Sequence record: MH706966
DNA length: 54,655 bases
Direction: 5' to 3' (one strand)
Origin: Enterobacteria phage mEp021
Part shown: positions 1-54,655 of the stretch, one piece after another
How positions within the stretch are numbered: position 1 is the stretch's first letter
How the letters are laid out: every line of letters starts with the position of its first letter
Program-made: the position numbers and the translations under genes
The notes under the pieces: model-generated
What the model was told of the DNA's origin: nothing
Database searches by the model: none
What the model saw: only the letters and a program-made list of their open reading frames with translations

Positions 1-149
1 TCCAGACAGTAACGATTCGTAGTGTTTAGTTGCGTTCAGACTGGTTAATGGATGATAGAAAATATCATTTAAATTCACTAAGTTACACATCAATCTTCCG
101 CAGATGTGTTTTAATCCGTTCGATGATGTTAATATCCGTTCAGATAAAA

Positions 150-172
150 TTGTGTACCAAATCGTGACCAAA
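150..172. repeat. Candidate attL core (direct repeat of 54564-54586, 21/23 identical)
   Basis: TTGTGTACCAAATCGTGACCAAA here versus TTGTGTACCAAATAGAGACCAAA at the right end, in the same orientation. It lies 14 nt upstream of the int start. Confidence 0.4.
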
Positions 173-185
173 AAGAGGTGTCATA

Positions 186-1400
186 ATGCTGACGGATACG
201 AAATTACGCGCAATAGCAAACAAGCCATATGACGGCCCGAACGAGATAGCAGATCGCGACGGCTTGTCTGCAAGGGTAAGCCCGAAAGGGAAAATAACTT
301 TCCAGTTCAGGTACAGGTTCAACGGTAAGCCTGTAAGGATGAAGATCGGCGATTACGGCAGCATGACGTTAAAAGATGCACGCTACGCGGTTGCAGAATA
401 CAAAGAGCTATTAGCGAAGGGGAAGAACCCAACTGTTTCAGTAAAGCAAGCGATAAGTTTTGAGCGTGGCAAATTAACGATAAGCGCCATTGTGAGCGAC
501 TATTTATCTCTGCCAAACGTTATTAAGCTGGTTGCATATAATGACGTCAGGAGCGCGCTTAAGCGTCATGTTGTCGATAAATTCGGTGAGTATATTGCCG
601 ATGATGTCAGCACGAAACAATGGATGGATATGTTTGGTGAGATCACTGCGGCGGGCCACGCGGTTACGGCTGGCCTAATACTTAAGCGAATGAAGATTGT
701 TGTGAACAGTGCTATCCGGCGCGGGCTAATGACCAGTACGGCGATAAACAACATCAGGGTTATTGACGTTGGCGAAAATTATGCGGTTGGCGAACGTTAT
801 TTATCATGCGATGAAATAGGCCATTTCTGGCGAACGGTGGATGATTCGCAGATCTACCGTCAGAACAAGATAGCATTAAAGCTATTGTTGCTCACCGGGT
901 GCAGGGTGGGAGAATTGCAGAAAATGCGGAGGGAACACCTCGACCTGGATAACGGTGTGTGGACCGTTCCGGCAGCGGTGGCGAAGACAAGGAGTGAAAT
1001 CAGGCGTGGATTATCTGATCTGTCAATAGAAATGCTCAGGGAGGTATTAGCCTCCCATGAGTATGATTATGTGTTCCCGCCAGTGATTAACGGCGGTAAC
1101 AGGCCAGTAAACGCATCAGTGATAAAAGTAGCTGCAATCTTCGTGCGTAAAAGAATGGGCGGTAAGTCGTGGTCCTGTCACGACCTCCGCCGGACGTGCA
1201 GGACGCACCTGTCAGCCATAGGTGTTCCGGTACATATCGCGGAAAAGATTTTAGGCCACTCACTAAGGGGAATTCTGGCGGTGTACGACAAATATGATTA
1301 TCTTGATGAACAAAAGGATGCGCTAAATAAGTTTGCGGATTATGTATTATCTTTGGCTGACGTCAAACCAATCTCATCAAAGAACCGCATTACATCCTGA
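186..1400 (+). CDS. int: Tyrosine recombinase / phage integrase (P4-like, N-terminal arm-binding domain)
   Basis: 404 aa. The N-terminus LTDTKLRAI...GLSARVSPKGKITFQFRYRFNGK is typical of P4-type integrases. The C-terminal catalytic signature is HDLRRT...LGH...Y. Confidence 0.9.
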   Translation: MLTDTKLRAIANKPYDGPNEIADRDGLSARVSPKGKITFQFRYRFNGKPVRMKIGDYGSMTLKDARYAVAEYKELLAKGKNPTVSVKQAISFERGKLTISAIVSDYLSLPNVIKLVAYNDVRSALKRHVVDKFGEYIADDVSTKQWMDMFGEITAAGHAVTAGLILKRMKIVVNSAIRRGLMTSTAINNIRVIDVGENYAVGERYLSCDEIGHFWRTVDDSQIYRQNKIALKLLLLTGCRVGELQKMRREHLDLDNGVWTVPAAVAKTRSEIRRGLSDLSIEMLREVLASHEYDYVFPPVINGGNRPVNASVIKVAAIFVRKRMGGKSWSCHDLRRTCRTHLSAIGVPVHIAEKILGHSLRGILAVYDKYDYLDEQKDALNKFADYVLSLADVKPISSKNRITS

Positions 1401-1570
1401 TAGCGATACATGACGCCACGCCCGGTCCCCAACACATCAACCGGGTCCGGGAATGGAGTTCCGTTTTCCTCCCACTTTTTACGCCATGAATAAAACGTTC
1501 CCCTGCTAATTCCGCCCAGCATACGGCAGATGGCAGGGCGACTAAGAAGAATTGTTGCCGTCTTATCCAT
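1340..1570 (-). CDS. AlpA/excisionase-family small HTH protein (likely Xis/recombination directionality factor)
   Basis: 76 aa with an LSRPAICRMLGGISRGTFYSWRKK helix-turn-helix. It sits adjacent to int, convergent with it, and overlaps the int 3' end by 61 nt. Confidence 0.65.
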   Translation of the reverse strand: MDKTATILLSRPAICRMLGGISRGTFYSWRKKWEENGTPFPDPVDVLGTGRGVMYRYQDVMRFFDEIGLTSAKDNT

Positions 1571-1573
1571 TAT

Positions 1574-2227
1574 TTACCCCCCCGTGTATTCAACGTGTGC
1601 GATACAGCCATCAATAATTGCTTGTGCCATGTTGCGATAATCGCACGAAAAATCATTGTCATGGTTAAAGTCAATCTCTTTTGCCGCGTCTTCACCAATC
1701 ACCTTAGTAGCCAGCGCAAACGCAATTTGTGACAGTGCTTTTTCTTTTGGATCTATCCATCTGCGATATTTAAACCCATTCCATCTGGCTGTTTCTTCGT
1801 GTTTACCATCCTTTCTAACAAAGATCCCTAACTCATCGCCAGTAAAAATATATTTAGCTACGCAGTACATAGGGGCAAATTCCCCTGGGTAAAATTCTAG
1901 CCATACATTTAACGGCGGTCTTTCTCCTGGCTGCCATTCCTCGACTTTCTGCTTATCGCAATCATGGCGCTCATCTTCGATTAATTCATCAATGATTTCA
2001 CTTTCTTTATTCATGCCGTCATCATCCTTATTCGATAAATCATCGTATTTTTCAAATTTCCAGCCTGAAGCCATAGCCGAATAAGTGCTGCCATTGTCAG
2101 CACGGATACCTAATAAATAGTATGTTCCGAAATTATATTCTGTGCGGCATGTTGCCACCTCAAACGATGGGTAACACTCAGGGTTAGCGCGATGACTAAT
2201 CACGCCAATTGCTTTAAGTTTATTCAT
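1574..2227 (-). CDS. Hypothetical protein (217 aa, acidic centre)
   Basis: Long ORF tightly packed at the end of the minus-strand early operon. No motif recognised. Confidence 0.55.
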   Translation of the reverse strand: MNKLKAIGVISHRANPECYPSFEVATCRTEYNFGTYYLLGIRADNGSTYSAMASGWKFEKYDDLSNKDDDGMNKESEIIDELIEDERHDCDKQKVEEWQPGERPPLNVWLEFYPGEFAPMYCVAKYIFTGDELGIFVRKDGKHEETARWNGFKYRRWIDPKEKALSQIAFALATKVIGEDAAKEIDFNHDNDFSCDYRNMAQAIIDGCIAHVEYTGG

Positions 2228-2241
2228 TTGCTTATCCTCAA

Positions 2242-2418
2242 TTACGCCACAGCTACATTGTCAACTTTGATAAAATATTCAGGGTGATTTTCTATTTCGT
2301 GCTGAAAGTGAGCGTGACATAATCGCCAATCACGCGCCTGGTTGTGAAAGTAATAAACGTATTCGCCATCAACCTTATACAAAATGCCTGTAGGTTTAGC
2401 CATGTAATAACTAACCAT
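2242..2418 (-). CDS. Hypothetical small protein (58 aa)
   Basis: Not in the ORF track (under 60 aa). Its ATG overlaps the ninB stop as TAATG, and it fills the gap between two genes. Confidence 0.4.
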   Translation of the reverse strand: MVSYYMAKPTGILYKVDGEYVYYFHNQARDWRLCHAHFQHEIENHPEYFIKVDNVAVA

Positions 2419-2849
2419 TATTGCCCCCAGCGTTTTATAAATTCCTCGTTCAACTTAGTGTCACCAGACCATTGAACATTATGTTCAGCGCCGAACGAGT
2501 AGATCAGTTCGATTAGTTCGCTAAATTCTGCTTTACTCATCCGGCTGGTTGACGTACCCAGCACAACAAAACCTGATTTATCCAGGTTAGGGACAACGCC
2601 ATATTTCTTAAGTCCGGCAGTAAATACCGCCTTCCAGTCTTCCGGCGACAGCTTTTTTCCGTACCAATTAACCTGATCGCTAATGTCGGTTAACAGCGCC
2701 CATAAAAGGCTATTTTGACTAAGCGAGCGGGTTTTCTCCTGGATGGTAATTATCAGCGGGCTTTTGCTATCAGACTGGATCTCTCTTATCTGCCTGATAG
2801 CGTTTTCTTTTACGGCGTCGTTTACTATTTCAAATCTAATTTGCCTCAT
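2418..2849 (-). CDS. ninB: NinB/Orf-family recombination mediator
   Basis: 143 aa. Collinear with my recollection of lambda NinB: ...ITIQEKTRSLSQN..LWA...VVPNL...GFVVLGTSTSRM...EF.ELIELI..FG....V.WS. Confidence 0.8.
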   Translation of the reverse strand: MRQIRFEIVNDAVKENAIRQIREIQSDSKSPLIITIQEKTRSLSQNSLLWALLTDISDQVNWYGKKLSPEDWKAVFTAGLKKYGVVPNLDKSGFVVLGTSTSRMSKAEFSELIELIYSFGAEHNVQWSGDTKLNEEFIKRWGQ

Positions 2850-3573
2850 GGTTAGATAACGCCTCGTTTATTCTATTTGATGCAATTTCGAAATATTTTT
2901 CATCCTTTTCTATGCCGATAAAACGTCGGTTAGTATTAATGCAGGCAACGCCTGTAGTTCCGCTGCCCATAGTAAAATCGAGAACCGTTTCCCCTTCGTT
3001 AGTGTATGTCTTAATTAGGTATTCCATCAGTGCGACAGGCTTTTGTGTTGGGTGTACCTTGCCTTTCTGGTTTGCGTTACTTATCTCTATAATGCTTTTA
3101 GGGTGCTTATCCTTATAAGTCCTTAAATCACCATAATTAATTATGCGGTTTGCCTCCCCAGCAGAATATGTTTTACCCGTCCTTTCCTTTTGCGGAGTTT
3201 TTATTGGGTAATATTTGACAGCGCCTTTAGAAAAAACAACAACATCCTCATGCACCCTATAAGGTTGCCATTTGAGGACTTGCATGTTACCGCCTTTCTT
3301 CTTGTCCCATACCCAGCAATATTTAAACATGCTTATGTTGCTTGCAATTAGTGTTGTAGTGAACGGCTGACTTGCAGTCATCACAATGGCGCAATTCGGC
3401 TTAACTATGCGCTTTAATTGCTCCCACATTGGATTAAGAGGAATGACGGAATCCCATTTGCAGGCCGTTGTGCCGTAAGGCGGATCAGCCATTACCATAT
3501 CAACGCTACCGCCTGGGATAGAGTTCATGACCTCCAGACAATCACCCAACAATAATGTAACATCTTTATTCAT
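2836..3573 (-). CDS. DNA methyltransferase (N6-adenine/N4-cytosine class, DPPY motif)
   Basis: 245 aa with the catalytic motif VMADPPYGT and an HPTQKP motif, followed by a C-terminal SAM-binding FTMGSGTTG. Confidence 0.85.
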   Translation of the reverse strand: MNKDVTLLLGDCLEVMNSIPGGSVDMVMADPPYGTTACKWDSVIPLNPMWEQLKRIVKPNCAIVMTASQPFTTTLIASNISMFKYCWVWDKKKGGNMQVLKWQPYRVHEDVVVFSKGAVKYYPIKTPQKERTGKTYSAGEANRIINYGDLRTYKDKHPKSIIEISNANQKGKVHPTQKPVALMEYLIKTYTNEGETVLDFTMGSGTTGVACINTNRRFIGIEKDEKYFEIASNRINEALSNHEAN

Positions 3574-3582
3574 TATGTTGCC

Positions 3583-3780
3583 TCATGATACACCGTTACT
3601 ATTTTTCCACTGTGACCGCGCATACATGATCGCCCACAGAGAAATAAGCCTTGAGCTAGACATATAATCGTTTTTGAGTTTTTTCATATCAATAATAACA
3701 GGACTATCAGGATCGTCACCTCGCATGTATTCCGCAATCGTGCTCAAGTCTTCCACGGTCAAATCTAATTCCCTATTCAT
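3583..3780 (-). CDS. Hypothetical protein (65 aa)
   Basis: ORF packed in the minus-strand operon. Confidence 0.45.
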   Translation of the reverse strand: MNRELDLTVEDLSTIAEYMRGDDPDSPVIIDMKKLKNDYMSSSRLISLWAIMYARSQWKNSNGVS

Positions 3781-3789
3781 GGTCGCCCC

Positions 3790-3996
3790 TTACACAATCC
3801 GCATTGTGTTTCGTAATTCACCGCGCAACGCCTGCAAAGCGTAATGAATCGGCACAAAAGCACGGTTAAATTTTACGTGCTTATACTTGCGCATTAGTGG
3901 CGGCGTATAAACCATCGTGCCGCAAGGATCGCATGTGAATTTAAAGTGAGATTCGTCAATAAACGTTTCAACTGAATAAAAAATTACCCGTCTCAT
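3790..3996 (-). CDS. Hypothetical protein (68 aa)
   Basis: ORF packed in the operon. Overlaps the upstream gene by 4 nt. Confidence 0.45.
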   Translation of the reverse strand: MRRVIFYSVETFIDESHFKFTCDPCGTMVYTPPLMRKYKHVKFNRAFVPIHYALQALRGELRNTMRIV

Positions 3997-4586
3997 AATT
4001 CCAACCCCGTTTCCACGTTGAGTTTTTCAATCTCAAATACTGGTTTATCAGGAAGCAGCCCGTTATTTTTACGGTATTCGTTCAGGCGGCTGTCAAAGTC
4101 AAACGCCAAATCATTAGCGTGACCGAATCGCCCAGGTTTAAACAGTGAGTAAAAGTTAACCCCGTGCCTATTTGGATCAACGCAAAGCGTTTCATCAATC
4201 ACCATTAGGCGAAGAGTACGAGAAAGATAATTCCACGGGATACCAGTCTCCGCACTAATGTCACGCATACGCTTTTTAACGCTGTAGTCACCAAATAACG
4301 ACGCAACACGCTCACGACGTTCAGCATATAACTGTTTAATACGATAGCCCAGCAGACGGCGGCGGCGTCCAAAACATGTATATACGCGCTCGACGATACC
4401 GTTTTTTATTAAGTGTTTAATTGTCTCAGGAAGTAACCCATCTTTATCATATCCAGCTAATAACCCCGTTTTATTGCGCAACTGGTGCATTGTTGCGATG
4501 CCATCAAGTTCAAGGATATTGATAACTTTTGTTTCAAGTTCAGCGCTCATTGTTTTTAGCCTCGTTTTAAACGCGATAACAGCCAC
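3993..4586 (-). CDS. Hypothetical protein, possible winged-helix DNA binder (197 aa; alternative start 4550)
   Basis: Long ORF immediately downstream of the helicase. Basic, with an HTH-like segment IATMHQLRNKTGLL. Confidence 0.5.
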   Translation of the reverse strand: MAVIAFKTRLKTMSAELETKVINILELDGIATMHQLRNKTGLLAGYDKDGLLPETIKHLIKNGIVERVYTCFGRRRRLLGYRIKQLYAERRERVASLFGDYSVKKRMRDISAETGIPWNYLSRTLRLMVIDETLCVDPNRHGVNFYSLFKPGRFGHANDLAFDFDSRLNEYRKNNGLLPDKPVFEIEKLNVETGLEL

Positions 4587-4629
4587 CAGAAAGCGGTAAA
4601 CTTTCCGGTAAGCCGTTTGCTCATATTGA

Positions 4630-6045
4630 TTAAAAAGATGCGTTATTCTGGTTGTTTCGTTGGTTAAATCTGCCTGTGCGGTGATTCATAGACTGAATAC
4701 ACGCAGCAGCCGCGCGTGCCTGGTCGCATGGTAAAATGTTGCCGTTATCATCAAACCGCTGGTAAACAGTGCCAGATTTACCATGACGGTTTTTCGATAC
4801 AATGATTTCCATATATTCGCGGGCTACAGACTGCTCATCGTAATATCCATCGCGGTAAACCATGATGATCCTGTCAGCATCTTGTTCAAGGTTCCCGGAA
4901 TCGCGCAGATCTGAATTGTTAGGACGCTTGTTCGGTCGCTCCTCAACGCGGCGTGACAACTGCGCCAGCGCTAACACTGGAACGCGCAATTCTTTTGCCA
5001 TCATCTTCAACGACCATGACAATTGCCCAACAGCGAGATCATGACGTTCAGCCTTAGCCAGCTTCATCAACCCGATGTAGTCAATCATTACCATACCCAG
5101 GTTAGGATGTTCCTGTTTCATCCGTTCCGTGGTGGCGCGTATTTCCTCAACCGTTAACTGCGACGCGTCAACGATCCACACATCAAGATTAGCAAGTGCG
5201 CTCATACCCTTGCCGACATGCGCCCACCCCTCATCATCAAGTTTTACCGGATTACGCAGGCAGTCTGTTGATAAATTACCAGCGCCAGCTATAGCGCGTT
5301 CAGTCATCTGATCGAGTGACATTTCAAGCGTGAAGAACAAAACGCCAACCCGCTGATCTTTACTGCCAGGGTAAGGGCGCTCAGCGGCAGCGCGGGCAAT
5401 TGTCAGCGCCAACGCAGATTTACCAGACCCAGGGCGTCCAGCTAAAAGCACCAAATCAGTAGCGTTAATGCCTCCCAACATCTCATCGAGTGGATCTATC
5501 CCTGTTTTGATGTTGTCAGAATTAACACCGCATTCCATGCGCTTGCTTAAAACGTCCGTATATTCCTGTACCGCATCACGCAACAGAACAGGAATGATCT
5601 TATCTTTCGTTACCTTTAATTTTGAATACCGGGAATCAAAATCTTTCATCGTCTCTTTGACGACCTCAAGCGTCCCCGTCTCCAGTTTGTAGCGCATATC
5701 GTCGATGAGTTCCAACATCTGCCGCCGCTGGTGCTCTTCACGTAGTAGCTGTGCGTATCCCTTCAGGTTGGCAGCAGACGGGCACGATCTCGCCGTTTGC
5801 ATTAGCGGTACAAAGTTTTCGTTGCCAATCTCATCGCCAACCAATAACGCGTCAATAAGATTCCTGTTTCTGGCTTGCGCCCTGATAATTTCAAACGCAC
5901 GTTTATACAGCGGAATCGTGAACACTTCAGGATCAAGAGTGGCGAGAACATCTTGCGCGTTAGGAGTAAGGCCGCCCAACAGCAGCCCACCGATAACTGA
6001 CGCCTCACGTTCCTGCCGTAGTGAGTTTATTTGCTCAGTTACCAT
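4630..6045 (-). CDS. Replicative DNA helicase, DnaB family
   Basis: 471 aa. Walker A motif GRPGSGKSALAL, DnaB-type motifs (LFFTLEMS, DYIGLM, LAQLSR...RPNNSDLRDSG.IEQDAD) and a DnaB-like N-terminal domain. Confidence 0.9.
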   Translation of the reverse strand: MVTEQINSLRQEREASVIGGLLLGGLTPNAQDVLATLDPEVFTIPLYKRAFEIIRAQARNRNLIDALLVGDEIGNENFVPLMQTARSCPSAANLKGYAQLLREEHQRRQMLELIDDMRYKLETGTLEVVKETMKDFDSRYSKLKVTKDKIIPVLLRDAVQEYTDVLSKRMECGVNSDNIKTGIDPLDEMLGGINATDLVLLAGRPGSGKSALALTIARAAAERPYPGSKDQRVGVLFFTLEMSLDQMTERAIAGAGNLSTDCLRNPVKLDDEGWAHVGKGMSALANLDVWIVDASQLTVEEIRATTERMKQEHPNLGMVMIDYIGLMKLAKAERHDLAVGQLSWSLKMMAKELRVPVLALAQLSRRVEERPNKRPNNSDLRDSGNLEQDADRIIMVYRDGYYDEQSVAREYMEIIVSKNRHGKSGTVYQRFDDNGNILPCDQARAAAACIQSMNHRTGRFNQRNNQNNASF

Positions 6046-6079
6046 TATGTTATTACCTCCGGTTTACAAAATGGAAAAT

Positions 6080-6586
6080 TCAGGGTAAAGAAATACCGTG
6101 ATTGCTATGAAAGTTATACATTCTTTCAGCTTCTTTTCTTGCTTTTACGGCATCATCAAATGAGTCACCGTAATAAACGTACATTGTTTTCTTTTTCCCA
6201 TCAGACCCCCTTATACCTATTTGCGCCCGCCATTTATGGGTTTTCTTGTTCCACGTAACGCCAACGCATCCGCTAGTATTACTTGATGGCATTGTTTTGT
6301 TTCTGTTATTCTCCTTCCTTGTCACTATCCTTAAGTTTTCGATTCTATCGTCACCAGGTACATGATTTATGTGATCTATTTCCATTCCATCAGGAATAGG
6401 GCCGTTAAACATTTCCCAGATAATGCGGTGACGCCATGTGCAACAAATACCATTAACGCGTATAGTCCAATATCCGCGATAATGTTTACATCCAGCCACG
6501 CTACCTGCTTTTATTTTGTTATTTGCACGGTTACAAGACCAATATAGAACGCCGTCGCTATATGTAAATAAATCATCCCACATCAT
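6080..6586 (-). CDS. HNH homing endonuclease with AP2-type DNA-binding domain
   Basis: HNH_3-like EIDHINHVPGDDRIENLRIVTRKENNRN followed by the AP2-like SGCVGVTWNKKTHKWRAQI. The start was moved to the ATGATG at 6586/6583 so that only 14 nt overlap the upstream gene. Confidence 0.8.
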   Translation of the reverse strand: MMWDDLFTYSDGVLYWSCNRANNKIKAGSVAGCKHYRGYWTIRVNGICCTWRHRIIWEMFNGPIPDGMEIDHINHVPGDDRIENLRIVTRKENNRNKTMPSSNTSGCVGVTWNKKTHKWRAQIGIRGSDGKKKTMYVYYGDSFDDAVKARKEAERMYNFHSNHGISLP

Positions 6587-7703
6587 GACACCCAACCATT
6601 TCAGGCCTATATACAAAGCGACCAATTTCGCCATAATCAGGGCTGTAAATGATAACCGCCGCGCAACGTTGCGATCTCCAGCCTCCATTAGTTGAATAAG
6701 CGTCTTTTCCCGCTAACGTGCCGTGGTGTTCAACTATGCCTATAGATGATTCTGTTACTGATTTATGGTGCAAATGTCCGACATGGACGTAAACATATTT
6801 CGACTTGCCAAAATCCTCACGCCAGTCAGCTACGCAAGCAGACAATAAATTTTCAGGCTTTTTGATAGTGTGCCCGTGGTGGTAAGCAAGGAATGTTTTT
6901 CCGTACTGTGTGTGGTGGACGATGGCAGGGGACACATCAACCGTCACGCGCGGTTCATCTTCGTAAAAAGCCGCCAGCGCCGCACGTAGCCAGATCATTC
7001 CTGACTGGTCGTGATTGCCGGATAACACCTGGATTTCAACATCCTTATGATTTAATAACATCTTCCCTACCGCCCGCCGGACAGACCGGATCGCTACATA
7101 AACAAGTTTTGCGTAGCGACTATCTTGATCAAGAATGTGCCCGCTTGTTGGTGTCACCGGGACCATACCGTCAGAATGAAGTAGATCGCCACCGAGGAGC
7201 AGTACTGCTTTTTCAGACATAGGAGCAGCGCCAACCGCGTAGTCAAAGAAGTCATTCAACACGCGCTCAGCGATCCCAGTATCGTAGCTCTCACCGCATT
7301 CAGCTTTATGAGCAAGTGCCCCGATATGCAGGTCAAACACCGGATAAAGAGCCAGGCTTTTTTGAAAATCAATTTCCGGCACTGGCACTGCCTCCGCGCG
7401 TGGTATTTCTTCCGTGAATGCGTCGCGGGCGGCTTCCATTAGCCTTTCCATTTCATCGCGATCACGGGCTGTTTTAATCCAGCGCATGACCGTATTACCA
7501 GCCTTATCGACAAGAACAGATTCACCAGTAACGCCAAAACCCGGTGCGCGGCGCGTTGATAATAAACCGCGTTTCGCCAGCTTTGCGCCAAGCCGCTCGA
7601 CGTTGCGTTTTGACATGCCATATTTTTCGGCGATCTGTTTATACGTTAAACCGTTGTTATATTCAGCGATCAATTGCTCATCGCTTATCTTTCTTTGCGA
7701 CAT
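6573..7703 (-). CDS. N-terminal HTH fused to a calcineurin-like metallophosphoesterase (replication-module protein)
   Basis: 376 aa. HTH LTYKQIAEKYGMSKRNVERL, then phosphoesterase motifs DLHIG, GGDLLHSDG, GNHD, HHGH and GHLHH. Confidence 0.7.
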   Translation of the reverse strand: MSQRKISDEQLIAEYNNGLTYKQIAEKYGMSKRNVERLGAKLAKRGLLSTRRAPGFGVTGESVLVDKAGNTVMRWIKTARDRDEMERLMEAARDAFTEEIPRAEAVPVPEIDFQKSLALYPVFDLHIGALAHKAECGESYDTGIAERVLNDFFDYAVGAAPMSEKAVLLLGGDLLHSDGMVPVTPTSGHILDQDSRYAKLVYVAIRSVRRAVGKMLLNHKDVEIQVLSGNHDQSGMIWLRAALAAFYEDEPRVTVDVSPAIVHHTQYGKTFLAYHHGHTIKKPENLLSACVADWREDFGKSKYVYVHVGHLHHKSVTESSIGIVEHHGTLAGKDAYSTNGGWRSQRCAAVIIYSPDYGEIGRFVYRPEMVGCHDVG

Positions 7704-7736
7704 AATGTTACTTCCTCATGTTTACGTTTTGTATAT

Positions 7737-9224
7737 TCATTGGCAGAAAACAATCTCTTTAAATGCTTTTTCTACCATGTCGAATACTTCCGGCCTGTAA
7801 TAGAAAAACTCATTGCTTCCATCAAATTTCACAGGAAAATTGATTTTATAATTACTAAAAGCCTTATGCATCGTGTTTTCTAGTTTATGTATACTTTCGG
7901 TTGGCCCTTCTAACGTTTTCACGACACACAAATCAGGGATTCTAACACCTGCTTTATGTGCGCTTTTTAATATCCGATTTCTTCGCTCGTTCTCCTTAAC
8001 ACTTACGCCGATTTTCATTTGTGTAGGTAATTCCAGATCATCAACCATGATGTAAAGTTTGCCATAATCATAACGAAAGAAACCGTATTTAGCGCATTTT
8101 TGGCAACCCCTACCGCGCTTAAGTTCTCTAGGTCTAACCGACCACTTATGATTACAAACCTTACAGCGGCATGATACTTTTTTATTTACGTTCGTTATTT
8201 CTCCCAGCACTTCAACATCAGGATTAACCTTAGCAATAGCTAAAACATGTTCTTCGTGCGTTATAATCTTCCCAGCACATTTTGGGCAACCCTTCCCGCG
8301 TTTAAGGTTGCTAGGAGTAACCGACCACTTATGATTACAAACCTTACAGCGGCATGATACTTTTTTATCTACGTTCGTTATTTCTCCCAGCACTTCAACA
8401 TCAGGATTAACCTTAGCAATAGCTAAAACATGTTCTTCGTGCGTTATAATCTTCCCAGCACATTTTGGGCAACCCTTACCGCGCTTAAGGTGGTTAGGTC
8501 TAACTGACCATTCATGATCACAAACCTTGCAGCGGCATAATACTTTTTTGTCGCCACCTGTAATTTCACCCAGCACTTCAACATCAGGATTAACCTTCGC
8601 AATGGCAGCAATTTGTTTATAATGTGATAGTCTTAGTTTTTGTGCAATTTTCACACATTTACATTTCGGGCAACCGCTCCCGTGTTTAAGGGCGTCAGGC
8701 GTAGCCGACCATACACGATCACAAATCTTGCAGCGGCATAATACTTTTGTTCTGCTATTAACAATTTTCCCCAGCACTTCAACATCAGGATTAATTCTTG
8801 AGATGGCGGCGATCTGTTCTTCGTGTGATAATCTTTTTGGCCCTTGCTTTAACATTGCGCATTTCGGGCAACCATTCCCGCGTTTAAGGTTGCTAGGAGT
8901 AACCGACCACTCATGATCACAAACCTTGCAGCGGCATAATACTTTTGTGCTGTTATTTATTATTTCCCCCAACACTTCAACATCAGGATTAATTTTAGCA
9001 ATAGCCGCAATTTGTTCTTCGTGGGATAGCCTTGCGTTCCCAGCGCATTTTGGGCAACCTTTACCGTGTTTAAGGTTGCTAGGAGTAACCGACCATTCAT
9101 GATCACAAACCTTGCAGCGGCATAATACTTTTTCCCGGCTTCCAGTAATTTCTCCCATCACTTCAACATCAGGATTAACTTTCGCAATAGCTGCAACCTG
9201 TTCTTCGTGTGTTAGCTTGCACAT
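7737..9224 (-). CDS. Six tandem Zn-ribbon modules (CxxC...GCPKC) fused to a C-terminal T5orf172/GIY-YIG-like domain
   Basis: 495 aa. A module of about 61 aa, HEEQ(V/I)AAIAKVNPDVEVLGEI...KVLCRCKVCDHEWSV.P..LKRGKGCPKCAG, is repeated six times. The C-terminus GKLYIMVDD...MKIGVS...R..IL...H...F...KINFPVKFDGSNEFF resembles T5orf172. Confidence 0.8.
   Translation of the reverse strand: MCKLTHEEQVAAIAKVNPDVEVMGEITGSREKVLCRCKVCDHEWSVTPSNLKHGKGCPKCAGNARLSHEEQIAAIAKINPDVEVLGEIINNSTKVLCRCKVCDHEWSVTPSNLKRGNGCPKCAMLKQGPKRLSHEEQIAAISRINPDVEVLGKIVNSRTKVLCRCKICDRVWSATPDALKHGSGCPKCKCVKIAQKLRLSHYKQIAAIAKVNPDVEVLGEITGGDKKVLCRCKVCDHEWSVRPNHLKRGKGCPKCAGKIITHEEHVLAIAKVNPDVEVLGEITNVDKKVSCRCKVCNHKWSVTPSNLKRGKGCPKCAGKIITHEEHVLAIAKVNPDVEVLGEITNVNKKVSCRCKVCNHKWSVRPRELKRGRGCQKCAKYGFFRYDYGKLYIMVDDLELPTQMKIGVSVKENERRNRILKSAHKAGVRIPDLCVVKTLEGPTESIHKLENTMHKAFSNYKINFPVKFDGSNEFFYYRPEVFDMVEKAFKEIVFCQ
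8138..8503 (-). repeat. Near-perfect 183-bp (61-codon) tandem duplication inside the Zn-ribbon gene
   Basis: 8138-8293 repeats at 8321-8476 with about one mismatch. The rest of the gene (to about 9215) consists of diverged copies of the same unit. Confidence 0.85.
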
Positions 9225-9365
9225 CGTTTCAACTCCTTAAAACGCCTCAGACACTCTACAACGCAAAAACACACCGCGTAATCCACTTGTAATGGTGCAG
9301 TGTCTTTTTTGCGCCAGAATCGCAATCAGGTGGCTAATTTTTTGATTTACAGACTGGTATGAAGG

Positions 9366-9467
9366 TTATGGATTTACTAGAAGGAACAAGCCGCCGAACA
9401 AAGCGACGTTAACAGCGATTGCAGCGGCGATGGCAAAAGCCAGGGCGAAAACGTGTTTACCGTCCAT
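9366..9467 (-). CDS. Possible 33-aa hydrophobic peptide MDGKHVFALAFAIAAAIAVNVALFGGLFLLVNP
   Basis: Not in the track. GAGAGGA sits 7 nt upstream of the ATG, and the peptide has a single predicted TM helix. It lies in an otherwise empty 375-nt gap. Confidence 0.3.
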   Translation of the reverse strand: MDGKHVFALAFAIAAAIAVNVALFGGLFLLVNP

Positions 9468-9600
9468 TTTAAAATCCTCTCTAAAACGCTCTCTAACGAG
9501 CTAAACCGCTAAAGGTATGCAAGTGTAGCACCCAATGCTTTTTAGCTCGCTTATGGGCTTGTTTTGTTGGTAATTTTTGATTTTTGCGTATTGTGGTTGG

Positions 9601-10608
9601 TCAAATAGCGCCTGCGCGTGTATCGCGTAGCGTTTTTGGTTTAAGCAGGAAATCAAGTGTCGCAGTGAAGCCATTGCCGAAGTAAAAGTCTGAAGCCGTG
9701 TTTTTAAACGCCTCAAAGTAAGCAATAAAGCCAGTGATGCTTTTGTCTTTCAGGTAGTCAGTGAACGCATAGATCTTGCGTTCAAGATCCCGATCCAGTT
9801 CAGCAGGTGGCAACAGGCCATCAAACGTGCTGTTAAATGCTTCCACTACGTCGGCAGCGTTTGCAGTGACTGACAGTTTGCTCCATTGTTCAGCATCAGC
9901 CAGATACCCATCGAATTTAGTTACCCGGCAAATGTTAACAGGCTTAGGCACTCCACCACGGCCACGCCATTGCGTTAAAGCCCACTCAATCACTAATGTG
10001 ATCTCACCCTCCGTATACGCTTTGCGTGTTTTTGTTTCTGTCAGTAGTTCTACGAATGGCTTTGCATCACGACATTTGCATCCTGCCTTGTCGTTGTAGA
10101 AGGACAGGCAACGCAATGCCGCCAGATTAACCTCCCGATCTTCTTCGCTGATAGACTCGTCTTTTTCCAATACACGAAGTGTATTGTTTTTAATGTTCTC
10201 TTTACTGGTTATATATGACTGATTAGGGTTGCTCTCTGCCACTACCCCCGGTTGCTTTGTGCCACTACCCTGGTTGCTCTCTGCCACTACCCCCGGTTGC
10301 TTTGTGCCACTACCTGACAGTGAAGGTAAAACGATTACATAGAAATTGCTCGTTTGTTCTTTCCCTCCTATTAAATATCGAGGCTGTTTTAGTAATAAAC
10401 CTTTTTTGCAAAGAGCCTCGATTGCTCTCATTGCCGTACTTTTGTTTATTTCGCATTGCTTTGCTATGTGCTGGTAAGAAGGGTAGCACTCTCCGTTATC
10501 GTTAGCGTTATCAGCCAACTTTAACAGCACAAGTTTGTGCATTGGGTTGCCGACTTCAGTATGAAAGACTTCAACCATTAGCCGCATACTCATAAGCATT
10601 AACCTCAT
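9601..10608 (-). CDS. Replication initiator, lambda O-like (N-terminal winged HTH; start codon ambiguous, 10608-10578)
   Basis: The N-terminus KLVLLKLADNANDNGECYPSYQHIAKQCEINKSTAMRAIEALCKKGLL is typical of phage O/HTH_36 initiators. The gene contains iterons (peptide repeat SGSGTKQPGVVAESN twice), as lambda O does. Confidence 0.8.
   Translation of the reverse strand: MRLMLMSMRLMVEVFHTEVGNPMHKLVLLKLADNANDNGECYPSYQHIAKQCEINKSTAMRAIEALCKKGLLLKQPRYLIGGKEQTSNFYVIVLPSLSGSGTKQPGVVAESNQGSGTKQPGVVAESNPNQSYITSKENIKNNTLRVLEKDESISEEDREVNLAALRCLSFYNDKAGCKCRDAKPFVELLTETKTRKAYTEGEITLVIEWALTQWRGRGGVPKPVNICRVTKFDGYLADAEQWSKLSVTANAADVVEAFNSTFDGLLPPAELDRDLERKIYAFTDYLKDKSITGFIAYFEAFKNTASDFYFGNGFTATLDFLLKPKTLRDTRAGAI
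10168..10316 (-). repeat. Candidate origin of replication: four 22-23-bp iterons, an AT-rich stretch and a palindrome, inside the O-like gene
   Basis: Iterons GGTTGCT(C/T)T(CT/-)GTGCCACTACCC at 10228, 10250, 10272 and 10295. AT-rich segment at 10187-10227. Perfect palindrome CAATACAC-GAA-GTGTATTG at 10168-10186. Confidence 0.7.
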
Positions 10609-10614
10609 GACGAA

Positions 10615-10860
10615 CTAAAACATTAACTGATAAACACAGAAGAAGCCTGGAAGCTGGCTAATCAGGCCGCTTCTTTTCAGTTGATGCAGTGCAGAGATAG
10701 TGTCACGTAACGAAATTTCGCACATTTCCGCGATCTCTTCCGGAGTTACTTCGCTTTTGCCGTTGCATCCGGCCTTTGTTGCCAGTGCAATTAAGATAAG
10801 TTTTTGCACATGATCATTGTTATTCAGGCGAATATCAAAAGCCTTGCGAACGTAATACAT
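10615..10860 (-). CDS. Small winged-HTH protein, first gene of the minus-strand early operon (Cro/CII position)
   Basis: 81 aa with a strong RBS (AGGAGAAAGAAACATG). KLILIALATKAGCNGKSEVTPEEIAEMCEISLRDTISALHQLKRSGLI resembles the N-terminal domain of the O-like protein. Confidence 0.6.
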   Translation of the reverse strand: MYYVRKAFDIRLNNNDHVQKLILIALATKAGCNGKSEVTPEEIAEMCEISLRDTISALHQLKRSGLISQLPGFFCVYQLMF

Positions 10861-10968
10861 GTTTCTTTCTCCTATGGTTAGAGTGAACGCGCGGGCGGGT
10901 ATCCAATTAGCATTAGATAGCAGTGACTGACCGCTGAACAGATCCCGCCGTTGCGTGATATTTGTTTT

Positions 10969-11001
10969 TCGCTTCGCAGCGACACCGGATTTTTAAAGAG
11001 C
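10969..11001 (-). promoter_or_regulatory. nutR-like site (boxA AGCTCTTTAAAAA, 7-nt spacer, boxB hairpin UCGCUGCGAAGCGA)
   Basis: Read on the minus strand in the leader of the early operon. The boxA matches the rrn boxA TGCTCTTTAACAA at 11/13. The 17-mer GCTCTTTAAAAATCCGG is identical to 20172-20188. Confidence 0.4.
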
Positions 11002-11013
11002 TTTTAAGGTATG

Positions 11014-11129
11014 TACCTTTTGTGCTTTCCCTTATCTTTTTTCTTGCATCATTGCAACTATGGCCTTACCTTGTCAGCAAGTTTACAGAATGGAGCTTTA
11101 AGATCAAGGCTTGAAAAATACGTTTTGTG
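11014..11129. promoter_or_regulatory. Immunity-region operator cluster (three copies of the YACAAAAYGK word) between divergent early promoters
   Basis: TACCTTTTGTG at 11014-11024, TACAGAATGG at 11084-11093 and TACGTTTTGTG at 11119-11129, in the 306-nt gap between the cI-like gene and the divergent operon. Confidence 0.4.
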
Positions 11130-11166
11130 ACTTGCATCAAAATTTTTTAGGTTATAGGGTAGCGAT

Positions 11167-11814
11167 ATGAAAACAAAATGGTATGACTTAGCAAAACAAC
11201 TCATGCGGGCGCAGGGCATGAGCCAGGATTCATTGGCTGATCTTATGGGGATCACAAAAGGCGGCCTTTCTCACTGGCTGAACGGTAGACGTGAGCCAAA
11301 TCTTGAAGATATTGCGCGTATCATGCGGGCGCTTGGGCGTCGGCAGTTCACTGTCACACATGATGGAATGGTCATTGATGATTCTGTTTCTAACACGTTG
11401 CCGGGAGCGCCGCCGCGTGATTTAGGTAGTTACCCGGTTGTTGACTGGAAGGATGTAGTAAACAATATGGAAGATGCAAGGCGATCAACATTACCACACG
11501 TTACGACTAGCGTTATTTGTTCAGATGATAGTTATTGGCTGGTAGCTAAAGGCGAATCAATGAACGCGCCGCAAGGATTGAGTATACCAGCGGGGACGAT
11601 GATACTTGTCGATCCGCACGCGCCAGCTATTGACGGCAAACTGGTTATAGCCCAATTGGAGGAGGGGCAGGTACCGACGTTTAAACAGTTGATTATTGAT
11701 GGAGGTCAAAGACTTTTGCGTTCGCTCAATCCGCTGTATCCGCCAATCCCTATGAATCCAGAATCAAAAATTATAGGCGTGGTGGTTGATGCGAAGATCG
11801 TAAACCTGCCATAA
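11167..11814 (+). CDS. cI: CI-type prophage repressor (XRE HTH + S24/LexA-like autopeptidase)
   Basis: 215 aa. N-terminal HTH MSQDSLADLMGITKGGLSHWLNGRR and a C-terminal S24 domain with AKGESM...K. Divergent from the early operon. Confidence 0.9.
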   Translation: MKTKWYDLAKQLMRAQGMSQDSLADLMGITKGGLSHWLNGRREPNLEDIARIMRALGRRQFTVTHDGMVIDDSVSNTLPGAPPRDLGSYPVVDWKDVVNNMEDARRSTLPHVTTSVICSDDSYWLVAKGESMNAPQGLSIPAGTMILVDPHAPAIDGKLVIAQLEEGQVPTFKQLIIDGGQRLLRSLNPLYPPIPMNPESKIIGVVVDAKIVNLP

Positions 11815-11820
11815 ACATTA

Positions 11821-11844
11821 GCCGCCGGATGGCGGCTTTTCTTT
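11821..11844 (+). terminator. Rho-independent terminator after cI
   Basis: GCCGCC-GGAT-GGCGGC followed by TTTTCTTT. Confidence 0.7.
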
Positions 11845-11924
11845 GCCGTAAAAACACCAAAACGTAAACAGAAAACATGTTTTATCATTTAAATATCAAT
11901 GAGATAGAAAATTTTTTAAAAAAG

Positions 11925-11966
11925 TATACAAAATGGATTGACTCTGTATATCACGGGGCGTATATT
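11925..11966 (+). promoter_or_regulatory. pL-like promoter (TTGACT-17-TATATT) with an abutting TATACAAAATGGA word
   Basis: -35 at 11938-11943 and -10 at 11961-11966. The motif at 11925-11937 is directly upstream. The spacer contains ATATCACG, which also occurs in the other early leader. Confidence 0.5.
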
Positions 11967-12223
11967 GCGAATCAAAGGAAGGAGGCAGGAAACAAAAAAG
12001 CACCTTCCAGGCACTTTAAAAAATCAGGCTTAACACCTTGTCAACCGTGGAGTAACTCCCCGATGGGGGACCGAAAGCGGCACTGATAACAAGGCGCATG
12101 GGGTGTTTAAAGCGTTACACCCCCCACGAAACCGCACGCAAGGCGACGAGTCAGCTTGCTTGGAGTGAGCAAGGTCACACCGGAAACGGCGATGATTGCG
12201 GGATTAGTTGAAAGATGTTAAGC

Positions 12224-12261
12224 CGCTCATTAACAATCTGGTCAGCCGCTGGAAGTGCGGC
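12224..12261 (+). promoter_or_regulatory. nutL-like site (boxA CGCTCATTAACAA, 8-nt spacer, boxB GCCGCUGGAAGUGCGGC)
   Basis: boxA matches the rrn boxA at 11/13. boxB is a 5-bp GC stem with a GGAAG loop flanked by U.U. It lies 57 nt upstream of the N-like gene. Confidence 0.5.
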
Positions 12262-12317
12262 AATTAACGAAGATGATTTTTTATTAAGTATCATCAAGGA
12301 TATAAGGAGATCAGATC

Positions 12318-12608
12318 ATGACAGTTACAATCATGTATGGCAAATGTGACAGTAAACTGAATGCCAGGGAACGCAGAAGAATAAAAAGAGAAAACGAAAG
12401 AAAATCATCACCTGCAATTAATAAAACGGACAATGTGGATAAAGCCATTCGCTTTGCAAACGAGGAAAGATGCAAACCCAATGGCATTAAAGAACGTCGC
12501 AAAGGAGCGGTAAAATGGTATACGGAAAATGAAAGCGGCAACTACTACCACGCAACGCAACCACGCCAGTTAGGGGAAAAACCCCTTGATAAAGTCCGCT
12601 ACCATTAA
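12318..12608 (+). CDS. N: N-like transcription antiterminator (arginine-rich motif protein)
   Basis: 96 aa with the RBS AAGGAG. The N-terminal ARM SKLNARERRRIKRENERK resembles the lambda, P22 and phi21 N ARMs. It is the first gene after the pL-like promoter and the nut-like site. Confidence 0.55.
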   Translation: MTVTIMYGKCDSKLNARERRRIKRENERKSSPAINKTDNVDKAIRFANEERCKPNGIKERRKGAVKWYTENESGNYYHATQPRQLGEKPLDKVRYH

Positions 12609-12638
12609 TACAAAATGTAAATAATCGGAGGTGACATT

Positions 12639-12761
12639 ATGGTTATCGAGGCGCTCAAATTCAAACTTGCGGTAGCGGAAATGCTTCATGATGCCGAAAT
12701 GTGGAGCGCCGCGAATAAAGCCTTATACGTAGTGTTAACAGCGAAGGAGATCAAAGAGTGA
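12639..12761 (+). CDS. Hypothetical small protein (40 aa)
   Basis: Not in the track. RBS GGAGGTGACATTATG. Its stop overlaps the GTG start of the erf-like gene. Confidence 0.4.
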   Translation: MVIEALKFKLAVAEMLHDAEMWSAANKALYVVLTAKEIKE

Positions 12762-13399
12762 AAACAGAGTTACACAAAAAGCTGTGGACGATTCAACAAA
12801 CGTTGAATGCGCCGAAAAATCAGCGTAATAATTTCGGTGGGTACAATTACAGGTCGGCGGAGGATATTTTAGAGGCGGTTAAGCCACTGCTTCAAAATAT
12901 CACGCTGACTGTTAGCGATGAAATCGTCCTGATCGGCAATCGCTATTATGTGAAGGCCACAGCTACGCTAAGCGACGGTGAAGATGAAATTGCGGTAACT
13001 GCTTACGCCAGGGAAGAAGAAAGCAAGAAGGGAATGGACGCAAGCCAGTTAACTGGCGCGACATCAAGTTATGCGCGGAAATACGCGTTGAACGGATTGT
13101 TCTGTATTGATGATGCGCGAGATCCTGATACTGACGCATACGCGAAGCAGACTGGCCAGCAGCCTCGCCAGCAGAAAAACACACCAAAACAACAACCACA
13201 GCAGCAGAAAGCGCCGCCAAATCCTGACGAGGTGTTAGCGCGTTTCTGTGATGCAGCAGCGAAAGCGCCTGACGCTAACAAGTTGCGCGAGATATTCGGG
13301 AAGTGCTGGAAGCTACTTCCTAAAGATTCAGAACAGCAACAGAAAGCTAAAGACGTTTATGATATTCGCTTAAAAGAGCTTAACGGGGAGATCGGTTAA
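12758..13399 (+). CDS. erf: ERF-family single-strand annealing (recombination) protein
   Basis: 213 aa. ...NFGGYNYRSAEDILEAVKPLL...SYARKYALNGLF is typical of the ERF superfamily, with a Q/P-rich linker. Confidence 0.8.
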   Translation: MKTELHKKLWTIQQTLNAPKNQRNNFGGYNYRSAEDILEAVKPLLQNITLTVSDEIVLIGNRYYVKATATLSDGEDEIAVTAYAREEESKKGMDASQLTGATSSYARKYALNGLFCIDDARDPDTDAYAKQTGQQPRQQKNTPKQQPQQQKAPPNPDEVLARFCDAAAKAPDANKLREIFGKCWKLLPKDSEQQQKAKDVYDIRLKELNGEIG

Positions 13400-13809
13400 T
13401 GAGCTTAAATTCAATTACGCTTGGCGGTAACGTTGGGAATGATTGCGAAACGAGATTTACATCAAACGGGAAAGCAATCGGTAGTTTCTCACTTGCTGTA
13501 CAACAAGGTTACGGTGATAACAAACGTGCAATGTGGGTAACGTGTTTAATATTAGGTGATAGAGCAACAAAATTAGCCGAACATATTAGGAAGGGGGATC
13601 ACCTGGTTGTAAGTGGTCGGTTGGATGTTAGGGATTGGGAAGGGCAGGACGGAAGAAAAAACAAATCAGTTGAGGTTATCGTGTCAGATATTGAATTTAT
13701 GAGCGGAAATAAACGCAGCGACCAAAACCAAAACAGACAACGCGAACAGCAACAACAATATAACCAGGATAACGGCGGGCAGGACTGCGACCAAGATATC
13801 CCATTTTAG
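13399..13809 (+). CDS. ssb: Single-stranded DNA-binding protein
   Basis: 136 aa. OB-fold N-terminus (NSITLGGNVGNDCETRFTSNGKAIGSFSLAV), a Q/N-rich tail and the terminal acidic DQDIPF motif. Confidence 0.9.
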   Translation: MSLNSITLGGNVGNDCETRFTSNGKAIGSFSLAVQQGYGDNKRAMWVTCLILGDRATKLAEHIRKGDHLVVSGRLDVRDWEGQDGRKNKSVEVIVSDIEFMSGNKRSDQNQNRQREQQQQYNQDNGGQDCDQDIPF

Positions 13810-13838
13810 CGAATATAATCAATTAGTTAGGTGTTATT

Positions 13839-14363
13839 ATGAGTAATGCCGAACCATTGAAAATATGTTGTACTTGCGGGGCACTATTGCCCCTTTCTTG
13901 TTTTCATAACGATAAGGGCAAGAAAGACGGCAAATCATGTAGATGTAAAGAGTGCGCCAAAAAAGCCACTAGAGAATGGAGTGAAGCGAATAAAGAAAGA
14001 AAAAAGAAAAATGATAGCGAATACGCAAAAACAGATAAAGCCAAAAAGAAAAGGGAAGAATACAGAAAATCGCAAAGAGGTAAAGAGATCGCGGCTGAAT
14101 CAAGAAAAAAATGGAATGAGAAAAACCCTAAAAAATACCACGCCCAAGTGATGGCACATAACGCTATCCGCGACGGCAAATTAATTAAACAACCTTGCGA
14201 AGTATGCGGCAGAGATGACCGCGTACACGCGCACCATTGCGATTATGATAAGCCGCTCGATGTTATGTGGCTTTGCCCGATATGCCATCGAGAGTGGCAC
14301 AACGAACACGGTGAAGGAGCTAATGCACACGACGAGGTATTAAGTGGTGAGCGAATATCTTAA
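13839..14363 (+). CDS. HNH nuclease-family protein with a lysine-rich middle region
   Basis: C-terminal CEVCG...VHAHHCDYDKPLDVMWLCPICHREWH (HNH/Zn) and an N-terminal Cys cluster. Confidence 0.65.
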   Translation: MSNAEPLKICCTCGALLPLSCFHNDKGKKDGKSCRCKECAKKATREWSEANKERKKKNDSEYAKTDKAKKKREEYRKSQRGKEIAAESRKKWNEKNPKKYHAQVMAHNAIRDGKLIKQPCEVCGRDDRVHAHHCDYDKPLDVMWLCPICHREWHNEHGEGANAHDEVLSGERIS

Positions 14364-14628
14364 AGCACCGCCACCGCCACCGCGAACAAAAGAACAAGTA
14401 TTAAAAGAAGCCCGTGATCATATCGATCATGGGCTTTTTTTATGCGGAACGGCGGCGGATCGAATGGCGAAAAGATTTAGTGACCTGTACGCAAAACAAA
14501 TATGGTTCGACAACTGGCAGGCAAGTTTTTACCCACTGCAAAGAAAACCGGATATGCATTGGCCTGAATATGTCGATCCACGTATGCGCAAATATCGCGG
14601 GCGTATGGGCCAGGTTATTAACGATTAA
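14344..14628 (+). CDS. Hypothetical protein (94 aa)
   Basis: ORF packed in the plus-strand early operon. Confidence 0.45.
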   Translation: MVSEYLKAPPPPPRTKEQVLKEARDHIDHGLFLCGTAADRMAKRFSDLYAKQIWFDNWQASFYPLQRKPDMHWPEYVDPRMRKYRGRMGQVIND

Positions 14629-14642
14629 TGAGGTATTAAATC

Positions 14643-14867
14643 ATGATCGAAGATAAAGAAGTTGACGTAGAAATTCCTGACAGCGCTGATGAGCTTATCA
14701 CTTTCGGCGGCGGCCTGTATGAGTTCGATACATCGGCTGGGTGGGTTGATAAGTGGCCTCAGCCTACTCGCCAGGAATTAATTAACCGCAAATCATTCGG
14801 CGAAGATGCAGAACGCCTTGCTAATAACAAGTGGCTTAACAAGTTCATTGCGGAGGGTGATAAATGA
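14643..14867 (+). CDS. Hypothetical protein (74 aa)
   Basis: ORF packed in the operon. Confidence 0.45.
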   Translation: MIEDKEVDVEIPDSADELITFGGGLYEFDTSAGWVDKWPQPTRQELINRKSFGEDAERLANNKWLNKFIAEGDK

Positions 14868-14977
14868 ACCTTGCAAAAATTGCCGCATTGCTTGCGGCTT
14901 TGTCTATCGCTGTGCTGTATCTCAGCGTATCGCTTTATATAACGGTAGCGATCATTAAACTCATTGCTAACATGTGA
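14864..14977 (+). CDS. Small single-TM peptide (37 aa)
   Basis: Not in the track. ATGA overlap with the upstream stop. MNLAKIAALLAALSIAVLYLSVSLYITVAIIKLIANM. Confidence 0.4.
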   Translation: MNLAKIAALLAALSIAVLYLSVSLYITVAIIKLIANM

Positions 14978-14985
14978 GGTTAATC

Positions 14986-15105
14986 ATGAAAGTCGGTAAG
15001 GATATTGTGACGGTCGCGTTTTGCATTATTTGCTTCCTATTTGTGGTTGTGTTTTGTGGCGGATTTGCAGCGCTGGTTAGCTTTATTTTCAGGGGATTGT
15101 TGTGA
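14986..15105 (+). CDS. Small single-TM peptide (39 aa)
   Basis: Not in the track. RBS GAGG. MKVGKDIVTVAFCIICFLFVVVFCGGFAALVSFIFRGLL. Its stop overlaps the next start. Confidence 0.4.
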   Translation: MKVGKDIVTVAFCIICFLFVVVFCGGFAALVSFIFRGLL

Positions 15106-15377
15106 TGAAAACATGGGATGCAAAGACTGGTGATCTTGTTGTATTGCCTGAATATCGTGATGACCCTGGCCTGGTTGTACTGAATAAGATGTATAACGAT
15201 CTAGATCGCCCGCTAGTGGTTAAATACCTGGACGGAACAATCATAGAACCGCGCTACTTTGATGATATTGAACTGAAGGCCCGCAACGTTCGCGTTAAGC
15301 CGTTCCGGGCTTATGTTGAGGACCACTGGCGGAAATTGTTCGCCGGACTGAATGGGATGTACGGCGTATGGCTATAA
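15105..15377 (+). CDS. Hypothetical protein (90 aa)
   Basis: ORF in the operon. TGATG coupling to the upstream peptide. Confidence 0.5.
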   Translation: MKTWDAKTGDLVVLPEYRDDPGLVVLNKMYNDLDRPLVVKYLDGTIIEPRYFDDIELKARNVRVKPFRAYVEDHWRKLFAGLNGMYGVWL

Positions 15378-15559
15378 AGGAAGTAAAGGTCAAAGACCTG
15401 AAAGGCGGTGAGCGATTAAAGGCGTGGTGGGGTCGCGAGTTTACAGCCGCTGCCTTCATGATCATGCAGGGCGGGGAGGTCGTTATATACGATGAAGACC
15501 TGAAGGAAGTCGGCAGGTGGCATCTTGAGCAATATATCGAGGTGTTAGATGAAAATTAA
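15368..15559 (+). CDS. Hypothetical protein (63 aa)
   Basis: Overlapping, coupled ORF. Confidence 0.45.
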   Translation: MAIKEVKVKDLKGGERLKAWWGREFTAAAFMIMQGGEVVIYDEDLKEVGRWHLEQYIEVLDEN

Positions 15560-15881
15560 ATTCCATAAAGGTTATGATTCGGTCACTAACAAGTTATCGC
15601 TATTTATTGAGTTCGAGCGCCGGATCGTGGTTGTTCCTTATTCTCGGCGCTTTAATGATGCGGCAGGGCGGCGGCAATTCGCGTTAGACATGTTGTTACG
15701 TGGCTGCGGCCTTATGCGCCCGCTATCTGATTTGAAACGGATGATGCCGGGATCGTTCGGTCAGATTGATGAAATAGAAATAAGCCCGGAAGAACTGAAG
15801 CGGGAGCGTGATTTATTCCTTTCAAGCGAAGGAAACCCGTTTAATTCAGAAACAGAAATGAAATGGCATCACCCACTATAA
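15549..15881 (+). CDS. Hypothetical protein (110 aa)
   Basis: Overlapping, coupled ORF. Confidence 0.45.
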   Translation: MKIKFHKGYDSVTNKLSLFIEFERRIVVVPYSRRFNDAAGRRQFALDMLLRGCGLMRPLSDLKRMMPGSFGQIDEIEISPEELKRERDLFLSSEGNPFNSETEMKWHHPL

Positions 15882-15894
15882 AAGGATAAATATC

Positions 15895-16515
15895 ATGAAC
15901 GACATTAAAACAGCTTATTCACTAGGCAGCGATGGCATGTTAATCACTCGCTACACTGAAGACGCAAGTTTTCATGAAGTGGAAACGAAGGATTATCACG
16001 AAGTATTAAAAGATATGGAAGCTGGCGCGTATGACGCAGATTTGAATCTGGCTTTACAGATTGTTGATATTATGATGGACGCGTCGATCCGCGATTATGT
16101 GTCTTTAAACGCTGAAGAAAAAACGGCTGTGGCTCGTTATGTCTTCTGCCTAACTTTCGTGAAACGAATGGAAGAGGAATATGGGCGCGTGCCAGTGCCG
16201 GAAGAAATTGACCCGCTGGCGTTCGGAAGCGCTGTTATTTTCCCGTTAGATGAAAATCATACTGGTAGCGTTGCGCTGCATTCTATGCGCGGCGTAATGA
16301 AATGCATCTTTGAGGCTAAAGCGCTACAGAAGTGCATTGATGAAGGGCATGACGAAGAAGACGTAAAAGCGATCATGCCGTTGTTTTATGGCGAAATGGT
16401 TGGGAACAACATGCGCGCAAATGATTTAGGTGTGCAGGCTGCCATAACTGTACTTAACGAAGCGCGGAAAATGTCGCAGCCAATGCCGGAACCTGAAAAA
16501 CGTGTACTGCATTAA
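15895..16515 (+). CDS. Hypothetical protein (206 aa)
   Basis: Long ORF in the operon. No motif recognised. Confidence 0.55.
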   Translation: MNDIKTAYSLGSDGMLITRYTEDASFHEVETKDYHEVLKDMEAGAYDADLNLALQIVDIMMDASIRDYVSLNAEEKTAVARYVFCLTFVKRMEEEYGRVPVPEEIDPLAFGSAVIFPLDENHTGSVALHSMRGVMKCIFEAKALQKCIDEGHDEEDVKAIMPLFYGEMVGNNMRANDLGVQAAITVLNEARKMSQPMPEPEKRVLH

Positions 16516-16525
16516 CATCGTGATT

Positions 16526-16561
16526 GCGATCACATAAATATACATTTTGTGTTGTGATCGC
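16526..16561. promoter_or_regulatory. 36-bp palindromic element GCGATCACA-N18-TGTGATCGC enclosing a TACATTTTGTG word
   Basis: Perfect 9-bp arms, each containing GATC. Lies in the 99-nt gap between 16515 and 16615. Confidence 0.4.
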
Positions 16562-16614
16562 ATATCCGTTTTGTAAACTGAAATCAAAAGGTTTACGGCA
16601 CGGAGGAAAACAAG

Positions 16615-16833
16615 ATGGCAAGCGAATTAATGCTTTATTGTGTTGAAGGTGGCGTGGGACATGATGCCTACGTCGCCGGGAAAAGCTATCCAGCAGATGA
16701 AGTGCTTTCTAATATGCACTTCCGGGAAAATGAAAACCAGGTGTCTGTGTGGAAGCGATGCGTTGATGGCATTGAGGTAGTTAGCCTCGAAAGATATTTG
16801 GGTAAATTTGACTACGCATTGATCGAGGCTTAA
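16615..16833 (+). CDS. Hypothetical protein (72 aa)
   Basis: ORF with the RBS GGAGGAAAACAAGATG. Confidence 0.5.
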   Translation: MASELMLYCVEGGVGHDAYVAGKSYPADEVLSNMHFRENENQVSVWKRCVDGIEVVSLERYLGKFDYALIEA

Positions 16834-16835
16834 CT

Positions 16836-16928
16836 ATGGACGAAACATTGCTATTCATGTGCATTTGCTGGGGTTTTATTGCCTTATGCCTGTTTATCAG
16901 GTGGTTTATTGAATACCATATGAGGTGA
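16836..16928 (+). CDS. Small single-TM peptide (30 aa)
   Basis: Not in the track. MDETLLFMCICWGFIALCLFIRWFIEYHMR. Fills the gap between two genes. Confidence 0.3.
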   Translation: MDETLLFMCICWGFIALCLFIRWFIEYHMR

Positions 16929-16931
16929 TAT

Positions 16932-17126
16932 ATGGAACAGAAAACTGATTATAGAATACCTGACAACCTGAAGTTAGTTGGCATTGGTTTTGGTTGTCGT
17001 TTTGTATCTGACGCAAACGGGGCGATTTATTTAGTGCGCATCATTGATGGCGTTCAACATATAAGAAGGCTAGGACTTTACATCAAAGCATTTAGAAGAG
17101 GTTATTTGAAAACTCATGAAATTTAA
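16932..17126 (+). CDS. Hypothetical protein (64 aa)
   Basis: ORF with the RBS GAGGTGA. Confidence 0.45.
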   Translation: MEQKTDYRIPDNLKLVGIGFGCRFVSDANGAIYLVRIIDGVQHIRRLGLYIKAFRRGYLKTHEI

Positions 17127-17319
17127 ACAGTATAAAGAATGGAAGATTCCAGAAGAAGCGACAAAGGCAGCGCCCGGAATTTTTTCGGGCGTTTATTTTT
17201 ATATGGGCGGTAAATGGTATTTCGGCAGCAGGCCGGATCACTATTATCAAGAATTATGCAAATCTCACACATGGGACATTAATGAACGCGTGCAAGGCGG
17301 TGTAATAGACGAGGTTTAA
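17116..17319 (+). CDS. Hypothetical protein (67 aa)
   Basis: Overlapping, coupled ORF. Confidence 0.45.
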   Translation: MKFKQYKEWKIPEEATKAAPGIFSGVYFYMGGKWYFGSRPDHYYQELCKSHTWDINERVQGGVIDEV

Positions 17320-17320
17320 A

Positions 17321-17557
17321 ATGATTAATGGTTTTTTAAGCTGGTTAAGAGTGTGGTTTTTTGCCACGCTTTTCGTTTTTTTGGCGTTCAGCGGTGTCAT
17401 TGTCATATTTACGCTGGCGATGATGTTCATTACATGGTCAGTACCTGAATTTAACAATCTTGGAAGTATTTTTGCTGTCGCCCGCGCCATGTTTGCTTGT
17501 AGCGCATTTGTTGGTTTTTGTTGGAGTGTTTCGCCTGATTGGGATGATGAATGGTGA
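17321..17557 (+). CDS. Membrane protein (78 aa, 2-3 TM segments)
   Basis: Hydrophobic throughout (FFATLFVFLAFSGVIVIFTLAMMFI...). Confidence 0.5.
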   Translation: MINGFLSWLRVWFFATLFVFLAFSGVIVIFTLAMMFITWSVPEFNNLGSIFAVARAMFACSAFVGFCWSVSPDWDDEW

Positions 17558-17795
17558 TCCTATGGCCTTGTTCAATATGTCAGAACTGCAATTCAACGCC
17601 GTAAAAGCTGCCGCCCGCGCTGCACTTTCTGCTTGCAAAGCGGAGGTAGAGAAAAACGGCTACAGCGATAAAGCCACGCGGCTGATATTAGAAAAGCATT
17701 ATCGCAAGGTCGCCCCACTAATCAGCATTGAGCGCTTTGTGTGGTTGGTGGGGTATTTAAACAACCGTTGGGGGACGGAACAAGATTATTTCTAA
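17544..17795 (+). CDS. Hypothetical protein (about 83 aa; start 17544, 17547 or 17562)
   Basis: The track ORF 17460-17795 was trimmed to the first in-frame ATG near the upstream stop. Confidence 0.45.
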   Translation: MMNGDPMALFNMSELQFNAVKAAARAALSACKAEVEKNGYSDKATRLILEKHYRKVAPLISIERFVWLVGYLNNRWGTEQDYF

Positions 17796-17804
17796 GGGGG
17801 CGTA

Positions 17805-18344
17805 ATGAAAAATGATTTTGGAGGCAGCCACACTCCTAAGGAAATTAAAGATCTATGGCAGACGCCTAAACCAGTTTTCAGAGGAATGGACCGCGAATTT
17901 GAATTTGTCGCTGACGTGGCGGCAAACAAGGAAAATGCGCTAGTTCCTCGGTATATAACCGAAGAAATGGACACGTTGCATTATCCGTGGGGAGCTGTGG
18001 CAATGCCTGGTGAGTATGTCTGGCTTAATCCGCCATATTCTAAACCGGGGCCATTCGTTGAGAAGGCGGCATTAGAACATCAACGAAATCACATTGGCTG
18101 TGTAATGCTGTTGCCCGCTGACATTTCTGTTAGCTGGTTTATGAACGGCGTGGATACGGCAAACGAATGCCGATTAATCACGCGCGGGCGGCTGGCGTTT
18201 ATCAATGCTGCGACTGGTAAGCCAGTAAGCGGAAACAATAAAGGGAGCTTGTTTTTGATCTGGCATCCACGGTGCAGACATGAATGTATTTTTACACACA
18301 TAACACGTAAAGAGCTATACGCAAGAGGTGCAGATAATGACTAG
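17805..18344 (+). CDS. Phage Dam-type DNA N6-adenine methyltransferase
   Basis: 179 aa. WQTPKPVF...FVADVAA...NALVPRY and the catalytic LNPPYS are characteristic of the small phage Dam family. Confidence 0.8.
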   Translation: MKNDFGGSHTPKEIKDLWQTPKPVFRGMDREFEFVADVAANKENALVPRYITEEMDTLHYPWGAVAMPGEYVWLNPPYSKPGPFVEKAALEHQRNHIGCVMLLPADISVSWFMNGVDTANECRLITRGRLAFINAATGKPVSGNNKGSLFLIWHPRCRHECIFTHITRKELYARGADND

Positions 18345-18834
18345 TGCAGCAGATTTACTACGAATCGCAGCGGAAACAATTGAGCAAAGAGGTAAACAAA
18401 ACGGCTACGACAGAAAAGAGGAAAAATCAGCGCCAAAAATAGCCACTATATACAACGCTAAGAAGGGCGCAAATTTAACCCCACTTGATGTATGGGATCT
18501 GATGATTTGTCTTAAGGAGGCGCGTTTAGAGGCTATTTTGGTTAATGGCAGCGATCCCACTGACACTTTGGTTGACCTAATCAGCTACAGCGCACTAAAA
18601 GCTGAGCAAATATTGAATGATCTGGATGAAGAGTTAAAGAAAAATCAGTTCACTGCCGCCAATATTAATGATGGAATAATAAATGACGCAGCAATAACAA
18701 GCTGTAAGGGATTGCCGCCTTCAATGCTTAAACCTCAGTGTGGCTGTATTTCAAATCGGCTTGATTTGAGTTTTGACAGATCTGAAGCTATTCGCGACAA
18801 GAGGTATGACCCAAATGAAAAAGGTGACAATTGA
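18337..18834 (+). CDS. Conserved phage protein (165 aa)
   Basis: RBS GAGGTG. The N-terminus AADLLRIAAETIEQRGKQNGY...DVWDLMICLKEARL recurs in phage early regions as I recall. Function unknown. Confidence 0.5.
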   Translation: MTSAADLLRIAAETIEQRGKQNGYDRKEEKSAPKIATIYNAKKGANLTPLDVWDLMICLKEARLEAILVNGSDPTDTLVDLISYSALKAEQILNDLDEELKKNQFTAANINDGIINDAAITSCKGLPPSMLKPQCGCISNRLDLSFDRSEAIRDKRYDPNEKGDN

Positions 18835-19318
18835 CAGGTTATTGGCCTGCGTTTATGTCGCCGTTTTCGTGATCATCAACCTAATTGTTAACCATTGCGG
18901 CCCGTGGGTGATTCCTATCACTACGGTAGCCGCTGTGTGTGTCAATATGATGATCCGCGACTTCCTGTTATATGACGGCGGTATCAAGTGGTCGGCGACA
19001 ACATGCGCCGCCGCTGGCGCAATCACTGTGCTGATAAATTACGACGCCGGAATGGTAGCGATCGCGTCATTTGTTGCGGTTGTTTCCGGTGCACTTATTT
19101 CTGGCGGCGTTTACCGGGTTTTACCTGGTGACTTTGATTCAAAACGATGGCCTGCAAATATAGCGTCAGCAATAGGCGATGCGTTGATTTTCCCTACGCT
19201 ATCGTTTATGGCATTCATGCCGGAAATATCAGCAATGCAATTCATATCCAAAATGGCGGCGGTAACGGTGATCACTATCATCATGCGCCGCTATTTTACG
19301 TTTGAGGGTAGAAAATGA
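18815..19318 (+). CDS. Polytopic inner-membrane protein, possibly VUT/YhhQ-like (7-deazapurine precursor transporter family)
   Basis: 167 aa with 4-5 TM segments. ASFVAVVSGALISGGVYRVL...KRWPANIASAIGDALIFPTLSFMAF resembles my memory of the E. coli YhhQ C-terminal half. The family assignment is weak. Confidence 0.5.
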   Translation: MKKVTIDRLLACVYVAVFVIINLIVNHCGPWVIPITTVAAVCVNMMIRDFLLYDGGIKWSATTCAAAGAITVLINYDAGMVAIASFVAVVSGALISGGVYRVLPGDFDSKRWPANIASAIGDALIFPTLSFMAFMPEISAMQFISKMAAVTVITIIMRRYFTFEGRK

Positions 19319-20073
19319 GCAGGGGTAAACATTGGTTTAATAATTGGCTTAGAAATTGGGTCGTTTGGTCGTTGTACGACGGCAGCGGGTACGCCGTCAA
19401 AGATTGGGCGGAAGCAGGATATAAGTGCTATTGCTTCAACTATGACGGCGCAAATCACGGCGATTATGAAGGCGTTAAAATCATTCATCCAAATATTGAA
19501 TACGTTAACGTATGGATTGACAGTCACTTCCTGGTGATGTTCTCGCCTGAACTGTCAGTTTACCCAGATCCTGATATTATCCTGGGCTTCCCGCCGTGCG
19601 ACGATCTCGCCGTGTCTGGCGCTCGCTGGTTCGCTGATAAACGGAAAAAAGATCCTGACTTCCAGGTGAAGGCGGCGAATAGCGCAAAACTGGTAGAAAA
19701 ACTGGCGGATATGCACAACGTGCCGTGGATGGTGGAAAATCCGGTGGGAGCACTGTCAACGCTATGGCGCAAACCTGATTTTATTTTCAACCCTTGCGCT
19801 TACGGTGGCTACCTGCCGGAAGACGACAAACATCCTGCTTTCCCTGATGTTTACCCTGCGCGCGACGCGTATACAAAGAAAACTTGCATATGGTGCGGCA
19901 ACGGATTCAAACAGCCGCTTTTTAGACCTGTAGATCTTAACTCTGGCGATAACCCTGGGTGGGCGAAAACAGGAGGCAGGACGAAACGAACAAAGATGAT
20001 ACGCTCACTAACTCCGCGCGGCTTTGCCCGTGCTGTATTCATGGCTAACCATGACCGCGTTTTACCGGACTGA
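19315..20073 (+). CDS. Compact C5-cytosine-methyltransferase-like protein
   Basis: 252 aa. Motif I-like SLYDGSGYA, motif IV-like GFPPCDDLAVSGA, motif VI-like MVENPVG and motif X-like LTPRGFARAVF. No obvious target-recognition domain. Confidence 0.6.
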   Translation: MSRGKHWFNNWLRNWVVWSLYDGSGYAVKDWAEAGYKCYCFNYDGANHGDYEGVKIIHPNIEYVNVWIDSHFLVMFSPELSVYPDPDIILGFPPCDDLAVSGARWFADKRKKDPDFQVKAANSAKLVEKLADMHNVPWMVENPVGALSTLWRKPDFIFNPCAYGGYLPEDDKHPAFPDVYPARDAYTKKTCIWCGNGFKQPLFRPVDLNSGDNPGWAKTGGRTKRTKMIRSLTPRGFARAVFMANHDRVLPD

Positions 20074-20128
20074 AATTTACAAAATGGCGTCATTGCGTGA
20101 TGTGGATCACATAATGGCGCTATTCACC

Positions 20129-20156
20129 TTGTTCTGATGTATCCATTTTGTATACT
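20129..20156 (+). promoter_or_regulatory. Candidate promoter (TTGTTC-16-TATACT) overlapping a CCATTTTGTATA word
   Basis: Read in the 159-nt gap after 20073. It would start transcription just upstream of the third nut-like site. Confidence 0.35.
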
Positions 20157-20170
20157 TCAAACAAGCAAAA

Positions 20171-20204
20171 TGCTCTTTAAAAATCCGGCAGCGCTGAAAT
20201 GCGT
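20171..20204 (+). promoter_or_regulatory. Third nut-like site (boxA TGCTCTTTAAAAA, 7-nt spacer, boxB GCGCUGAAAUGCGU)
   Basis: boxA matches the rrn boxA at 12/13. The 17-mer GCTCTTTAAAAATCCGG is identical to the nutR-like site on the other strand. boxB shares the CGCUG..AA..GCG pattern. Confidence 0.45.
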
Positions 20205-20232
20205 AGAAATCACCTGAAAAGGAGAGAGCATT

Positions 20233-20409
20233 ATGCCTTTTAATAATTACCAATGGCATGACGACTATGAACGAGAAAGCGTCATGCGTGCAATGTGCAA
20301 TGTATGCAGCACGAAGAAAGGAGACTGCAACGAGTGCAACGAATGTTTAGATCATTGGCTAAGGGCCGGACACGCCGAAAGGCTGAACGAAACAGAAAAT
20401 CAAAAATAA
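20233..20409 (+). CDS. Small Cys-rich protein (58 aa)
   Basis: Not in the track. RBS AGGAGAG. MPFNNYQWHDDYERESVMRAMCNVCSTKKGDCNECNECLDHW... Confidence 0.4.
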   Translation: MPFNNYQWHDDYERESVMRAMCNVCSTKKGDCNECNECLDHWLRAGHAERLNETENQK

Positions 20410-20423
20410 TCGGGGTGATTTTT

Positions 20424-21029
20424 ATGCAGAACCCTAAAAAACCAATACGACGCCGTTGCAAATGCTGCGGCGTTTTTTTTGAGCCTAAATATCACAATCA
20501 AACGTGGTGCAGTGATGAATGTCTGGAAGAACTGAAGTTTGACCAGCTATGCCGCGACCGAGAAAAGGCTATGAAGGCTATGGAACGGAAGAAACGCCGC
20601 GACAGCCAGCGTGAGGAACGCAACCGGAAACGTAAACAGTTAAATCCGCGCAGCTACTGGATTAAACAGGCGCAAAACGTGTTTAACGCATATATTCGCG
20701 AACGTGACGCAGGACAGCCGTGTATATCTTGCGGGACTTATTATTACGAACAATGCGGCGCTGATGCTGGACACTGGCGCACAGTAGCGGCAGCCGGACA
20801 CCTTCGCTTTAACGAGGATAACGTAAACCTACAATGCCGACATTGCAATCAGGTATTAGACGGCAATGTAGAGTTATACAGAATAAATTTAATAAAAAAA
20901 ATAGGATTAGAAAGGGTGGAGGCATTAGAAAATAATAACGAGACTCACAAATGGACGATAGAAGAATGTAAGGAAATCATAAAAGTCTATCAGGCTAAAT
21001 TGGACGCCTTAAGGAGAAAGGCGGCATGA
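20424..21029 (+). CDS. ninG: NinG/Rap-family recombination endonuclease
   Basis: Trimmed to MQNPKKPIRRRCKCCG... PRSYWIKQAQNVFNAYIRERDAGQPCISCGT...GHWRTVAAAGHLRFNEDNVNLQCRHCN matches my recollection of lambda NinG closely. Confidence 0.8.
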   Translation: MQNPKKPIRRRCKCCGVFFEPKYHNQTWCSDECLEELKFDQLCRDREKAMKAMERKKRRDSQREERNRKRKQLNPRSYWIKQAQNVFNAYIRERDAGQPCISCGTYYYEQCGADAGHWRTVAAAGHLRFNEDNVNLQCRHCNQVLDGNVELYRINLIKKIGLERVEALENNNETHKWTIEECKEIIKVYQAKLDALRRKAA

Positions 21030-21433
21030 ATGAATATTCTTTTAGCCTGCCTTACCCGCCATCGAACAATCGCTATTACCGACATTCTCGCGGTTTTCAC
21101 TATATTAGCAAAGTGGGGAAGGAATACAGGGAACAAGTAAGAGACATCATCGAGCTATTAAATTTAAACATCAACCTATCTTGCCGACTGGCAATAACTA
21201 TTCATGCCGCGCCGCCTGATAACCGGATCAGAGATCTGGATAATATCCCAAAATGCCTTTTTGATAGCCTTACTTACGCCGGATTCTGGACCGACGACGG
21301 ACAAATCGATTCTATAAAAATTGTTCGCTGCCGGAAGGTGAAAGGCGGGCGATTGTTTATTAAGGTGCGCGAGCGCGGCGACCTGTTACCGGATATTGGC
21401 GAATACGAAACTAATATATGGGGTGAGAAATGA
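21026..21433 (+). CDS. rusA: RusA-family Holliday junction resolvase
   Basis: 135 aa. LPYPPSNNRYYRH...RDLDNIPKCLFDSLTYAGFWTDDGQI. Confidence 0.85.
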   Translation: MNEYSFSLPYPPSNNRYYRHSRGFHYISKVGKEYREQVRDIIELLNLNINLSCRLAITIHAAPPDNRIRDLDNIPKCLFDSLTYAGFWTDDGQIDSIKIVRCRKVKGGRLFIKVRERGDLLPDIGEYETNIWGEK

Positions 21434-21612
21434 AAAACGAAATTAAAGATCTGCAAATAGATATTCAGCGCGACGAGCTTGATTTAGCTACAGTCAGGCA
21501 AATCCAGGCTTTCCACATGAGAGAATTGCTTGCGCTGAAAGAGCTTGAAAGAAAGTTGGTCCAGTCAATATCTGATCGCAAAAGACTGGTTGCGCGTTAC
21601 GGGGGTAAATAA
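21430..21612 (+). CDS. Hypothetical coiled-coil protein (60 aa)
   Basis: Coupled ORF between rusA and Q. Confidence 0.45.
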   Translation: MKNEIKDLQIDIQRDELDLATVRQIQAFHMRELLALKELERKLVQSISDRKRLVARYGGK

Positions 21613-22334
21613 TGAATTTGGAATCTATTCTTAAATTCCATTTCCCAAAGTCACCGCGTTTGTCAGATGAAAGCCGTGGAACATCACCTGATGCACTTAA
21701 TACTACTGATGCACTAACCGCCGCAGGTATGGCGCAATCTCGCGTAGAGCTTGGATATAGCGCTTTTTTAGGGAAGATGGAACTATCACAAGCCGAAAAA
21801 CATAAGGCCGTAGTTTTGCTTATAGAGCGTTTAAAGGCTATGGCAAAAGATTATAAATACGTTATGGAACTGGACGAGGCACAACGCAATGATCTCATTA
21901 TTCTTGTTGCCGTTTTTGCGTTTCGGGATTATTGCCAGAGTGCCGCGACGGAAAAAACTTGCATGGAGTGCGGCGGATATAAATTTACGTTTGACGAATA
22001 CGGTGAAAAACACCTTTGTAAAAAATGCAAGGGGCATGGGACAGTTCGCAATCATTGTAAACAATGCAAGGGCCGTGGCGAAGTACCGGACAAAGCAGCC
22101 AGCGAAGCGACGGAAATGCCAGTATTCAAAACGTGCCAGCATTGCGGCGGGCGCGGTTACTCGCGTTTCCCAGTAGATCTTGTTCGGCAGGCGGTTAATC
22201 AGCTTGTTTTCCCTGTAAGCCGATCAACATGGTGGAAGAAATACAGGGTTTTCTATGAAGACGCCATAGTGGAGCTATTCAAAGAAGAATCTCGCGCGGA
22301 AAGCGAAATCAAACGAGTGACACGGGGTGAATAA
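21612..22334 (+). CDS. Q: Late-gene antiterminator Q (Zn-finger type, phage 82/21-like)
   Basis: 240 aa immediately after rusA. DnaJ-like CxxCxGxG repeats (CKKCKGHG, CKQCKGRG, CQHCGGRG), as in one Q family. Confidence 0.65.
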   Translation: MNLESILKFHFPKSPRLSDESRGTSPDALNTTDALTAAGMAQSRVELGYSAFLGKMELSQAEKHKAVVLLIERLKAMAKDYKYVMELDEAQRNDLIILVAVFAFRDYCQSAATEKTCMECGGYKFTFDEYGEKHLCKKCKGHGTVRNHCKQCKGRGEVPDKAASEATEMPVFKTCQHCGGRGYSRFPVDLVRQAVNQLVFPVSRSTWWKKYRVFYEDAIVELFKEESRAESEIKRVTRGE

Positions 22335-22564
22335 TGGAGCTAAAAATCTGGCAGGCTATCGACGTTGTTGATAATGAATTGTCTATGTTCGCCACTAACG
22401 GGAAACGCGTTGTGATCGCTACATGGACTCGTAACCATGATGATATTGCTTTTCGTCGCGCGGCGGCGGAATTGCTTTTCTCTGATGGCGGCTACACGAT
22501 GAACATCGACCAGCTTGCAAGAATGAAAGATGAAAAACTGGTTGATAGCTACACAACTGCTTAA
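22334..22564 (+). CDS. Hypothetical protein (76 aa)
   Basis: TAATG coupling to Q. Confidence 0.45.
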   Translation: MELKIWQAIDVVDNELSMFATNGKRVVIATWTRNHDDIAFRRAAAELLFSDGGYTMNIDQLARMKDEKLVDSYTTA

Positions 22565-22574
22565 CGGGGTGAAT

Positions 22575-22808
22575 ATGCGTATCTATGAACACAAGCGGGA
22601 TAAAACCCGCTTTTTTGTTCGTGCTGGAGTGGCGTACCAGTATCACGAATGCGGTTACATTGAGGCGCTTGCTTACGATCTGGACTTCGAGCAAGAAAAG
22701 GAATGGTTCGATTTTAAAATTTACCGGAAGCGCAAACCAACGCGCGACGAGCGACACGCTATCCGTGACTTTTTAATCAGCATTGAACGTTGGGAGACAG
22801 AGGAATGA
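22575..22808 (+). CDS. Hypothetical protein (77 aa)
   Basis: Trimmed to the ATG with RBS GGGGTGA. Confidence 0.45.
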   Translation: MRIYEHKRDKTRFFVRAGVAYQYHECGYIEALAYDLDFEQEKEWFDFKIYRKRKPTRDERHAIRDFLISIERWETEE

Positions 22809-23032
22809 AGGTAAAATTCTTGCACGATCACGGTTATCCGTCATTGAAACAGGTTGTTGGTAAGGTCGTTGATGTCGTTCATAGCGATGATGTCACTTGC
22901 ATGATTAACGGTGCTGATCTAATTGCCGCTGGTGCTGATGACCATTACATAAATCCAGCGTGGTCGTATACGTTTAGCCTGGGCGACTTCGTTGGCGACA
23001 AGGGGCGCGGGCTGGAAGTGGTCGAGGGTTAA
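22805..23032 (+). CDS. Hypothetical protein (75 aa)
   Basis: ATGA overlap with the upstream gene. Confidence 0.45.
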   Translation: MKVKFLHDHGYPSLKQVVGKVVDVVHSDDVTCMINGADLIAAGADDHYINPAWSYTFSLGDFVGDKGRGLEVVEG

Positions 23033-23036
23033 CATC

Positions 23037-23285
23037 ATGGACGTTTACGAAGATCTATACCTCCAGACAAACACCAACACTTTTTATTTTCTTAAAAACG
23101 GCGTCGTGTATCGCAGTGACGACGGGGTGATAATGAAAGAGTGGTTATTTAAGCGTGAAGACCTACTCGACGATCTGGTTTTTGCCGGTGTATTTCGTAA
23201 ACGTCCGGCTAACCTGGAAGAAGAAATGTTGATTGAGGTTATTAAAAATGAAAATCAGGGTAAGTTATTTCCGGGCGAAAGATAA
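23037..23285 (+). CDS. Hypothetical protein (82 aa)
   Basis: Trimmed to the first ATG after the upstream stop. Confidence 0.45.
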   Translation: MDVYEDLYLQTNTNTFYFLKNGVVYRSDDGVIMKEWLFKREDLLDDLVFAGVFRKRPANLEEEMLIEVIKNENQGKLFPGER

Positions 23286-23499
23286 GGCAACAGGAAAGCA
23301 GGTGGCGATCCTGGTTAACGAGGCGCAGTACATGTTTGTCCTTCAGCCGTGGTGTATGGCTGACTATAGCAGTGATTATCGCCGTCATGCTGCGCGGAGT
23401 GCGGTAGGGATGAAGGGATGGCAACCGCGCGACATGGAAAACTATTGTGAATGGAAATTAGTAGCAAAATACACGGTCGATTATAAAGGGGTTTTCTGA
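23248..23499 (+). CDS. Hypothetical protein (83 aa)
   Basis: RBS GAGG 9 nt upstream. Overlaps the previous gene by 38 nt. Confidence 0.4.
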   Translation: MKIRVSYFRAKDKATGKQVAILVNEAQYMFVLQPWCMADYSSDYRRHAARSAVGMKGWQPRDMENYCEWKLVAKYTVDYKGVF

Positions 23500-23571
23500 T
23501 TAATGTCACTTTCCTGGACGATGCGCGAAACAGGGGCCAAATGGCCCCATTAAACCAGAAGGGGTGGGATC

Positions 23572-23871
23572 ATGAAAAGCGATAAATTCATTGCGTGCTG
23601 TTTTGTCGAAGTTCCTAATGATGATGTTTTCTACAATTATGAATTTAAAGACAGTTGGGGCGGATCTCATGTTGTAGTTGGCAAGCGCGGCGACTGGTTA
23701 TATATCACTGATGGTGACAGGATCTTCACTAAAAACCAGTTGTTAAGAATAAAGGCAGAAAATAATGAAATACCAGTTGGTAATATGGGGATTATGAACT
23801 ACCACGCCTGCCTATGTTTAAAGCAAGATGCGGTAAATAAAGCGCGTAGCTTACCTGGTGCGGAGTTTTAA
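23572..23871 (+). CDS. Hypothetical protein (99 aa)
   Basis: RBS AGGGGTGGG. Confidence 0.5.
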   Translation: MKSDKFIACCFVEVPNDDVFYNYEFKDSWGGSHVVVGKRGDWLYITDGDRIFTKNQLLRIKAENNEIPVGNMGIMNYHACLCLKQDAVNKARSLPGAEF

Positions 23872-23873
23872 TT

Positions 23874-24047
23874 ATGGTTGTGTTCAGGCTATGGCGCGGT
23901 GTTAGTCGTACCGATGGCACGTACAGCCGCGTGATTGAAGATGTAAATCGTGGGCGTTTTTATGAACTGGCATACAATGAGGGAATGGGAAATACATATT
24001 TTGATGAATCTATCCATATGTGGCGGAAGATGGCTGGTGAAGGTTAG
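23874..24047 (+). CDS. Hypothetical small protein (57 aa)
   Basis: Not in the track. RBS GGAG 8 nt upstream. Confidence 0.35.
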   Translation: MVVFRLWRGVSRTDGTYSRVIEDVNRGRFYELAYNEGMGNTYFDESIHMWRKMAGEG

Positions 24048-24053
24048 CGACCT

Positions 24054-24230
24054 ATGAACGAGATTGAAGACGGTATCTATTTACACAAGGTATTTAACAT
24101 CACCTATTTACTTAGAGGTGAATCGGTGATGATAAGACCTGATGATGATCCGTATTGGGAATCAAGCGACATGGATCGGTGGCATATGCAAACATTACTA
24201 AATAATGGCCTGATATATAGAAAGCCGTAA
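24054..24230 (+). CDS. Hypothetical small protein (58 aa)
   Basis: Not in the track. Fills the gap before the late promoter region. Confidence 0.35.
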   Translation: MNEIEDGIYLHKVFNITYLLRGESVMIRPDDDPYWESSDMDRWHMQTLLNNGLIYRKP

Positions 24231-24238
24231 AGCCGTAT

Positions 24239-24267
24239 TTGTAGAGCGTAAACAAACAGATTAAAAT
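24239..24267 (+). promoter_or_regulatory. Candidate late promoter pR'-like (TTGTAG-17-TAAAAT)
   Basis: The only good sigma70-like promoter in the gap directly upstream of the lysis cassette, followed about 30 nt later by a strong terminator. Confidence 0.4.
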
Positions 24268-24295
24268 ATTACCTAACAATGCGAAATTGTAATTA

Positions 24296-24317
24296 CCCGG
24301 CCCCGCGCCGGGTTTTT
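24296..24317 (+). terminator. Rho-independent terminator (tR'-like) between the late promoter and the holin gene
   Basis: CCCGGC-CCCGC-GCCGGG followed by TTTTT. Confidence 0.6.
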
Positions 24318-24337
24318 GCTTTGTTGGAGGTAAATCT

Positions 24338-24538
24338 ATGTTCGACAGAATACGGGAGGCGTGTGCGTATGTGACTGGGGCCGTAACTGCTTTTTTCGGC
24401 GCTATAACCATCAATGACGTCGCTGTTTTCGTTGGTATCTTATCAACCATAGGCACATTTGCCGTTAATTATTACTTCAAATCACAGGAGAACAAGCGGG
24501 CGCAAGAGGAACACGACGCGCGAATGGGGAATAAGTAA
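24338..24538 (+). CDS. Class II holin (pinholin-like, two TM domains)
   Basis: 66 aa with two hydrophobic helices and a charged C-terminus. Immediately precedes a SAR endolysin, as in phage 21. Confidence 0.7.
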   Translation: MFDRIREACAYVTGAVTAFFGAITINDVAVFVGILSTIGTFAVNYYFKSQENKRAQEEHDARMGNK

Positions 24539-25030
24539 ATGATTAGCCAATCGCTGAAAAACAAGATTGTTGCGGCGGCGGCTGGTGGGGCGATCGCTAT
24601 TGCGGCGGTGATGATTAAGCCATTAGAGGGCGTGGAATACGATCCTTATCGTGATGTTGTTGGCGTATGGACTGTTTGCTACGGTCACACCGGAAAAGAC
24701 ATCATGCTTGGGAAGACTTACACGCAATCAGAATGCGATGCTTTGTTGAACAAAGATCTACATAAGACCGCAAAAGCGATTGACCCATATATCAAAGTCG
24801 AAATATCAGATTTTACCCGCGCTGCACTTTATTCATTCGCCTATAACGTAGGCGCAACCAACTTCAAAACATCAACCTTATTAAAGCTACTCAATGACGG
24901 CAAGAAATCAGAGGCGTGCGCACAGCTTAAGCGCTGGGTATACGCTGGCGGTAAGAAGTGGCAAGGCCTGGTTAACCGCCGCGAGGTTGAATATGCCGTT
25001 TGCGAATGGGGTGAGAAATGGACAAGGTGA
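24539..25030 (+). CDS. SAR endolysin (T4-lysozyme/GH24 fold, phage 21 R-like)
   Basis: 163 aa. The N-terminal Gly/Ala-rich signal-anchor-release segment [15 protein letters not shown] is followed by [33 protein letters not shown], close to my recollection of R21. Confidence 0.9.
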
Positions 25031-25488
25031 AGACGTTAATCATCGCCGTTGTTGTTTGCATTATTGCCGGACTGATCGCCGTAACGTGTTATTACCAGGG
25101 TGAAACGGCAAGGTTACAGGAAGAAGTCACGGTGACGAAAGGCGCACTGAAGACAGCAAGTAACACTATTCAGCAGATGAAGGAGCGAAACGCCGAACTG
25201 TCAAAACTTGATAAGAGGTATCACGATGAGATTAAAGCTATCAGATCTGACATTGCCGATCTGCGCACTGGCATTGATAACGGTACTATCAGGCTGCGCG
25301 TCAACGCCGTGCCAATGCGAACAGACAGTAATACCGGAACCTCCAGCCGCATTGATGGAGCCACCTGCGAACCTACTGCCGACGCTAAATCGGCTTATCT
25401 ATCCCTCAGAGAACAACTAAAAATAAAAGACGCACAGATCACTGGCCTACAGGACTACATCAAAACGCAGTGCTTACGCAAAGAATAA
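25018..25488 (+). CDS. i-spanin Rz
   Basis: 156 aa with an N-terminal TM anchor and coiled coils. Overlaps the endolysin end. Confidence 0.8.
25226..25420 (+). CDS. o-spanin Rz1 (lipoprotein embedded in Rz, +1 frame)
   Basis: [24 protein letters not shown] lipobox, Pro-rich mature part. RBS AAGAGG. Confidence 0.75.
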   Translation: MRLKLSDLTLPICALALITVLSGCASTPCQCEQTVIPEPPAALMEPPANLLPTLNRLIYPSENN

Positions 25489-25824
25489 CAGCGCGTGGAC
25501 GTGTCGCCGTTTCCGCCAGCCAGCCATAACCGGGCCAATCCTTCCCGCGAGCGACGGCAGAAATTCAAAAACACGTAATACCGGATCAACAGTCCCATTA
25601 ACAGGTCAGGCGCTACCTGGGTAGAAGAAAGCGTCATTACTCACCTGCCATGCGTAGGACGAGCGCCCGGATCTGTTTATCAGAGATGTTAAGCAGGTCC
25701 AGATTTATAAAATTCTGGAAACGGTACTCATGCAGCGCCGTTTTCAGTGTTTTATAGCTGTTTTCACTCCCTGCGGTGTCCAGTTTTGCGGGGGTTATAT
25801 TTTTCAGGATAGAGGAATATTCTG

Positions 25825-26409
25825 ATGGCTAAGGGTAAAGGCATTAAGTTGCCTCAATTCAAAGTTCCGCTCTTTGAGCATACAACAGTTTTCTTCTGCC
25901 CGACCCGCGACATGTTTTATGAATTTTGCGAAAGGGCCGGAATACCAATCGAACCTGATTTCGAACTGGCAGGAGGATTAACGCTTACTTGTACTGGTGA
26001 GAAAGGCGGTAATTTCTATGTGATCGCAGTATTCGACAATGAGTTAGGTACGCTGGTACACGAATGCGCTCACACTACATTCCACGTTCTAAGCGATGTA
26101 GGTGTCGTGGCAACCACTGATCCAACTCATCCGGCAAACGAGACATATGCTTACATGGTAGGCCGTATCTTTGACGCATTCTTCCCAATCCTGGCAGAGT
26201 CAAACGAAGCACAGATTGCAGCAATGCAGGCGGCTGAAGTTGTCGAGAAGGCATTAGATCAGGCAGAAAAGGCGACTGATGCAGCAGAGCAAGCAGTAAA
26301 ACAGGCAGAGGAACCGAAAGAAGAGAAAAAACCAGTTAAGAAAGGCAAACGTAAGCCTAAAGCAAAAGAGGCGCTTGTGCCGCGTGTTATGAGATTTAAA
26401 CGGGGGTGA
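25825..26409 (+). CDS. Hypothetical protein with an HExxH motif (HECAH) and a lysine-rich coiled-coil tail
   Basis: 194 aa with the RBS AGAGGAA. ELGTLVHECAHTTFHVL resembles a zincin active site. Confidence 0.55.
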   Translation: MAKGKGIKLPQFKVPLFEHTTVFFCPTRDMFYEFCERAGIPIEPDFELAGGLTLTCTGEKGGNFYVIAVFDNELGTLVHECAHTTFHVLSDVGVVATTDPTHPANETYAYMVGRIFDAFFPILAESNEAQIAAMQAAEVVEKALDQAEKATDAAEQAVKQAEEPKEEKKPVKKGKRKPKAKEALVPRVMRFKRG

Positions 26410-26411
26410 TT

Positions 26412-26486
26412 ATGATTGACCCGCTCATTATCCTTTCTGCCTGTGTCGCTGTATGGCTGGCGATCATGATATTCATCGAAAGCTGA
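26412..26486 (+). CDS. Mini single-TM peptide 1 (24 aa) MIDPLIILSACVAVWLAIMIFIES
   Basis: Not in the track. RBS GGGGGTGA. Confidence 0.4.
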   Translation: MIDPLIILSACVAVWLAIMIFIES

Positions 26487-26496
26487 AGGTGTTCAC

Positions 26497-26577
26497 ATGA
26501 ACGCATACGAAATGCTATTGCTGGTGGCTGTAGTTGTAGTCATTGCCGTTGATTTCTATCGAGGGTTTAAAAGATGA
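26497..26577 (+). CDS. Mini single-TM peptide 2 (26 aa) MNAYEMLLLVAVVVVIAVDFYRGFKR
   Basis: Not in the track. RBS AAGGTG. Confidence 0.4.
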   Translation: MNAYEMLLLVAVVVVIAVDFYRGFKR

Positions 26578-26645
26578 AAGAAGCAGACTTCTTTTGCATG
26601 ATTGTAGTGATCGTCATCATTGCGGTGATTTTAAACCTTAGTTGA
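26574..26645 (+). CDS. Mini single-TM peptide 3 (23 aa) MKEADFFCMIVVIVIIAVILNLS
   Basis: Not in the track. ATGA overlap with peptide 2. Confidence 0.4.
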   Translation: MKEADFFCMIVVIVIIAVILNLS

Positions 26646-26662
26646 ATCGCAGGGGGTTGAAA

Positions 26663-26731
26663 ATGAAATGGCTTGATTTCTTTTTCCTGATTGTTGCGAT
26701 TGTTCTAACCATGACCGCGCTTGCTCAATAG
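26663..26731 (+). CDS. Mini single-TM peptide 4 (22 aa) MKWLDFFFLIVAIVLTMTALAQ
   Basis: Not in the track. RBS AGGGGG. Confidence 0.4.
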   Translation: MKWLDFFFLIVAIVLTMTALAQ

Positions 26732-26800
26732 GTTATGGCTTGGACGCGCATTTTATGCGCTTCCTAAACTTAGTAAGCCAAAGAAAGAGAATGGCAAACA

Positions 26801-26884
26801 ATGAAATATCTATCCAGTTGGTTTGGTGTATCAATATACTTCGCAACATTAATCGAGTGTTTATATATAGTGAATAAATTTTAA
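26801..26884 (+). CDS. Possible mini hydrophobic peptide 5 (27 aa) MKYLSSWFGVSIYFATLIECLYIVNKF
   Basis: Not in the track. Weak RBS. Confidence 0.25.
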   Translation: MKYLSSWFGVSIYFATLIECLYIVNKF

Positions 26885-26894
26885 GAGGTGAATT

Positions 26895-27380
26895 ATGGCC
26901 CGCACTAAAAAGGCAAAGGCTGACGATAAAAAGACAGCCGCAAAAAGGGTGGGCCGTCCGCATGGTTATACCGAAGAAAAGGCATTAGAGATCTGTGAGC
27001 TGGTGGCGGACGGTCAAAGTATTAACAAGATTTCGAAGATGCCTGATATGCCTGCGCGTTCAACAATCCTTAAATGGTTCAGAGACGTGCCAGAGTTCTC
27101 GGACATGTACATACGCGCGAAGGAGATCGGTTTTGAGGTATTGGCTGATGAGATCATAGATATAGCAGATGCAGCGGAGAACATTGATAAAGACGAATGC
27201 CGCCGCCATCAACTGATGATTGAAACGCGTAAATGGCTATTGGCAAAACTGCAACCGCGTAAATATGGTGAACGCGTCACGCAGGAAATCGTTGGTAACA
27301 GGGAGGAAGCACCCGTCCAGGTAGAAGTCACGAAAGAAGAGATCGCCCGCATCGTCCAGGAAGTAGAAGACGAGGTGTGA
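26895..27380 (+). CDS. Terminase small subunit
   Basis: 161 aa. N-terminal basic HTH (GRPHGYTEEKALEICELVADGQSINKISK). Overlaps the start of the large subunit. Confidence 0.75.
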   Translation: MARTKKAKADDKKTAAKRVGRPHGYTEEKALEICELVADGQSINKISKMPDMPARSTILKWFRDVPEFSDMYIRAKEIGFEVLADEIIDIADAAENIDKDECRRHQLMIETRKWLLAKLQPRKYGERVTQEIVGNREEAPVQVEVTKEEIARIVQEVEDEV

Positions 27381-28861
27381 TTATGTTGACAATCAAAGAA
27401 CGAGTTATTCAGTCCAAATGTGAAAACGATGGCCTGTTTTTCAATCGCTATTTCTATAAACAAGCGAATGGAACGAAGATGTTAATCTCAGGCCATCATT
27501 TAGCTATCCGTGATGCACTACAACGCGTTATTAATGGTGAGATAACCCGCCTCATCATTAACATTCCCCCAGGGTACGGTAAAACCATGATCGCAACTAT
27601 CAACATGATGGCGCGGTCCCTCGCAATAAATCCCCGCACAAGATTCCTTCACGTTTCCTATTCCAACAACCTGGCGCTACTCAATTCCTCTACTGTAAGA
27701 AACATGATCTGTACGCCTGAATATCAGGCAATGTGGCCCATGAAGATCCGCAACGATGCAAACTCCAAATCGATGTGGTGGACCGAATACGGTGGCGGCG
27801 TGTATGCAACGTCATCACTTGGTCAGGTGACTGGGTTCCGTGCGGGGTACATGGAATCAGGATTTAACGGCGCGTTAATCATCGACGACCCATTAAAACC
27901 CGCTGACGCTTACTCTGACGTGGTGAGAAAGCAGGTAAACACCAACTATAACGACACACTTGCTTCACGTCTGGCAGTGCAAACAACGCCTGTTATCGTC
28001 ATCATGCAGCGCATCCACTACGATGATTTGTCCGGCTACCTGCTACGCGGTGGGAGCGGTGAAAAGTGGTATCACCTTAACCTGCCAGTGAAGATCGACA
28101 ACAGCATCGACTACTGGGATCTGTACCCTGAAAACGAGTTCGCCATCCCTATCGCTCACAACCTGCCAGATGGCTGGCTATGGCCTAAAAAGCACAATGA
28201 CAACCACGAAGCAGGACTGAAGGCACACAGAAGGTCATTCGAGGCCCAGTACATGCAGCGCCCGCGTAAATTCGACGAAGAGGGTGCATTGTGGACTGAA
28301 GCGATGATAACCGCCGCGCACCGGATGCAGATAACGCAGGAGAAAATTCGCACTGTGATAGCCATCGACCCGGCGACAACGTCATCTGATGAATCAGACG
28401 AAACAGGGATCGTGGCGTGTTCCGCTTATGGTGGCGGTAAGAATGCTCAGTATTCTGTTGATGGCGACTACTCAGGCCGCATGTCTCCTAACGACTGGGC
28501 GCAAGCCTCAATGAACGCCTACAACATCCATGAAGCTGACGCGATAGTTATCGAAACAAACCAGGGCGGCGAAATGGCAGAGGCCACGCTACGCAATGCA
28601 GGATTTAAAGGCCGCATTGTTAAGGTGCACGCAAGTAAAGGTAAATTCGCCCGCGCCGAACCAATATCAGCACTATATGCACAGGGCAGAGTAGCCCACA
28701 CTGGCAGCCTGTACACGCTGGAAAATCAAATGATGGAATACGTGCCAGCTACCGCTAAAAAATCCCCTGACCGTATGGACGCTATGGTGTGGGGCATCAC
28801 TGAACTAAGCCAACCACAGGCAATGGGCCTCATGTTACCGAAGCGCCTGCGCGGATTTTAA
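27377..28861 (+). CDS. Terminase large subunit
   Basis: 494 aa. Walker A-like PPGYGKT, Walker B LIIDDP and a C-terminal RNaseH-like nuclease region (IAIDPA...DETGIV). Confidence 0.9.
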   Translation: MIMLTIKERVIQSKCENDGLFFNRYFYKQANGTKMLISGHHLAIRDALQRVINGEITRLIINIPPGYGKTMIATINMMARSLAINPRTRFLHVSYSNNLALLNSSTVRNMICTPEYQAMWPMKIRNDANSKSMWWTEYGGGVYATSSLGQVTGFRAGYMESGFNGALIIDDPLKPADAYSDVVRKQVNTNYNDTLASRLAVQTTPVIVIMQRIHYDDLSGYLLRGGSGEKWYHLNLPVKIDNSIDYWDLYPENEFAIPIAHNLPDGWLWPKKHNDNHEAGLKAHRRSFEAQYMQRPRKFDEEGALWTEAMITAAHRMQITQEKIRTVIAIDPATTSSDESDETGIVACSAYGGGKNAQYSVDGDYSGRMSPNDWAQASMNAYNIHEADAIVIETNQGGEMAEATLRNAGFKGRIVKVHASKGKFARAEPISALYAQGRVAHTGSLYTLENQMMEYVPATAKKSPDRMDAMVWGITELSQPQAMGLMLPKRLRGF

Positions 28862-28918
28862 AATCTGCCTCACAATCACCCGCAAGTTTTTCTATTTTTC
28901 GCGTAGCAACGCGTAAAC

Positions 28919-30310
28919 ATGTATTCAGGAGTAAACATTATATTGCGTTTATTAGATTTGGCGGTTAATGCTGCCTTGTCACAACGTCAGGCGGCCTATG
29001 CCCGCTATGCAGCCGCCAACCCATTCACTATGGGGATAGATGCCAAACGAGATACTGCATGGAGTGAATACGGATTCAAGGAAGAAATCACGTATGACGA
29101 CCTGTACAAACTGTATAGACGCGGTGGTATTGCTCACGGTGCTATTGAGAAAATCATCACGACTTGCTGGCGCACCAGGCCAACGATGATCGAGGGAACA
29201 GAAGACGAGAAAGCGGAAACGGAAACACCCTGGGAAAGAGACATCAAGAAACAGTTTGATAACAGATTTTGGCGCACCATTGCCGAATGTGACCGCCGCC
29301 GCCTCATTGGTCGTTATGCTGGCCTGTTGATTCATGTCAGAGATAGCAAGCCGTGGGATCAGCCAGTGACAAAAGGCGTGGGTATTGCCAAATTTACCCC
29401 GGTATGGGCTGGCGCTCTCACACCGAAGGAGTTCGAAGAAGACCCTAACAGTGAAAACTATGGCCTGCCTACATGGTGGGAATACAAAGAGCGCATAAAC
29501 AGCAAGACCATTGCCAGAAAGATCCACCCTGACCGCATATTTATCTTTGGTGACTATTCTGATGATGCCATCGCCTTCCTTGAACCGTCCTATAACGCCT
29601 TTGTGTCACTTGAGAAAGTGGAAGGCGGTAGCGGTGAATCATTCCTGAAAAACGCTGCCCGCCAGTTAGCTATCTCGTTCGATAAAGAGATTGACTTCCG
29701 CTCCCTTGCTGCAACATACGGATGCGACGTCACAGAGCTACGCGAAAGATTCAATGAGGCTGCGGCTGAAATGAATAAGGGTAACGATGTGATGATGGCA
29801 TTACAGGGGGCGACAGTAAGCCCGCTGGTGACTGCCGTATCTGACCCGTCGGCAACCTATGACGTCAACCTGCAAACCGCCGCCGCTGGTATTGATATTC
29901 CAACCCGCATCCTGGTTGGGAACCAGCAGGGGGAACGCGCATCAACCGAAGACCTCCGCTACTTCAACAGTCGCTGCATGACCCGCAGGGAGGAAATCGG
30001 GGGTGAGCTTGAAGATCTGTTTCGCAAGATGGCAGATCTCCGCCTTATCAGTATGCCAGTCGATGTATCAGTTTTATGGGACGACCTGAACGCCATGACC
30101 AAAGCCGAACTACTGGAAGCGGCATACAAAATGGCACAAATCAATCAGGCTTGTCTGGCTACTGGTGAAGAAATATTTAGCGGTGATGAGATCCGCGAGG
30201 CTGCCGGATACGATGGCCCTGCCAGTGTAGTAGAAACGGAAGAGGAAAACGATGATGAAGGTGAAGAAGATAATCAGGCGAATACCTCCAGCCGCGATAA
30301 TGCCATCTAA
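28919..30310 (+). CDS. Portal protein (start codon uncertain)
   Basis: 463 aa directly after terminase, with an acidic C-terminus. Resembles DUF1073-type portals from memory. Confidence 0.8.
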   Translation: MYSGVNIILRLLDLAVNAALSQRQAAYARYAAANPFTMGIDAKRDTAWSEYGFKEEITYDDLYKLYRRGGIAHGAIEKIITTCWRTRPTMIEGTEDEKAETETPWERDIKKQFDNRFWRTIAECDRRRLIGRYAGLLIHVRDSKPWDQPVTKGVGIAKFTPVWAGALTPKEFEEDPNSENYGLPTWWEYKERINSKTIARKIHPDRIFIFGDYSDDAIAFLEPSYNAFVSLEKVEGGSGESFLKNAARQLAISFDKEIDFRSLAATYGCDVTELRERFNEAAAEMNKGNDVMMALQGATVSPLVTAVSDPSATYDVNLQTAAAGIDIPTRILVGNQQGERASTEDLRYFNSRCMTRREEIGGELEDLFRKMADLRLISMPVDVSVLWDDLNAMTKAELLEAAYKMAQINQACLATGEEIFSGDEIREAAGYDGPASVVETEEENDDEGEEDNQANTSSRDNAI

Positions 30311-31196
30311 CACAGAAGACCCTACCATGACAGGGAAGTTAAGGTCAGGCGCTATCAAGCGTTTTAAAGCCTGCCTTAAGAAAGTGGCGGATCCATATAT
30401 TGCCATACTGGACAGAATGCAATACAGCCTTGCTGTTAATAAGAAATACACCTTTCAGATCTACATTGACGAATTACATGACTTACTGGAAGACGCCAGC
30501 GACATGATTGATGAGATATTCGAGTTAACAGACCCGGAAAACTTCTGGTTCTGGCAAGAATATGTGAAGGTGGCATATCAACGCGGCACTTCTCAGGAAT
30601 ATGCCAACCTCGCTAATCAGTCAGTCACATATTCCAGGGCTTATCCTGAAGTGTCAGCGGTATTAACCAGCCAGACCTATCGCACGCGTCTTGCCCTGGT
30701 CCGTACCCGTGTATTTGAAGAGATGCGCGGGCTGACGGCACAGATCAAGAAGGATATGGCCCGCCGATTAACTGAAGGCATGGCCCGTGGTTTAAACCCG
30801 CTTGAAATAGCGCGTACATTGCAGCAGGAAACGCAATTACCGCTATACAGGTGCAAACGTATTGCCCGTACTGAAATATGCACAGCGTTACGCACAGCGC
30901 GTATGGATGAGGCAGAAGCGGCGACGGAAGAGCTTAACTTGCGCACTATGCAAATGCACATTTCGGCATTGTCACCGACTACCAGGCTATCACACGCACA
31001 GCGACACGGGAAAACATACACCATAGAAGAGCAGCGCGAATGGTGGAGTAGATCCCCTAATTCAATTAACTGCAAATGTAGCACTATTACCGTGATGGTT
31101 GATGAGTCTGGTAATATATTAAACAAACGAATATTAGATCGGGCGCAAGAAAACTATAAGGTTGCGCACGCTAAATATGGCGAAGATTGGGAGTAA
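30300..31196 (+). CDS. Head morphogenesis protein (Mu F / SPP1 gp7 family)
   Basis: Trimmed to the ATG overlapping the portal stop. Position and size are typical. Confidence 0.7.
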   Translation: MPSNTEDPTMTGKLRSGAIKRFKACLKKVADPYIAILDRMQYSLAVNKKYTFQIYIDELHDLLEDASDMIDEIFELTDPENFWFWQEYVKVAYQRGTSQEYANLANQSVTYSRAYPEVSAVLTSQTYRTRLALVRTRVFEEMRGLTAQIKKDMARRLTEGMARGLNPLEIARTLQQETQLPLYRCKRIARTEICTALRTARMDEAEAATEELNLRTMQMHISALSPTTRLSHAQRHGKTYTIEEQREWWSRSPNSINCKCSTITVMVDESGNILNKRILDRAQENYKVAHAKYGEDWE

Positions 31197-31201
31197 TAAC
31201 C

Positions 31202-32473
31202 GTGAGTAAAGAATTAATTCAGGTTAATACCAAATTAACCGCTAATACCATCCGCCGGGAAACGTATAACGGGCGTGAGCATATTGTTGTTCCGTCTTAT
31301 ACGTTACCCTTCAATATCGTTATGAATCGTGAATATTACCCGGAAGCTGAAATTATCGCTAATTATCAATCTCTGGAAGGCACGCTCGCACCGCTGGGTC
31401 ATCCTACGGTTGACGGTGAATTTGTTTCCGCATTTAGCCCGGAAGGTCTGAATATTGGCTTTTGTGGGGCATGGAACAGAAATGTTGAATTACGCGGCAA
31501 TCGTGTTTATGTGGAAAAATGGGTTGATGTTGAAACAGCCAGCCATTCAGAACAGGGCCGAGAATTATTAAGCCGAATTGAAGCGCTGGAAAAAGGCGAA
31601 AGCAAAGATCCGATCTGGTCATCCGTAGCCGTATATCGTCAGCGTATGCCAGCTACCGAAGAAATGAAAGCCCAGGGTGCTGACAGCGTTGTCAAAATTA
31701 TGTCGATTGACCATGATGCTATCTTACTGCATGAACCGCCAGCCGCATCGCCAGAACAGGGCGTTGGCCTGATGGTTAACACTGACCAGGCGAAGCCGTT
31801 AATGGCGGTGGCAATGAAAGAAAACAGCTATCGCACGCTTGAAAGACAATTGGAAGAAGCTGCGCGTGAACTGTTCCACGATGCAGATTATGTCTATGTT
31901 GTGGACTTCACAGATAAAGAAGTGACGATTGCCACTAATACCGAAAGTGCTCAAGTTTGCACATATGAAAAACAGGCTGATAAAATTATCTCTGATAATG
32001 GCGAGCTTGCAACCAATGAGGAAAGCAAATCCTGGTTTACGCAGTTCGCCGAACACCTTTCTAATCTTTTCTCCCTGAATGAAAAAATAAAGGCCAATAA
32101 ATCGGAGGACGATCCCATGCCTTTGACCAAAGAAGAACGCGCCGAACTGGTAAAAGAAATTAACGAAGGTTTAGCCGCTAATATCGCTAATGCAGTAGCA
32201 GAGGCATTAAAACCAGTACAGGCAAGCGTTGAAGAATTACAGACCAACCAGAAAGCGATTAAAGAAGAGATCGCAGCAAACGCAAATAAAGAAGTAGCAG
32301 AAAAACGCGCCGCAGTAGCAAAAGTTCACGGCGAAATTGTTGCTAACGCTTTAAGCGGTGAAGCGTTAGAAGCAATGTTTAAATCCCTGGGTAAAGCAGC
32401 ACCAATGGCAGCAAACTCAGCCGCTGGTGGAAATAAACCTGCCACCCCTGACATTAACAACTATTTCGCATAA
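31202..32473 (+). CDS. Scaffolding / prohead-core protein (DUF2213-like N-terminus, coiled-coil C-terminus)
   Basis: GTG start with RBS GGGAG. Ala/Glu/Lys-rich helical C-terminal half. Lies between MuF and capsid. Confidence 0.6.
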   Translation: MSKELIQVNTKLTANTIRRETYNGREHIVVPSYTLPFNIVMNREYYPEAEIIANYQSLEGTLAPLGHPTVDGEFVSAFSPEGLNIGFCGAWNRNVELRGNRVYVEKWVDVETASHSEQGRELLSRIEALEKGESKDPIWSSVAVYRQRMPATEEMKAQGADSVVKIMSIDHDAILLHEPPAASPEQGVGLMVNTDQAKPLMAVAMKENSYRTLERQLEEAARELFHDADYVYVVDFTDKEVTIATNTESAQVCTYEKQADKIISDNGELATNEESKSWFTQFAEHLSNLFSLNEKIKANKSEDDPMPLTKEERAELVKEINEGLAANIANAVAEALKPVQASVEELQTNQKAIKEEIAANANKEVAEKRAAVAKVHGEIVANALSGEALEAMFKSLGKAAPMAANSAAGGNKPATPDINNYFA

Positions 32474-32484
32474 GAGGTGAAATT

Positions 32485-32886
32485 ATGGCCCGTTTTCGTC
32501 GTGTAAATATTGACGGTAAATCCGTTACTGAAACCGCAGTATCTGCCGCAGCACTTAAGCCTGGCACCCCGGTAAAAATGGCGTCTGGTAAATTCGCTGC
32601 CGCAACTGATACCACAGGACGTATTTATGTTGTTAATCCGGCATACCATGAAGGTTTAGGCATTGAAGATGCGATCCCGGTTGGTCATTCCGTGGTTGCT
32701 GACTACGCAGAAGAAGGACGCGAATTTGCAATTCTGCTTCCTGAAGGTACTTACACCAAAGACGCTGCCATCACCATCGGTGAAGGTGGGTTCAAATTGG
32801 TAGCATCTGATGAACCGGTTTTCGCTTTCTGCCAGGAAACTGTAACCCTTGAAGCGGCTGATTTTGTACGTGTCCGCGTTGCATAA
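32485..32886 (+). CDS. Head accessory/decoration-type structural protein
   Basis: 133 aa with a very strong RBS (TAAGAGGTGAAATTATG). Immediately upstream of the major capsid gene. Confidence 0.5.
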   Translation: MARFRRVNIDGKSVTETAVSAAALKPGTPVKMASGKFAAATDTTGRIYVVNPAYHEGLGIEDAIPVGHSVVADYAEEGREFAILLPEGTYTKDAAITIGEGGFKLVASDEPVFAFCQETVTLEAADFVRVRVA

Positions 32887-32905
32887 TAATAAGAGGTGAA
32901 AAACT

Positions 32906-33958
32906 ATGTTGTTTAATAAACACAACCTTGCTACCAACAGCCGCATTCGTGCTCAGTGGGATCACCTTTGGGCGCAGCGCAACATGTTCAATGATCGTGA
33001 CGGCGCTCTTATTGCCGCAAATATGGCAAACATGACCGCTGACATCCTGGCATGTAATGCCGTTGGCGGCTTCGATCAGGAATTCTGGAAAGCTATCGAT
33101 AACCAGATTATCGAAATGAGCACCGAAGAGACTGGCATCGAAATTGTAAACGACCTGATGGCTGTTCAAACCGTATTACCAATCGGTAAAACCGAGAAAA
33201 TGTACAGCGTATCCGGTGATATTAACGATGAAGTTGTCGTTAGTATTGATGGTCAAGCGCCACACGGCTTTGATCACACCGAATACGGTAGCGATGGCGA
33301 CCCGATCCCGATGTTCACAGCGGGTTACGGTGTCAACTGGCGTCATTCCGAAGGTCTGAAAACTGCGGGTATTGACCTTGCACTGGATAGCCAGCGCCTG
33401 AAACTGCAAAAATTCAACAAAGCCCGCGTTGATTATTACCTTAACGGTAACGCAAAAATCAACGTCAACGGTAAACCGGGCCAGGGTATTAAAAATCACC
33501 GTAATACCCAACAGCTGGTAATGACCTCCGAAGACCTCACCACTGACGGATTTGACGATCTCATCAAATTCTTCACCACTGGTGCATTCGGTGTAATGGC
33601 CCGCAATAACCGTGTTGATCAGTATGACATCATGTGGGTGTCCCCTGAAATTATGGCTAACATGGCGGCGCCGCACATTGCTAACGGTACTGTTGTTGGT
33701 ACTGTACTGAATATCGTTAAACCGTTCATTCCGGTTAAAGAAATCCGTCAGACCTTTGCACTGAAAGGCAACGAGTTCATTGCTTACCAACGCCGTCGCA
33801 ACGTCATTACCCCGCTGGTTGGTATGACCACTGGTGTTGTCCCAATGCCGCGCTTTATGCCTACCGATAACTACAACTTCAAAATCATGTCTGCCGAAGG
33901 CTTACAAATCACCTGCGACATGCTGGGCCGTTCCGGTGTTGTTTACGGTCACAAATAA
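32906..33958 (+). CDS. Major capsid protein
   Basis: 350 aa with a strong RBS, followed by a strong terminator. Position is after scaffold and decoration. Confidence 0.8.
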   Translation: MLFNKHNLATNSRIRAQWDHLWAQRNMFNDRDGALIAANMANMTADILACNAVGGFDQEFWKAIDNQIIEMSTEETGIEIVNDLMAVQTVLPIGKTEKMYSVSGDINDEVVVSIDGQAPHGFDHTEYGSDGDPIPMFTAGYGVNWRHSEGLKTAGIDLALDSQRLKLQKFNKARVDYYLNGNAKINVNGKPGQGIKNHRNTQQLVMTSEDLTTDGFDDLIKFFTTGAFGVMARNNRVDQYDIMWVSPEIMANMAAPHIANGTVVGTVLNIVKPFIPVKEIRQTFALKGNEFIAYQRRRNVITPLVGMTTGVVPMPRFMPTDNYNFKIMSAEGLQITCDMLGRSGVVYGHK

Positions 33959-33978
33959 TTTCCTTATTTCCTGTAACT

Positions 33979-34006
33979 CCCCGGCGCAATGCCGGGGATT
34001 TTTTTT
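33979..34006 (+). terminator. Rho-independent terminator after the capsid gene
   Basis: CCCCGGC-GCAAT-GCCGGGG followed by ATTTTTTTT. Confidence 0.75.
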
Positions 34007-34024
34007 GTATGTGGAGCAAACAAA

Positions 34025-34411
34025 ATGGTCACTACAGAACAGGCGCGGGAATATCTTGAAAGCCAGGGTATTGACCTGCCAGACATTATCTTATCCTTGC
34101 TGGTGGAGCAGGCAAACAGCGTTAACGAATGCCTTGATGCCAACTATCCGGCCTCCACTGCAACATTAATTCAACTTTATCTGATTGGCCTGTCAGGACT
34201 AACCCAGGCTAACAAATACGTTTCCTCGCAGACTGGTCCGAACGGTGCAAGCCAGTCATACCGCTATGTCGATTTTAATAAAAAATGGAAGGCGGCCTAT
34301 TCGTTGCTTTATTCCCTGGACAAACATCACTGTACAGCAGAACTAATTCCACCAGATCCAGAAAACACCGCGCACGCCGGGCTGTGGATAGGTAAAAGCG
34401 GGAGGATGTAA
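34025..34411 (+). CDS. Head-tail connector / head completion protein
   Basis: Trimmed to MVTTEQAREYL. First gene after the capsid terminator. Confidence 0.55.
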   Translation: MVTTEQAREYLESQGIDLPDIILSLLVEQANSVNECLDANYPASTATLIQLYLIGLSGLTQANKYVSSQTGPNGASQSYRYVDFNKKWKAAYSLLYSLDKHHCTAELIPPDPENTAHAGLWIGKSGRM

Positions 34412-34413
34412 CA

Positions 34414-34599
34414 ATGTGGAATGACCTGACATTACCGAATCCGTTATTACCGAAACCGTTTACCCGCGTATGGGTGCAGACTGATACCGGGAGGCAGGTG
34501 GCGGCATATCTTAATGACGCTGGCGAATGGGTGATTCTATGCCCGCGCGTGGCGAAAACCCATCCGAAAATCATCAAATGGAGTTGCGGATATGAGTAA
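34414..34599 (+). CDS. Hypothetical structural-region protein (61 aa)
   Basis: Coupled ORF. Confidence 0.45.
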   Translation: MWNDLTLPNPLLPKPFTRVWVQTDTGRQVAAYLNDAGEWVILCPRVAKTHPKIIKWSCGYE

Positions 34600-34960
34600 G
34601 ATCGCGAGATTCAGCTATAAGGCATTAGCCACCATTTACCCCGTGACGCGTGACGACTGGACAAACTCCGACGTATACGGAACGCCATACCTGATTGATT
34701 GTGCATGGGAACGCACTGACGGAACCGCAACAGACGCAAACGGGAATGAGGTTAGCAACACAATAACCGTATATACCGAACTGCTTCACAAGATGCAGCC
34801 AGTACAGCGCCCGGAAAAAGGGTGGATGCTTGCCACTGGTGACACTACTGCTATTGCTGACCCGCTGGCGGCTGGGGCCAACTTTATAACCGGGATCGTT
34901 GAATGGGACATGAGCATGTTTAACGACACGCCGGACTATAAGATCGTCACAGGAGGTTAA
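34592..34960 (+). CDS. Head-tail adaptor
   Basis: 122 aa. Called on position and size. Confidence 0.5.
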   Translation: MSKIARFSYKALATIYPVTRDDWTNSDVYGTPYLIDCAWERTDGTATDANGNEVSNTITVYTELLHKMQPVQRPEKGWMLATGDTTAIADPLAAGANFITGIVEWDMSMFNDTPDYKIVTGG

Positions 34961-34962
34961 TT

Positions 34963-35403
34963 ATGCCTATTAGGGGCGTCAAACGTGTCAGGGAGCGATT
35001 AAAGCAGGAGCTAAAGGAAATCACAGATAAGAAAACTTATGAGGTGTTATGGCGAGTAGGGATGCTGGCTGGTGGCTTCGCAGCGAACATGACCCCAGTT
35101 GACACGGGTTTTTTAATTAACAGTCAATTTCAGTATATAGGTAACACGGCGGAGGGTATGCAATTACGACTGGGGTATACGGCCCGTTACGCTGAATGGG
35201 TGCATGACATGCCGGGTAAATTAAAAGGCCAGCCGCGTAAACATTTCGGCAAAACCAGAGAAGGCGTAGAATTTGGCGGCGGTACTGGTAAGGGTAATTA
35301 TTGGGACCCAAACGCGGAGCCGGAATTTTTGCGTAATGCATTTGAAGATCCAAACAACGCTGACGATATTTATAAAACGATTATAGAAGGTTACAAAACA
35401 TGA
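34963..35403 (+). CDS. HK97 gp10-family head-tail joining protein
   Basis: 146 aa. ...MTPVDTGFLINS... is typical of the gp10 family. Confidence 0.6.
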   Translation: MPIRGVKRVRERLKQELKEITDKKTYEVLWRVGMLAGGFAANMTPVDTGFLINSQFQYIGNTAEGMQLRLGYTARYAEWVHDMPGKLKGQPRKHFGKTREGVEFGGGTGKGNYWDPNAEPEFLRNAFEDPNNADDIYKTIIEGYKT

Positions 35404-35786
35404 AACGCAGCGAGGTTTACGACGAAATAAGGGATTGGATTAAATCCCACGGGTACGACGAAGGTTATATTTTGCAGGCCCGTTTCTGGAATGAGCGATC
35501 CAATTCGAATAACAGCAGATATATTGTCATACAGCAAAACGGCGGAGCGGCGGGAGAAGAGGCGATAACCCGCGACTATTTCCGCATCCTGGTTATTTCG
35601 GCGCGTAATGACGCAAATATCAGTGAAGTGGAAGATCTCGCCGATGCAATACGGCAAAGTATGATAACAGAGTATAAAACTGATAAAATTACATACATGA
35701 AGCCAGTAGGCGCTATTCCTGCAATGCAGACAAGAGAAGGGCGCTTTATTTTTACCGTAGCTTTTCAAACCATCATATCAAGATAA
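35400..35786 (+). CDS. Tail completion / tail terminator protein
   Basis: 128 aa immediately upstream of the major tail gene. Confidence 0.55.
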   Translation: MKRSEVYDEIRDWIKSHGYDEGYILQARFWNERSNSNNSRYIVIQQNGGAAGEEAITRDYFRILVISARNDANISEVEDLADAIRQSMITEYKTDKITYMKPVGAIPAMQTREGRFIFTVAFQTIISR

Positions 35787-35799
35787 GAGGTAACTAAAC

Positions 35800-36276
35800 A
35801 TGTCTCAGACTTGTGATAAAGGTTCGTTCTTAGGCCGCGACGTTGCCGTATTTTACGCTATCGCTTGCCCTAATGCGAAACCTGAAGAAAGCGCTTATAA
35901 AGCGTTAGGCATGATGCGTGGCAAATCTCTTTCCGTAGAATGGGAAACCGCAGACGCCACCGCTGATAAATCAGCAGACTACACCAAAGAATCACTGGTA
36001 ACTTACAAATCTGTTGCCTTCTCAGGTGACGGCGTATCACGCACCGAAGAGATCTACAATCAGAAAGCACTTAAACGCCACGTTATTAACCCTGGCGAAA
36101 CAACTGGTGCGCAGCCTTACGTCTGGTTGAAACTCGTTTCCCCGCTCGACGTAACAGAAGGCCCGTTTCTTTGCACCTCCTTTAAAGAAGAGGATCCGCA
36201 CGACGATGTGTCCACTTGGTCCATTGAATGCGAAAGCGCTGGCAAAGTCACGGTAGGTGACGTTCCGTCAGTGTAA
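35800..36276 (+). CDS. Major tail protein
   Basis: 158 aa with the strong RBS TAAGAGGT, followed by a terminator. Confidence 0.7.
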   Translation: MSQTCDKGSFLGRDVAVFYAIACPNAKPEESAYKALGMMRGKSLSVEWETADATADKSADYTKESLVTYKSVAFSGDGVSRTEEIYNQKALKRHVINPGETTGAQPYVWLKLVSPLDVTEGPFLCTSFKEEDPHDDVSTWSIECESAGKVTVGDVPSV

Positions 36277-36293
36277 CAATAAATATTAACATC

Positions 36294-36319
36294 GGGGCCA
36301 TTTGGCCCCTTTATTTTTT
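36294..36319 (+). terminator. Rho-independent terminator after the major tail gene
   Basis: GGGGCC-ATTT-GGCCCC followed by TTTATTTTTT. Confidence 0.7.
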
Positions 36320-36331
36320 ATGGTGACAGTT

Positions 36332-37012
36332 ATGATTCATGTTCGAACCGGACAATTTGCGGTCGTTGTTGATGGCAGACGTTACGAGTTCAACCCATGC
36401 TTTGCTGCAATGGCTAAGATCGGCAGTGACAGGGAACTGGTTGAATATTTCGCAACTGTGCACGGTGGCAAATACCCACAGCGTTTGCCAACGGATCCAG
36501 ACCTCCGCAATCGCATTATGGCGCGTTGTTATGGTGAGTTAGTGCAAACGTCCATCCACGTCCTGAAATGTTGCTCAGAATGCGAAATAGGCCAGTTATT
36601 GGGCGAATGCAGCTTTACTCCTTCGGGTAAGTTGAGACTGAAACCTGGGTTGATGCCCACCAGCGACGTTATCACACTGGCGCAACACTGCATGTATCAC
36701 GGTTTGATTGGTGACGGACCAGATGAGGACACTGGCGAGGAGCAGGAAGGAGACTATAAACAGACGTTTGACATCCTTGAATACGTTTACTCCGCTGTTG
36801 CTCACCTGGGATTGTCTGAATCTGAAGCATGGGGCATGACAATGACCGGATACAGGGCCGCTGTACGCGCTAAAACGCCACCAGACGAAAGAAACGAGAA
36901 ACGTAAGCCAAACGTTCATATAAATAAACGTGATTATGATGAGCAAATGGAGGCAGCTAAAAGGGTGCTGGAATTGATGAAAAAACGCGAGCAAGAAAAA
37001 GCCCGGGGTTAG
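36332..37012 (+). CDS. Tail assembly chaperone (start 36320 or 36332)
   Basis: Lies between the major tail and tape measure genes. Acidic middle and basic tail. Confidence 0.5.
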   Translation: MIHVRTGQFAVVVDGRRYEFNPCFAAMAKIGSDRELVEYFATVHGGKYPQRLPTDPDLRNRIMARCYGELVQTSIHVLKCCSECEIGQLLGECSFTPSGKLRLKPGLMPTSDVITLAQHCMYHGLIGDGPDEDTGEEQEGDYKQTFDILEYVYSAVAHLGLSESEAWGMTMTGYRAAVRAKTPPDERNEKRKPNVHINKRDYDEQMEAAKRVLELMKKREQEKARG

Positions 37013-37052
37013 CCGGGCGTTATATGTCGATGATGCTTTTTGATGGTGCCAA

Positions 37053-37469
37053 TTATCTGAACCTTGCTATTTCAATTCTGCCGTTGCCCAAGTCAATGAT
37101 GGCATGATTTTTTATACCCGCGCCGCCTTCGTTAAATATTCTTTCAGCAAATGCGGCTTTATCAGCGTTACACTCATTGGCTATTCTGTTTCTTATTTCA
37201 TCGTTGCCTTCGAATACGACGCCTACAGCAGCCTCCTTCACAAGTCCCCAGTTAAACCATCTTGCGTAAACCGGTTTACCTTCGAAATGATCGTCAATTG
37301 CTTTATAAAAAACCTTGATAGCTGCGGGTTCCTTCTTGAAGATTTTGTGGTATTCGGCAACATTATTAGCTACATCATCGCAGTTTATATTCATCACATC
37401 GTTTGCGTTGGCGTTGAATGCTAAACCTACCATTACCGCCATCACTGCCGCTTTGATTAGCCGTTTCAT
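37053..37469 (-). CDS. Secreted (Sec signal peptide) accessory protein, 138 aa
   Basis: MKRLIKAAVMAVMVGLAFNANA signal with an AxA cleavage site. It is on the opposite strand inside the tail operon. Confidence 0.65.
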   Translation of the reverse strand: MKRLIKAAVMAVMVGLAFNANANDVMNINCDDVANNVAEYHKIFKKEPAAIKVFYKAIDDHFEGKPVYARWFNWGLVKEAAVGVVFEGNDEIRNRIANECNADKAAFAERIFNEGGAGIKNHAIIDLGNGRIEIARFR

Positions 37470-37482
37470 ACCCCACCCCCGC

Positions 37483-37569
37483 TTATTTTTTGTTTTTAAG
37501 TGCCTTCAGCATTTCTTCGATAAAGTCGGCATAGTGCTCATGCTCGTTGGGTCGGTAGTAGTTTTTCAT
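37483..37569 (-). CDS. Possible 28-aa hydrophilic peptide MKNYYRPNEHEHYADFIEEMLKALKNKK
   Basis: Not in the track. RBS AGAGGATAAGAAAATG. Lies 13 nt upstream of the secreted-protein gene. Confidence 0.35.
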   Translation of the reverse strand: MKNYYRPNEHEHYADFIEEMLKALKNKK

Positions 37570-37725
37570 TTTCTTATCCTCTTTGCTTCCTCCGGTTAAT
37601 CCGACCTTCTAAATCCCTTTACTCTATCCCTTTCCTTTAGCCTCTTTATACAAAATGTATTCGTTGAAGTGAAGCCATTTTGTATAAAATAGAGATCAGT
37701 ATCACACTTTTTACGAGGTTAAATC

Positions 37726-40071
37726 ATGTCCACCAGTTTAGGTACAATTTATTACGAAGTTGATGCAAAAACTGGTCAACTTCTAGTCGCTCAGAGACAG
37801 GCGGATCAGGCTTTTGACAGTATCGAGCGTGGCGCAAAACGCGCTGACCGCCAGGTTAACACGCTTAAAACTTCAATCAAAGCACTATCCAGGGTTATAC
37901 ATCTGCTACTTGCTGCGGAGGCTGTGCGCCAGTTTATTGACATGGCGGAGCAAGCAAAAATGCTTCGTGTCAAAATTAAAATGCTCACAGGTGACGCAGA
38001 GGCCGCAGGACGTGTTTTTGACGGCCTGAAAAAAATATCAAAGGAAACCGGGCAAAGCCTTAAAGACACTGGCGAATTGTGGCAAGGCCTGGCTATTTCA
38101 CTAAAGAATACTTCCGCTACGGAAGGCCAATTGCTCAACCTGGTTGGCACTATTCAGAAGATGGGGGCGTTAGGAGGCGCGTCAGCGGAACAGATGTCTA
38201 ATTCTATGCGCCAGTTCCGCCAGTCTATAGACGGCGGCGTGCTGCGTGCTGAAGAGTTTAACAGCCTGTTAGAGAACACGCCGACCATCGTACAGACAAT
38301 GGCCCGCCATATGGGGTTGTCAATGGGCCAGTTCCGCGCCGAAATGCTGGACGGCAAGATCACGGCTGAAAGGATGGTTAACGCGATTCAGGCAGCTACA
38401 CAGGAAACAAACGAGAAGTTTGCACAGTTGCCGCGCACGTCCGGCAAGGCTATCAATGAGCTTAAAGTTGAGGTGATGGGGCTTGTCGAACAACTTGACG
38501 ATCTTTTCGGCATATCAGATGGCGTTGTATCAGCTATCGACTTAATAACTGGCGGCGTTGAGGGATTAGGTAAAGGCGCTAAATTCGCCGCAACCTGTTT
38601 TAATACACTCAAAACGGCTGGCAGTGAGTTCATAGACATGTTTGACGACGTGGCTGTTAAGGCTGGCGAGGTGGCGGAAGAAATCATTAGAATGGTAACG
38701 CCAATCAAGGCGCTAATGGATGGCTACAAATGGATGAAGGAGATTGTAGGAAAGCAAACAGAAGAATATAACACCAATTATGAGAAGAAATACGGTAAAA
38801 GACTTGGTAAGGGAATGCAATTTTGGGATGATTGGCAGGCCGTACTTAACCAAACAAAAGAAAACAAGGGAACCGACACCGCTGACGACGGCAAGATCAC
38901 CGGATTCGAGCCACCAGTAGATAAGCCAGGAAAACCGAAAAAAGGAAAAAAAGACAAGAAATCTGAAGCTGATCGGCTTGGTGATGAAGGTATAAAAGTG
39001 TCCGACCAGTACAACAAGGACGCCGCCGCTATGCGCAAAGCATTAGAGAACGGCAAGGCCATTGATGCTGCATTCGCCCAGGGCAAAATCACCCTCCTTG
39101 AGTACAAGGCCGCGCAAAAGGGGATAGGCAAGGAACTGAAGGACGAATTGGCACAAATCCCGGTGGAAGAATTGCAAGATAAATGGGCGCACATAGTAAG
39201 CCCAATGGATCAGCTTAAGGGCGAAATTGACCCAATCAAACAGGCGCAGAATGAGTGGGCTGTCAGAAAACAAATGCTATTAGACCTGGGAGCTACAGAA
39301 GCGCAACAGAGACAGGCGCAGTTAGAATATGAGCAACAGATCAGGGATCTGAAGTGGGAGCAATGGCAGGCGCAAAGCGACACAAACAGCCTGATTGGTG
39401 CTTGTGTTAGCGGCCTCAAGGGTGGCATGGGTAATGCGCTTACTGGCCTGTTAAACGGTACTCAATCATTAAGCGAGGTTTTTGCCAACCTGGGAAGCAG
39501 CATACTTAACACCGTAGGCAATAAACTTTCGGAAATAGCCGCTAACTGGATAGCAGATCAATTGATGATGGAAACGCAAAGCAAGGCTACACAGGCAAGT
39601 ACAGCGGCTGGCGCTGTGGCAGCGCAGGGCGAGATTGCTGCGGCAGCGGCCCCGGCAGCGGCTGCGACGGCGGCATCAACTGGCGGTAGCTGGGCGGCGG
39701 CTGGTGCTGCGGCGCTTTCTGCTATCATGTCGCTGGCAACGTCAATTTTTGGCGGCGGTCGTTATAATGGTGGTTCTGTGAATGGTGGCAGTCTGTATCG
39801 CGTAGGGGAACACGGAATACCGGAGCTATTCCAGACGAGCAACGGGCGTCAGTATATGATTCCTGGGGAAAATGGCAGGGTTATTCCTGGCCGCGATCTT
39901 TTCAGTGGTGGCAGCATCAGTATGCCTGTTAACATTACCGTTCAGACCACAAACGGGTTTAGCGAAGAGGACAGTCGCAGATTGCAAGACGCCATGAAAC
40001 GCGTTGCAATGGGAGTAATTAAAGAGCAAAGTTCAAGGCCCGGAGGTCTTATCCAACCACGAAGAAAATAA
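37726..40071 (+). CDS. Tape measure protein
   Basis: 781 aa, largely helical, with a Gly/Ala-rich hydrophobic segment near the C-terminus. Confidence 0.9.
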   Translation: MSTSLGTIYYEVDAKTGQLLVAQRQADQAFDSIERGAKRADRQVNTLKTSIKALSRVIHLLLAAEAVRQFIDMAEQAKMLRVKIKMLTGDAEAAGRVFDGLKKISKETGQSLKDTGELWQGLAISLKNTSATEGQLLNLVGTIQKMGALGGASAEQMSNSMRQFRQSIDGGVLRAEEFNSLLENTPTIVQTMARHMGLSMGQFRAEMLDGKITAERMVNAIQAATQETNEKFAQLPRTSGKAINELKVEVMGLVEQLDDLFGISDGVVSAIDLITGGVEGLGKGAKFAATCFNTLKTAGSEFIDMFDDVAVKAGEVAEEIIRMVTPIKALMDGYKWMKEIVGKQTEEYNTNYEKKYGKRLGKGMQFWDDWQAVLNQTKENKGTDTADDGKITGFEPPVDKPGKPKKGKKDKKSEADRLGDEGIKVSDQYNKDAAAMRKALENGKAIDAAFAQGKITLLEYKAAQKGIGKELKDELAQIPVEELQDKWAHIVSPMDQLKGEIDPIKQAQNEWAVRKQMLLDLGATEAQQRQAQLEYEQQIRDLKWEQWQAQSDTNSLIGACVSGLKGGMGNALTGLLNGTQSLSEVFANLGSSILNTVGNKLSEIAANWIADQLMMETQSKATQASTAAGAVAAQGEIAAAAAPAAAATAASTGGSWAAAGAAALSAIMSLATSIFGGGRYNGGSVNGGSLYRVGEHGIPELFQTSNGRQYMIPGENGRVIPGRDLFSGGSISMPVNITVQTTNGFSEEDSRRLQDAMKRVAMGVIKEQSSRPGGLIQPRRK

Positions 40072-40089
40072 TTTATTGATTTAATCTTA

Positions 40090-40123
40090 CGCCCGCAAGA
40101 TAATGACGTATCCTTGCGGGCTT
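40090..40123. terminator. Bidirectional hairpin terminator between the tape measure gene (+) and the minus-strand island
   Basis: GCCCGCAAG-N13-CTTGCGGGC followed by TTTGCTT. Confidence 0.65.
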
Positions 40124-40126
40124 TGC

Positions 40127-41461
40127 TTACGCGGCTTTTATAATTTCTTTATACTTATCTTCCACCATGTTAAAAACCTCTGGTCTGTAGTAGAAAAATT
40201 CGCAACTACCATCAAATTTTACTGGGAAGTTAATTTTGTAATTATTAAGGGTTTTGTGTATCGCGCCTTCTAGTTCATAGATATTTTGTGTCGGACCTTC
40301 TAATGTTTTTACGATATGCAAATCAGGAATCGTTACACCCGCTTTATGTGCGCTACTTAGTATTCTATTTCTTCGTTCGTTTTCCTTAACACTTACCCCT
40401 ACTTTCATTAGCGTTGGTACTTCCAGATCGTCAACCATGATATAAAGTTTGCCGCGTTCGTAGGATAAAAAACCCTTTTTAGCACATTTAGAACAGCCGC
40501 TACCTTCCTTAAGTTTTTGCGGCGTGGTTCGCCACTTATAACCACACACTTTACATAAACACGATACTTTGTTTTTATTCCCTGTTATTTTACCTACCAC
40601 TTTGATATTAGGGTTGATGTTGGCAATGGCTTTTACTTGCTCATCATGTGATATTCTTCGTGCTTGCGATCCTTTTCGTTTCGCACACTTCGGGCAACCA
40701 GTACCTTTTTTAAGGCTGGCTGGAGTAGTTAACCACTCATGACTGCAAGACTTACAGCGGCATAACGTTCTCGTAGTATTGTTAATAATTTTTTCTAATA
40801 CCTCAACGCTAGGACTGGTTTTCGCAATAACTGCAATTTGTTCTTCATGTGATAGTTTGGTGTGTCCGCTACATTTCGGGCAGCCAGTACCATGCTTGAT
40901 GTTGTTGGGAGTTGCTGGCCATTCATGATTGCAAATCTTACATTTGCATAATACTTTTTTTAAACTCGCAGATTAAAAGGGGTTTTATTCAATATTGCTG
41001 TTAACCTTCGCAATAGCTGCAACTTGTTCTTCATGCGTTAATCTTCTATCTGCGCATTTTGGGCAACCTTGCCCGATTTTAAGTGTTTCAGGTCTAGCCA
41101 ACCATTCATGATCACAAACTTTGCAATGGCATAATACCTTTGTTTTATTATTAATAATTACCCCTAACACCTTAATATCAGGATTAACTTTAGCAATAAT
41201 TGCAACCTGTTCTTCGTGTGGTAATGCCCGTTTTTGTGCTCTTTTTAACGCCGCACATTTAGGGCAACCAACACCGCGCTTAAGATCAGCAGGTCTACCA
41301 AACCATTCGTGATTACAAGTTTTGCAGCAGCATGATACTTTTTCCATATTCCCGGTAATTACCCCTATCACCTCGATATTGGGGTTAACTTTTGCAATAG
41401 CGGCAACTTGTTCTTCGTGTGTTAATTTTTTTGTCATAATACCGCTCCTACAATCTTCCAT
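40127..41461 (-). pseudogene. Second Zn-ribbon-array/T5orf172 paralogue (five modules), interrupted by two in-frame TAA codons
   Basis: One 445-codon frame. The track ORFs 40985-41461 and 40127-40600 are its two ends. Stops are at 40985-40987 and 40973-40975, and there is no start codon for the 120 codons in between. Confidence 0.65.
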
Positions 41462-41547
41462 TCCGTCCTACATAACTCCTGCCGAACATTACCAACCAGA
41501 TGCTCCAGATCTCCCGCCATGTGTATTTCTCATTCTTCATACCCGCC

Positions 41548-41802
41548 TCACTTATGAGCGCCTTTTACGCCACATAACTTGTTATAAAAATGGTGCTCAA
41601 CGATTAACCAAACCCTCAGATCTTCACTGAACAGCCGCCAATCAGGATTAATGTCAAACTTCCAGCCATAACCATCGCGTAACTTTTTGGGGTTGGCCTC
41701 TTTCTTCAGGAAAGCATTTAATAAGGCTTTTCCCTTTTTGATGATCCGGTCCTGTGCGTTTTTCTGTGCTTTCAGGTTTTTACCAATCGCCACCAATTTC
41801 AT
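41548..41802 (-). CDS. Basic 84-aa protein (weak RelE/ParE-like look)
   Basis: Trimmed to the ATG with RBS GGGGTGG. ...KKLRDGYGWKFDINPDWRLFSEDLRVWLIVEHH. Confidence 0.5.
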   Translation of the reverse strand: MKLVAIGKNLKAQKNAQDRIIKKGKALLNAFLKKEANPKKLRDGYGWKFDINPDWRLFSEDLRVWLIVEHHFYNKLCGVKGAHK

Positions 41803-41820
41803 AATCCACCCCGCAATCAA

Positions 41821-41976
41821 TTAGTTGACCACTTTCAGGAAGAAATCACAGTATTCATCTTCTTTTGCATTCATCATGAACTGACCGTATTTGAATGCGT
41901 CATCAAAGCCTTTTACAATCGCCACTTCCACCTGTTCGAATGCGTTGTTCAGCATTACCACTACATAGCGTTTCAT
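41821..41976 (-). CDS. Acidic 51-aa protein
   Basis: Trimmed to the ATG with the strong RBS AAGGAGGGG. Its stop is 18 nt upstream of the next gene's start. Confidence 0.45.
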   Translation of the reverse strand: MKRYVVVMLNNAFEQVEVAIVKGFDDAFKYGQFMMNAKEDEYCDFFLKVVN

Positions 41977-42042
41977 GATGCCCCTCCTTTGTTGGTACTG
42001 CTTTCTCTTCTTGCCTCCTATATACATCTTGTTACGTCATGT

Positions 42043-42071
42043 GTGAAGCCATTTTGTAAACTGGGTATAAT
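42043..42071 (+). promoter_or_regulatory. Candidate restart promoter for gpM (TATAAT at 42066-42071) overlapping GCCATTTTGTAAA
   Basis: Consensus -10 hexamer but a poor -35 (GTGAAG). The motif copy lies in the spacer. Confidence 0.3.
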
Positions 42072-42146
42072 TCTTGTGACGAAGTTCTCATTTTTCGCGT
42101 AGAAGCGCGTAAAGATGTATGCAATATGTAACTTATAGGGGGAATC

Positions 42147-42500
42147 ATGCCTGAAGTTTTCAGATGGACGCCGCAAAGAAGCTACAGCGTGACCAGGGAA
42201 CCAAATGTGTCGGTCGTTAAACTTGGTGATGGTTATGAACAGCGCCAGGCTAAAGGGATTAACACGTTGCTTGATAGCTACACCCTGGTTTTTAAAGGCA
42301 GTAGCGCAGGATGCGGTGATAGTGGGAACGTGGCGATCCAGGCAGAAGCATTCTTGAGGGCGCGCGGCGCTGTCGAGGCTTTTTACTGGTCGCCGTCTAT
42401 GGATGGTGTGCAAAGGCTTTTTGTTTGCCGTAGCTGGAGTATGACAAAGGACGGGCCTGTATACACGCTAAACGCAACATTTGAGCAAGTTGTCAGTTAG
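42147..42500 (+). CDS. Minor tail protein M
   Basis: 117 aa. FRWTPQRSYSVTREPNVSVVKLGDGYEQRQAKGIN is typical of lambda gpM. Confidence 0.8.
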   Translation: MPEVFRWTPQRSYSVTREPNVSVVKLGDGYEQRQAKGINTLLDSYTLVFKGSSAGCGDSGNVAIQAEAFLRARGAVEAFYWSPSMDGVQRLFVCRSWSMTKDGPVYTLNATFEQVVS

Positions 42501-42511
42501 TGGGGGTTAAT

Positions 42512-42697
42512 ATGTACGGGACTTGTGTAGTGGACAAAACTGACGCTTTTACATTGTTTGACGACTACGAGATCAACGACCTTACTGTAAAGGCTGACAA
42601 TGGCGATACATGGTATCTTCATGATGTTGGTGATGGTTATGTGGGATGCAGATCCAGAGAAGGCAAGGAGGTTTTATTTTTGGTTGATGGCGTATAA
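42512..42697 (+). CDS. Hypothetical protein (61 aa)
   Basis: Trimmed to the ATG with RBS TGGGGG. Followed by a terminator. Confidence 0.45.
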   Translation: MYGTCVVDKTDAFTLFDDYEINDLTVKADNGDTWYLHDVGDGYVGCRSREGKEVLFLVDGV

Positions 42698-42703
42698 TAA
42701 CAA

Positions 42704-42724
42704 CCCCGCTTCGCGCGGGGTTTT
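42704..42724. terminator. Bidirectional hairpin terminator
   Basis: CCCCGC-TTCGC-GCGGGG followed by TTTTCTT. Closes both the plus-strand and the converging minus-strand units. Confidence 0.65.
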
Positions 42725-42728
42725 CTTG

Positions 42729-42866
42729 TCAGTAGTTAATGTACATCAAACTCATTGGGTGAGCGTGCGCCATATTATTGGCTATCGCCGCCCAGTCCCA
42801 ATCGGCAGCATGAACGCCAAATACTATCAGTCCCATTATTATTAGCGCCAAAACTTCTATTTTCAT
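42729..42866 (-). CDS. Small 45-aa protein with an N-terminal hydrophobic signal/TM segment
   Basis: Not in the track. RBS AGGTGA. MKIEVLALIIMGLIVFGVHAADWDW... Confidence 0.35.
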   Translation of the reverse strand: MKIEVLALIIMGLIVFGVHAADWDWAAIANNMAHAHPMSLMYINY

Positions 42867-42876
42867 AATCTGTCAC

Positions 42877-43125
42877 CTATAAGTTATCACGCAGGTAATT
42901 AACGCCCTTATCAGTGACGAATGAATGGTTTACCTGGTTTTCATCCGTCATGATGATGAATAACTTTTCCTGTAGGTATTTCGCTTTCGGGTACAGTGTT
43001 AAACAGACCTGGTACAGTATCCCGCGCTCAATCAGCAAATCAATAAATTCGTGCTCATGATAACCGATAAGGCGGGCGGCCTGTTTCAACGTGTACACAT
43101 AGTCACCGTGATTACGCCGTGCCAT
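42877..43125 (-). CDS. 82-aa protein with an HTH-like segment
   Basis: Trimmed to MARRNHGDYVYTLKQAARLIGYHEHEFIDLLIERGIL (MerR/AlpA-like helix-turn-helix look). Confidence 0.5.
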   Translation of the reverse strand: MARRNHGDYVYTLKQAARLIGYHEHEFIDLLIERGILYQVCLTLYPKAKYLQEKLFIIMTDENQVNHSFVTDKGVNYLRDNL

Positions 43126-43135
43126 GATTTTATTC

Positions 43136-43369
43136 TCACATATCAAAAAATAGCATGTCAGGTATAAAAGTATCGCCGCAAGAATTTCCATATCCTTTTA
43201 CCGTACTACCATCAATATCAATCACTGTGAGCGGCACAAAATTTAAACAGTCATCGACAGTGAAACGGCTGCCAGAAGGTGTAATGAATAATGGGTATCT
43301 ATTTTTTATATTAAAATCATCATTTTTGTTAGATGTAACAACGAGTTTGATAACACCTATCATCTTCAT
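43136..43369 (-). CDS. Hypothetical protein (77 aa), AT-rich gene
   Basis: ORF in the minus-strand cassette. Confidence 0.5.
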   Translation of the reverse strand: MKMIGVIKLVVTSNKNDDFNIKNRYPLFITPSGSRFTVDDCLNFVPLTVIDIDGSTVKGYGNSCGDTFIPDMLFFDM

Positions 43370-43384
43370 ATATCGGCCTACACT

Positions 43385-43738
43385 TTATTTGCCATTAAAA
43401 CAGCCCAGGTTATCTATGCAGAAGTCTTTTGCCGCTTTTTCGTATTCGCGTTTTGCTTCCGGATCGTCAGCTGGAAAACCTTTTGCGTGTATTTCTCCAG
43501 GGCAAGATTGATCCATAGAATCAGCAAATTCAACATTGACGTTAAAGTTAATATCTTTCGGGTTCATCTCTTCCACCTTATCCGGTACTTGGACCGGAGT
43601 AATATCAAAATCACGATAGTTAAACCCACAGCGAAGTAATTCACGACCTTCATCACGCGCCGCAGCATATGTGTCAAATAGGCCCATGCGTTCCCATCCG
43701 CATTTATTAGTAAACACGTCTAAACTGTATTTTTGCAT
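43385..43738 (-). CDS. Hypothetical protein (117 aa), acidic, several Cys
   Basis: ORF in the minus-strand cassette. Confidence 0.55.
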   Translation of the reverse strand: MQKYSLDVFTNKCGWERMGLFDTYAAARDEGRELLRCGFNYRDFDITPVQVPDKVEEMNPKDINFNVNVEFADSMDQSCPGEIHAKGFPADDPEAKREYEKAAKDFCIDNLGCFNGK

Positions 43739-43750
43739 TTTGTTAACCTC

Positions 43751-43906
43751 TCATTTGACGGGTTCGATCTCGTACCCCAAAACGCGTTCGTCTTCAGCAA
43801 GTAAAAGCGCGTCAACCAGCGCATCGCCTTCATCTTTATACAGGGCCACAAGCATTTCCCTGCCATCAGCCAGGAACACCGTCAACCTCCACACCTTATC
43901 ATCCAT
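43751..43906 (-). CDS. Acidic 51-aa protein, first gene of the cassette
   Basis: Trimmed to the ATG with RBS GGAGGTG. A motif copy lies directly upstream. Confidence 0.45.
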   Translation of the reverse strand: MDDKVWRLTVFLADGREMLVALYKDEGDALVDALLLAEDERVLGYEIEPVK

Positions 43907-43987
43907 CGCACACCTCCGCGCCATTTTGTTAACCCTGCTTCCTTTTGAGTACAATATACATATTGTAAAAAGCGCTATCAACCGTTT

Positions 43988-43996
43988 TGGTATGAT
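43988..43996 (+). promoter_or_regulatory. Extended -10 element TGGTATGAT upstream of gpL
   Basis: Fits the TGnTATnAT pattern, fused to a CCGTTTTGG word. Confidence 0.3.
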
Positions 43997-44033
43997 TTAG
44001 CGTGACGTAGATCACAAATTGCAAGGTGATAAA

Positions 44034-44738
44034 ATGCGCAGCATACCTACAGAAATGATTATTGATTCCGTGGATGCCGGAGTCGGCGCGGTAATTGACT
44101 TGTTTGAATTAGACCTCACGCCCCTGGGTGGCGAGGTTATCCGCTTCCATTCCGGCGCGAATGGCTATTACGGCCCGGTTATCTGGAAGGGGGTGGCCTA
44201 CAACAGCTACCCAATCGAGGCGACTGGCTTCGAAATGAAAAACGAAGGCGTTTACTCACGCCCACAAATGGTAGTAGCCAACATCGGCGGGCTAATCACC
44301 GGGATGAATAACGATTTTAACGACCTGCGAGGAATGAAGGTTACGCGCCGCCAGGTGGAGGTAAAATACCTGGACGCCGTTAATTTCCCCAACGGCAACC
44401 CGGATGCAGATCCATCTATTGAGGCTGTGTCTTTTTACGTCGTTGAAGCGATGAGTGAAGAAACAGCCGACCAGGTGCAATATGAACTGTCAACGCCAAT
44501 TGATGCTGATAAGGCGGTTATCCCTGGGCGCACAATTCTCGCTGACGTTTGCCAGTGGCAATATCGCGGCGACGGTTGCGGATACAGTGGCGGCCCTGTA
44601 GCTACAGATAAAGACGAATCGACCAGCGATCCAAAACTGGATAGATGCAGCCACCGCCTGAGCGGTTGCCGTTTGCGTTTTCCGCGCCCCAACCCGTTAC
44701 CAATTTCCTGTTTCCCGGGATCAAGCAAGGTGGGTTGA
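44034..44738 (+). CDS. Minor tail protein L
   Basis: Trimmed to the ATG with RBS AAGGTGA. Carries the conserved gpL Cys cluster CQWQYRGDGCGY. Confidence 0.85.
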   Translation: MRSIPTEMIIDSVDAGVGAVIDLFELDLTPLGGEVIRFHSGANGYYGPVIWKGVAYNSYPIEATGFEMKNEGVYSRPQMVVANIGGLITGMNNDFNDLRGMKVTRRQVEVKYLDAVNFPNGNPDADPSIEAVSFYVVEAMSEETADQVQYELSTPIDADKAVIPGRTILADVCQWQYRGDGCGYSGGPVATDKDESTSDPKLDRCSHRLSGCRLRFPRPNPLPISCFPGSSKVG

Positions 44739-44740
44739 TT

Positions 44741-45472
44741 ATGGCGCTTGAAGATAAAATGATTCGCTATGCCGCAGCACACCCGGAAGAGGAGGTGTGC
44801 GGGCTGGTGATAGATAACGATTATTTTTACCCGTGCTTAAACGTGTCTGAAACGCCGCACAACAGCTTTAAAATATCGCCTGACGATTATATCAAAGCTG
44901 ACGAATTAGGCGTTATAACCGCCGTTTTTCACTCCCATACTGACAATTCGTTGATATTGTCAGCACGGGATCGACAACAGCAGGTTATTTCCGGCCTGCC
45001 GTGGTATTTGTGTTCCGGCGGCAGGGTTAGAAAGTTCCGCCCGGTGGCGCACCTGTTGGGCCGTAAATTTGAACACGGTAAAACAGATTGTTACTCGCTT
45101 TTCCGTGACGCATATCACCTATGCGGCGTGGATCTGCCCGACTTTGAGCGCCACGATGGGTGGTGGCTGCGTGGGGAAAACCTGTACATAAAAAACCTGC
45201 CATTGAACGGGTTTTTCATGGTTGACGCGCAAAGCATTCAGCCAGGTGATGTGATTATTCGCCAGCCTTTTAAAGGCGCTGACCCATGTCACGCGATGAT
45301 TTACCTGGGCGATAACACCGTTTTGCATCATGACAATGCCGGACTGTTAAGCCGCCGCGAGCAAATGCGGCCAGCTTATGTTAGGCAAACGCATTCAATA
45401 TGGAGATCTGACAAATGCTCAAATTTAGATTTACGGGCAATCTTCGAAGATATTACGGCAAGGTGTGTTTAA
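44741..45472 (+). CDS. Tail assembly protein K (JAB/MPN + NlpC/P60 domains)
   Basis: EEEVCG...AVFHSHTDNS (JAMM-like) followed by GKTDCYSLFRDAY...H (NlpC/P60-like). Confidence 0.85.
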   Translation: MALEDKMIRYAAAHPEEEVCGLVIDNDYFYPCLNVSETPHNSFKISPDDYIKADELGVITAVFHSHTDNSLILSARDRQQQVISGLPWYLCSGGRVRKFRPVAHLLGRKFEHGKTDCYSLFRDAYHLCGVDLPDFERHDGWWLRGENLYIKNLPLNGFFMVDAQSIQPGDVIIRQPFKGADPCHAMIYLGDNTVLHHDNAGLLSRREQMRPAYVRQTHSIWRSDKCSNLDLRAIFEDITARCV

Positions 45473-45945
45473 ACGTTGATACGCCAGCGCAGGGACTTCG
45501 CTTATTGACCGCACAGAATCAGGAGTTCAAGAAGGCTTTTTTAAACACCCCATTGCGCTTGCGAATTGCCGGAAAAGATTACGACGAAAAGACCGCACCC
45601 GCAGCGGTTAACAGTAAATACCAGGATGGTACTACCGTCATTGTTGCGCCAGTGGTGGAAGGCGGTATTGCAGGGATTGGCGTTGTAGGCTGGATTTTGA
45701 TCGGTGTTTCGGTTGTTAGCGTTGCGTTCTCAAGAGTTGTGTCACGCAACATGAAGATAAAAACATCAGCAGAAAGCGCACAAGATAACACCATATCTAA
45801 CAACACATACACCAGCGTTGAAAACAAGGTTGGCCAGGGTAGACCAGTGCCGATCCTGTTGGGTGAAATGAAAATAGGTTCAAACGTCGGATCGTTAGGC
45901 ATAGACACAAGTAATAACAAAGACGCCTTAGACGTTGTAAGTTAA
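45415..45945 (+). CDS. Tail assembly protein I
   Basis: 176 aa. Ubiquitin-like N-terminus with a central hydrophobic segment, and it overlaps K as in lambda. Confidence 0.75.
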   Translation: MLKFRFTGNLRRYYGKVCLNVDTPAQGLRLLTAQNQEFKKAFLNTPLRLRIAGKDYDEKTAPAAVNSKYQDGTTVIVAPVVEGGIAGIGVVGWILIGVSVVSVAFSRVVSRNMKIKTSAESAQDNTISNNTYTSVENKVGQGRPVPILLGEMKIGSNVGSLGIDTSNNKDALDVVS

Positions 45946-45957
45946 TAGGGGGTTACA

Positions 45958-46524
45958 GTGAACTGGTCTGAATTGTTTGTTTATGATGAAGATTCTCCTT
46001 CATGTTTAAGGTGGAAAGTCACCGCTAACAGCAGAACGGCGAGGACTGGCGATGCGGCAGGAAAAATAGTAGCGGCAAAAAGCGGCAATAAGTACTGGAA
46101 AATCACATGGAAGGGCCGTCGCTATTATGCTCACCGGATTGTTTACGAATTATGCAGTGGCAGAAAATTAAAACGCAGTGAGATCATCGATCACATTGAT
46201 GGTAATGGGCTTAATAATAAATTCAATAACATACGCGTAACAGATAAAAAAGGTAACGCCAGAAATATGACCATAGGTCGCGCGACAAGGGAGAGCGGAT
46301 TGCCATTTGGGATATGTTGGCACGCAGAAGGGAGATCTATTAGAGCACGTATCACCGCTGATAACGACAAAAGAGTTAGTAAATCATTTAGCGTTATAGC
46401 GTGCGGTGGACTTGAAATGGCTATTAATGCCGCCGTCGCGTGGCGGTCATTCATGATTGAAGAGCTAAATAAAGCTGGCGCAGGATACACGAAATTACAC
46501 GAAACAGGGGGTTTATATGTCTAG
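45958..46524 (+). CDS. HNH homing endonuclease with AP2-type domain (second copy)
   Basis: GTG start with RBS AGGGGG. IIDHIDGNGLNNKFNNIRVTDKKGNARN plus GLPFGICWHAEGRSIRARI. Inserted between I and J. Confidence 0.8.
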   Translation: MNWSELFVYDEDSPSCLRWKVTANSRTARTGDAAGKIVAAKSGNKYWKITWKGRRYYAHRIVYELCSGRKLKRSEIIDHIDGNGLNNKFNNIRVTDKKGNARNMTIGRATRESGLPFGICWHAEGRSIRARITADNDKRVSKSFSVIACGGLEMAINAAVAWRSFMIEELNKAGAGYTKLHETGGLYV

Positions 46525-49500
46525 TGGCGGCGGTAAAGCAAAAACGCCAACTTTGCTTAATGATAATTTGTTTCATAAACAATTTTATCGGGTTTTAGAT
46601 ATTCTAAGTGAAGGACCAATTTTTGGAGTAGTTAACCAAACAGCGCCATTAAACAGCGTAATGCTTAATGACACGCCTATCACTGACGCAAGCGGAAACA
46701 CATCAGTCCCTGGCGTTAGCTTAGCGTGGCGTAATGGTACGGCTGACCAGTCACCAATCAACGGCTTCAACGCTATTGAGTCAACCGTTATTGTCAACGC
46801 AAAAGTAACTCACGACACACCAATAATCAGGACCATTTCAGATCCCAACGTTAACCGCGTAAGGCTGAATCTTGGCGTTGACTCTTTGGTAAGGTCAGAT
46901 GACAAGGGCAATCAATACAATACATCCGTTATGTTGATGGTTGATGTCAAACCTTCATCGTCATCAACGTGGTCACTGGTTAAAGATATTACTATTGGCC
47001 CAGGCAAACAAAGCGGTGAGTATCTAGAAGCCCACATTATCAACGCGCCGGATGAAAAACCGTTTGATATTCGCGTTCGTCGCGTAACGCCAGACAGCAC
47101 GGGAGATCTTCTTCACAATGATACCAGGTGGAGCAGTTACAGCGAGATAATCGATGATAATTTGTCTTATCCCCATACCGCTGTTGCTGGCGCGGTAATT
47201 GACCACGATCAGTATACTGATACGCCTACCCGCACCTATCATCTGCGTGGGCTGATTGTTGATGTTCCTGATAACTACGACCCGGAAACGCGCACGTATT
47301 CAGGATTATGGCTTGGTGGCTTTAAAAAGGCGTATACCAATAACCCTGCATGGCTTTTCCGGTATCTGGTTAAAAATGAACGTTTCGGGCTTGCCCGTCA
47401 TGCTGGTTACATTGATGTTGACGACGGCGCATTATATACGCTTTCTCAATACTGCGACCAGTTGGTTAGCGACGGATACGGCGGCTTTGAACCTCGCATG
47501 ACGCTTAATGCTTACATCACGGAGCAAATGAGCGCACGCGACTTACTTGATAACATTGCAGGCATGTTCCGTGGTATCGCGTTATGGGACGGGCAACGCC
47601 TTACCGTGATGATTGATGCACCACAAGATCCGATCGCCACCATTACAAATGCAAACGTCGTTGATGGCGCGTTTACTCGTTCAAGTATTGCCCGCGCAGA
47701 ATCTTACAACGCCGTGATTGTGTCATGGACTGACCCAGAAAACGGCTGGGAGCAATCAAAAGAATACGTGGCAGATGATGAATTGATCGCCCGCGACGGT
47801 TATAACGAAACAACGCTAGAGGCGTTCGGTTGCACGTCACGCGGGCAAGCGTACCGCGCTGGCAAATGGCTGATAGAAACGGCAAAACGCGAGCCATCAA
47901 AATTCACGTTTAAAATGGCCCGTGACGCAATTCACTTCACCCCCGGGGATATTATCGAGATACTCGACAATAACCGCGCTGGCGCTCGTTTAGGCGGCCG
48001 CATCGTGGCGAACAGTGGGAAGGTGATAACGGTAGACAAGGTTGATTCTGAATATATCGCGGCTGGTGACACTATCAGTTTACTTGATAGTGATGGCAAG
48101 TTTAAAAAACACCAGATCACCGGAGTTAACGGAAACAACATCACCCTTGCAACCGCCCCCGCATGGATTCGTAACGGGACCGTATTCGCTGTGTCAACTG
48201 AAGCGGCAAAACCTGTTCTGTGTCGAATTATCAGCGTAGCAGAAACAGAAAATAACAGCGTGTACACCATCGAGGCAGCACAACATGACCCACACAAACA
48301 GGCTGTAGTTGATGAAGGCGCAATCTTCGAGGTAAACAACGACACGCTTAATCACTTCCGCGTGCCGAACATTGAAAATCTGAAGGTGTTAAACGTTGGT
48401 TCTGAAACTGTTCAATGTCGCGCTACATGGGAAACACAGACGACAACGCATCGCCTGACCTTTGAAATACGCGTATATAACGCCGAAGGCCGCGTGGTGG
48501 CAGCTTATGAAACAACGAATTACCGCTATGATTTTTATGGCCTCGATGCTGGCAGCTACACACTTGGTATTCGCGGTCGTAATGACACTGGCATGAAGGG
48601 GGCGGAAAGTATTGTTGACCTGGTTATTGGCGCGCCAGCGGCCCCAATTGGAGTTAATTGGGTTCCCGGCGTTTTCCAGGCAACAGTATACCCGATCAGC
48701 AAAACAACACTGACAACTGATACAGCATACGAGTTCTATTTCTCAGGTGAAAATCAGATCACTGACCCATCAAAAGTAACAACTTTGGCGCAGTTTACCG
48801 GGCGCGGCTATCAGTGGACTTTTGGCGGAATGAACACGGGCCATACCTATTACGTTTATGTCCGCACACGTAACGCTTTTGGTGTGTCAGATTTCGTTGA
48901 GTCATCAGGAAAACCAACTGAAAACTTCGATGAAATTAGCGACTACGTCACCAAAGACGTGATTAACTCAGAACAGTTTAAAGGGATGATTAGCGACATT
49001 AAAGATCTTGGCGACCGCGCCGACCTTATCGAAAGCGCTACAAATGACCTTAAAACTGCTACCGACAACCTCAAAACTGCAACTGATAACCTGACAAACA
49101 TCACTGACGATTTAATGGTTGACACTGACAACCTGACAAACATCACTGACGAATTGAGGACTGATACGGACGGCTTAATCACAGAAACAGGGGCCATAAA
49201 AGCTGATACGGACACACTGAAAAAACAAACGGAAGATCTTTATAAAAAGGTTGGGGAAAACGCCGATGATATTGGACAGCATGAGGCAAGAATAGATTCA
49301 CTGGAGGTATCTAGCGAAAAAGTTGGCAGTGAACTTGCGCAAGCAAAAGCAAGCCTGCAAAACGCGTCATTGGCGCTTATCAATAACTCACTTGCACAGA
49401 CTAACACTCGCGTAACTCTTACCGCTCAGTATAAGAAAGGCAGGACAGAGACGAAGGCTGAAATTGACCGTATTGACAACGTTATTGCTGAAGAGAAAAA

Positions 49501-51700
49501 GGCAACGGCTGAATCACTGGAAACCATCACGGCAGAAATGAACACGATGGATTCTAACCTTAAAGGTCAGATCTCAAGCGTGGAACGCGCAGTGGCTGAC
49601 GAGGCCAGCGCACGCGCAGAAGCCATTAACGGTGTGAACGCATCAATAAGCAATCTAGACAAGAAAACAGACGCCAGCATCAATAGACTTGATCAAGCTA
49701 TTGCAGACGAAACGAACGCCCGCACACAGGCAGTCAGTGACGTTAACGCGAGTATCTCATCGCTAGACAAGAAAACTGACGCCAGCGTTAAACGCTTGGA
49801 TCAAGCAATTGCAGACGAAACCAGTGCAAGAACTGAAGCTATCAGCGGCGTGAACGCATCAATTTCCACTCTTGATAGCAAGGTAACAAGCAATGTAACG
49901 CGCATAGATAAAGCTATTGCAGACGAAACGAAGGCACGCACTGACGCAATCAGCGGCGTTAATGCAAGTATTAGCACACTCGAAGGCAACACCAATTCAG
50001 AAGTGAAACGCCTTGATCAAGCAATAGCTGACGAGACTAGTGCCCGCACACAGGCTATCAGCGGTGTAAATGCTTCGATAAGCAATCTTGAAAGCAAAAC
50101 TGACGCGAGCGTTTCCCGTCTTGATAAAGCAATATCAGATGAAACGCAGGCAAGAAGTGCCGCAATAACAGAGGTTAAAGCTGATTTGTCAACGCTCGAA
50201 AATAGCACAAACGCCAGCGTTAAACGCCTTGATCAGGCGATTGCCGACGAATCAAGCGCACGCGCTGAAGCAATATCGGGCATCAACGCAGAGATTGGCA
50301 ACATTGAAAATAATGTTGACAAAAACAGCGATGATATAAATCAGACAAAAGCAAGCCTGCAAAACGCGTCTATCGCGCTTATTAACAACTCAATCGCTCA
50401 AACAAACACGCGTGTTACGCTTACGGCCCAATACAAGAAAGGCCGCAAAGAAACCAACGCGCAAATTGACCGTATTGACAATGTTATCGCTGAAGAGAAA
50501 AAGGCTACAGCGGAAGCGGTTAGCGTGGTAAAAGCATCGATCACGGATCTTGATAAGAAGACTGACGCGAGTGTTTCCCGTCTCGACAAGGCTATCGCAG
50601 ACGAAACAAGCGCACGCAGCGAGGCTATTAGCGGAGTAAATGCCTCAGTGTCAGCGCTAGACAAGAAAACGGATTCAAACATAAGCCGTCTTGATAAAGC
50701 CATTGCAGATGAGACAAGCGCAAGAACTGAAGCTATCAGTGGAGTGAATGCAAGTATTATCACTCTTGAAAGCAACACTGAATCTGAAGTTGGCAGGCTG
50801 GATCAGGCAATTGCCGACGAATCAAGTGCCCGCGCCCAGGCTATAAGCGGAGTGAACGCATCAATTTCCACTCTTGATAGTAAGGTGACAAGTAACGTAA
50901 CCCGTATTGATAAGGCTATTGCAGACGAAACGAAGGCACGCACTGACGCGATAAGTAGCCTTAATTCATCGCTTACCAGTACGATTAATTCGAAAGTGTC
51001 TGAAGTATCAACGGCACTTTCTACGCATGAAGCATCAAGCGCTGAAAAATTTAGCCAGATCTCTGCGTCTTTCGAATCTGTAAACTCAAGTATTACAGAA
51101 TGGTCACAATCTATGGCAACGGCTGACGAGGCATTGTCAACCAAAATTGATCAGTTAACAGTAACCGTTAACGGTAACAAAACGGCGATCGAGACGACAT
51201 CGAATGCGCTAACCGATTTCAAGGGTAACGTTGATGCGTCATATTCAATCAAGCTCGCCACCGATAACAACGGCATGAAGTACGCGACAGGTATGTCGCT
51301 TGGCCTGACTGGTAACGGCACAAACTTTCAATCGCAGTGTATTTTCCTCGTTGACCGCTTCGTGTTAATGACCTCAGCAAACGGCACATATACAACACCT
51401 TTCTATGTCACCAATGGTGCGATGTATGTGAAAGAAGCGTTTATTAAAGACGGATCGATCGATACTGCAAAAATAGCGCAGCAAATCCAGTCAACTGTAT
51501 TTGTTCAAGACTCAAAAGGTTGGATGATTAACAAAGATGGATGGGCGCAATTCAACGAAGTTACTGTAAGGGGTAACGTCATTGTTAAAGGCAATCAAAA
51601 TTTCGATGTACGCAATAGTGACGGACGGGTAATTATTAACAATAATGGCATTACAGTAAATCTTCCTAGTGGTGGTAAAATTATTATCGGTGTTTGGTAA
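46517..51700 (+). CDS. Central tail fibre / host specificity protein J, greatly extended by a coiled-coil repeat region
   Basis: 1727 aa. The N-terminal part of about 800 aa is J-like, including FN3-like segments. It is followed by heptad-like and 36-aa repeats and then a C-terminal beta-rich tip. Confidence 0.9.
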   Translation: MSSGGGKAKTPTLLNDNLFHKQFYRVLDILSEGPIFGVVNQTAPLNSVMLNDTPITDASGNTSVPGVSLAWRNGTADQSPINGFNAIESTVIVNAKVTHDTPIIRTISDPNVNRVRLNLGVDSLVRSDDKGNQYNTSVMLMVDVKPSSSSTWSLVKDITIGPGKQSGEYLEAHIINAPDEKPFDIRVRRVTPDSTGDLLHNDTRWSSYSEIIDDNLSYPHTAVAGAVIDHDQYTDTPTRTYHLRGLIVDVPDNYDPETRTYSGLWLGGFKKAYTNNPAWLFRYLVKNERFGLARHAGYIDVDDGALYTLSQYCDQLVSDGYGGFEPRMTLNAYITEQMSARDLLDNIAGMFRGIALWDGQRLTVMIDAPQDPIATITNANVVDGAFTRSSIARAESYNAVIVSWTDPENGWEQSKEYVADDELIARDGYNETTLEAFGCTSRGQAYRAGKWLIETAKREPSKFTFKMARDAIHFTPGDIIEILDNNRAGARLGGRIVANSGKVITVDKVDSEYIAAGDTISLLDSDGKFKKHQITGVNGNNITLATAPAWIRNGTVFAVSTEAAKPVLCRIISVAETENNSVYTIEAAQHDPHKQAVVDEGAIFEVNNDTLNHFRVPNIENLKVLNVGSETVQCRATWETQTTTHRLTFEIRVYNAEGRVVAAYETTNYRYDFYGLDAGSYTLGIRGRNDTGMKGAESIVDLVIGAPAAPIGVNWVPGVFQATVYPISKTTLTTDTAYEFYFSGENQITDPSKVTTLAQFTGRGYQWTFGGMNTGHTYYVYVRTRNAFGVSDFVESSGKPTENFDEISDYVTKDVINSEQFKGMISDIKDLGDRADLIESATNDLKTATDNLKTATDNLTNITDDLMVDTDNLTNITDELRTDTDGLITETGAIKADTDTLKKQTEDLYKKVGENADDIGQHEARIDSLEVSSEKVGSELAQAKASLQNASLALINNSLAQTNTRVTLTAQYKKGRTETKAEIDRIDNVIAEEKKATAESLETITAEMNTMDSNLKGQISSVERAVADEASARAEAINGVNASISNLDKKTDASINRLDQAIADETNARTQAVSDVNASISSLDKKTDASVKRLDQAIADETSARTEAISGVNASISTLDSKVTSNVTRIDKAIADETKARTDAISGVNASISTLEGNTNSEVKRLDQAIADETSARTQAISGVNASISNLESKTDASVSRLDKAISDETQARSAAITEVKADLSTLENSTNASVKRLDQAIADESSARAEAISGINAEIGNIENNVDKNSDDINQTKASLQNASIALINNSIAQTNTRVTLTAQYKKGRKETNAQIDRIDNVIAEEKKATAEAVSVVKASITDLDKKTDASVSRLDKAIADETSARSEAISGVNASVSALDKKTDSNISRLDKAIADETSARTEAISGVNASIITLESNTESEVGRLDQAIADESSARAQAISGVNASISTLDSKVTSNVTRIDKAIADETKARTDAISSLNSSLTSTINSKVSEVSTALSTHEASSAEKFSQISASFESVNSSITEWSQSMATADEALSTKIDQLTVTVNGNKTAIETTSNALTDFKGNVDASYSIKLATDNNGMKYATGMSLGLTGNGTNFQSQCIFLVDRFVLMTSANGTYTTPFYVTNGAMYVKEAFIKDGSIDTAKIAQQIQSTVFVQDSKGWMINKDGWAQFNEVTVRGNVIVKGNQNFDVRNSDGRVIINNNGITVNLPSGGKIIIGVW
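49580..50990 (+). repeat. About 11 copies of a 108-bp (36-aa) coding repeat, organised as a roughly 1002-bp tandem duplication
   Basis: Unit LDQAIADETSARTEAISGVNASIS.LD.KT.A.V.R. Blocks at 49345-49515 and 49800-49975 recur at +1002 bp with about 85-90% identity by eye. Confidence 0.85.
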
Positions 51701-51740
51701 CCACTGTTGCCCCGCCAAATGGTTGGGGCAACTAATTTTA

Positions 51741-52676
51741 TTAATAAATTACTGGCAAATAAGGAAGATTCATACCTATACAGAAATCCGGCCTGTTACC
51801 TATTTCATACCTGACAATCCTTGATCCTGTTCCGCTTTTCACCTGCCCGTTGTACATCATAATGCCTTTGTATCTTAGTTCCTTGTATGCTGATATAGCT
51901 CTAGTATTAAAGCCGCATCTCAATATTGGGAAGAACGCGTCACCTATTGTCTGGTAACTATTCGATAACGCTATAAATCCCTTAACAACCAATGGCCTTT
52001 GTTTTGTTGAAAACACGCATTGATTATTTTTATTAATGATGGTTATTCCGTCGCCAGGTGATGGCGGTGATTTGCTAAAAATAGCCAAATTCATCGTTAC
52101 CGATCCATATGTGTCACCAGTTGCAGAAGTGTTTGTGTTTGTACAGATCAATTTATTGTTTCCGTCAAACTCAACTGAAACACCGCTATTGCTCCAGTTA
52201 CCGAAAGGAACACCGGCAACTGGCATAGTGTAAGAACCATTAAAGCTAACACTCCCAACCCATAAACATGACATCAATGTATCGTTAGTCGTTATCGATG
52301 CAAAATCTGTGCTATCTGCAACTAATATACCCTCACCAGTAGACGCCTTTGCTATCTCAAACACGCTACCGCTAAAATTAGTGATCCTATCAGAATATGC
52401 GTTCTCACCACTAATTGAAATCCTTGCCGTGCCACCAGAAGCACTAAAGCCTGATATAAAATATGTTTCAACACCCCTGTCAAGCTCAAACGCGTAAGCG
52501 CCTACCTTTGGGATTAGAAACTTATCGCCGCCAGTTAAATCCTTTATGGAAAAACTTTGCGAAAACCCAGCATTTTGAATATTGAAATCTCCAGCGTGTG
52601 AGAACGCACGCAACCCGCTTGTTATTTCCATTGCAGGGCGTCCGTCATTCAGCCCAATATATATACCCGCCCCCAT
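51741..52676 (-). CDS. Beta-rich 311-aa protein of unknown function
   Basis: Trimmed to the ATG overlapping the lipoprotein stop (TAATG). Ser/Gly/Thr/Asn-rich with no signal peptide seen. Confidence 0.6.
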   Translation of the reverse strand: MGAGIYIGLNDGRPAMEITSGLRAFSHAGDFNIQNAGFSQSFSIKDLTGGDKFLIPKVGAYAFELDRGVETYFISGFSASGGTARISISGENAYSDRITNFSGSVFEIAKASTGEGILVADSTDFASITTNDTLMSCLWVGSVSFNGSYTMPVAGVPFGNWSNSGVSVEFDGNNKLICTNTNTSATGDTYGSVTMNLAIFSKSPPSPGDGITIINKNNQCVFSTKQRPLVVKGFIALSNSYQTIGDAFFPILRCGFNTRAISAYKELRYKGIMMYNGQVKSGTGSRIVRYEIGNRPDFCIGMNLPYLPVIY

Positions 52677-52894
52677 TAGTACCACTCCTTACTTCCGCAA
52701 TCTCTAGTCTTGCCACTATGACCATCAGTGCCATCATAAACGCGACAGATCTCACCGGACGGAACCTTAGCCCCGTCAACCCATCTTTCATAGCAGACAC
52801 CGTATGCGCTAGTTGCACAATGGCCGTTGTGTCGATTAGTGTCAGCGCAACCAACCAGAATAGCCGCAACAGCGATAATTGTTACCATTTTCAT
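52676..52894 (-). CDS. Small Cys-rich lipoprotein (72 aa), Cor/Llp-like position
   Basis: MKMVTIIAVAAILVGC lipobox, RBS GGGGTG, and six further Cys in the mature part. Confidence 0.65.
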   Translation of the reverse strand: MKMVTIIAVAAILVGCADTNRHNGHCATSAYGVCYERWVDGAKVPSGEICRVYDGTDGHSGKTRDCGSKEWY

Positions 52895-52986
52895 TAGTAC
52901 ACCCCACTCAGATTGTGTGTATTTGTTGCTTTGTTTATTATAATATACATTTTGTATAAGCATAAAATGCAACATAGATCACAAAA

Positions 52987-52995
52987 TGGTAGAAT
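52987..52995 (+). promoter_or_regulatory. Extended -10 element TGGTAGAAT upstream of the side tail fibre gene
   Basis: Fused to a CACAAAATGG word. The ATG is 34 nt downstream and has a GGAG RBS. Confidence 0.35.
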
Positions 52996-53028
52996 TATTC
53001 CGTTAATTAACATAATGGAGTCATTGCG

Positions 53029-54378
53029 ATGATTTACACAACTGGAACAATTGCCATCAATGGCAACACTGTTACAGGCACGGGTACAAACTTTTCCGCG
53101 CCGCTTTCTCTCATTCGTGTAGGTTGCACGCTCATTACCATCGGCAATCCGGTGCAGATCTTTACCATCACAGAAAGGCCCAGCGGTACTGAACTGTCAG
53201 TAACGCCAGCGGCTAACCCTGCGATCCCCGCCGGAACAAAATTTAGCATTCTGCTTTCTGACTCGATCTCAGTAGATGGTCTTGCTCAGGACGTAGCTGA
53301 AACGCTGCGTTACTACCAGGGTAAGGAAACTGAAATTGCAGAAGCAATTGAATTTTTCCATGAATTTGATTTCAATGCACTTACAACGCTGGCTAACCAG
53401 GTTCACACTGATTCAGCGCAAGTAAGCGCAGATAAAGCGATAGTTCAGCAATATAAAACAGATTCCGAATCAGCCAAATCAGCAGCAGAAGCTGCAAAAG
53501 GTCAGGCGGTGTTAGCTCAAACCGCCGCAGAGACAGCTAATACCAACGCGCAAGCCGCCAGCACTGCAGCGCAGGGATTTTGCGATCGGGCCGAAGAATG
53601 GGCGCAAAGCGTAAACCCCGACAACCTGCTAACTAAAGCCGGCAACCTGGCAGGGTTGACAGATAAATCGGCGGCGAGGTCCAATCTTGGGGTTGGAGAT
53701 AATAGTTTAGTTAAGTTAGGTGCGCTGCACCTGAATGGTGGTGAGTCATTAGTGTTAAGGGGCGCAGAGTCTAACGAGTTAAGGTTGTCAAACTCTTTAT
53801 ACGGGGCTGATAGCTGGGTTGGGATGACGATGCATAAGTGGTACGAGGATTGGACGCGGGCTGGCTTGGTAAGGGGAGGTGGTACCAAATTATCAGACTA
53901 CCGCATCCATGTGTGGAAAGATGGTATATCTGATGCTTTATTCCGATTTTTGCCCGACCAAAGGCTTATTAGCGGCAACAGTGACAACCCGGCGGTTAAC
54001 GAGTTCCAGAAAGCGCCGCTATCGGACCGCGACCATAAAAAAGAAATCCAATACACGGACGGCGAGGAAAGCTACAACCGCGTTCGCCAATGGCTTCCGG
54101 TAATGTTTAAGTATAAAGAGTCGGATGTACAGCGATACGGCCTTATCGCGCAGGACCTGGTAAGGATTGACCCGGAATACGTGCATTTGCTGCCGGGCTA
54201 CGCCATCTATGAGGACGTCAAGGGGGTGGACGAGGAAGGGAACGAGGTAGTAGTAGACCGGAAGGAGATCGGGTATACAGACGATGTGCTGTCTCTAGAC
54301 AGTAATGTGCTGTTGATGGATCTGTGTGCCGCCTTCGTTCATCTGTTGCATAAAGTGGAGAAGCTGGAAGGTAAGTAA
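53029..54378 (+). CDS. Side tail fibre with a C-terminal intramolecular chaperone (peptidase S74) domain
   Basis: 449 aa. The N-terminus IYTTGTIAINGNTVTGTGTNF is typical of fibre proteins. The C-terminus SDRDHKKEI...RYGLIAQDL...LSLD...L is typical of the S74 autoproteolytic chaperone. Confidence 0.85.
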   Translation: MIYTTGTIAINGNTVTGTGTNFSAPLSLIRVGCTLITIGNPVQIFTITERPSGTELSVTPAANPAIPAGTKFSILLSDSISVDGLAQDVAETLRYYQGKETEIAEAIEFFHEFDFNALTTLANQVHTDSAQVSADKAIVQQYKTDSESAKSAAEAAKGQAVLAQTAAETANTNAQAASTAAQGFCDRAEEWAQSVNPDNLLTKAGNLAGLTDKSAARSNLGVGDNSLVKLGALHLNGGESLVLRGAESNELRLSNSLYGADSWVGMTMHKWYEDWTRAGLVRGGGTKLSDYRIHVWKDGISDALFRFLPDQRLISGNSDNPAVNEFQKAPLSDRDHKKEIQYTDGEESYNRVRQWLPVMFKYKESDVQRYGLIAQDLVRIDPEYVHLLPGYAIYEDVKGVDEEGNEVVVDRKEIGYTDDVLSLDSNVLLMDLCAAFVHLLHKVEKLEGK

Positions 54379-54384
54379 GGAAAA

Positions 54385-54406
54385 GGGGCCATACGGCCCC
54401 TTCTTT
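54385..54406. terminator. Hairpin terminator after the fibre gene
   Basis: GGGGCC-ATAC-GGCCCC followed by TTCTTT. Confidence 0.7.
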
Positions 54407-54536
54407 AGTTTGAGTTTTCCCAGCCCATTTTACGCCGCACCAACGAGATTTCGTAGTATTCCTTGCCTTCTACCTCCACCAACGGCCAATCGTTAATAAT
54501 CACGTATATCTCCGCTATACCTCAATCACGCCGCGC

Positions 54537-54565
54537 GAAACGAGGCTAACGCCTCGTTTCTTTTT
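54537..54565 (+). terminator. Strong rho-independent terminator abutting the candidate attR core
   Basis: GAAACGAGGC-TAAC-GCCTCGTTTC followed by TTTTT. The T-tract runs into the repeat. Confidence 0.6.
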
Positions 54566-54586
54566 GTGTACCAAATAGAGACCAAA
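54564..54586. repeat. Candidate attR core (direct repeat of 150-172)
   Basis: TTGTGTACCAAATAGAGACCAAA, identical to the left copy at 21 of 23 positions. Confidence 0.4.
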
Positions 54587-54655
54587 TATCCAAAACAAAA
54601 AGCAAAAGCACTGTAACATACTGTTTTATAAATGATTATTCACAACACTAATCAT

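Follow-up and report, generated by a model that had tools for sequence, protein, structure and literature searches.

The closest described systems are the temperate E. coli phages of the mEpimmI group with mEp021 as the type phage (Negrete-Mendez 2025, PMC11893012). The group comprises mEp021, mEp515, mEp010, mEp013, mEp044 and mEp554 plus 42 related phage and prophage genomes. Synteny is conserved, the function of the mEp021 repressor has been demonstrated, and the N-like protein Gp17 acts on nutL, nutR1 and nutR2, all three of which were mapped in mEpimmI (PMC11893012). According to the authors who described these phages, viable hybrids with lambda are not formed.

The window is the whole stretch of 54,655 nucleotides analysed here. 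Of its positions 1-24000, 89% aligned to mEp515 with 98.2% identity, and a 1450-bp fragment of mEp021 matched the window at 100%. Therefore, the window belongs to the mEpimmI group. It is the genome of a temperate coliphage of mEpimmI type (mEp021-like), in a linear form opened at the attachment site. The phages, the gene map and the three antitermination sites are already described in the literature. Valencia-Toxqui et al. reportedly worked on Gp17 and the nut sites (2023, Arch Virol 168:92). What is added here beyond the published description is only the comparison of marker order with P22, ES18 and lambda; the word 'inversion' is not used in Negrete-Mendez 2025 (PMC11893012).

Genes of the int end and the two early operons

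The int end and the leftward operon contain the following features. Genes marked with a dagger were assigned by Pfam/PHROGs; promoter and terminator calls here and below are consensus matches only.

186-1400, plus strand: int, tyrosine integrase at the att end, reading inward (Pfam Arm-DNA-bind_3 and Phage_integrase)
1340-1570, minus strand: HTH DNA-binding protein, 76 aa (Pfam HTH_23, 29.5 bits; phrog_4745, DNA-binding protein)
1574-2418, minus strand: pair of group-specific genes beyond ninB, encoding proteins of 217 aa and 58 aa
2418-2849, minus strand: NinB (PF05772, E = 1.5e-46), distal marker of the inverted block
2836-3573, minus strand: N6/N4 methylase†
3993-4586, minus strand: MarR-like protein†
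4630-6045, minus strand: DnaB helicase†
6080-6688, minus strand: HNH endonuclease†
6573-7703, minus strand: metallophosphoesterase, 376 aa†
7737-9224, minus strand: Zn-ribbon repeat, endonuclease-like protein†
9601-10608, minus strand: O-like replication initiator (HTH_36 and several replication-initiator PHROGs)
10615-10860, minus strand: wHTH protein, 81 aa, first gene of the leftward operon
11077-11048, minus strand: leftward promoter-like site CTGACA-18-AATGAT

The sequence-only reading had described an operon divergent from cI that carries wHTH, O, helicase, methyltransferase and ninB and runs towards int. Strands and identities hold, and the sign of the GC skew flips at about 11 kb, consistent with the strand switch. 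Iterons at 10204-10314 within the O-like gene mark a probable replication origin. The first leftward gene resembles an initiator domain, and homologues of cro and cII were not found; thus the parallel to lambda regulation is only partial. The 217-aa and 58-aa proteins had no match in Pfam or PHROG, and homologues of the former were found only in mEpimmI phages.

The HTH gene is the last of the leftward operon and converges on int with a 61-nt overlap at the int 3' end. It had been termed xis-like. The convergence was borne out, the identity as an excisionase was not, as only generic HTH/DNA-binding families matched. The protein tracks the int allele: its identity was 92-94% where that of int was 89-96%, and 43-46% where int had 47-50%. 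This makes it a candidate excision (directionality) factor. All int types across the mEpimmI group are on the plus strand.

The rightward series, with cI, is as follows.

11167-11814, plus strand: cI-type repressor, Rep021 type (HTH_3 and Peptidase_S24)
11820-11837: bidirectional terminator-like hairpin after cI
11938-11966, plus strand: predicted rightward early promoter TTGACT-17-TATATT
12318-12608, plus strand: N-like antiterminator gp17 (phrog_271)
12758-13399, plus strand: ERF
13399-13809, plus strand: SSB
13839-14363, plus strand: endonuclease†, with many small ORFs in the same operon
17805-18344, plus strand: Dam†
19315-20073, plus strand: methylase, 252 aa†
20233-20409, plus strand: NinF-like ORF (41% identity over 34 aa to ES18 gp67)
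20424-21029, plus strand: NinG (Pfam, E = 3e-65)
20454-20472: terminator-like hairpin at the ninG start, just past nutR2
21026-21433, plus strand: RusA (Pfam)
21612-22334, plus strand: Q (PF03589)

As proposed earlier, the plus strand carries cI together with the N-like gene, erf, ssb, ninG, rusA, Q and the lysis genes. The split of the nin cluster into ninB (minus) and ninG-rusA (plus) is likewise correct; however, the second part does not start at ninG because the NinF-like ORF precedes it. A 60-aa ORF of the nin-Q segment is listed between RusA and Q.

The early block lies opposite to both map ends

Five markers of P22 were found in reversed order and on the reversed strand, i.e. Erf (53% identity), c2 (cI, 40%), the C-terminus of gene 18 (O-like initiator, 36%), gene 12 (DnaB, 57%) and NinB (51%). 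NinG (49%) and gene 23 (Q, 34%) were on the same strand as in P22. Compared with ES18, NinB, c2 and ssb were inverted, and the NinF-like ORF, NinG, Q and lysis genes were on the same strand; compared with lambda, NinB and cI (32%) were inverted, NinG and Q were not. NinB shared 51% identity with its counterparts in all three phages, on the opposite strand, NinG 49-52% and Q 34-38%, on the same strand. This demonstrated that the block from the erf/ssb side via cI and O/DnaB to ninB is flipped in order and strand, opposite to int/att at one end of the map and to ninF-ninG-rusA-Q-lysis-virion at the other. Thus, the inverted geometry relative to lambda which had been suspected is real. The int of SPN3UB (30% identity over 400 aa) is collinear with that of the window and on the same strand, as are its NinG, Q, lysis and portal-to-tail genes, whereas no similarity was detected across 1.4-20.4 kb. 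Relative to ES18, too, the virion genes are not flipped. The integrase gene is outside the inverted block. The junctions are at about 1400-2418 (~1.4-2.4 kb, left) and 20.07-20.23 kb (right).

The mirror geometry was kept in every member examined, namely 6 phages, some 35 prophages in E. coli and 42 IMG/VR contigs. The layout was identical in mEp515, MagusPhagus and the FAH and LSU61 prophages, and also in mEp010, for which the left end was covered. Any match was obtained in 37 complete E. coli genomes; the prophage was present in about 35, mostly as a single place of same-strand matches, and FAH, the sole multi-place case inspected, keeps the order.

Antitermination sites and the right junction

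A 17-mer, GCTCTTTAAAAATCCGG, is duplicated in the early region. Exact copies are at 10985-11001 (minus) and 20172-20188 (plus), a third copy with 3 mismatches is at 12225-12241 (plus); 0.19 matches were expected. A short hairpin lies downstream of each copy; the hairpin energies did not differ from those of shuffled sequence.

11001-10985 (boxA and spacer) and 10982-10969 (boxB hairpin), minus strand: nutL, in control region 10965-11077
12225-12241 (boxA) and 12245-12261 (boxB), plus strand: nutR1
20172-20188 (boxA and spacer) and 20191-20204 (hairpin), plus strand: nutR2
20074-20232, plus strand: interval with the right junction and two conserved TACAAAATGG sites, at 20078 (plus) and 20143 (minus)
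20129-20156, plus strand: weak promoter-like TTGTTC-16-TATACT, score 8/12, below the scan threshold

The positions agree with the published map, with nutL upstream of the repressor gene and nutR2 downstream of the methylase gene (PMC11893012). The 17-mer corresponds to boxA and spacer in both nutL and nutR2; the earlier claim of a 17-mer shared by two nut-like sites was thus confirmed.

Possibly, although on balance we consider this unlikely, nutR2 is a duplicate of nutL, perhaps with a promoter/operator, which was placed at the right junction and kept ninF-ninG-rusA-Q under N control after the rearrangement. The site falls exactly within the junction interval and shares the exact 17-mer and 32/41 nt with nutL, whereas nutR1 differs at 3/17 positions. 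Just upstream are the conserved TACAAAATGG sites and, likewise conserved, TTGTTN-16-TATACT (variable spacer), and downstream is the terminator-like hairpin at ninG. However, the likeness is limited to the 41-nt functional element and ends at its edges, the boxB hairpins differ, and the promoter-like site is below threshold. Moreover, nutL and nutR2 are equally conserved, indeed invariant, in members with flanks only ~80-85% identical. Functional constraint therefore explains the likeness as well as a duplication; selection for the same boxA gives the same picture. Finally, nutL has a central position within the block; hence a simple inversion leaves no promoter-proximal nut at the block end and would not carry nutL to the junction. 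The earlier suggestion that a copy of the pR-proximal nut was 'retained' as nutR2 is unproven.

The regulatory circuit is partly published and partly inferred. The cI-type repressor gene sits between the leftward and rightward promoters. The leftward transcript would pass nutL and the replication genes and end with the HTH gene, which is convergent with int. The rightward transcript would run through nutR1, the N-like Gp17, in which Arg17, 19, 20, 21 and 24 are present at the positions of the published protein, and then through Erf, SSB and the methylases. Next it would reach nutR2 and the terminator at the ninG start, where read-through would be needed for Q, which in turn would switch on lysis and virion genes. 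In such a layout Q would be fed by the N/recombination operon instead of the replication operon, and int would not be expressible from either early operon.

Origin of the layout

An mEpimmI genome with an N-to-Q circuit whose whole immunity/early block was inverted long ago is the best explanation of these data (probability roughly 0.7). Most economically, the ancestor would have been a lambdoid phage whose virion module was ES18-like; the inversion would have been fixed prior to diversification of the group and followed by ordinary mosaic gene exchange. The sequence-only reading had proposed an inversion or module swap. The inversion signature stood, but the arrangement is not confined to one prophage; a published family has it throughout as its fixed layout, and any inversion is therefore old. 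Neither of the two junctions showed inverted repeats or any other breakpoint scar. The search for relatives with uninverted order also did not yield a close one. Accordingly, any inversion predates the group. Because an uninverted relative with the same genes and a multi-gene DNA-level match to any outgroup were not found, the inversion event itself is unobserved. Further, int is on the strand opposite to that of lambda and P22 int, so a single inversion is insufficient to derive the window from the lambda map; SPN3UB shows that a convergent int/xis module is an existing variant.

A less likely reading is piecemeal assembly by several illegitimate or homologous exchanges with lambdoid, ES18-like and T1-like phages, the inverted-P22 look then being due to gene-order constraint within operons. 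Mosaicism is strong. T1-like phages are closest for the phosphoesterase (61-67% protein identity) and the 252-aa methylase (65-72% DNA identity); within the group the O-like N-terminal domain, int type, NinB, capsid and homing endonucleases were swapped. The flanks shared with SPN3UB around an unrelated block and the failure to find junction scars would fit as well, and marker identities of 34-57% leave room for several independent exchanges. Yet, the five P22 markers extend over 10 kb in exactly reversed order and strand while the adjoining NinF-like ORF, NinG and Q do not, and divergence from P22 is similar inside (36-57%) and outside the block (34-49%). Homologous module exchange between flanking homologies does not flip a module; thus an inversion step is still required at some point.

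Highly improbable is an ancestral mirror order with the canonical lambda order derived, or an assembly/orientation artefact: the direction of change cannot be read from marker order by itself, but the canonical order is common to lambda, P22, the virion-module relatives ES18 and SPN3UB and 6/6 loci of O-DnaB relatives outside the group (40-49% identity; five enterobacterial prophages, one phage), whereas the mirror order was seen only in one tight family. Its recurrence in independently obtained phage genomes, in complete chromosomes and in contigs from metagenomes excludes an artefact.

Compared with known systems, the window differs from the mEpimmI phages in nothing substantive. Gene order, repressor, Gp17 arginines, nut positions and int position are the same; differences are at the allelic/indel level, such as a longer version of the repeat gene at 7737-9224 and a capsid whose allele resembles that of mEp013, not mEp515. 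With the virulent T1-like phages (Drexlerviridae) only individual genes are alike (metallophosphoesterase, 252-aa methylase); these phages do not share the regulatory circuit or gene order and have no integration module. The ES18-type temperate siphoviruses (ES18, SPN3UB, Oslo, CobraSix) have a similar virion module with capsids 62-63% identical. In SPN3UB the portal-to-tail genes are 40-70% identical, and int converges on and overlaps a small excision gene, comparable to the int/HTH gene pair of the window; by contrast, the early genes of SPN3UB (recET, cI, cro, cII, O, DnaC) bear no relation to those of the window, and ES18-type early regions are canonical. Lambda, P22 and ES18 share with the window the gene families (32-57% identity), the local order recombination-N-nut-promoter-cI-promoter-nut-O-helicase-NinB, the order NinF-NinG-Q-lysis, an origin inside the O gene, and N-type and Q-type antitermination. 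In the window the recombination-to-NinB block is flipped against int/att and NinF-Q-late genes, which places Q downstream of the N operon and directs the replication operon at int. A third nut is located ahead of ninF, and nutL precedes the first leftward gene, whereas in canonical lambdoids the nut follows cro.

Early gene layout and its conservation

The strand layout described in the sequence-only reading, i.e. replication genes running toward int and recombination genes, ninG, Q and late genes in one co-directional series, was borne out; ORF map, composition profile and family searches all agreed with it. An uninterrupted minus-strand gene series runs from 10860 down to 1340, all genes from 11167 rightward are on the plus strand, and the sign of the GC skew flips at about 11 kb.

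Genes of the early region and its flanks, in map order
186-1400, plus: tyrosine integrase (int)
1340-1570, minus: HTH protein, 76 aa; its 3' end overlaps the int 3' end by 61 nt
Between the 76-aa HTH gene and NinB, minus: two unknown genes
2418-2849, minus: NinB
Between NinB and the MarR-like gene, minus: N6/N4 methylase
After DnaB in the operon, minus: MarR-like protein
4630-6045, minus: DnaB
Between DnaB and the metallophosphoesterase gene, minus: HNH endonuclease
6573-7703, minus: metallophosphoesterase, after the Zn-ribbon repeat gene
7737-9224, minus: Zn-ribbon repeat protein, after the O-like gene
9601-10608, minus: O-like initiator, with probable iterons at 10204-10314
10615-10860, minus: winged-helix protein (wHTH), 81 aa, first gene of the leftward operon
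From 11167, plus: cI (HTH_3 and Peptidase_S24 domains), then N-like protein, Erf, SSB
Between SSB and the NinF-like ORF, plus: about twenty small genes, then Dam and a second methylase (252 aa, 19315-20073), the last methylase before the right junction
20233-20409, plus: NinF-like ORF, 58 aa
Downstream, plus: NinG, RusA and Q (PF03589), then lysis and virion genes

The phage belongs to mEpimmI, a group of 48 genomes with a 'conserved genome architecture' and one immunity type (Negrete-Mendez et al., 2025; PMC11893012). Window positions 1-24000 matched phage mEp515 with 98.2% identity over 89%, position 1 of the match being the start of both records. The phages mEp554, mEp010 and mEp044 were 90-91% identical, with all matches on one strand and in one place, and a 1450-bp GenBank fragment of mEp021 was 100% identical to 16919-18368. 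The group's repressor, Rep021, has been tested experimentally, and repressor similarity across members is given as 95.95% (PMC11893012). The cI of the window was 92-98% identical to its homologue in 41 mEpimmI-type contigs from IMG/VR; judged by sequence, it is a repressor of the Rep021 type, the single immunity type of the group. The 96-aa N-like protein (12318-12608) matches phrog_271 (N-like) and has arginines at positions 17, 19, 20, 21 and 24, as published for the antiterminator Gp17, in which Arg17, 19, 20 and 24 are listed as conserved (PMC11893012). Among 5.8 billion proteins Gp17 homologues were restricted to mEpimmI (52 clusters, full-length ones all at least 63% identical); distant relatives with another layout were sought in this set and none were found. 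Integration sites of the group are ydaM (dgcM), abgT or mppA, depending on integrase type. The window has no host flanks; its int is of the mEp515 type, and the related FAH prophage of E. coli adjoins dgcM. Nus dependence and siphovirus morphology have been reported in the literature, and in human faecal samples the group reportedly occurs as commonly as lambdoid phages do. The phage family, its maps, the repressor and the nut sites are already published, and this is no new kind of system.

The same strand layout was present in mEp515, mEp010 (left end only) and MagusPhagus, which is only about 80-85% identical to the window. It was kept in two E. coli prophages, FAH (next to dgcM) and LSU61 (at another site and with a different int type). 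Matches were obtained in 37 of 5,426 complete E. coli genomes, about 35 of them as prophages; the larger ones fell in a single same-strand place, from about 0.1-2.2 kb to 22.4 kb. In FAH, the one multi-place match inspected, gene order was as in the window. IMG/VR contigs were collected via NinB, and 42 were of mEpimmI type. In all 42, the genes for SSB, Erf, Gp17 and cI shared a strand, those for wHTH, O, DnaB, NinB and the HTH protein lay on the opposite one, and int was convergent in every contig extending that far. The remaining NinB relatives (45-63% identity) were not of mEpimmI type; in these NinG, if present, follows NinB on the same strand. Any inversion, therefore, is older than the diversification of the mEpimmI family.

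Several genes varied individually. In one contig (IMGVR_UViG_2737471838_000004) the NinB allele was only 53% identical to the usual one and was followed by an extra HNH endonuclease gene, with identities of 94-97% for the genes flanking this allele. Here the allele was replaced locally, beside a homing endonuclease gene. The O-like protein has an N-terminal domain that is swapped among members and a conserved C-terminal part of 170 aa. Its gene contains direct repeats of about 20-23 nt (GGTTGCTCTCTGCCACTACC and variants) at 10204-10314 which, by analogy with lambda O, are probably the iterons of the replication origin. Gene 7737-9224 consists of six tandem 183-nt repeats coding Zn-ribbon units and matches endonuclease PHROGs; the mEp515 version is shorter, thus repeat copy number varies among members. 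For the major capsid gene (32906-33958), identity was 99% with mEp013 and 97% with MagusPhagus; with mEp515, mEp554, mEp010 and mEp044 it was no more than 75-78%. That the capsid is nearest to mEp013 while the early region is nearest to mEp515 indicates recombination within the family. The 76-aa HTH gene at 1340-1570 co-varied with the int allele: identities were 92-94% where int was 89-96% identical and 43-46% where int was 47-50% identical. In the LSU61 prophage, which carries a third int type, no gene is annotated at this position. The pattern fits an integrase-specific excision factor. A minus-strand promoter-like site at 1366-1339 (10/12) points antisense into int.

Marker order and the junctions

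The sequence-only reading had proposed that the whole immunity and early block was inverted or swapped as a module. This was examined against P22, ES18 and lambda.

Markers of the window compared with P22 (identity, relative strand)
Erf with P22: 53% over 208 aa, opposite strand
cI with P22 c2: 40% over 203 aa, opposite strand
O with the C-terminus of P22 gene 18: 36%, opposite strand
DnaB with P22 gene 12: 57% over 453 aa, opposite strand
NinB with P22 NinB: 51%, opposite strand
NinG with P22 NinG: 49%, same strand
Q with P22 gene 23: 34%, same strand

The P22 order is erf-c2-18-12-ninB followed by ninG-23, that of the window NinB-DnaB-O-cI-Erf followed by NinG-Q. Against ES18, NinB (51%), c2 (40-57%) and ssb were inverted, whereas NinG, Q and lysis genes were on the same strand. 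Against lambda, NinB (51%) and cI (32%) were inverted, NinG (52%) and Q (35%) not. The NinF-like ORF at 20233-20409 resembled ES18 gp67 (41% over 34 aa, pairwise E = 2e-7) on the same strand. One inversion of the early unit in a canonical ancestor would be the shortest path to this map, and five reversed markers adjoining same-strand ones (NinF-like, NinG, Q, lysis) support it. Marker order against the three reference lambdoids backs inversion as a fair formal description of a putative event.

The capsid was 62-63% identical to those of ES18, SPN3UB, Oslo and CobraSix. In a tblastx comparison with SPN3UB, int, NinG, Q, endolysin, Rz and the portal-to-tail genes were collinear and on the same strand, virion collinearity spanning 29.0 to 51.5 kb; no similarity was detected across 1.4-20.4 kb of the window. 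O-DnaB relatives at 40-49% identity were found in prophages of Citrobacter, Shimwellia, Enterobacter and Raoultella and in phage BUCT708. Wherever their context was examined it was canonical, with int and repressor on one strand and O-DnaB directed toward a Q-like gene, lysozyme or head genes.

The right junction can be placed between the last methylase gene and ninF, at 20074-20232, because the NinF-like ORF is on the same strand as ES18 gp67; nutR2 falls within this interval. For the left junction the bounds are int and NinB (about 1400-2418), with no finer placement because the two genes there are group-specific. Inverted or direct repeats were sought at both junctions and none were found, the sole long inverted pair being nutL/nutR2, with nutL in mid-block. 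DNA-level searches of phages with 1-8000, 12000-19400 and 19300-22400 gave no match longer than a single gene (P22 erf, a T1-like phosphoesterase and a T1-like methylase), and hence no block of several genes by which recent breakpoints could be located. Neither was a close relative in the uninverted order found. The block is mosaic, its phosphoesterase and one methylase being nearest to T1-like phages. The metallophosphoesterase (6573-7703) was 61-67% identical at the protein level, and the 252-aa methylase gene (19315-20073) 65-72% at the DNA level, to virulent T1-like phages (Drexlerviridae); genes have therefore passed between the temperate mEpimmI family and virulent siphoviruses.

Recombination between nutL and nutR2, the one long inverted pair, was considered as another origin of the map and rejected, since undoing it gives a map more steps away from the canonical order. 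The rightward operon was also compared with the ES18 series erf-ssb-endonuclease-abc2: the ORFs after ssb had no match in P22, ES18, lambda or SPN3UB, therefore only the order N...erf(-ssb) is shared.

nut sites and early control elements

Gp17 acts on three nut sites, of which nutL and nutR1 lie upstream of the repressor gene and of gp17, respectively, and nutR2 lies downstream of a methylase gene (PMC11893012). The 17-mer GCTCTTTAAAAATCCGG occurs exactly at 10985-11001 (minus) and 20172-20188 (plus) and with three mismatches at 12225-12241 (plus), three matches compared with 0.19 expected. These positions are the published nutL, nutR2 and nutR1, respectively (PMC11893012), and all three sites are kept in four other members. 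The copies are boxA-like, and a short hairpin stands a few bases downstream of each. Hairpin energies did not differ from those of shuffled sequence and were left out as evidence. A fourth boxA-like element, GCACTTTAAAAAATCAGG, is located at 12011-12028, some 45 nt past the rightward promoter; its counterparts in other members differ from the 17-mer at two positions, and no obvious hairpin follows it.

It had been suggested that nutR2 is a copy of a nut region retained in front of ninG-Q by the inversion. nutR2 is indeed located within the interval of the right junction and has boxA and spacer in common with nutL; however, an inversion does not move a mid-block site to its end, therefore a separate duplication would be needed. 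The nutL/nutR2 likeness extends over 41 nt (78%) and ends there; the hairpins differ. In mEp515, MagusPhagus, FAH and LSU61 the nutR2 17-mer was unchanged, and that of nutL was unchanged in three of the four (one mismatch in mEp515), while the surrounding bases vary throughout. By these comparisons selection across the family maintains the likeness, which does not reach beyond the functional element; nutR2 is possibly a duplicate of nutL. Shortly after its start, ninG contains a terminator-like hairpin with a T run (20454-20472), which positions nutR2 like a nut site before a terminator.

A strong promoter-like element, TTGACT-17-TATATT (11938-11966), faces gp17; a weaker one, CTGACA-18-AATGAT (11077-11048), faces nutL, and a bidirectional terminator-like hairpin follows cI (11820-11837). 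The 10-mer TACARAATGG occurs nine times in the window (0.27 expected), at 6065, 11084, 11927, 20078, 20143 (minus), 30125, 37675 (minus; with a partner at 37647), 42049 (minus) and 51094, part of the sites forming inverted pairs. In the early region one site precedes dnaB, another lies in the leftward control region, a third touches the -35 of the rightward early promoter, and two come shortly before nutR2. These five were at the same places in mEp515, MagusPhagus, FAH and LSU61, with varying neighbouring bases. Probably the motif is a regulator binding site or a promoter element. Directly upstream of nutR2 are two conserved TACAAAATGG sites (20078 and 20143, the latter on the minus strand) and, immediately before it, TTGTTC-16-TATACT (20129-20156; score 8/12, below the scan threshold). 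The hexamers and spacer length of TTGTTN-16-TATACT are conserved in five members, the first seven spacer bases differing in each. The upstream elements in 20074-20232 could constitute a third early promoter/operator.

The whole early region yielded no homologue of cro or cII. The 81-aa wHTH protein (10615-10860) was considered as an immunity-specific Cro and rejected; it resembles initiator N-terminal domains and is 31-38% identical in most members, compared with 92-98% for the repressor.

According to published work, immunity is due to the cI-type repressor, and Gp17 together with Nus factors antiterminates at nutL, nutR1 and nutR2. On this map the leftward transcript would express the replication genes and finish antisense to int, which would need its own promoter. 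The rightward transcript would yield Gp17 and the recombination genes and would have to read past the nutR2-proximal terminator for Q; Q would then open the late operon. Possibly a single inversion of a P22/ES18-type immunity/early region gave rise to this arrangement, with 20074-20232 as a compensatory third early control region that re-couples Q to N-dependent transcription. The probability of this tentative reading is put at roughly three in ten.

A possible flip of a lambda-type early region

If the single inversion is true, it would be a natural rewiring of the lambda circuit, in which the N/recombination operon feeds Q and replication transcription runs antisense into int. Lambda logic would then tolerate a swap of which early operon delivers Q and which approaches int, and the family's need for a third nut site would be explained. 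This would be relevant to studies of mEp021 lysis-lysogeny timing. It would also be of value for annotating mEpimmI-type prophages because 'nutL' and 'nutR', as named in print for these phages, are not the equivalents of the lambda sites. No relevant account of an inverted lambdoid early region came up in a literature search, and the mEpimmI authors obtained no viable recombinants with lambda.

The window has the lambdoid hallmarks, a cI-type repressor between two early promoters, N-type early and Q-type late antitermination, and it carries homologous, collinear head and tail genes of the ES18-type virion module. Yet it departs from the canonical order int-xis-recombination-N-cI-cro-O-P-nin-Q-lysis-virion. 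The strand of int differs from that in lambda and P22; the same int/xis module is found in SPN3UB, a phage of canonical order whose own int is convergent with a small excision gene. As in lambda, the cI strand reads cI, terminator, promoter, nut, N and recombination genes, and the other strand promoter, nut, O with the origin inside, helicase and NinB. Compared with lambda, the whole early unit is flipped relative to int/att and to the ninF-Q-late genes.

Follow-up and report, generated by a model that had tools for sequence, protein, structure and literature searches.

The window, which is the whole 54,655-nucleotide stretch of phage mEp021 DNA that was analysed, carries three genes for DNA methyltransferases:

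2836..3573, minus strand: ORF1, 245 aa, a solitary beta-class DNA amino-methyltransferase with PF01555, phrog_67 and PADLOC matches
17805..18344, plus strand: ORF2, 179 aa, a small phage Dam-type N6-adenine methyltransferase with NPPY at residues 75-78
19315..20073, plus strand: ORF3 (gp32 of mEp021), 252 aa, a C5-cytosine methyltransferase from the 'Dcm-like' phage family, compact and similar to DNMT3

All three open reading frames lie at the coordinates and on the strands given in the original prediction, the quoted motifs are present in their translations, and the start codon of each is preceded by a Shine-Dalgarno sequence. The family assignments are far beyond chance and establish the identity of the genes as members of three different classes, as had been proposed: a beta-class amino-methyltransferase, a small phage Dam and a C5-type enzyme. 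When all stop-to-stop ORFs of at least 80 aa in the window were scanned for the motifs, no fourth plausible methyltransferase came up; the remaining matches are ORFs of at most 126 aa carrying a lone [DNS]PP[YFWH] tetrapeptide.

The stretch had been called a prophage. This wording is loose, because the window is a free temperate-phage genome whose ends coincide with those of the mEp515 record, and is not integrated. The left-end coordinates of the two match, both sequences terminate at the same base after a final 3,174 bases of 99.8% identity, and no host flanks around the phage genome are present in the window. Between positions 17000 and 21000 the identity to mEp515 is 99.6%. The phage is likely to be a Nus-dependent temperate coliphage, non-lambdoid and belonging to the mEpimmI group, either mEp021 or an almost identical isolate, and its genome encodes three solitary SAM-dependent DNA methyltransferases. 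The finding is real but of low novelty, having largely been annotated or published before. It is correct but ordinary, since large phage families are already known for each gene and an enzyme closely related to ORF3 is an experimentally active 5mC methylase.

Operon position and solitary status

Three boxA-like elements occur in the transcription units in which the genes lie:

10990..11002, minus strand: boxA-like AGCTCTTTAAAAA, nutL position, head of the leftward unit
12010..12022, plus strand: boxA-like GGCACTTTAAAAA, nutR1 position, head of the rightward unit containing ORF2 and ORF3
20171..20183, plus strand: boxA-like TGCTCTTTAAAAA, nutR2 position, 98 nt past the ORF3 stop

These are the places where the mEpimmI paper put nutL, nutR1 and nutR2, and the assignment of the genes to both early operons holds. 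ORF1 is in the leftward early unit, about 7.4 kb downstream of the first element and on the same strand. ORF2 and ORF3 are in the rightward unit, where the best sigma-70-like promoter (11938-11966) just precedes the second element. The third element, at the nutR2 position, marks these two genes as belonging to the rightward early unit, in which ninG, rusA and a Q-like gene follow downstream. The 3' end of ORF2 overlaps the start of the following gene, the start of ORF3 overlaps the stop of the preceding one, and both are common to all seven related phages. Several terminator-like hairpins, for example at 17169-17193, lie upstream of ORF2.

The three genes had been described as lacking a restriction partner, and no nuclease partner adjoins any of them according to four profile libraries (PHROGs, Pfam, NCBIfam and PADLOC). 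The flanking ORFs (10 or 11 per library) matched only NinB, a MarR-like regulator, a DnaB helicase, DUF6378, NinG, RusA, or nothing.

The amino-methyltransferases ORF1 and ORF2

ORF1 carries DPPY at residues 30-33, TQKP at 176-179 and motif I (DFTMGSGTTG) at 199-208, with a central variable region between motifs IV and I. Motif IV is N-terminal to motif I, and the order is therefore that of the beta class. The protein covers 220 of the 221 positions of PF01555 (E 4.8e-36) and matches phrog_67 (E 3.6e-79) and the PADLOC Type II methyltransferase PDLC03251 (E 1.4e-79). It shares the full domain, the motif order and DPPY with the beta-class enzymes CcrM, DpnA, M.RsrI and M.MboIIA, which are also its nearest solved structures (E 3e-19 to 4e-12), ahead of N4C enzymes. 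The matches to CcrM and DpnA are confined to the C-terminal SAM-binding part, whereas the central recognition region is unrelated to theirs and differs even from that of the mEp515 allele. ORF1 also differs from these enzymes in having no cognate endonuclease.

PF01555 spans both N6-adenine and N4-cytosine activities, and the solved N4C enzymes 8s9m and M.PvuII are also matched by ORF1 (E 1e-9). That ORF1 is an N4-cytosine methyltransferase is nevertheless unlikely, as its best solved matches and the best NCBIfam models (CcrM and PRK11524) are adenine-specific. Furthermore, motif IV usually reads DPPY in beta-class adenine enzymes and SPP(Y/F) in N4C enzymes. Judged from these motifs and matches, the product of ORF1 is probably m6A.

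ORF1 is a rare accessory cassette of exactly one gene. It sits between ninB, the start of which is overlapped by the 3' end of ORF1, and a gene of 65 aa. It is missing in five of the seven related phages and in all 35 E. coli genomes that harbour a prophage of this kind, and in the mEp515 allele the central region is swapped. Two copies of a direct repeat flank the 737-bp cassette:

2841..2850, no strand assigned: 10-bp direct repeat TTGCCTCATG, right-hand copy in gene order, at the ORF1/ninB junction
3578..3587, no strand assigned: the other copy of TTGCCTCATG, shortly before the ORF1 start

Read on the coding strand, the first copy is CATGAGGCAA and spans the ninB start codon, and the second takes in both the Shine-Dalgarno sequence of ORF1 and the stop codon of the 65-aa gene. 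The window holds three copies of TTGCCTCATG against 0.14 expected. Phage mEp554, which has no ORF1, retains one copy at the fused junction.

ORF2 matches PF05869 (E 5.5e-52), TIGR01712 (142.9 bits against a cutoff of 97) and the PADLOC orphan methyltransferase model (E 6e-26), and shows 100% identity to the dam gene of mEp021 deposited as JQ072023. Like the other small Dams of PF05869 and TIGR01712 (M.EcoVT2Dam of Stx phages, T1 Dam and HP1 Dam), it scores above both curated thresholds, carries NPPY and is solitary; M.EcoVT2Dam has itself been described as an orphan Dam homolog. Identity to ORF2 is about 42% for the Stx-phage homologs and 36-41% for those of Drexlerviridae. The target of ORF2 is probably GATC, giving G(m6A)TC, as extrapolated from relatives whose identity does not exceed about 44%.

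ORF3, a compact C5-cytosine methyltransferase

The motifs of ORF3 are GFPPCDDLAVSG at residues 91-102, ENP at 141-143 and TPRGFA at 233-238. The first contains Cys95, in FPPC, and the second Glu141; further features are the SAM loop YDGSG (21-25), Lys188/Lys189 and a conserved C-terminal IRSLTPRGFARAV. The protein matches phrog_757 (E 8.1e-87) and belongs to a strongly conserved phage family with at least 7,741 90%-identity clusters. In 38 diverse relatives G23, S24, P94, C95, E141, N142, P143, K188, R230 and R235 are invariant.

The structure model is confident, with only about 57 residues after strand beta7, and the lengths of the best 150 representatives of the clade are almost all 200-290 aa. 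The description of ORF3 as short and without the canonical large target-recognition domain is therefore accurate. The top fold-search matches are exclusively C5-methyltransferases, and the family profile aligns motifs I-IV with DNMT3B. ORF3 has diverged substantially from the catalytic domains of DNMT3A and DNMT3B, to judge by TM-scores that reach only 0.4-0.54, and shares only 12-19% identity with them. It falls about 30 residues short of their length and has neither the regulatory domains nor a DNMT3L-type partner. The canonical enzymes (PF00145; M.HhaI, M.HaeIII) are more distant, ORF3 scoring under the PF00145 threshold. E. coli Dcm has 472 aa and a large recognition domain that ORF3 lacks, the ORF3 family profile aligns with it at motif IV only, and no Vsr-type repair gene adjoins ORF3.

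The closest characterized relatives are from virulent phages. The Dcm-like protein bas06_0055 (phrog_757) of the Drexlerviridae phage KarlJaspers (Bas06) is 63% identical to ORF3 over 232 residues, and its C82, E128, K175 and K176 correspond exactly to C95, E141, K188 and K189 of ORF3. The near-identical K42 Dcm raises 5mC on retron Ec86 msDNA, as measured by LC-MS, and its C82A/E128A/K175A/K176A mutant has lost this activity. These proteins and ORF3 are of the same compact length class, share a DNPGW-type loop after beta7 and are encoded by solitary early genes of E. coli siphoviruses. The KarlJaspers protein is without the 13-residue N-terminal extension of ORF3, which is specific to the mEp group, and ORF3 lies between nin-type genes of a temperate phage.

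It had been suggested that ORF3 might be inactive, and that profile searches might reassign it to a non-methyltransferase family. ORF3 itself has no Pfam or NCBIfam match, falling under every threshold of both libraries, and none of the solved C5 enzymes matches its C-terminal third at the level of sequence. Together with the missing recognition domain, these observations would fit a relic, for example a DNA-binding protein keeping only the Rossmann-like fold. Such a relic is very improbable: none of the catalytic Cys, the ENP Glu and the SAM loop varies among the 38 relatives, the clade combines great size with a uniform length, and the K42 homolog is active and loses this activity when four residues conserved in ORF3 are mutated together. 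The searches had the opposite outcome to a reassignment, as the fold matches and the relatives (18 of the 38 match PF00145, three above the gathering score) lead to C5 methyltransferases.

Even more remote is the idea that ORF3 transfers another group, acting as a CmoX-like C5-carboxymethyltransferase on host-made carboxy-SAM and providing a handle for hypermodification. CmoX is full-size (a 333-residue chain) and near M.HhaI, while ORF3 is closest to DNMT3. The DNMT3 enzymes, which are true methyltransferases, likewise have Arg in motif X. No CmoA-like or ligase-like match occurs among the scanned neighbours, and the K42 Dcm product is 5mC. By analogy with K42 Dcm, ORF3 is very probably catalytically active and its product is most likely 5mC. 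Its target is possibly CCWGG, as inferred for K42 Dcm, for which this specificity was assumed from E. coli Dcm with support from msDNA motif mutants only, in a dcm+ host.

Possible roles of the three enzymes

The proposed anti-restriction or epigenetic role of the enzymes is plausible, and the process might be as follows; its target sequences, expression timing and anti-restriction benefit are what we infer for the three enzymes. After infection or induction, N-like antitermination would allow read-through to all three genes: 1) ORF1, the exchangeable single-gene cassette of the leftward early operon, would most likely form m6A; 2) the conserved ORF2, between nutR1 and nutR2 in the rightward early operon, would most likely form G(m6A)TC; 3) ORF3, also between nutR1 and nutR2, would attack with Cys95 as the nucleophile while Glu141 activates the cytosine, short loops replacing the large recognition domain as in DNMT3. 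The three enzymes might methylate phage DNA during its replication with greater speed and completeness than the host enzymes do. The methylation pattern of the progeny would then be fixed, irrespective of how the host that produced them methylates its DNA, and would protect them in the next host from cognate restriction enzymes of Type II and some others.

GATC (249 sites, O/E 1.0) and CCWGG (111 sites, O/E 0.88) are both abundant in the genome. Since E. coli K-12 hosts already possess Dam (GATC) and Dcm (CCWGG), only a different specificity or a benefit from speed would keep ORF2 and ORF3 from being redundant.

The enzymes might instead be mainly regulatory or epigenetic, tuning phage gene expression, replication, packaging or the lysis-lysogeny decision, as phage P1 Dam acts at pac sites. 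Retention of ORF2 and ORF3 in seven of seven related phages, although common hosts methylate GATC and CCWGG, agrees with this idea. So does the BASEL study, which counts against anti-restriction: in Drexlerviridae, the possession of methyltransferase genes was not linked in any simple way to resistance against restriction. A Serratia phage paper calls phage Dam function still poorly understood. A mainly regulatory function is nonetheless rather unlikely, as the genes lie among accessory nin-type early-operon genes, away from packaging and immunity genes, and most relatives do without ORF1. Moreover, 6-bp palindromes such as CTGCAG, GAATTC and GATATC occur 1, 2 and 1 times against 11-15 expected, a near absence which shows that restriction is a real pressure on the genome. 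Methylation against restriction would have a cost, namely exposure to modification-sensing defences: enzymes of the ORF3 type are the known trigger of retron Ec86, which K42 Dcm sets off.

The three genes and their genome

Both ends of the window coincide with those of the mEp515 record, so that it represents a whole genome, that of a temperate, non-lambdoid and Nus-dependent coliphage from the 'mEpimmI' group (PMC11893012), either mEp021 or an isolate nearly identical to it. Over its final 3,174 bases it shares 99.8% identity with the end of that record, and both stop at the same base; the left-end coordinates of the two are the same. Neither host flanks nor tRNA genes were found in the window. 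Between 17000 and 21000, identity is 99.6% with mEp515 and 85-91% with mEp554, mEp010, mEp044, mEp013 and MagusPhagus.

Three DNA methyltransferase genes had been predicted in this genome from sequence. All three are present as follows, and their translations contain the motifs quoted in the original prediction:

2836-3573, minus strand: ORF1, 245 aa; DPPY at residues 30-33, TQKP at 176-179, motif I DFTMGSGTTG at 199-208
17805-18344, plus strand: ORF2, 179 aa; NPPY at residues 75-78
19315-20073, plus strand: ORF3, 252 aa; GFPPCDDLAVSG at residues 91-102, ENP at 141-143, TPRGFA at 233-238

A Shine-Dalgarno sequence precedes each of the three start codons. The genes overlap their neighbors: the 3' end of ORF1 runs into the start of ninB and that of ORF2 into the start of the gene that follows, and the start of ORF3 overlaps the stop of the preceding gene. 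When every ORF of at least 80 aa in the window was scanned for methyltransferase motifs, only short chance ORFs and no fourth credible methyltransferase came up. Solitary methyltransferases are common in phages, and many reference lists include a 2013 review entitled 'Bacteriophage orphan DNA methyltransferases'. The three-gene set is real and ordinary, and the current understanding of phage methyltransferases is unchanged by it. The genome has been published, its dam gene is annotated in the deposited fragment JQ072023, and gp32, the product of ORF3, is mentioned in the mEpimmI paper (PMC11893012). In the public mEp515 record (PP180003), all three methyltransferase genes and NinB are labelled 'hypothetical protein'.

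ORF2 is a small phage Dam. It is 100% identical to the mEp021 dam fragment JQ072023 and is matched by PF05869 (176.3 bits against a cutoff of 28.1, E 5.5e-52) and by the equivalog model TIGR01712 (142.9 bits against a cutoff of 97.05). Dam homologs from Stx phages are about 42% identical to it, and those from Drexlerviridae 36-41%. M.EcoVT2Dam of Stx prophages, a member of the small phage Dam family, is an orphan enzyme, and PADLOC groups ORF2 with orphan methyltransferases. By extrapolation from relatives of the M.EcoVT2Dam type, the target of ORF2 would be GATC. No solved structure matches ORF2 by sequence.

In ORF1, motif IV (DPPY) lies N-terminal to the SAM-binding motif I, which is the order of the beta class. 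The PF01555 (N6_N4_Mtase) profile gives ORF1 a score of 125.2 bits (cutoff 26.7; E 4.8e-36) over positions 1-220 of 221; the protein also falls into phrog_67 (E 3.6e-79) and is matched by the PADLOC Type II MTase profile (E 1.4e-79). Its nearest solved relatives, CcrM, DpnA, M.RsrI and M.MboIIA, are all adenine enzymes, and N4-cytosine enzymes rank lower. The best NCBIfam models are likewise adenine-specific, yet their scores are far under the cutoffs. Indirectly, these matches point to adenine as the base that ORF1 methylates.

ORF3 and the K42 Dcm family

ORF3 belongs to phrog_757, 'DNA methyltransferase' (E 8.1e-87), and is matched by none of the Pfam and NCBIfam profiles; PF00145 gives no match at E up to 1. 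Among 38 diverse relatives (alignment A1), 18 are matched by PF00145 at that threshold, and three relatives pass its 22-bit gathering score, with matches confined to profile positions 4-94. The family is large. It has at least 7,741 members at 90% clustering, and an exhaustive profile search at E up to 1e-3 yielded 2,112 clusters at 50% identity; the best 150 of these are almost all 200-290 aa long and match end to end. Family members occur in 1,517 phage records, which include Drexlerviridae-like phages, Klebsiella 49-kb siphoviruses, rV5-like myoviruses, Jersey-like Salmonella phages and others. The findings on the three genes matter mostly for annotation hygiene, as ORF3 lies beyond the Pfam and NCBIfam models and yet about 1,500 phage records carry its family. 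A few members of the compact clade are fused to extra sequence (334-563 aa; representatives P0124, P0237, P0245, P0258 and P0260), and the methyltransferase module forms one end or the other of these proteins.

The motifs of C5-methyltransferases can be recognized in ORF3: motif I as YDGSG (21-25; the SAM loop reads FDGSG in most relatives), motif IV as FPPC (92-95) and motif VI as ENP (141-143). Residues G23 and S24 of the SAM loop, P94 and C95 of FPPC, E141, N142, P143, W151, R152 and K188 are invariant in the 38-member alignment, as is the block T226-K227-x-I229-R230-S231-L232-T233-x-R235. Where motifs IX and X (the GN-type helix of the SAM site) were sought, the alignment shows a conserved block, IRSLTPRGFARAV. 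The sequence link from the family to the canonical C5 enzymes is weak. ORF3 alone has only a chance match in the PDB (E 1.5), the family profile gives a DNMT3B match over motifs I-IV that is suggestive and below significance (E 0.08), and a profile of the C-terminal third of the family (alignment A2) matches no methyltransferase in the PDB by sequence. The family is not closely related to E. coli Dcm: hhalign pairs the two over only 25 residues around motif IV, with a probability of 1.4%, which is too little to map motifs VIII-X.

The structural evidence for a C5-methyltransferase fold, which comes from a predicted model, is clear. The AlphaFold2 model of ORF3 has a pLDDT of 90.4 and a pTM of 0.88, and a Foldseek search with it places DNMT3A/B/C at the top (E about 1e-6). 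After strand β7 (residues 190-195), the model contains only about 57 residues, which form a loop and three short helices. A large target-recognition domain between motifs VIII and IX is therefore absent, in agreement with the original prediction and with the lengths of the best 150 clusters. The modeled architecture resembles that of the DNMT3 catalytic domain. The loop that follows β7 (ORF3 residues ~209-221) occurs in two subtypes, DNPGW(A/K)K(T/L)GG, which is found in the window and in phage KarlJaspers, and (Y/F)SxQ(H/Y)xKLGG. These subtypes are candidate determinants of two different specificities within the Dcm-like family.

A characterized homolog makes it possible to consider the activity of ORF3. 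Phage KarlJaspers (Bas06, MZ501090) carries a 711-bp gene, bas06_0055, annotated 'Dcm-like C5 cytosine methyltransferase', the product of which shares 63% identity with ORF3 across 232 aa (BLASTP, E 2e-107). A study of retron Ec86 used phage K42, the genome of which is 95.4% identical to that of KarlJaspers, and found the 711-bp dcm gene of K42 disrupted in escape mutants (bioRxiv 10.1101/2023.08.16.553469; the published version is cited in later papers as Cell Rep 2024;43:114857). In the same study, expression of K42 dcm raised the 5mC content of msDNA by LC-MS, the quadruple mutant C82A/E128A/K175A/K176A produced no such rise, and 34 of 35 Ec86-sensitive phages encoded this gene. Counted along the BLASTP alignment, these four residues of K42 Dcm correspond to C95, E141, K188 and K189 of ORF3. 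The first three are invariant in alignment A1, and K189 lies outside the 90%-conserved columns. Because all four are kept in ORF3, and K42 Dcm is active by LC-MS, the suggestion that ORF3 might be an inactive member does not hold by analogy with K42 Dcm. Sequence comparison assigns ORF3 firmly to the K42 Dcm family and locates in it the residues tested in K42 Dcm, the one member for which 5mC formation, a CCWGG target and activation of retron Ec86 are known. An enzyme of this type leads to two predictions for the gut-prevalent temperate mEpimmI group: the virion DNA would be modified with 5mC, and the phages would be sensitive to retron Ec86 (Eco1).

The specificity of the K42 enzyme was taken to be CCWGG from that of E. 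coli Dcm, and the only support for it comes from motif mutants of msDNA examined in a dcm+ host, E. coli MG1655 (bioRxiv 10.1101/2023.08.16.553469). This strain has its own Dcm, and yet the control msDNA carried little 5mC (same study). The site and strand that the compact family actually prefers may not be those assumed so far. No methylome of the ORF3 family or of Drexlerviridae phages was found in the literature beyond the retron Ec86 work.

The ORF1 cassette

ORF1 is an accessory gene. The window has one allele and mEp515 another, and the gene is missing from mEp554, mEp010, mEp044, mEp013 and MagusPhagus, and from all 35 complete E. coli genomes with this prophage type (0 of 35), in which the flanks match. 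The flank-to-flank span at this site is about 864 bp in the 35 genomes, compared with 1,601 bp in the window, and the comparison with mEp554 shows a clean insertion of one gene.

A 10-bp direct repeat, TTGCCTCATG (CATGAGGCAA when read on the coding strand of ORF1), flanks the cassette at 2841-2850 and 3578-3587; 0.14 copies would be expected by chance. The first copy covers the start codon of ninB, and the second contains the stop of a gene of 65 aa and the Shine-Dalgarno sequence of ORF1. Relatives without ORF1 have a single copy of the repeat, which in mEp554 (L003) is found at about 1547-1556. The pattern looks like a gain or loss of the cassette mediated by the junction.

The two alleles are 56% identical as proteins, and their similarity is distributed unevenly along the DNA: the final ~100 nt of the gene are 100% identical and its 5' end 61-81%, and identity drops to 30-50% across 3058-3405, where the sequences are unalignable. 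Motif IV reads DPPY in the window and DLPY in mEp515. It is probable from this pattern that the recognition region has been swapped between the two alleles. As the center of a beta-class enzyme is its recognition region, the mEp021 and mEp515 alleles probably methylate different sites. ORF1, which emerges here as a rare exchangeable cassette, would be a small and clean case in which, at a conserved junction between genes, a methyltransferase was gained and its recognition region exchanged.

A more speculative proposal, which we consider rather unlikely as it stands, would extend these observations. The compact Dcm-like clade might have a different or relaxed specificity instead of being a simple CCWGG copy of the host Dcm, given that it has no Dcm-type recognition domain, a DNMT3-like architecture and two loop subtypes, and that the evidence on its specificity is confined to msDNA mutants in a dcm+ host. 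As a corollary, mEpimmI phages would be natural triggers of Ec86. Separately, ORF1 would be a modular specificity-exchange locus, in view of its bracketing repeats and of the central region swapped between mEp021 and mEp515. If true, a different or relaxed specificity would explain why many coliphages keep a Dcm-like gene in spite of the host Dcm.

Operon position, neighbors and possible role

The following features, among which the boxA-like sites lie where the mEpimmI paper (PMC11893012) places nutL, nutR1 and nutR2, describe the early region of the genome:

10990-11002, minus strand: boxA-like (A/T/G)GC(T/A)CTTTAAAAA, nutL position
11938-11966, plus strand: best sigma-70-like promoter
12010-12022, plus strand: boxA-like (A/T/G)GC(T/A)CTTTAAAAA, nutR1 position
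17169-17193, plus strand: strong intrinsic-terminator-like hairpin with an 11-bp stem and a T run behind it, ~600 nt upstream of ORF2
20171-20183, plus strand: boxA-like (A/T/G)GC(T/A)CTTTAAAAA, nutR2 position, starting 98 nt after the ORF3 stop codon

The region 10500-21000 contains 22 terminator-like sites, with 11.3 expected, and several of them precede ORF2. Such a distribution in the early right operon is consistent with dependence on an N-like antiterminator. The position of the genes relative to the boxA-like sites, the promoter and the terminators supports the predicted placement of the methyltransferases on both early units, which would depend on antitermination.

Profile searches of the neighbors (PHROGs, Pfam, NCBIfam and PADLOC) found neither a restriction endonuclease nor another defense component next to any of the three genes, which bears out the predicted lack of a restriction partner. 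Nuclease matches are limited to NinG and RusA, which belong to recombination. The left-hand neighbors matched NinB/Orf, a MarR-like regulator and a DnaB-like helicase, and the right-hand ones phrog_303, DUF6378/phrog_474, phrog_4899, NinG and RusA. ORF3 was also considered as a CmoX-type DNA C5-carboxymethyltransferase, which would be expected next to CmoA (Cx-SAM synthase), an amide ligase or both; neither was matched among the neighbors scanned with PHROGs, Pfam and NCBIfam.

It is possible to propose a role for the three enzymes. Early after infection or induction, they would modify the replicating phage DNA at three kinds of sites. The progeny DNA would then be shielded from cognate restriction in the next host, regardless of the methylation genotype of the producer. 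The cost of methylation would be exposure to modification-sensing defenses, with enzymes of the ORF3 type triggering retron Ec86. Two points count against an anti-restriction role: in the BASEL study, methyltransferase genes showed no simple relation to resistance against restriction, and the common hosts already have Dam and Dcm.

Six-base palindromes are nearly absent from the window, with one CTGCAG, two GAATTC and one GATATC site compared to 11-15 expected, and CTAG is also low (O/E 0.46). Their scarcity is consistent with restriction pressure on the genome and fits classical site avoidance alongside methylation. Neither GATC (249 sites, O/E 1.0) nor CCWGG (111 sites, O/E 0.88) is avoided, a pattern that would be expected if methylation covers both sites. 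As neither site is avoided, their frequencies give no clue to function.

No link to methylation was found for the DUF6378/phrog_474 and phrog_4899 genes. These two conserved genes (18328-18834 and 18773-19318) separate the Dam gene from the Dcm-like one in the window, in mEp515 and in MagusPhagus, and the label that PHROGs gives to phrog_474, 'phosphofructokinase', is odd. The pair of a small Dam and a Dcm-like enzyme recurs in Drexlerviridae and in Klebsiella siphoviruses, with PGN590 and K2064PH2 appearing in both match lists.

Follow-up and report, generated by a model that had tools for sequence, protein, structure and literature searches.

A word repeated over the coliphage mEp021 genome is a predicted operator of the CI-type repressor Rep021

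Enrichment and symmetry of an intergenic word in mEp021

The window, i.e., the whole stretch of 54,655 nucleotides of Enterobacteria phage mEp021 (record MH706966) that was analysed, represents a coliphage of the mEp021 group (mEpimmI). The following regulator gene lies in its immunity region.

11167..11814, plus strand: gene of a Rep021-type repressor of 215 aa (Pfam HTH_3 and Peptidase_S24), the putative reader of the word described below

The Rep021 gene is co-directional with the N operon. Its product has a helix-turn-helix head at the N-terminus and a self-cleaving S24 domain at the C-terminus, and the nearest solved structure was lambda CI (3BDN, E=3.6e-19). Repressors of the Rep021 type have been shown to confer immunity (PMC11893012). 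The first gene of the divergent operon encodes an 81-aa protein. The repressor gene was the only DNA-binding gene always found with the word, and no Cro-type HTH gene was found beside the word or its candidate operators in the window or in the mEpimmI group.

The word YACAAAAYGK was observed 15 times in the window, compared to 1.63 expected. Its exact 8-mer, ACAAAATG/CATTTTGT, occurred 17 times against 4.36 expected from dinucleotide shuffles, none of which reached 17 (0/100); the chance expectation of about 1.7 given in an earlier note on this DNA was therefore corrected to approximately 4.4. Among all 8-mers in the window, ACAAAATG ranked first for intergenic bias (p=7.6e-12), with 13 of its 17 copies located in the intergenic DNA, which makes up 7.9% of the window. 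When a 13-nt matrix was used, 14 sites scored 16 or more (0.46 expected, and no more than 3 in any of 100 randomisations) and 18 scored 14 or more (1.1 expected), and every one of the 14 strong sites lay between genes. The matrix was trained on the sites of the earlier note; the exact-word and k-mer tests make no use of it. An equal frequency of the word in coding DNA had been named in that note as one result that would speak against its proposal; the full scan revealed a strong intergenic bias instead.

The 21 sites that had been located by eye all carried the sequences described for them (21/21), of which those at 11014, 43982 and 44013 were weak matches (matrix scores 8.5-11.8). The claim of at least 13 exact 8-mers at intergenic sites was right as to the enrichment, but the clean intergenic count was about 11. 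The 8-mers at 34020, 43736 and 43922 are SD-AAAATGG start-codon contexts, that at 11173 falls in codons 2-5 of the repressor gene, and those at 2379 and 30126 are coding. The scan added sites at 2376-88 and 43955-69, the weak second copies at 6041-53 and 53007-19, and a site at 42118-30 that is degenerate here. Overall, 14 strong and approximately 25 total copies were spread from 2.4 to 53.0 kb.

The word makes up between one half and the whole of a 15-bp pseudo-palindrome, TATAC-N5-GTATA (full site TATAC-AAAAT-GTATA), and most copies have one good half (TATAC, TTTAC or ATCAC) and an A-rich centre. Dyad symmetry is present, as perfect inverted arms were found at 37648-60 (ATACA/TGTAT) and 52944-58 (TATACA/TGTATA), just as had been claimed. 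The clear sites displayed no orientation bias with respect to transcription (about 8 forward and 8 reverse).

The sites were conserved in approximately 75 mEpimmI loci, which are 80-90% identical overall, and often above the level of their flanks. The site density in the mEpimmI loci was 2.5-3.8 per 10 kb; in 49 other phages whose tail genes are homologous, 802 kb in total, no site was found. The 48 phages of the group, in 9 proposed genera, share one repressor (96% identical) and belong to a single immunity group.

Copies in the immunity region

As the earlier note had reported, three copies (11014, 11082 and 11119) were present between the repressor gene and the divergent early operon, the first of them weak. 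The copies of this region are as follows.

11014..11026, minus strand: weak candidate operator copy AGCACAAAAGGTA; score 11.8; conservation 0.87
11082..11094, plus strand: candidate operator copy TTTACAGAATGGA in the divergent region between the repressor gene and the leftward operon; conservation 0.95, 45 loci
11119..11131, minus strand: candidate operator copy GTCACAAAACGTA; conservation 0.92
11170..11182, plus strand: operator-like AAAACAAAATGGT in repressor codons 2-5 (MKTKW); score 13.4
11925..11937, plus strand: candidate operator copy TATACAAAATGGA; score 19.8; conservation 0.99 compared to 0.87 in the flanks

All promoters mentioned here and below are consensus predictions. The 11014 copy is located 12 nt upstream of the nutL boxA on the minus strand. 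The 11082 copy adjoins the -35 predicted for the leftward promoter (CTGACA, 11077-72) or lies across an alternative -10 (TAAACT, 11087-82); in the latter case the leftward promoter, TTGATC-16-TAAACT, would be covered by the operator copy. The 11119 copy has its centre at approximately -42 with respect to the leaderless promoter predicted for the repressor gene (TTGCAT 11132, TATAGG 11153, ATG 11167), and the same layout was found in locus L129. Lambda CI activates PRM from a site near -42; by analogy, the 11119 copy would occupy an OR2-like activating position. The match at 11170 is doubtful and may be only a coding coincidence, and a synonymous position differs at its counterpart in L048.

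The 11925 copy abuts the -35 of the predicted N-operon promoter (TTGACT 11938, 17-nt spacer, TATATT 11961), which agrees with the earlier report of one copy next to the -35 of a pL-like promoter, and its position would correspond, by analogy, to lambda OL. Analogous pairs were found in L130, L131, L134 and phage L, and the two copies were 25 bp apart in the first three. For the best-scoring predicted promoters, the copies abut the -35 and do not cover it. A long A/T tract lies upstream of 11925.

Copies in the early operons, upstream of nutR2 and at other sites before the tail region

Further copies, among them those in the gaps of the early operons, are as follows.

2376..2388, plus strand: copy TATACAAAATGCC within a small minus-strand gene, 13 nt from its start; score 15.2; 14 loci
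6063..6075, plus strand: strongest copy TTTACAAAATGGA; score 20.2; conservation 0.99 compared to 0.65 in the flanks, 42 loci
7723..7735, minus strand: copy TATACAAAACGTA in a 33-bp co-directional gap, part of a motif-SD-AACATTATG cassette
12607..12619, plus strand: copy AATACAAAATGTA; score 18.3; in 42 loci; conservation 0.98
16541..16577, minus strand: copy pair (16541-53 and 16565-77), 24 bp apart, in the gap 16516-16614; conservation 0.91 and 0.98
20076..20154: three-copy cluster (20076-88, plus; 20106-18, plus; 20142-54, minus); conservation 0.98-1.00

The 6063 copy lies just upstream of the helicase SD, in a 34-bp gap between an HNH endonuclease gene and the helicase gene (both minus strand), and the weak second copy at 6041-53 overlies the helicase start codon. 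The cassette at 7723 is approximately 35 nt long and precedes non-homologous genes in relatives. The 12607 copy immediately follows the stop codon of the N-like gene, gp17, and precedes the next SD. The 16541 pair overlaps a candidate promoter, TTGTGA-16-TAAACT, and its first copy sits within the palindrome GCGATCACA...TGTGATCGC. The cluster at 20076-20154 is directly upstream of nutR2 (boxA 20174-90, boxB about 20206-17) and shares the 16-mer AGTATACAAAATGGAT with the 11925 site; its last copy ends in TATACT, a candidate -10. The 2376 copy is possibly functional.

Copies at divergent junctions and in the tail region

The remaining copies were found among the tail genes.

37647..37686: inverted pair (37647-59 and 37674-86), 27 bp apart; conservation 0.89 and 0.98 compared to 0.74 and 0.82 in the flanks
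42048..42060, minus strand: copy TTTACAAAATGGC upstream of gpM
42118-30: degenerate second copy TATGCAATATGTA upstream of gpM, perfect in 19 relatives
43955..44023: weaker copies at the divergent junction upstream of gpL; conservation 0.86-0.91
43955-69: palindromic TACAATATGTATATTGTA over the leftward -10 of the gpL junction
43981-93: copy at the gpL junction, directly next to the leftward -35 (TTGATA) and sharing bases with the rightward TGGTATGAT
44011-23: copy ATCACAAATTGCA at the gpL junction
52946..53019: divergent junction upstream of the fibre gene, with a palindrome and two copies, the last one weak
52944-58: perfect palindrome TATACATTTTGTATA of the fibre junction, adjoining the leftward TATAAT (52942-37)
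52978-90: copy ATCACAAAATGGT of the fibre junction, fused to the extended -10 TGGTAGAAT
53007-19: weak copy of the fibre junction

Sites were present at all five divergent junctions (5/5) and at none of the five convergent ones (0/5), which bears out the claim that the word accompanies transcription restart points. The 37647 pair lies where a reverse-strand cluster and the tape-measure gene diverge, and its first copy is near-palindromic. The 42048 copy lies within the spacer of a predicted gpM promoter, GTGAAG(42043)-17-TATAAT(42066), both hexamers of which are kept in the relatives while the spacer varies.

The fusion of copies to -10-like hexamers was also confirmed, since the right half of the word enters TGGTAGAAT, TGGTATGAT, TATACT or TAAACT at many sites. 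The repressor promoters of the relatives are built alike, with an operator half running into a -10-like hexamer. Only the copies at 6063, 7723, 12607 and 2376 were without a promoter-like context. Moreover, the matrix scores of the dispersed copies (16-20) were equal to or better than those of the immunity-region copies (11.8-16.6); whatever protein recognises the latter should therefore recognise the dispersed ones too.

The same word type beside related repressors

Repressors of the same family were found in 12 prophages or phages outside the mEpimmI-like lineage (L048, L130-L137, phage L, VT2-Sakai and ENT1), which include phage L, Stx phages and representatives from Enterobacter, Citrobacter, Serratia, Tatumella, Shewanella and Vibrio. 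Their full-length identity to Rep021 was 36-51% where measured, and the N-terminal head was 45-57% identical in phage L, VT2-Sakai and ENT1 (54% for phage L c2 and about 45% for the Stx-phage cI). In every outside case with a readable cro-repressor gap, the gap contained three copies of the same type. Three copies beside the repressor were seen in L048, L129-L132, L134, L135, phage L and ENT1. The repressor-proximal copy in the outside cases overlies a -10 (TATAAT, TATGAT or TAATAAT), and usually one or two further copies were located at the N-operon promoter. Furthermore, four recognition-helix variants paired with four word variants.

Helix TKGAVSHW: word TATACA..GTAT
Helix TPGGMGHW: word TGTACA..GT
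Helix SQSGIAHWLGGN: word TATTACA..GGAATA
Helix AQGTIARYLNDR: word TATACC..GGATAT

Since triple copies accompany same-family repressors and the word tracks the recognition helix, the word is most likely the Rep021 operator. The group paper stated of this operator only that it should differ from that of lambda (PMC11893012), and for another lambdoid repressor, that of 933W, a 15-bp symmetric operator has been established (PMC3317979).

Interpretation as a probable scattered operator

Rep021, the lambda-CI-type repressor that the phage itself encodes, probably uses the word as its operator throughout the genome. This was the first hypothesis of the earlier note, and it is favoured by the triple copies beside same-family repressors, the N-operon copy and the helix covariation. 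The scattering is the unusual part, as classical relatives with the same repressor family lack dispersed copies; the complete 48-kb genome of ENT1 has 4 copies, all within the immunity region.

In the proposed scheme, the canonical lambda-like operators would be the cluster between the repressor gene and the divergent replication operon together with the copy at the N-operon promoter. Extra operators would lie before nutR2 (three copies), in the tiny gaps of both early operons, and wherever a reverse-strand accessory cluster (HNH endonucleases, membrane protein) diverges from the resuming tail genes. In the lysogen, one repressor would occupy all sites and silence every sigma-70 promoter except its own, and the few intra-operon copies may act as roadblocks. 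SOS-triggered self-cleavage would then release all sites at once. The computations establish the enrichment, conservation and placement of the word, its co-occurrence with the repressor family and the recognition-helix covariation, whereas physical binding, the way in which each site is regulated and any roadblock are inferences.

Several features do not fit this scheme easily. The only good copy of the N-operon promoter abuts the -35 (approximately -42), which is odd for simple repression. The dispersed copies have mostly one good half and an asymmetric, strongly conserved A4 centre, which is unusual for the operator of a dimeric HTH protein. The spacing of the pairs is irregular (22-37 bp), so that cooperative pairing is not obvious, and three or four copies lie in 30-34-bp gaps without promoter-like sequence.

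Another phage protein, such as a Cro analogue or a lytic regulator, might be the main reader of the sites, with the repressor confined to the immunity-region copies. The relatives always have a Cro-type HTH gene flanking the triple site, lambda Cro and CI use common operators, and several small early proteins of the window have no family assignment. However, the Cro-type gene is missing at that position in the window and in the group, and the 81-aa product of the first gene, the other binder suggested in the earlier note, looks like the N-terminal part of replication initiators and not like Cro. Together with the covariation of the word with the repressor helix and the better consensus match of the dispersed copies than of the immunity-region copies, this makes such a reader unlikely. 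That the word is a promoter element (UP-like, -35-like, or a site for a phage-specific factor) was the second hypothesis of the note. It would account for the copies that adjoin a -35, as at three predicted early promoters and the leftward 43981 promoter, for those fused to -10-like hexamers, and for the A/T tract upstream of 11925. The position is not constant, though: the centres range from about -83 to +22 from the predicted starts in both orientations, three copies lie in 30-34-bp gaps too short for a promoter, and the relatives have copies at textbook operator positions, including over the repressor's own -10. We therefore regard a promoter element as improbable.

The third hypothesis, that the word forms a junction guiding module exchange or moron insertion by recombination, here taken together with its approximately 35-nt motif-SD-AACATTATG cassette, appeared very improbable. 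The cassette does stand before non-homologous genes with at least 4 different upstream flanks, and homology with relatives breaks near the 6065, 37650 and 52950 sites. Nevertheless, when all gene boundaries were compared, HSP ends were not enriched at the motif-bearing ones (mean 6.4 per boundary, compared to 5.0 at the others; Mann-Whitney p=0.26), the convergent ends of the inserted clusters carry no copies, and the recurrence of the cassette could be a by-product of shared operators. An action in RNA, such as a hairpin that hides the SD or the start codon or an mRNA site bound by a protein, is extremely unlikely: the start regions AACATTATG and ACATAATGG are near-complementary to the word and the 37640-95 pair folds strongly (z=-6.0), but the cassette sites fold no better than shuffles (z=+0.04 to +0.76), the orientations are balanced with respect to transcription, and many copies lie upstream of any predicted start. 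The word bears a loose likeness to OmpR half-sites (TTTACA) and CpxR GTAAA boxes. A host-factor site (OmpR-, IHF- or CpxR-like) is nonetheless scarcely credible, as none of the host consensus sequences fits the full length of the word, the 802 kb of other enterobacterial phages contain no strong site, and across hosts the word follows the helix of the phage repressor.

Significance and comparison with known systems

With Rep021 operators as the preferred reading, the word is the first concrete operator candidate for Rep021 in a recently described, gut-prevalent coliphage group, and the operator type is predicted for a broad repressor family including phage L and the Sakai-type Shiga-toxin phages. 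A classical dimeric, SOS-cleavable CI repressor may thus control many loci beyond the immunity region, a layout previously known in P1 and mycobacteriophage L5, whose repressors are quite different. The accessory clusters of the tail region (HNH endonucleases, membrane protein) would be repressor-controlled rather than constitutive morons.

More tentatively, the CI-type repressor of the Cro-less mEpimmI phages may have become a whole-genome silencer, although we hold this to be rather doubtful. It would guard the start of every unit, including promoters within the tail operon and the accessory clusters, and would act as a roadblock directly upstream of nut sites and early-gene ribosome-binding sites. 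If so, with approximately 14-25 operators over 50 kb the immunity module would no longer be swappable as a cassette, which would explain the one repressor and the single immunity group, compared with the many immunity types of the lambdoids. The scattered operators would offer an explanation, open to testing, of why the entire group has only one immunity type.

Rep021 shares the HTH and S24 architecture with the repressors of the lambda-type OR/OL systems in the phage L c2 and VT2-Sakai-type Stx cI family. Three pseudo-palindromic copies by the repressor, at least one at the N-operon promoter, a copy at about -42 from the repressor promoter, and the word type ATACA-N-GTA are common to mEp021 and this family. 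In the classical members, however, the word occurs only at OR and OL, whereas mEpimmI has at least 14 strong copies over 50 kb, tail cluster included; unlike them, mEpimmI has no Cro-type gene beside the operators and its repressor gene is co-directional with the N operon.

P1 and mEp021 are alike in having many dispersed operators under one prophage repressor. Some P1 operators are single and some are paired. In P1, a plasmid prophage, C1 has 22 operators scattered over the genome, is not of the S24 self-cleaving type, and is inactivated by the antirepressor Coi (PMC8546580). The C1 operator is an asymmetric 17-mer, ATTGCTCTAATAAATTT, from which the mEp021 word differs, as do the repressor families.

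The cluster A mycobacteriophages (L5, Bxb1) have 20-30 repressor sites genome-wide, many of them in short intergenic gaps (PMC6550527), and the copies at 6063, 7723 and 12607 have a stoperator-like placement. Stoperators have no dyad symmetry, point with transcription, lie mostly off promoters, and are bound by a monomeric two-domain repressor without cooperativity (PMC6550527, PMC9283540). In contrast, the mEp021 word is pseudo-palindromic, has no orientation bias, lies mostly on promoter-like sequence and goes with a CI-type repressor. The L5 analogy drawn in the earlier note is only partial: it holds for genome-wide dispersal and fails for asymmetry, orientation and the monomeric repressor type. 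In the cluster K mycobacteriophages, SAS/ESAS are short conserved words placed just ahead of the SD and start codon in some genes, in certain cases accompanied by an inverted repeat; SAS take in the ribosome-binding site, always point the same way and have no link to repressor operators. Their placement resembles that of the motif-SD-AACATTATG cassette of mEp021.

Distribution of the word in the window

The word with the core YACAAAAYGK, which the earlier note had picked out by eye at scattered positions from 6065 to 52989, was present with its reported sequence at every one of them, and its over-representation was confirmed. ACAAAATG occurred in 17 copies compared with 4.4 expected, and the core in 15 copies compared with 1.6. 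A 13-nt matrix (WW-YACAAAAYG-K-A) yielded 14 sites with a score of at least 16 (0.46 expected), all 14 of them between genes. When all 8-mers were compared for intergenic bias, a test independent of the sites chosen by eye, ACAAAATG ranked first, with 13 of its 17 copies in the intergenic 7.9% of the sequence (p=7.6e-12). Some copies, at 34020, 43736 and 43922, were merely start-codon contexts, and a few, at 11014, 43982 and 44013, were weak. Two perfect dyads were verified, one at 52944-58 and one with arms of 5 nt at 37648-60. The proposal that the word marks transcription restarts was borne out, since it was present at all five divergent gene junctions and at none of the five convergent ones on the strand-block map, which also served for the intergenic counts. 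Further placements were as follows:

16.5 kb, paired copies
30-34-bp gaps, single copies that each precede the SD of a gene: the helicase gene, the 376-aa gene and the gene following gp17
directly upstream of the antitermination site nutR2, three copies

Many copies continue into a -10-like hexamer (TGGTAGAAT, TGGTATGAT, TATACT, TAAACT), and the repressor promoters of relatives show the same fusion of operator-like word and -10 (AACGTATAAT, TTCGTATGAT). In the gpM promoter of relatives, GTGAAG and TATAAT are kept and the spacer is variable. The reverse-strand clusters at the late sites comprise genes for two HNH endonucleases, for a moron-class membrane protein and for unknown proteins. A literature search with the sequence of the word matched only unrelated primers.

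Conservation of the word in the mEp021 group

The early region of the window is 98.8% identical to that of Escherichia phage mEp515, a 1,450-bp stretch matches a deposited mEp021 fragment at 100%, and both the window and the mEp515 record begin at the same base. The integrase lies at 186-1400. On account of these identities and the shared start base, the window was assigned to the mEp021 or 'mEpimmI' group of Nus-dependent non-lambdoid coliphages. Three nut sites have been described for this group, and its 215-aa repressor, Rep021, was shown to give immunity against every member tested (PMC11893012).

Among 44 immunity-region and 31 tail-region loci of this group, 80-90% identical overall, the per-position conservation of the sites was 0.84-1.00. 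Several clearly exceeded their flanks: site 6065 reached 0.99 compared with 0.65 in its flanks, site 37674 reached 0.98 compared with 0.82, and site 42048 reached 0.96 compared with 0.84. Extra copies were found in relatives in non-homologous contexts. The matrix scan gave 2.5-3.8 strong sites per 10 kb in mEpimmI loci; in 49 other phages whose gpM is 67-71% identical, 802 kb of sequence contained no strong site.

Covariation of the word with the repressor

Distant repressors provided, by sequence comparison, what we regard as the decisive evidence on the probable identity of the word. At one distant locus with a classical cro/CII and repressor layout, the repressor is 36% identical to Rep021 overall, its N-terminal arm MKTKWYDLAK is identical, and its recognition helix is similar. 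The 110-bp gap there holds four copies of the word, TTTACAAAATAAGTA, TATACATAAAGTAGA, TATACATTTTGTCTG and the perfect palindrome TATACATAACGTATA, which covers the -10 of the leaderless repressor promoter. A database search then revealed a large repressor family carrying the helix TKGAVSHWLNGRREP. Its members in Enterobacter, Citrobacter, Serratia, Tatumella and two uncultured contigs (41-56% identity) have three TATAC-N5-GTAT copies in the cro-repressor gap, and most of these loci have one or two more at the promoter of the N-type operon that follows the repressor gene. The c2 of phage L and the cI of Sakai-type Stx phages belong to the family and have the same triple word. Helix and word also changed together: TPGGMGHW goes with TGTACA..GT in Shewanella, SQSGIAHWLGGN with TATTACA..GGAATA in V. 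alginolyticus, and AQGTIARYLNDR with TATACC..GGATAT in V. parahaemolyticus. From the words of these distant members, the full site is therefore taken to be a 15-bp dyad, the format shown experimentally for the lambdoid 933W repressor (PMC3317979). A repressor-alignment scan of genome contigs yielded nothing, and a second scan of viral contigs added no loci.

In VT2-Sakai (NC_000902.1, 11409-11595), the helix-turn-helix of cI is interrupted by an in-frame stop (LGMT*GGIGHW), and the annotation splits the gene into two fragments; the cI-cro gap retains intact operator-like words.

Alternative explanations

The repressor was the sole DNA-binding gene in constant company with the word. If the word were a site for a host factor, strong copies should not be missing from the other enterobacterial phages of the 802-kb scan, nor should the word covary with a phage repressor; moreover, none of the consensuses for OmpR, CpxR, PhoP, IHF, CRP, LexA and NtrC fitted the full word. 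A fixed phage promoter element, as the earlier note had also considered, disagrees with the variable positions of the copies relative to predicted promoters. Its third suggestion, a module junction guiding recombination, was not upheld either, because HSP ends from 76 related loci were not enriched at motif-bearing gene boundaries. RNA hairpins or SD masking were rejected, with folding z-scores near 0 at the cassette sites, where a copy precedes the SD of an early gene.

A second phage protein may also use the sites. No Cro-type HTH gene was found at 10615-10860 (minus strand) and 10861-11166, next to the putative operators, nor beside the dispersed early sites of the window. The leftward operon begins with the gene for the 81-aa wHTH protein that had been put forward as a binder; this protein resembles instead the N-terminal wHTH of replication initiators, and a full-length initiator gene comes next. 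L129, the sister contig, has an HTH_3 Cro-like gene at the position of that first gene, as do all classical relatives. The 335-aa HTH_36/DnaD_N initiator gene (9601-10608) contains about 3.9 repeats of a 23-bp unit, GGTTGCTCTCTGCCACTACCCCC, at 10227-10314, which look like origin iterons, by analogy with lambda ori within gene O.

Proposed repression by Rep021

Under repressor control of the word, all copies in the lysogen would be occupied by Rep021 dimers. One copy, with its centre at about -42 relative to the predicted leaderless promoter of the repressor, is suitably located for activation; lambda CI activates its repressor promoter from OR2. Other copies would silence the leftward replication operon, the N operon and a second early-right promoter at nutR2, those at each tail-region divergent junction would shut the promoters there, and those in the tiny gaps may be roadblocks. 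Upon SOS induction, self-cleavage of the repressor would release all sites simultaneously. We infer both that Rep021 binds and in which direction each copy acts. Weak points are that the N-operon copy adjoins the predicted core promoter and does not cover it, that in most copies one half is good and the A4 centre, though asymmetric, is conserved, and that pair spacing is irregular (22-37 bp).

Scattered and confined layouts

In the classical relatives, the word was restricted to the immunity region. Two of them, L131 and L132, had no other copy within ±10 kb of it, and Enterobacter phage ENT1, with a complete genome of 48 kb, had three copies at OR, one OL-like copy and none elsewhere. A scattered word was found in the mEpimmI group and in L129, whose repressor is 56% identical and whose genome architecture is the same. 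As an operator, the word would be a member of the lambda-type CI/S24 operators of the phage L/Sakai-type immunity family. Taken across the genome, the set of copies works like the 22 dispersed C1 operators of P1 (PMC8546580) and partially like the stoperators of L5 (PMC6550527), but differs from both in their defining features (asymmetry, orientation, repressor type).

A Q-type late antiterminator (PF03589) is encoded at 21612-22334, and the gaps after it (22.3-23.6 kb), the expected place of the late promoter, have no operator copy. Since Q is present, restart promoters are not strictly needed for late expression, which makes their putative control by the repressor more noteworthy. Dispersed operators would block cassette-style swapping of the immunity module, and this could account for the single repressor and immunity group common to 48 phages of nine proposed genera (PMC11893012).

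Neighbouring elements and repeats

The boxA 17-mer GCTCTTTAAAAATCCGG is identical in nutR2 (20174-20222) and nutL (11010-10994, minus strand), and an operator copy lies 12-17 nt upstream of both; an operator-nut cassette may have been duplicated here, or a roadblock may stand just ahead of the antitermination site.

A second intergenic-biased word, ACATAATG/CATTATGT, had five of six copies between genes, and its distance to a strong operator copy was 22-29 bp. The following copies were over or beside start codons:

6041-6053, second word
7695-7703, second word
12632-12642, second word
53007-53019, second word

Operator copy and second word make up a cassette, TATACAAAATGTAAAC-N-GAGG-N-AACATTATG, which is about 35 nt long and recurs before unrelated early genes in relatives. 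GATCACA directly precedes or encloses five operator copies (16527-16562; also 20105, 44010 and 52977), and at 16.5 kb it makes with the operator a larger palindrome, GCGATCACA...TGTGATCGC. Since a Dam methylase gene is part of the phage genome (17805-18344), adenine methylation beside these operators might modulate binding. The predicted 5' leader of gpM (42085-42110) has a small conserved hairpin, TTCGCG TAGAAG CGCGTAA, between the promoter-embedded operator and a degenerate second copy.

The other top over-represented words, TTAATCCTGATG, CACGAAGAAC and CAGACGAAAC, were set aside as unrelated; they come from tandem repeats within genes. The 9- and 10-mers TTAATCCTGATG and CACGAAGAAC, the most over-represented of the window, derive from a 183-bp unit repeated about 5.9 times at 8091-9214, inside a 495-aa gene (ORF 7737-9224, minus strand) whose product combines five DUF4379 zinc-ribbon/CapR repeats with a C-terminus like that of T5orf172/MUG113 nucleases. 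Partial copies of these words were seen in the HNH endonuclease cluster (41177-41641). The host specificity gene J contains a 108-bp repeat and the recurrent CAGACGAAAC (49655-49857, 49704-50922), in agreement with the C-terminal repeats mentioned in PMC11893012.

Follow-up and report, generated by a model that had tools for sequence, protein, structure and literature searches.

A six-module CapR/DUF4379 zinc-finger array fused to a GIY-YIG-type nuclease domain in the early operon of coliphage mEp021

Barth, Dunham and Seed (2023; PMC10448857) described T5orf172 homing-endonuclease genes that carry repeated CapR/DUF723/DUF4379 zinc fingers, and read these arrays as 'beads on a string' that recognize the target. 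Homing has been shown experimentally for no T5orf172 homing-endonuclease gene (PMC10448857). Barth et al. (2021; PMC8263062) showed nuclease activity of the T5orf172 domain for ICP1 Odn (gp88), where cleavage in vitro and in vivo depends on residue E180; Odn, unlike the gene analysed here, has been demonstrated to act as a weapon against satellites. PLE CapR and the CasPRs, whose zinc fingers belong to this gene's module family (PF21817), are transcriptional repressors with one or two modules and no nuclease, for which Zn-dependent, sequence-specific binding has been shown: the Cys residues of PLE CapR are needed for DNA binding (bioRxiv 10.1101/2020.11.28.402263), and a defined site of 30 bp is the target of CasPRIB1, which combines a single CapR with a single AP2 domain (bioRxiv 10.64898/2026.02.23.707548), AP2 being a further requirement of the CasPRs. 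I-TevI and the T4 Seg-type GIY-YIG enzymes use other DNA-binding modules (NUMOD, HTH). Engineered zinc-finger nucleases (C2H2 fused to FokI) offer an analogy, not membership, since they share only the concept of tandem zinc modules directing a nuclease domain of little or no specificity; the folds and nucleases are unrelated, the CapR module being treble-clef or ribbon-like and ~56 aa long as against ~28 aa for the ββα C2H2 finger.

The window that we analysed is the whole 54,655-nucleotide stretch of Enterobacteria phage mEp021 (sequence record MH706966), from an mEp021-like temperate, non-lambdoid coliphage. We compared one of its genes, at 7737..9224, with ICP1 gp165, gp174, gp121, gp53 and gp130 and with T5-like, Plateaulake and Vibrio phage relatives (PMC10448857; phrog_681). 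In common with them it has N-terminal zinc fingers, often repeated in the family, ahead of a T5orf172 domain at the C-terminus; patchy occurrence in closely related genomes, adjoining or inside essential genes; degenerate, recombining nucleotide repeats; and a position at boundaries of genetic exchange. Both the domain layout and the variable presence with essential-gene location that define the family are found at mEp021, and the published description (PMC10448857) matches the domains, genomic signatures and array dynamics reported below. Unlike the family members of lytic phages, the mEp021 gene resides in a temperate, non-lambdoid phage and has prophage relatives, and BLASTP detected no direct sequence similarity between its product and ICP1 ORF121. 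The NCBI name 'GIY-YIG nuclease family protein' covers close relatives, six-module ones included, as does PHROG 681 (phrog_681, 'endonuclease'), which matches residues 148-486 at E=1.8e-90. An earlier, sequence-only reading of the window had known of no characterized member with this architecture, a statement contradicted by the published family (PMC10448857), PHROG 681 and the NCBI family name; the gene is an ordinary, if unusually long, member of a putative phage homing-endonuclease family described in 2021-2023. The mEpimmI phage paper does not discuss it.

Zinc-finger modules and the C-terminal domain

The open reading frame begins with ATG and encodes 495 aa followed by a stop codon. Six tandem modules, spaced 61-67 aa apart, precede a 118-aa C-terminal domain, confirming an overall architecture of six zinc-finger modules fused to a GIY-YIG-type nuclease domain. 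With one numerical correction, frame, array and C-terminal domain lie where the sequence-only reading had placed them.

7737..9224, minus strand: coding sequence, six zinc-finger modules plus T5orf172 nuclease domain (ORF list; Pfam, PHROG and NCBIfam scans)
9045..9212, minus strand: module 1, residues 5-60, inter-Cys segment DHEWSVTPSNLKHGKG (DUF4379 and CapR stretches)
8859..9026, minus strand: module 2, residues 67-122, inter-Cys segment DHEWSVTPSNLKRGNG
8661..8828, minus strand: module 3, the most divergent, residues 133-188, inter-Cys segment DRVWSATPDALKHGSG
8460..8627, minus strand: module 4, residues 200-255, inter-Cys segment DHEWSVRPNHLKRGKG
8277..8444, minus strand: module 5, residues 261-316, inter-Cys segment NHKWSVTPSNLKRGKG
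8094..8261, minus strand: module 6, residues 322-377, inter-Cys segment NHKWSVRPRELKRGRG, with CQKC instead of CPKC
7740..8093, minus strand: T5orf172/GIY-YIG-fold domain, residues 378-495
8052-8054, minus strand: codon of Y391
8013-8015, minus strand: codon of K404
7983-7985, minus strand: codon of R414
7878-7880, minus strand: codon of E449
7866-7868, minus strand: codon of H453
7809-7811, minus strand: codon of E472

Tandem Repeats Finder reports the array with a period of 183, 5.9 copies and 76% matches. The motif C-x-C-x2-C-x16-C-x2-C occurs six times, starting at residues 35, 97, 163, 230, 291 and 352; the six tandem modules of the earlier reading stand, at spacings of 61-67 aa. That reading had also given each module a four-Cys ribbon, whereas we find five conserved Cys per module (30 of 30 across the six motifs), a five-Cys set that has been reported in CasPRs too (10.64898/2026.02.23.707548). 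The Pfam search that it had proposed matched six stretches each to DUF4379 (PF14311; E=1.6e-36, 124.7 bits against a cut-off of 24.5) and to CapR (PF21817; E=9.7e-28, 96.6 bits against 24.2), values at which the array is not a product of chance. On this profile evidence we assign the modules to the CapR/DUF4379 zinc-finger family. Between module 3 and the other five, 30-51 of 168 nt differ. An AF2 model of residues 196-256 (module 4; pLDDT 91.1) predicts a helix at 6-16, three short strands and a second helix at 48-52; with its small sheet and its CxCxxC...CxxC zinc site, the module has a predicted small zinc-ribbon or treble-clef-like fold. PDB searches with protein and profile returned only a DUF4379 mitoribosome assembly factor (E ~0.1) and no DNA-bound relative; by analogy with PLE CapR and the CasPRs, the mEp021 modules would be expected to bind DNA. 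NCBIfam added only sub-threshold HypA-type zinc-motif matches for the 495-aa protein, which we judged spurious.

The C-terminal domain exceeds the gathering cut-offs of T5orf172 (PF10544; 22.3 bits against 20, residues 395-482) and MUG113 (PF13455; 23.2 against 22.3), each by a small margin. An AF2 model of residues 318-495 (pLDDT 83.7) has a predicted GIY-YIG alpha/beta fold. Across 24 homologues Y391, K404-I-G406, R414, E449 and H453 vary little or not at all, with R414 and E449 present in 24/24 and Y391 in every sequence that covers strand 1; strand 1 keeps its catalytic Tyr, helix 1 its Arg and the helix following strand 3 its Glu. The same residues align with ICP1 Odn, with which the protein shares the T5orf172 nuclease domain, and in this MAFFT alignment, a sequence alignment rather than a coordinate superposition, E449 falls on the validated catalytic E180. 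An hhalign comparison of the 24-sequence alignment, a shallow profile, with an approximate sequence of the I-TevI catalytic domain gave no alignment; because the profile was too shallow for I-TevI, we relied instead on the fold search and the Odn alignment. T5orf172 domains differ from the I-TevI/Seg type in having Lys at the second GIY-YIG Tyr and in lacking the His/Tyr of helix 1, and domain order is reversed, the nuclease of I-TevI being N-terminal. Profile, fold and catalytic-residue alignment together support the earlier assignment to a T5orf172/GIY-YIG-like domain, whose motifs (GKLYIMVDD...KIGVS...R...H...NEFF) are present as first read.

Cassette, slot and array evolution

The gene lies in the repressed early (replication) operon, between an HTH_36 initiator gene containing iterons and a 376-aa gene followed by the DnaB helicase gene, which bears out its earlier placement among replication genes. 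Comparison with the empty slot of the sibling phage mEp010 delimits a cassette of one gene.

7742..9255, no strand assigned: one-gene cassette, relative to the empty site of mEp010 (blastn of flanks, junction sequences)
9233..9238, minus strand: AAGGAG ribosome-binding site, inside the cassette and 8 nt ahead of the start codon (sequence reading)

The idea that the cassette brings a promoter or terminator of its own was rejected: no promoter scored above shuffled expectation, the sole upstream candidate matching 9/12 positions. In mEp013 the slot holds a 1-module allele, in mEp515, mEp554 and mEp044 it holds Bro-N/ANT genes (Pfam scan of occupants), and the junctions are identical throughout. 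These unrelated occupants make the slot a general accessory-gene hotspot as well, so that presence or absence there is not specific to homing. E. coli prophages carry 3- and 6-module alleles at the slot, on the boundary between alternative initiator genes and a conserved pair of a 372-aa gene and DnaB, and a 5-module allele occurs in an unrelated prophage context. In an rV5-like phage, one homologue (navn_83, 47% identical) sits between fragments of nrdD and another (navn_89) between fragments of PhoH. Genome comparison shows, then, a polymorphic cassette whose homologues lie between fragments of essential genes.

Two further ideas were considered and rejected. The mEp013 allele is not a recent deletion derivative of the six-module array: against each mEp021 module its own shows 49-60 differences over 195 nt (roughly 70-75% identity), whereas the nuclease domains are 91.9% identical. 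Nor does the array covary with the type of upstream initiator, an identical 3-module protein (P0029) being found downstream of different genes.

Within the array, the near-perfect repeat is a 160-nt tract. It begins at the C-terminal zinc knuckle of a module and stops shortly ahead of the following module's variable inter-Cys segment.

8318..8477, minus strand: copy A of the near-identical tract (160 nt), offset by 183 nt from copy B and differing from it at 1 position
8135..8294, minus strand: copy B of the tract, 1 mismatch against copy A

Units 5 and 6 had been read as a 183-bp duplication with about one mismatch. That low count holds for the 160-nt tract; over the full unit 7 nt differ in the register first used (8138-8503), and 11 of 183 nt and 6 aa differ in the module register (8094-8459). 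The companion observation, that modules differ mainly between the Cys pairs, holds for this pair and family-wide, with additional variation in the linkers and in the loop that precedes the first Cys (positions 25-26). An alignment of homologues, as the same reading had advised, shows that module number varies and that inter-Cys positions are the most variable. Variable module positions cluster at 25-26, 37, 41-43, 45-46, 49 and 51; mean entropy at these ten is 2.99 bits, against 0.92 elsewhere. Their dN/dS of 0.8-1.2, compared with 0.14-0.22 in the scaffold at similar dS, is biased upward, as the positions were chosen after the entropy profile had been viewed. Arrays of different alleles are non-collinear, and another allele carries freshly duplicated, identical modules; shuffling of the arrays is evident.

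Among the best 120 matches, those with the same C-terminal domain mostly have 3 or 4 modules, and six canonical modules stand at the top of the range seen for nuclease-fused members. Arrays of the CapR/DUF4379 module that have no effector reach 14 modules, and in a representative library long arrays mostly lack any effector domain, from which it follows that the array alone has other uses. 'Nuclease-only' relatives of 103 aa were considered as decayed alleles and set aside: the example examined (P0127) results from an N-gap within a repeat array of at least 5 modules on a metagenome scaffold, an artefact implying that module counts from short-read assemblies may be too low.

Homing, competition and other explanations

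The gene most likely encodes a site-specific nuclease of homing or competition type. We judge it moderately probable that this is a free-standing gene of homing-endonuclease type (T5orf172 branch, GIY-YIG superfamily), carried as a single-gene cassette in a polymorphic early-operon slot. The sequence-only reading, which proposed modular read-out of a long DNA target by a natural analogue of a zinc-finger nuclease, had named a homing endonuclease and a defence or exclusion nuclease as alternatives, and a homing or exclusion nuclease fits the genomic signatures (slot polymorphism, the homologues at nrdD and PhoH fragments, the prophage alleles). For the target and homing of the mEp021 nuclease we infer the following course. 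Six independently folded CapR/DUF4379 modules joined by short linkers would bind a long, asymmetric DNA site, with specificity coming mainly from hypervariable residues on the surface of each module (positions 41-43, 45-46, 49 and 51, together with 25-26 and 37), and the tethered GIY-YIG-type domain (Y391, R414, E449) would cut nearby. In a mixed infection, or in recombination between a prophage and an incoming relative, genomes without a matching allele would be cut and repaired from the carrier genome, such that the cassette and its flanks would be over-transmitted; recombination between repeated scaffold sequences may reshuffle, duplicate or delete modules and so retarget the nuclease.

A classical homing endonuclease at one locus is expected to keep a constant target, and the arrays found in this one slot are very different, a pattern that a weapon shaped by competition or an arms race fits at least as well. 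In that alternative, which we regard as possible but distinctly less probable, the nuclease would be domesticated against competing phages, satellites or other invaders and kept for removing rivals, its array tracking targets as they escape. The nuclease domain is 74-91% identical among alleles despite hyperdiverse, non-collinear arrays in the same slot, and dN/dS near 1 at the variable positions points the same way. There are precedents in Odn, which acts against the PLE satellite replication origin, in the Odn-like T5orf172 anti-satellite nucleases of coliphages (PMC8263062; PMC10448857) and in the CasPRs, in which CapR domains have been retargeted to host defence genes (10.64898/2026.02.23.707548). 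PADLOC-DB 2.0 offers a weak match of the nuclease domain alone to the candidate defence family PDC-S57 (E=1.5e-4, 19.4 bits), but beyond this marginal hit no known defence system was matched. Moreover, a gene that lies in the repressed early operon, and for which no convincing separate promoter was found, is unlikely to protect the lysogen, and homologues that split nrdD and phoH resemble classical selfish insertions.

The modules also admit a sequence-specific regulator whose nuclease domain no longer cuts, and which represses phage, host or competitor genes by occupying long sites, in the manner of PLE CapR, the CasPRs or I-TevI as an autorepressor. CapR and the CasPRs are non-cleaving repressors built on the same module (10.1101/2020.11.28.402263; 10.64898/2026.02.23.707548), the first function proposed for T5orf172 was DNA binding (as recounted in 10.1101/2020.11.28.402263), and the prevalence of long arrays free of an effector domain in the representative library agrees with such a role. 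We nonetheless consider it improbable: a pure repressor would be expected to lose its nuclease domain, as CapR did, whereas here purifying selection across alleles has conserved the entire C-terminal domain, the catalytic Tyr, Arg and Glu included. Pfam, furthermore, finds neither an AP2 nor an HTH partner domain, and a protein with a nuclease and no AP2 falls outside the CasPRs. Least probable of all, and very improbable in our view, is an inactive, decaying remnant with no present function. Decay after fixation is common in homing-endonuclease genes (PMC10448857), and the target site is expected to be absent from the phage's own genome; yet the frame is intact across 495 aa, all 30 motif Cys and every candidate catalytic residue are preserved, scaffold dN/dS is 0.14-0.22, and the seemingly truncated relatives are an assembly artefact in the example examined (P0127).

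A possible modular reading of DNA

Since the family, its architecture of repeats and the 'beads on a string' view have all been published, the mEp021 gene on its own contributes little. Its practical value lies in the mEp021 group infecting E. coli K-12 and in a single locus where an unoccupied site, alleles of 1, 3 and 6 modules and unrelated genes are all available: a ready-made genetic system for studying the homing of T5orf172 genes, the target of an array and module-by-module additivity, and the role of the ten hypervariable positions. If recognition is modular, the 56-aa modules could serve as a new programmable DNA-binding scaffold.

A broader reading, which as a whole we think unlikely, is that CapR/DUF4379 modules form a combinatorial DNA-recognition system, recombining into naturally reprogrammed nucleases; if true, it would provide a code, different from those of C2H2 fingers and TALEs, that could be deciphered and engineered. 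Under this combinatorial reading each module would read a short subsite through positions 41-43, 45-46, 49 and 51 (plus 25-26 and 37), and recombination in the scaffold would swap or duplicate 'recognition cassettes', for which the 160-nt tract, ending exactly at the variable segment, may be a model. The series of 1, 3 and 6 modules in the mEpimmI slot would then represent long-site nucleases aimed at each other's genomes; the 4- and 5-module alleles lie outside that slot.

Array and nuclease-type domain

7737..9224, minus strand: T5orf172 gene from the ORF list, 495 aa, ATG start

That this gene encodes six zinc-ribbon modules followed by a GIY-YIG-like C-terminal domain, as the sequence-only reading proposed, is borne out by its open reading frame, tandem repeats, cysteine motifs and Pfam matches. 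The ATG follows an AAGGAG ribosome-binding site at a distance of 8 nt. Tandem Repeats Finder detects 5.9 copies of a repeat with a period of 183 nt, and the protein carries six C-x-C-x2-C-x16-C-x2-C motifs spaced 61–67 aa apart, with six stretches each matching DUF4379 ('probable treble clef zinc finger'; E=1.6e-36) and the CapR homology domain (E=9.7e-28). In the model of a single module (pLDDT 91.1), three short strands lie between a helix and a second, short helix, and the Cys residues are grouped together. DNA binding by this module family is established for two relatives from the literature: PLE CapR, a non-nuclease protein that binds the ICP1 capsid promoter and requires its Cys residues (10.1101/2020.11.28.402263), and the CasPR anti-CRISPRs, fusions of CapR and AP2 that bind defined sites in cas genes, of which CasPRIB1 is monomeric and requires a 30-bp site and Zn (10.64898/2026.02.23.707548).

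Residues 395–483 score 22.3 bits against the Pfam family T5orf172 (cut-off 20) and 23.2 bits against MUG113 (cut-off 22.3). An AlphaFold2 model of residues 318–495, built from a 24-sequence input (mean pLDDT 83.7), matches the folds of EF2693 (UPF0213), the GIY-YIG restriction enzyme PD-T4-3 and AtGRXS16-N, with Eco29kI lower in the list. The 24 homologues all share K404, G406, R414, E449, H453 and E472, and those that reach strand 1 all have Y391 as well. We aligned the domain with ICP1 ORF121 and with Odn (gp88; NC_015157), the origin-directed T5orf172 nuclease of ICP1, which the E180A substitution leaves unable to cleave, both in vitro and in vivo (PMC8263062). In the alignment window E449 (KLE-NTMH) is opposite Odn E180 (DTE-QRIH), and R414, Y391 and K-I/V-G likewise align with Odn and ORF121; the domain thus retains the requirements of a T5orf172 nuclease, and activity is predicted.

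A known family with shuffled arrays

Barth, Dunham and Seed (2023; PMC10448857) analysed 229 T5orf172 homing-endonuclease genes, of which 200 carry one or more zinc fingers of CapR, DUF723 or DUF4379 type, in many cases several. They describe repeat proteins, 'beads on a string', in which the combined domains determine target specificity. The window protein also matches phrog_681 ('endonuclease'; E=1.8e-90). The best 120 matches of a first homologue search include 93 that share this C-terminal domain and contain two to six modules, mainly three or four; a stricter motif count, with 28 second-search matches added, gives 0–6 canonical modules across 115 proteins, the mEp013 protein mEp013_12 exemplifying the single-module allele. 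Searched exhaustively with HMMER, 1.84 billion representatives yielded 4,585 relatives at E<=1e-3 (1,867 at E<=1e-10), among which the longest array has 14 modules and most long arrays lack an effector domain. Given this range, these longer arrays and three other six-module homologues (P0001, P0007 and P0002, the last named 'GIY-YIG nuclease family protein' by NCBI), a nuclease with six modules lies at the long end yet is not new. Thus, while the domains and candidate roles first suggested for the gene largely stand, the novelty then claimed for its architecture does not: the family is already described, and the window gene adds one more member. Its value, otherwise modest, lies in a tractable allelic series in K-12 phages and in mapped variable positions.

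Effector-less array proteins are common in public data: P0149, with 14 modules in 1041 aa, and roughly 100 further representatives, including P0087 from Collinsella, consist almost purely of 6–14 CapR/DUF4379 modules with no recognisable effector, and may be long-site DNA binders of CapR or CasPR type. Database module counts may run low, because short-read assemblies can break or collapse arrays; on one metagenome scaffold (L016:1686-3312) an N-gap within an array of at least five modules led to the homologue P0127 being called as a 103-aa 'nuclease-only' protein.

The last two modules had been taken for a 183-bp duplication with about one mismatch; in fact units 5 and 6 show 11 mismatches in 183 nt and six amino-acid differences. 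Near-identity is confined to a 160-nt tract (8318-8477 versus 8135-8294, one mismatch) that starts at one module's C-terminal zinc knuckle, takes in the linker and the next module's helix and first knuckle, and ends just short of the variable inter-Cys segment. Because 10 differences, three of them synonymous, crowd into the 42 nt after the tract and none within it is synonymous, the pattern points to a recombination mosaic rather than a clean duplication followed by point mutation; inter-repeat recombination is documented in T5orf172 homing-endonuclease genes (PMC10448857). Best matches between modules of different alleles form no diagonal, so the arrays have been shuffled, not merely lengthened or shortened; another allele has newly duplicated, identical modules.

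Across 309 distinct modules, entropy is highest at module positions 25-26, 37, 41-43, 45-46, 49 and 51 (mean 2.99 bits; remaining positions, 0.92 bits), with W40, P44, L47, K48, G50 and G52 almost fixed. For the module DNA of seven genes, dN/dS at the variable positions is 0.81, against 0.14 in the scaffold; the window gene by itself gives 1.18 and 0.22, and dS is similar. This contrast is suggestive only, because the variable positions were picked from the entropy profile itself.

The exchange slot and the likely role of its occupant

The window is a mEp021-like (mEpimmI) temperate coliphage, with 100% identity to JQ072023, a deposited fragment of mEp021, and 97.9% identity to its sibling mEp515 over the first 20 kb (PMC11893012). 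Within the leftward early operon, the gene has an HTH_36 replication-initiator gene on one side and a 376-aa gene, then DnaB, on the other. Because homology to the sibling mEp010 breaks at 7741 and returns at 9256, the insert comprises the gene and its own ribosome-binding site. At the same junctions mEp013 has a 178-aa one-module allele, its nuclease domain 91.9% identical at the nucleotide level, and three further siblings have unrelated Bro-N/ANT genes:

L001:7739-8482: Bro-N + ANT (KilAC) gene of mEp515
L003:6482-7225: Bro-N + ANT (KilAC) gene of mEp554
L005:6473-7827: two Bro-N + ANT (KilAC) genes of mEp044, the C-terminus of mEp044_12 lying outside any assigned domain

Bro-N is a classic domain-shuffling partner of T5orf172, so the slot trades members of one accessory-gene guild. 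In E. coli prophages it holds three-module alleles (GN05505, P0029) and the six-module P0002; a five-module allele adjoins an integrase in a different prophage. Because the upstream initiator alternates between HTH_36 and Lin1244_N types while a 372-aa/DnaB pair is constant downstream, the slot is a boundary of module exchange, echoing the title of Barth et al. 2023.

The best-supported reading is that the gene encodes a predicted site-specific nuclease of homing type: the array would bind a long DNA site, the tethered GIY-YIG-type domain would cut, and recombinational repair would spread the cassette with its flanks. Homologues in the rV5-like phage navn occupy a classic homing-endonuclease setting. 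There (L007 728-5096 and 6130-8262), the nrdD annotation comprises at least four pieces, and navn_83 (47% identical; a T5orf172 domain with two modules of DUF723 type and one of CapR type) sits between the last two; the more distant navn_89 splits PhoH, lying between its fragments. A 170-aa ORF, navn_81, lies between two earlier nrdD pieces.

A weapon in phage competition or an arms race, for which Odn is the precedent, fits almost as well and is the main rival, favoured by the occurrence of very different arrays at one fixed locus. A non-cutting regulator like CapR or CasPR is less likely, since the nuclease domain is conserved, and, with its frame and every motif intact, the gene is unlikely to be decaying. 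We found no convincing promoter of the gene's own and no match of its protein to known defence systems, which argues against a role in guarding the lysogen.

Neighbouring genes

6080-6688, minus strand: HNH_3 + AP2 homing-endonuclease-type gene, 202 aa
6573-7703, minus strand: gene for a conserved 376-aa protein
9601-10608, minus strand: initiator gene

The T5orf172 and HNH_3/AP2 genes flank the 376-aa gene in an arrangement resembling the 'HEG islands' of Barth et al. 2023. The HNH_3/AP2 insert (6089-6599) is shared with mEp515 and mEp010 and absent from mEp013, mEp554 and mEp044, and the 5' end of its gene overlaps the 3' end of the 376-aa gene. The 376-aa protein, always paired with DnaB downstream of the slot, has no Pfam match; it has an HTH-like N-terminal stretch, and its His/Asp-rich motifs GDLLHSDG, GNHD and GHLHH look like those of a metallophosphoesterase.

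Within the initiator gene, four iteron-like repeats of ~20 bp (10204-10314; GGTTGCTCTCTGCCACTACC / GGTTGCTTTGTGCCACTACC), spaced ~22-23 bp, double as coding sequence for the duplicated peptide GSGTKQPGVVAESN and probably form the phage replication origin, placed inside the initiator gene as it is in lambda O. The 376-nt spacer between initiator and cassette contains a 12-nt tandem repeat, TAAAACCCTCTC (9470-9496, 2.2 copies), which overlaps a weak minus-strand promoter-like match at 9495-9466.
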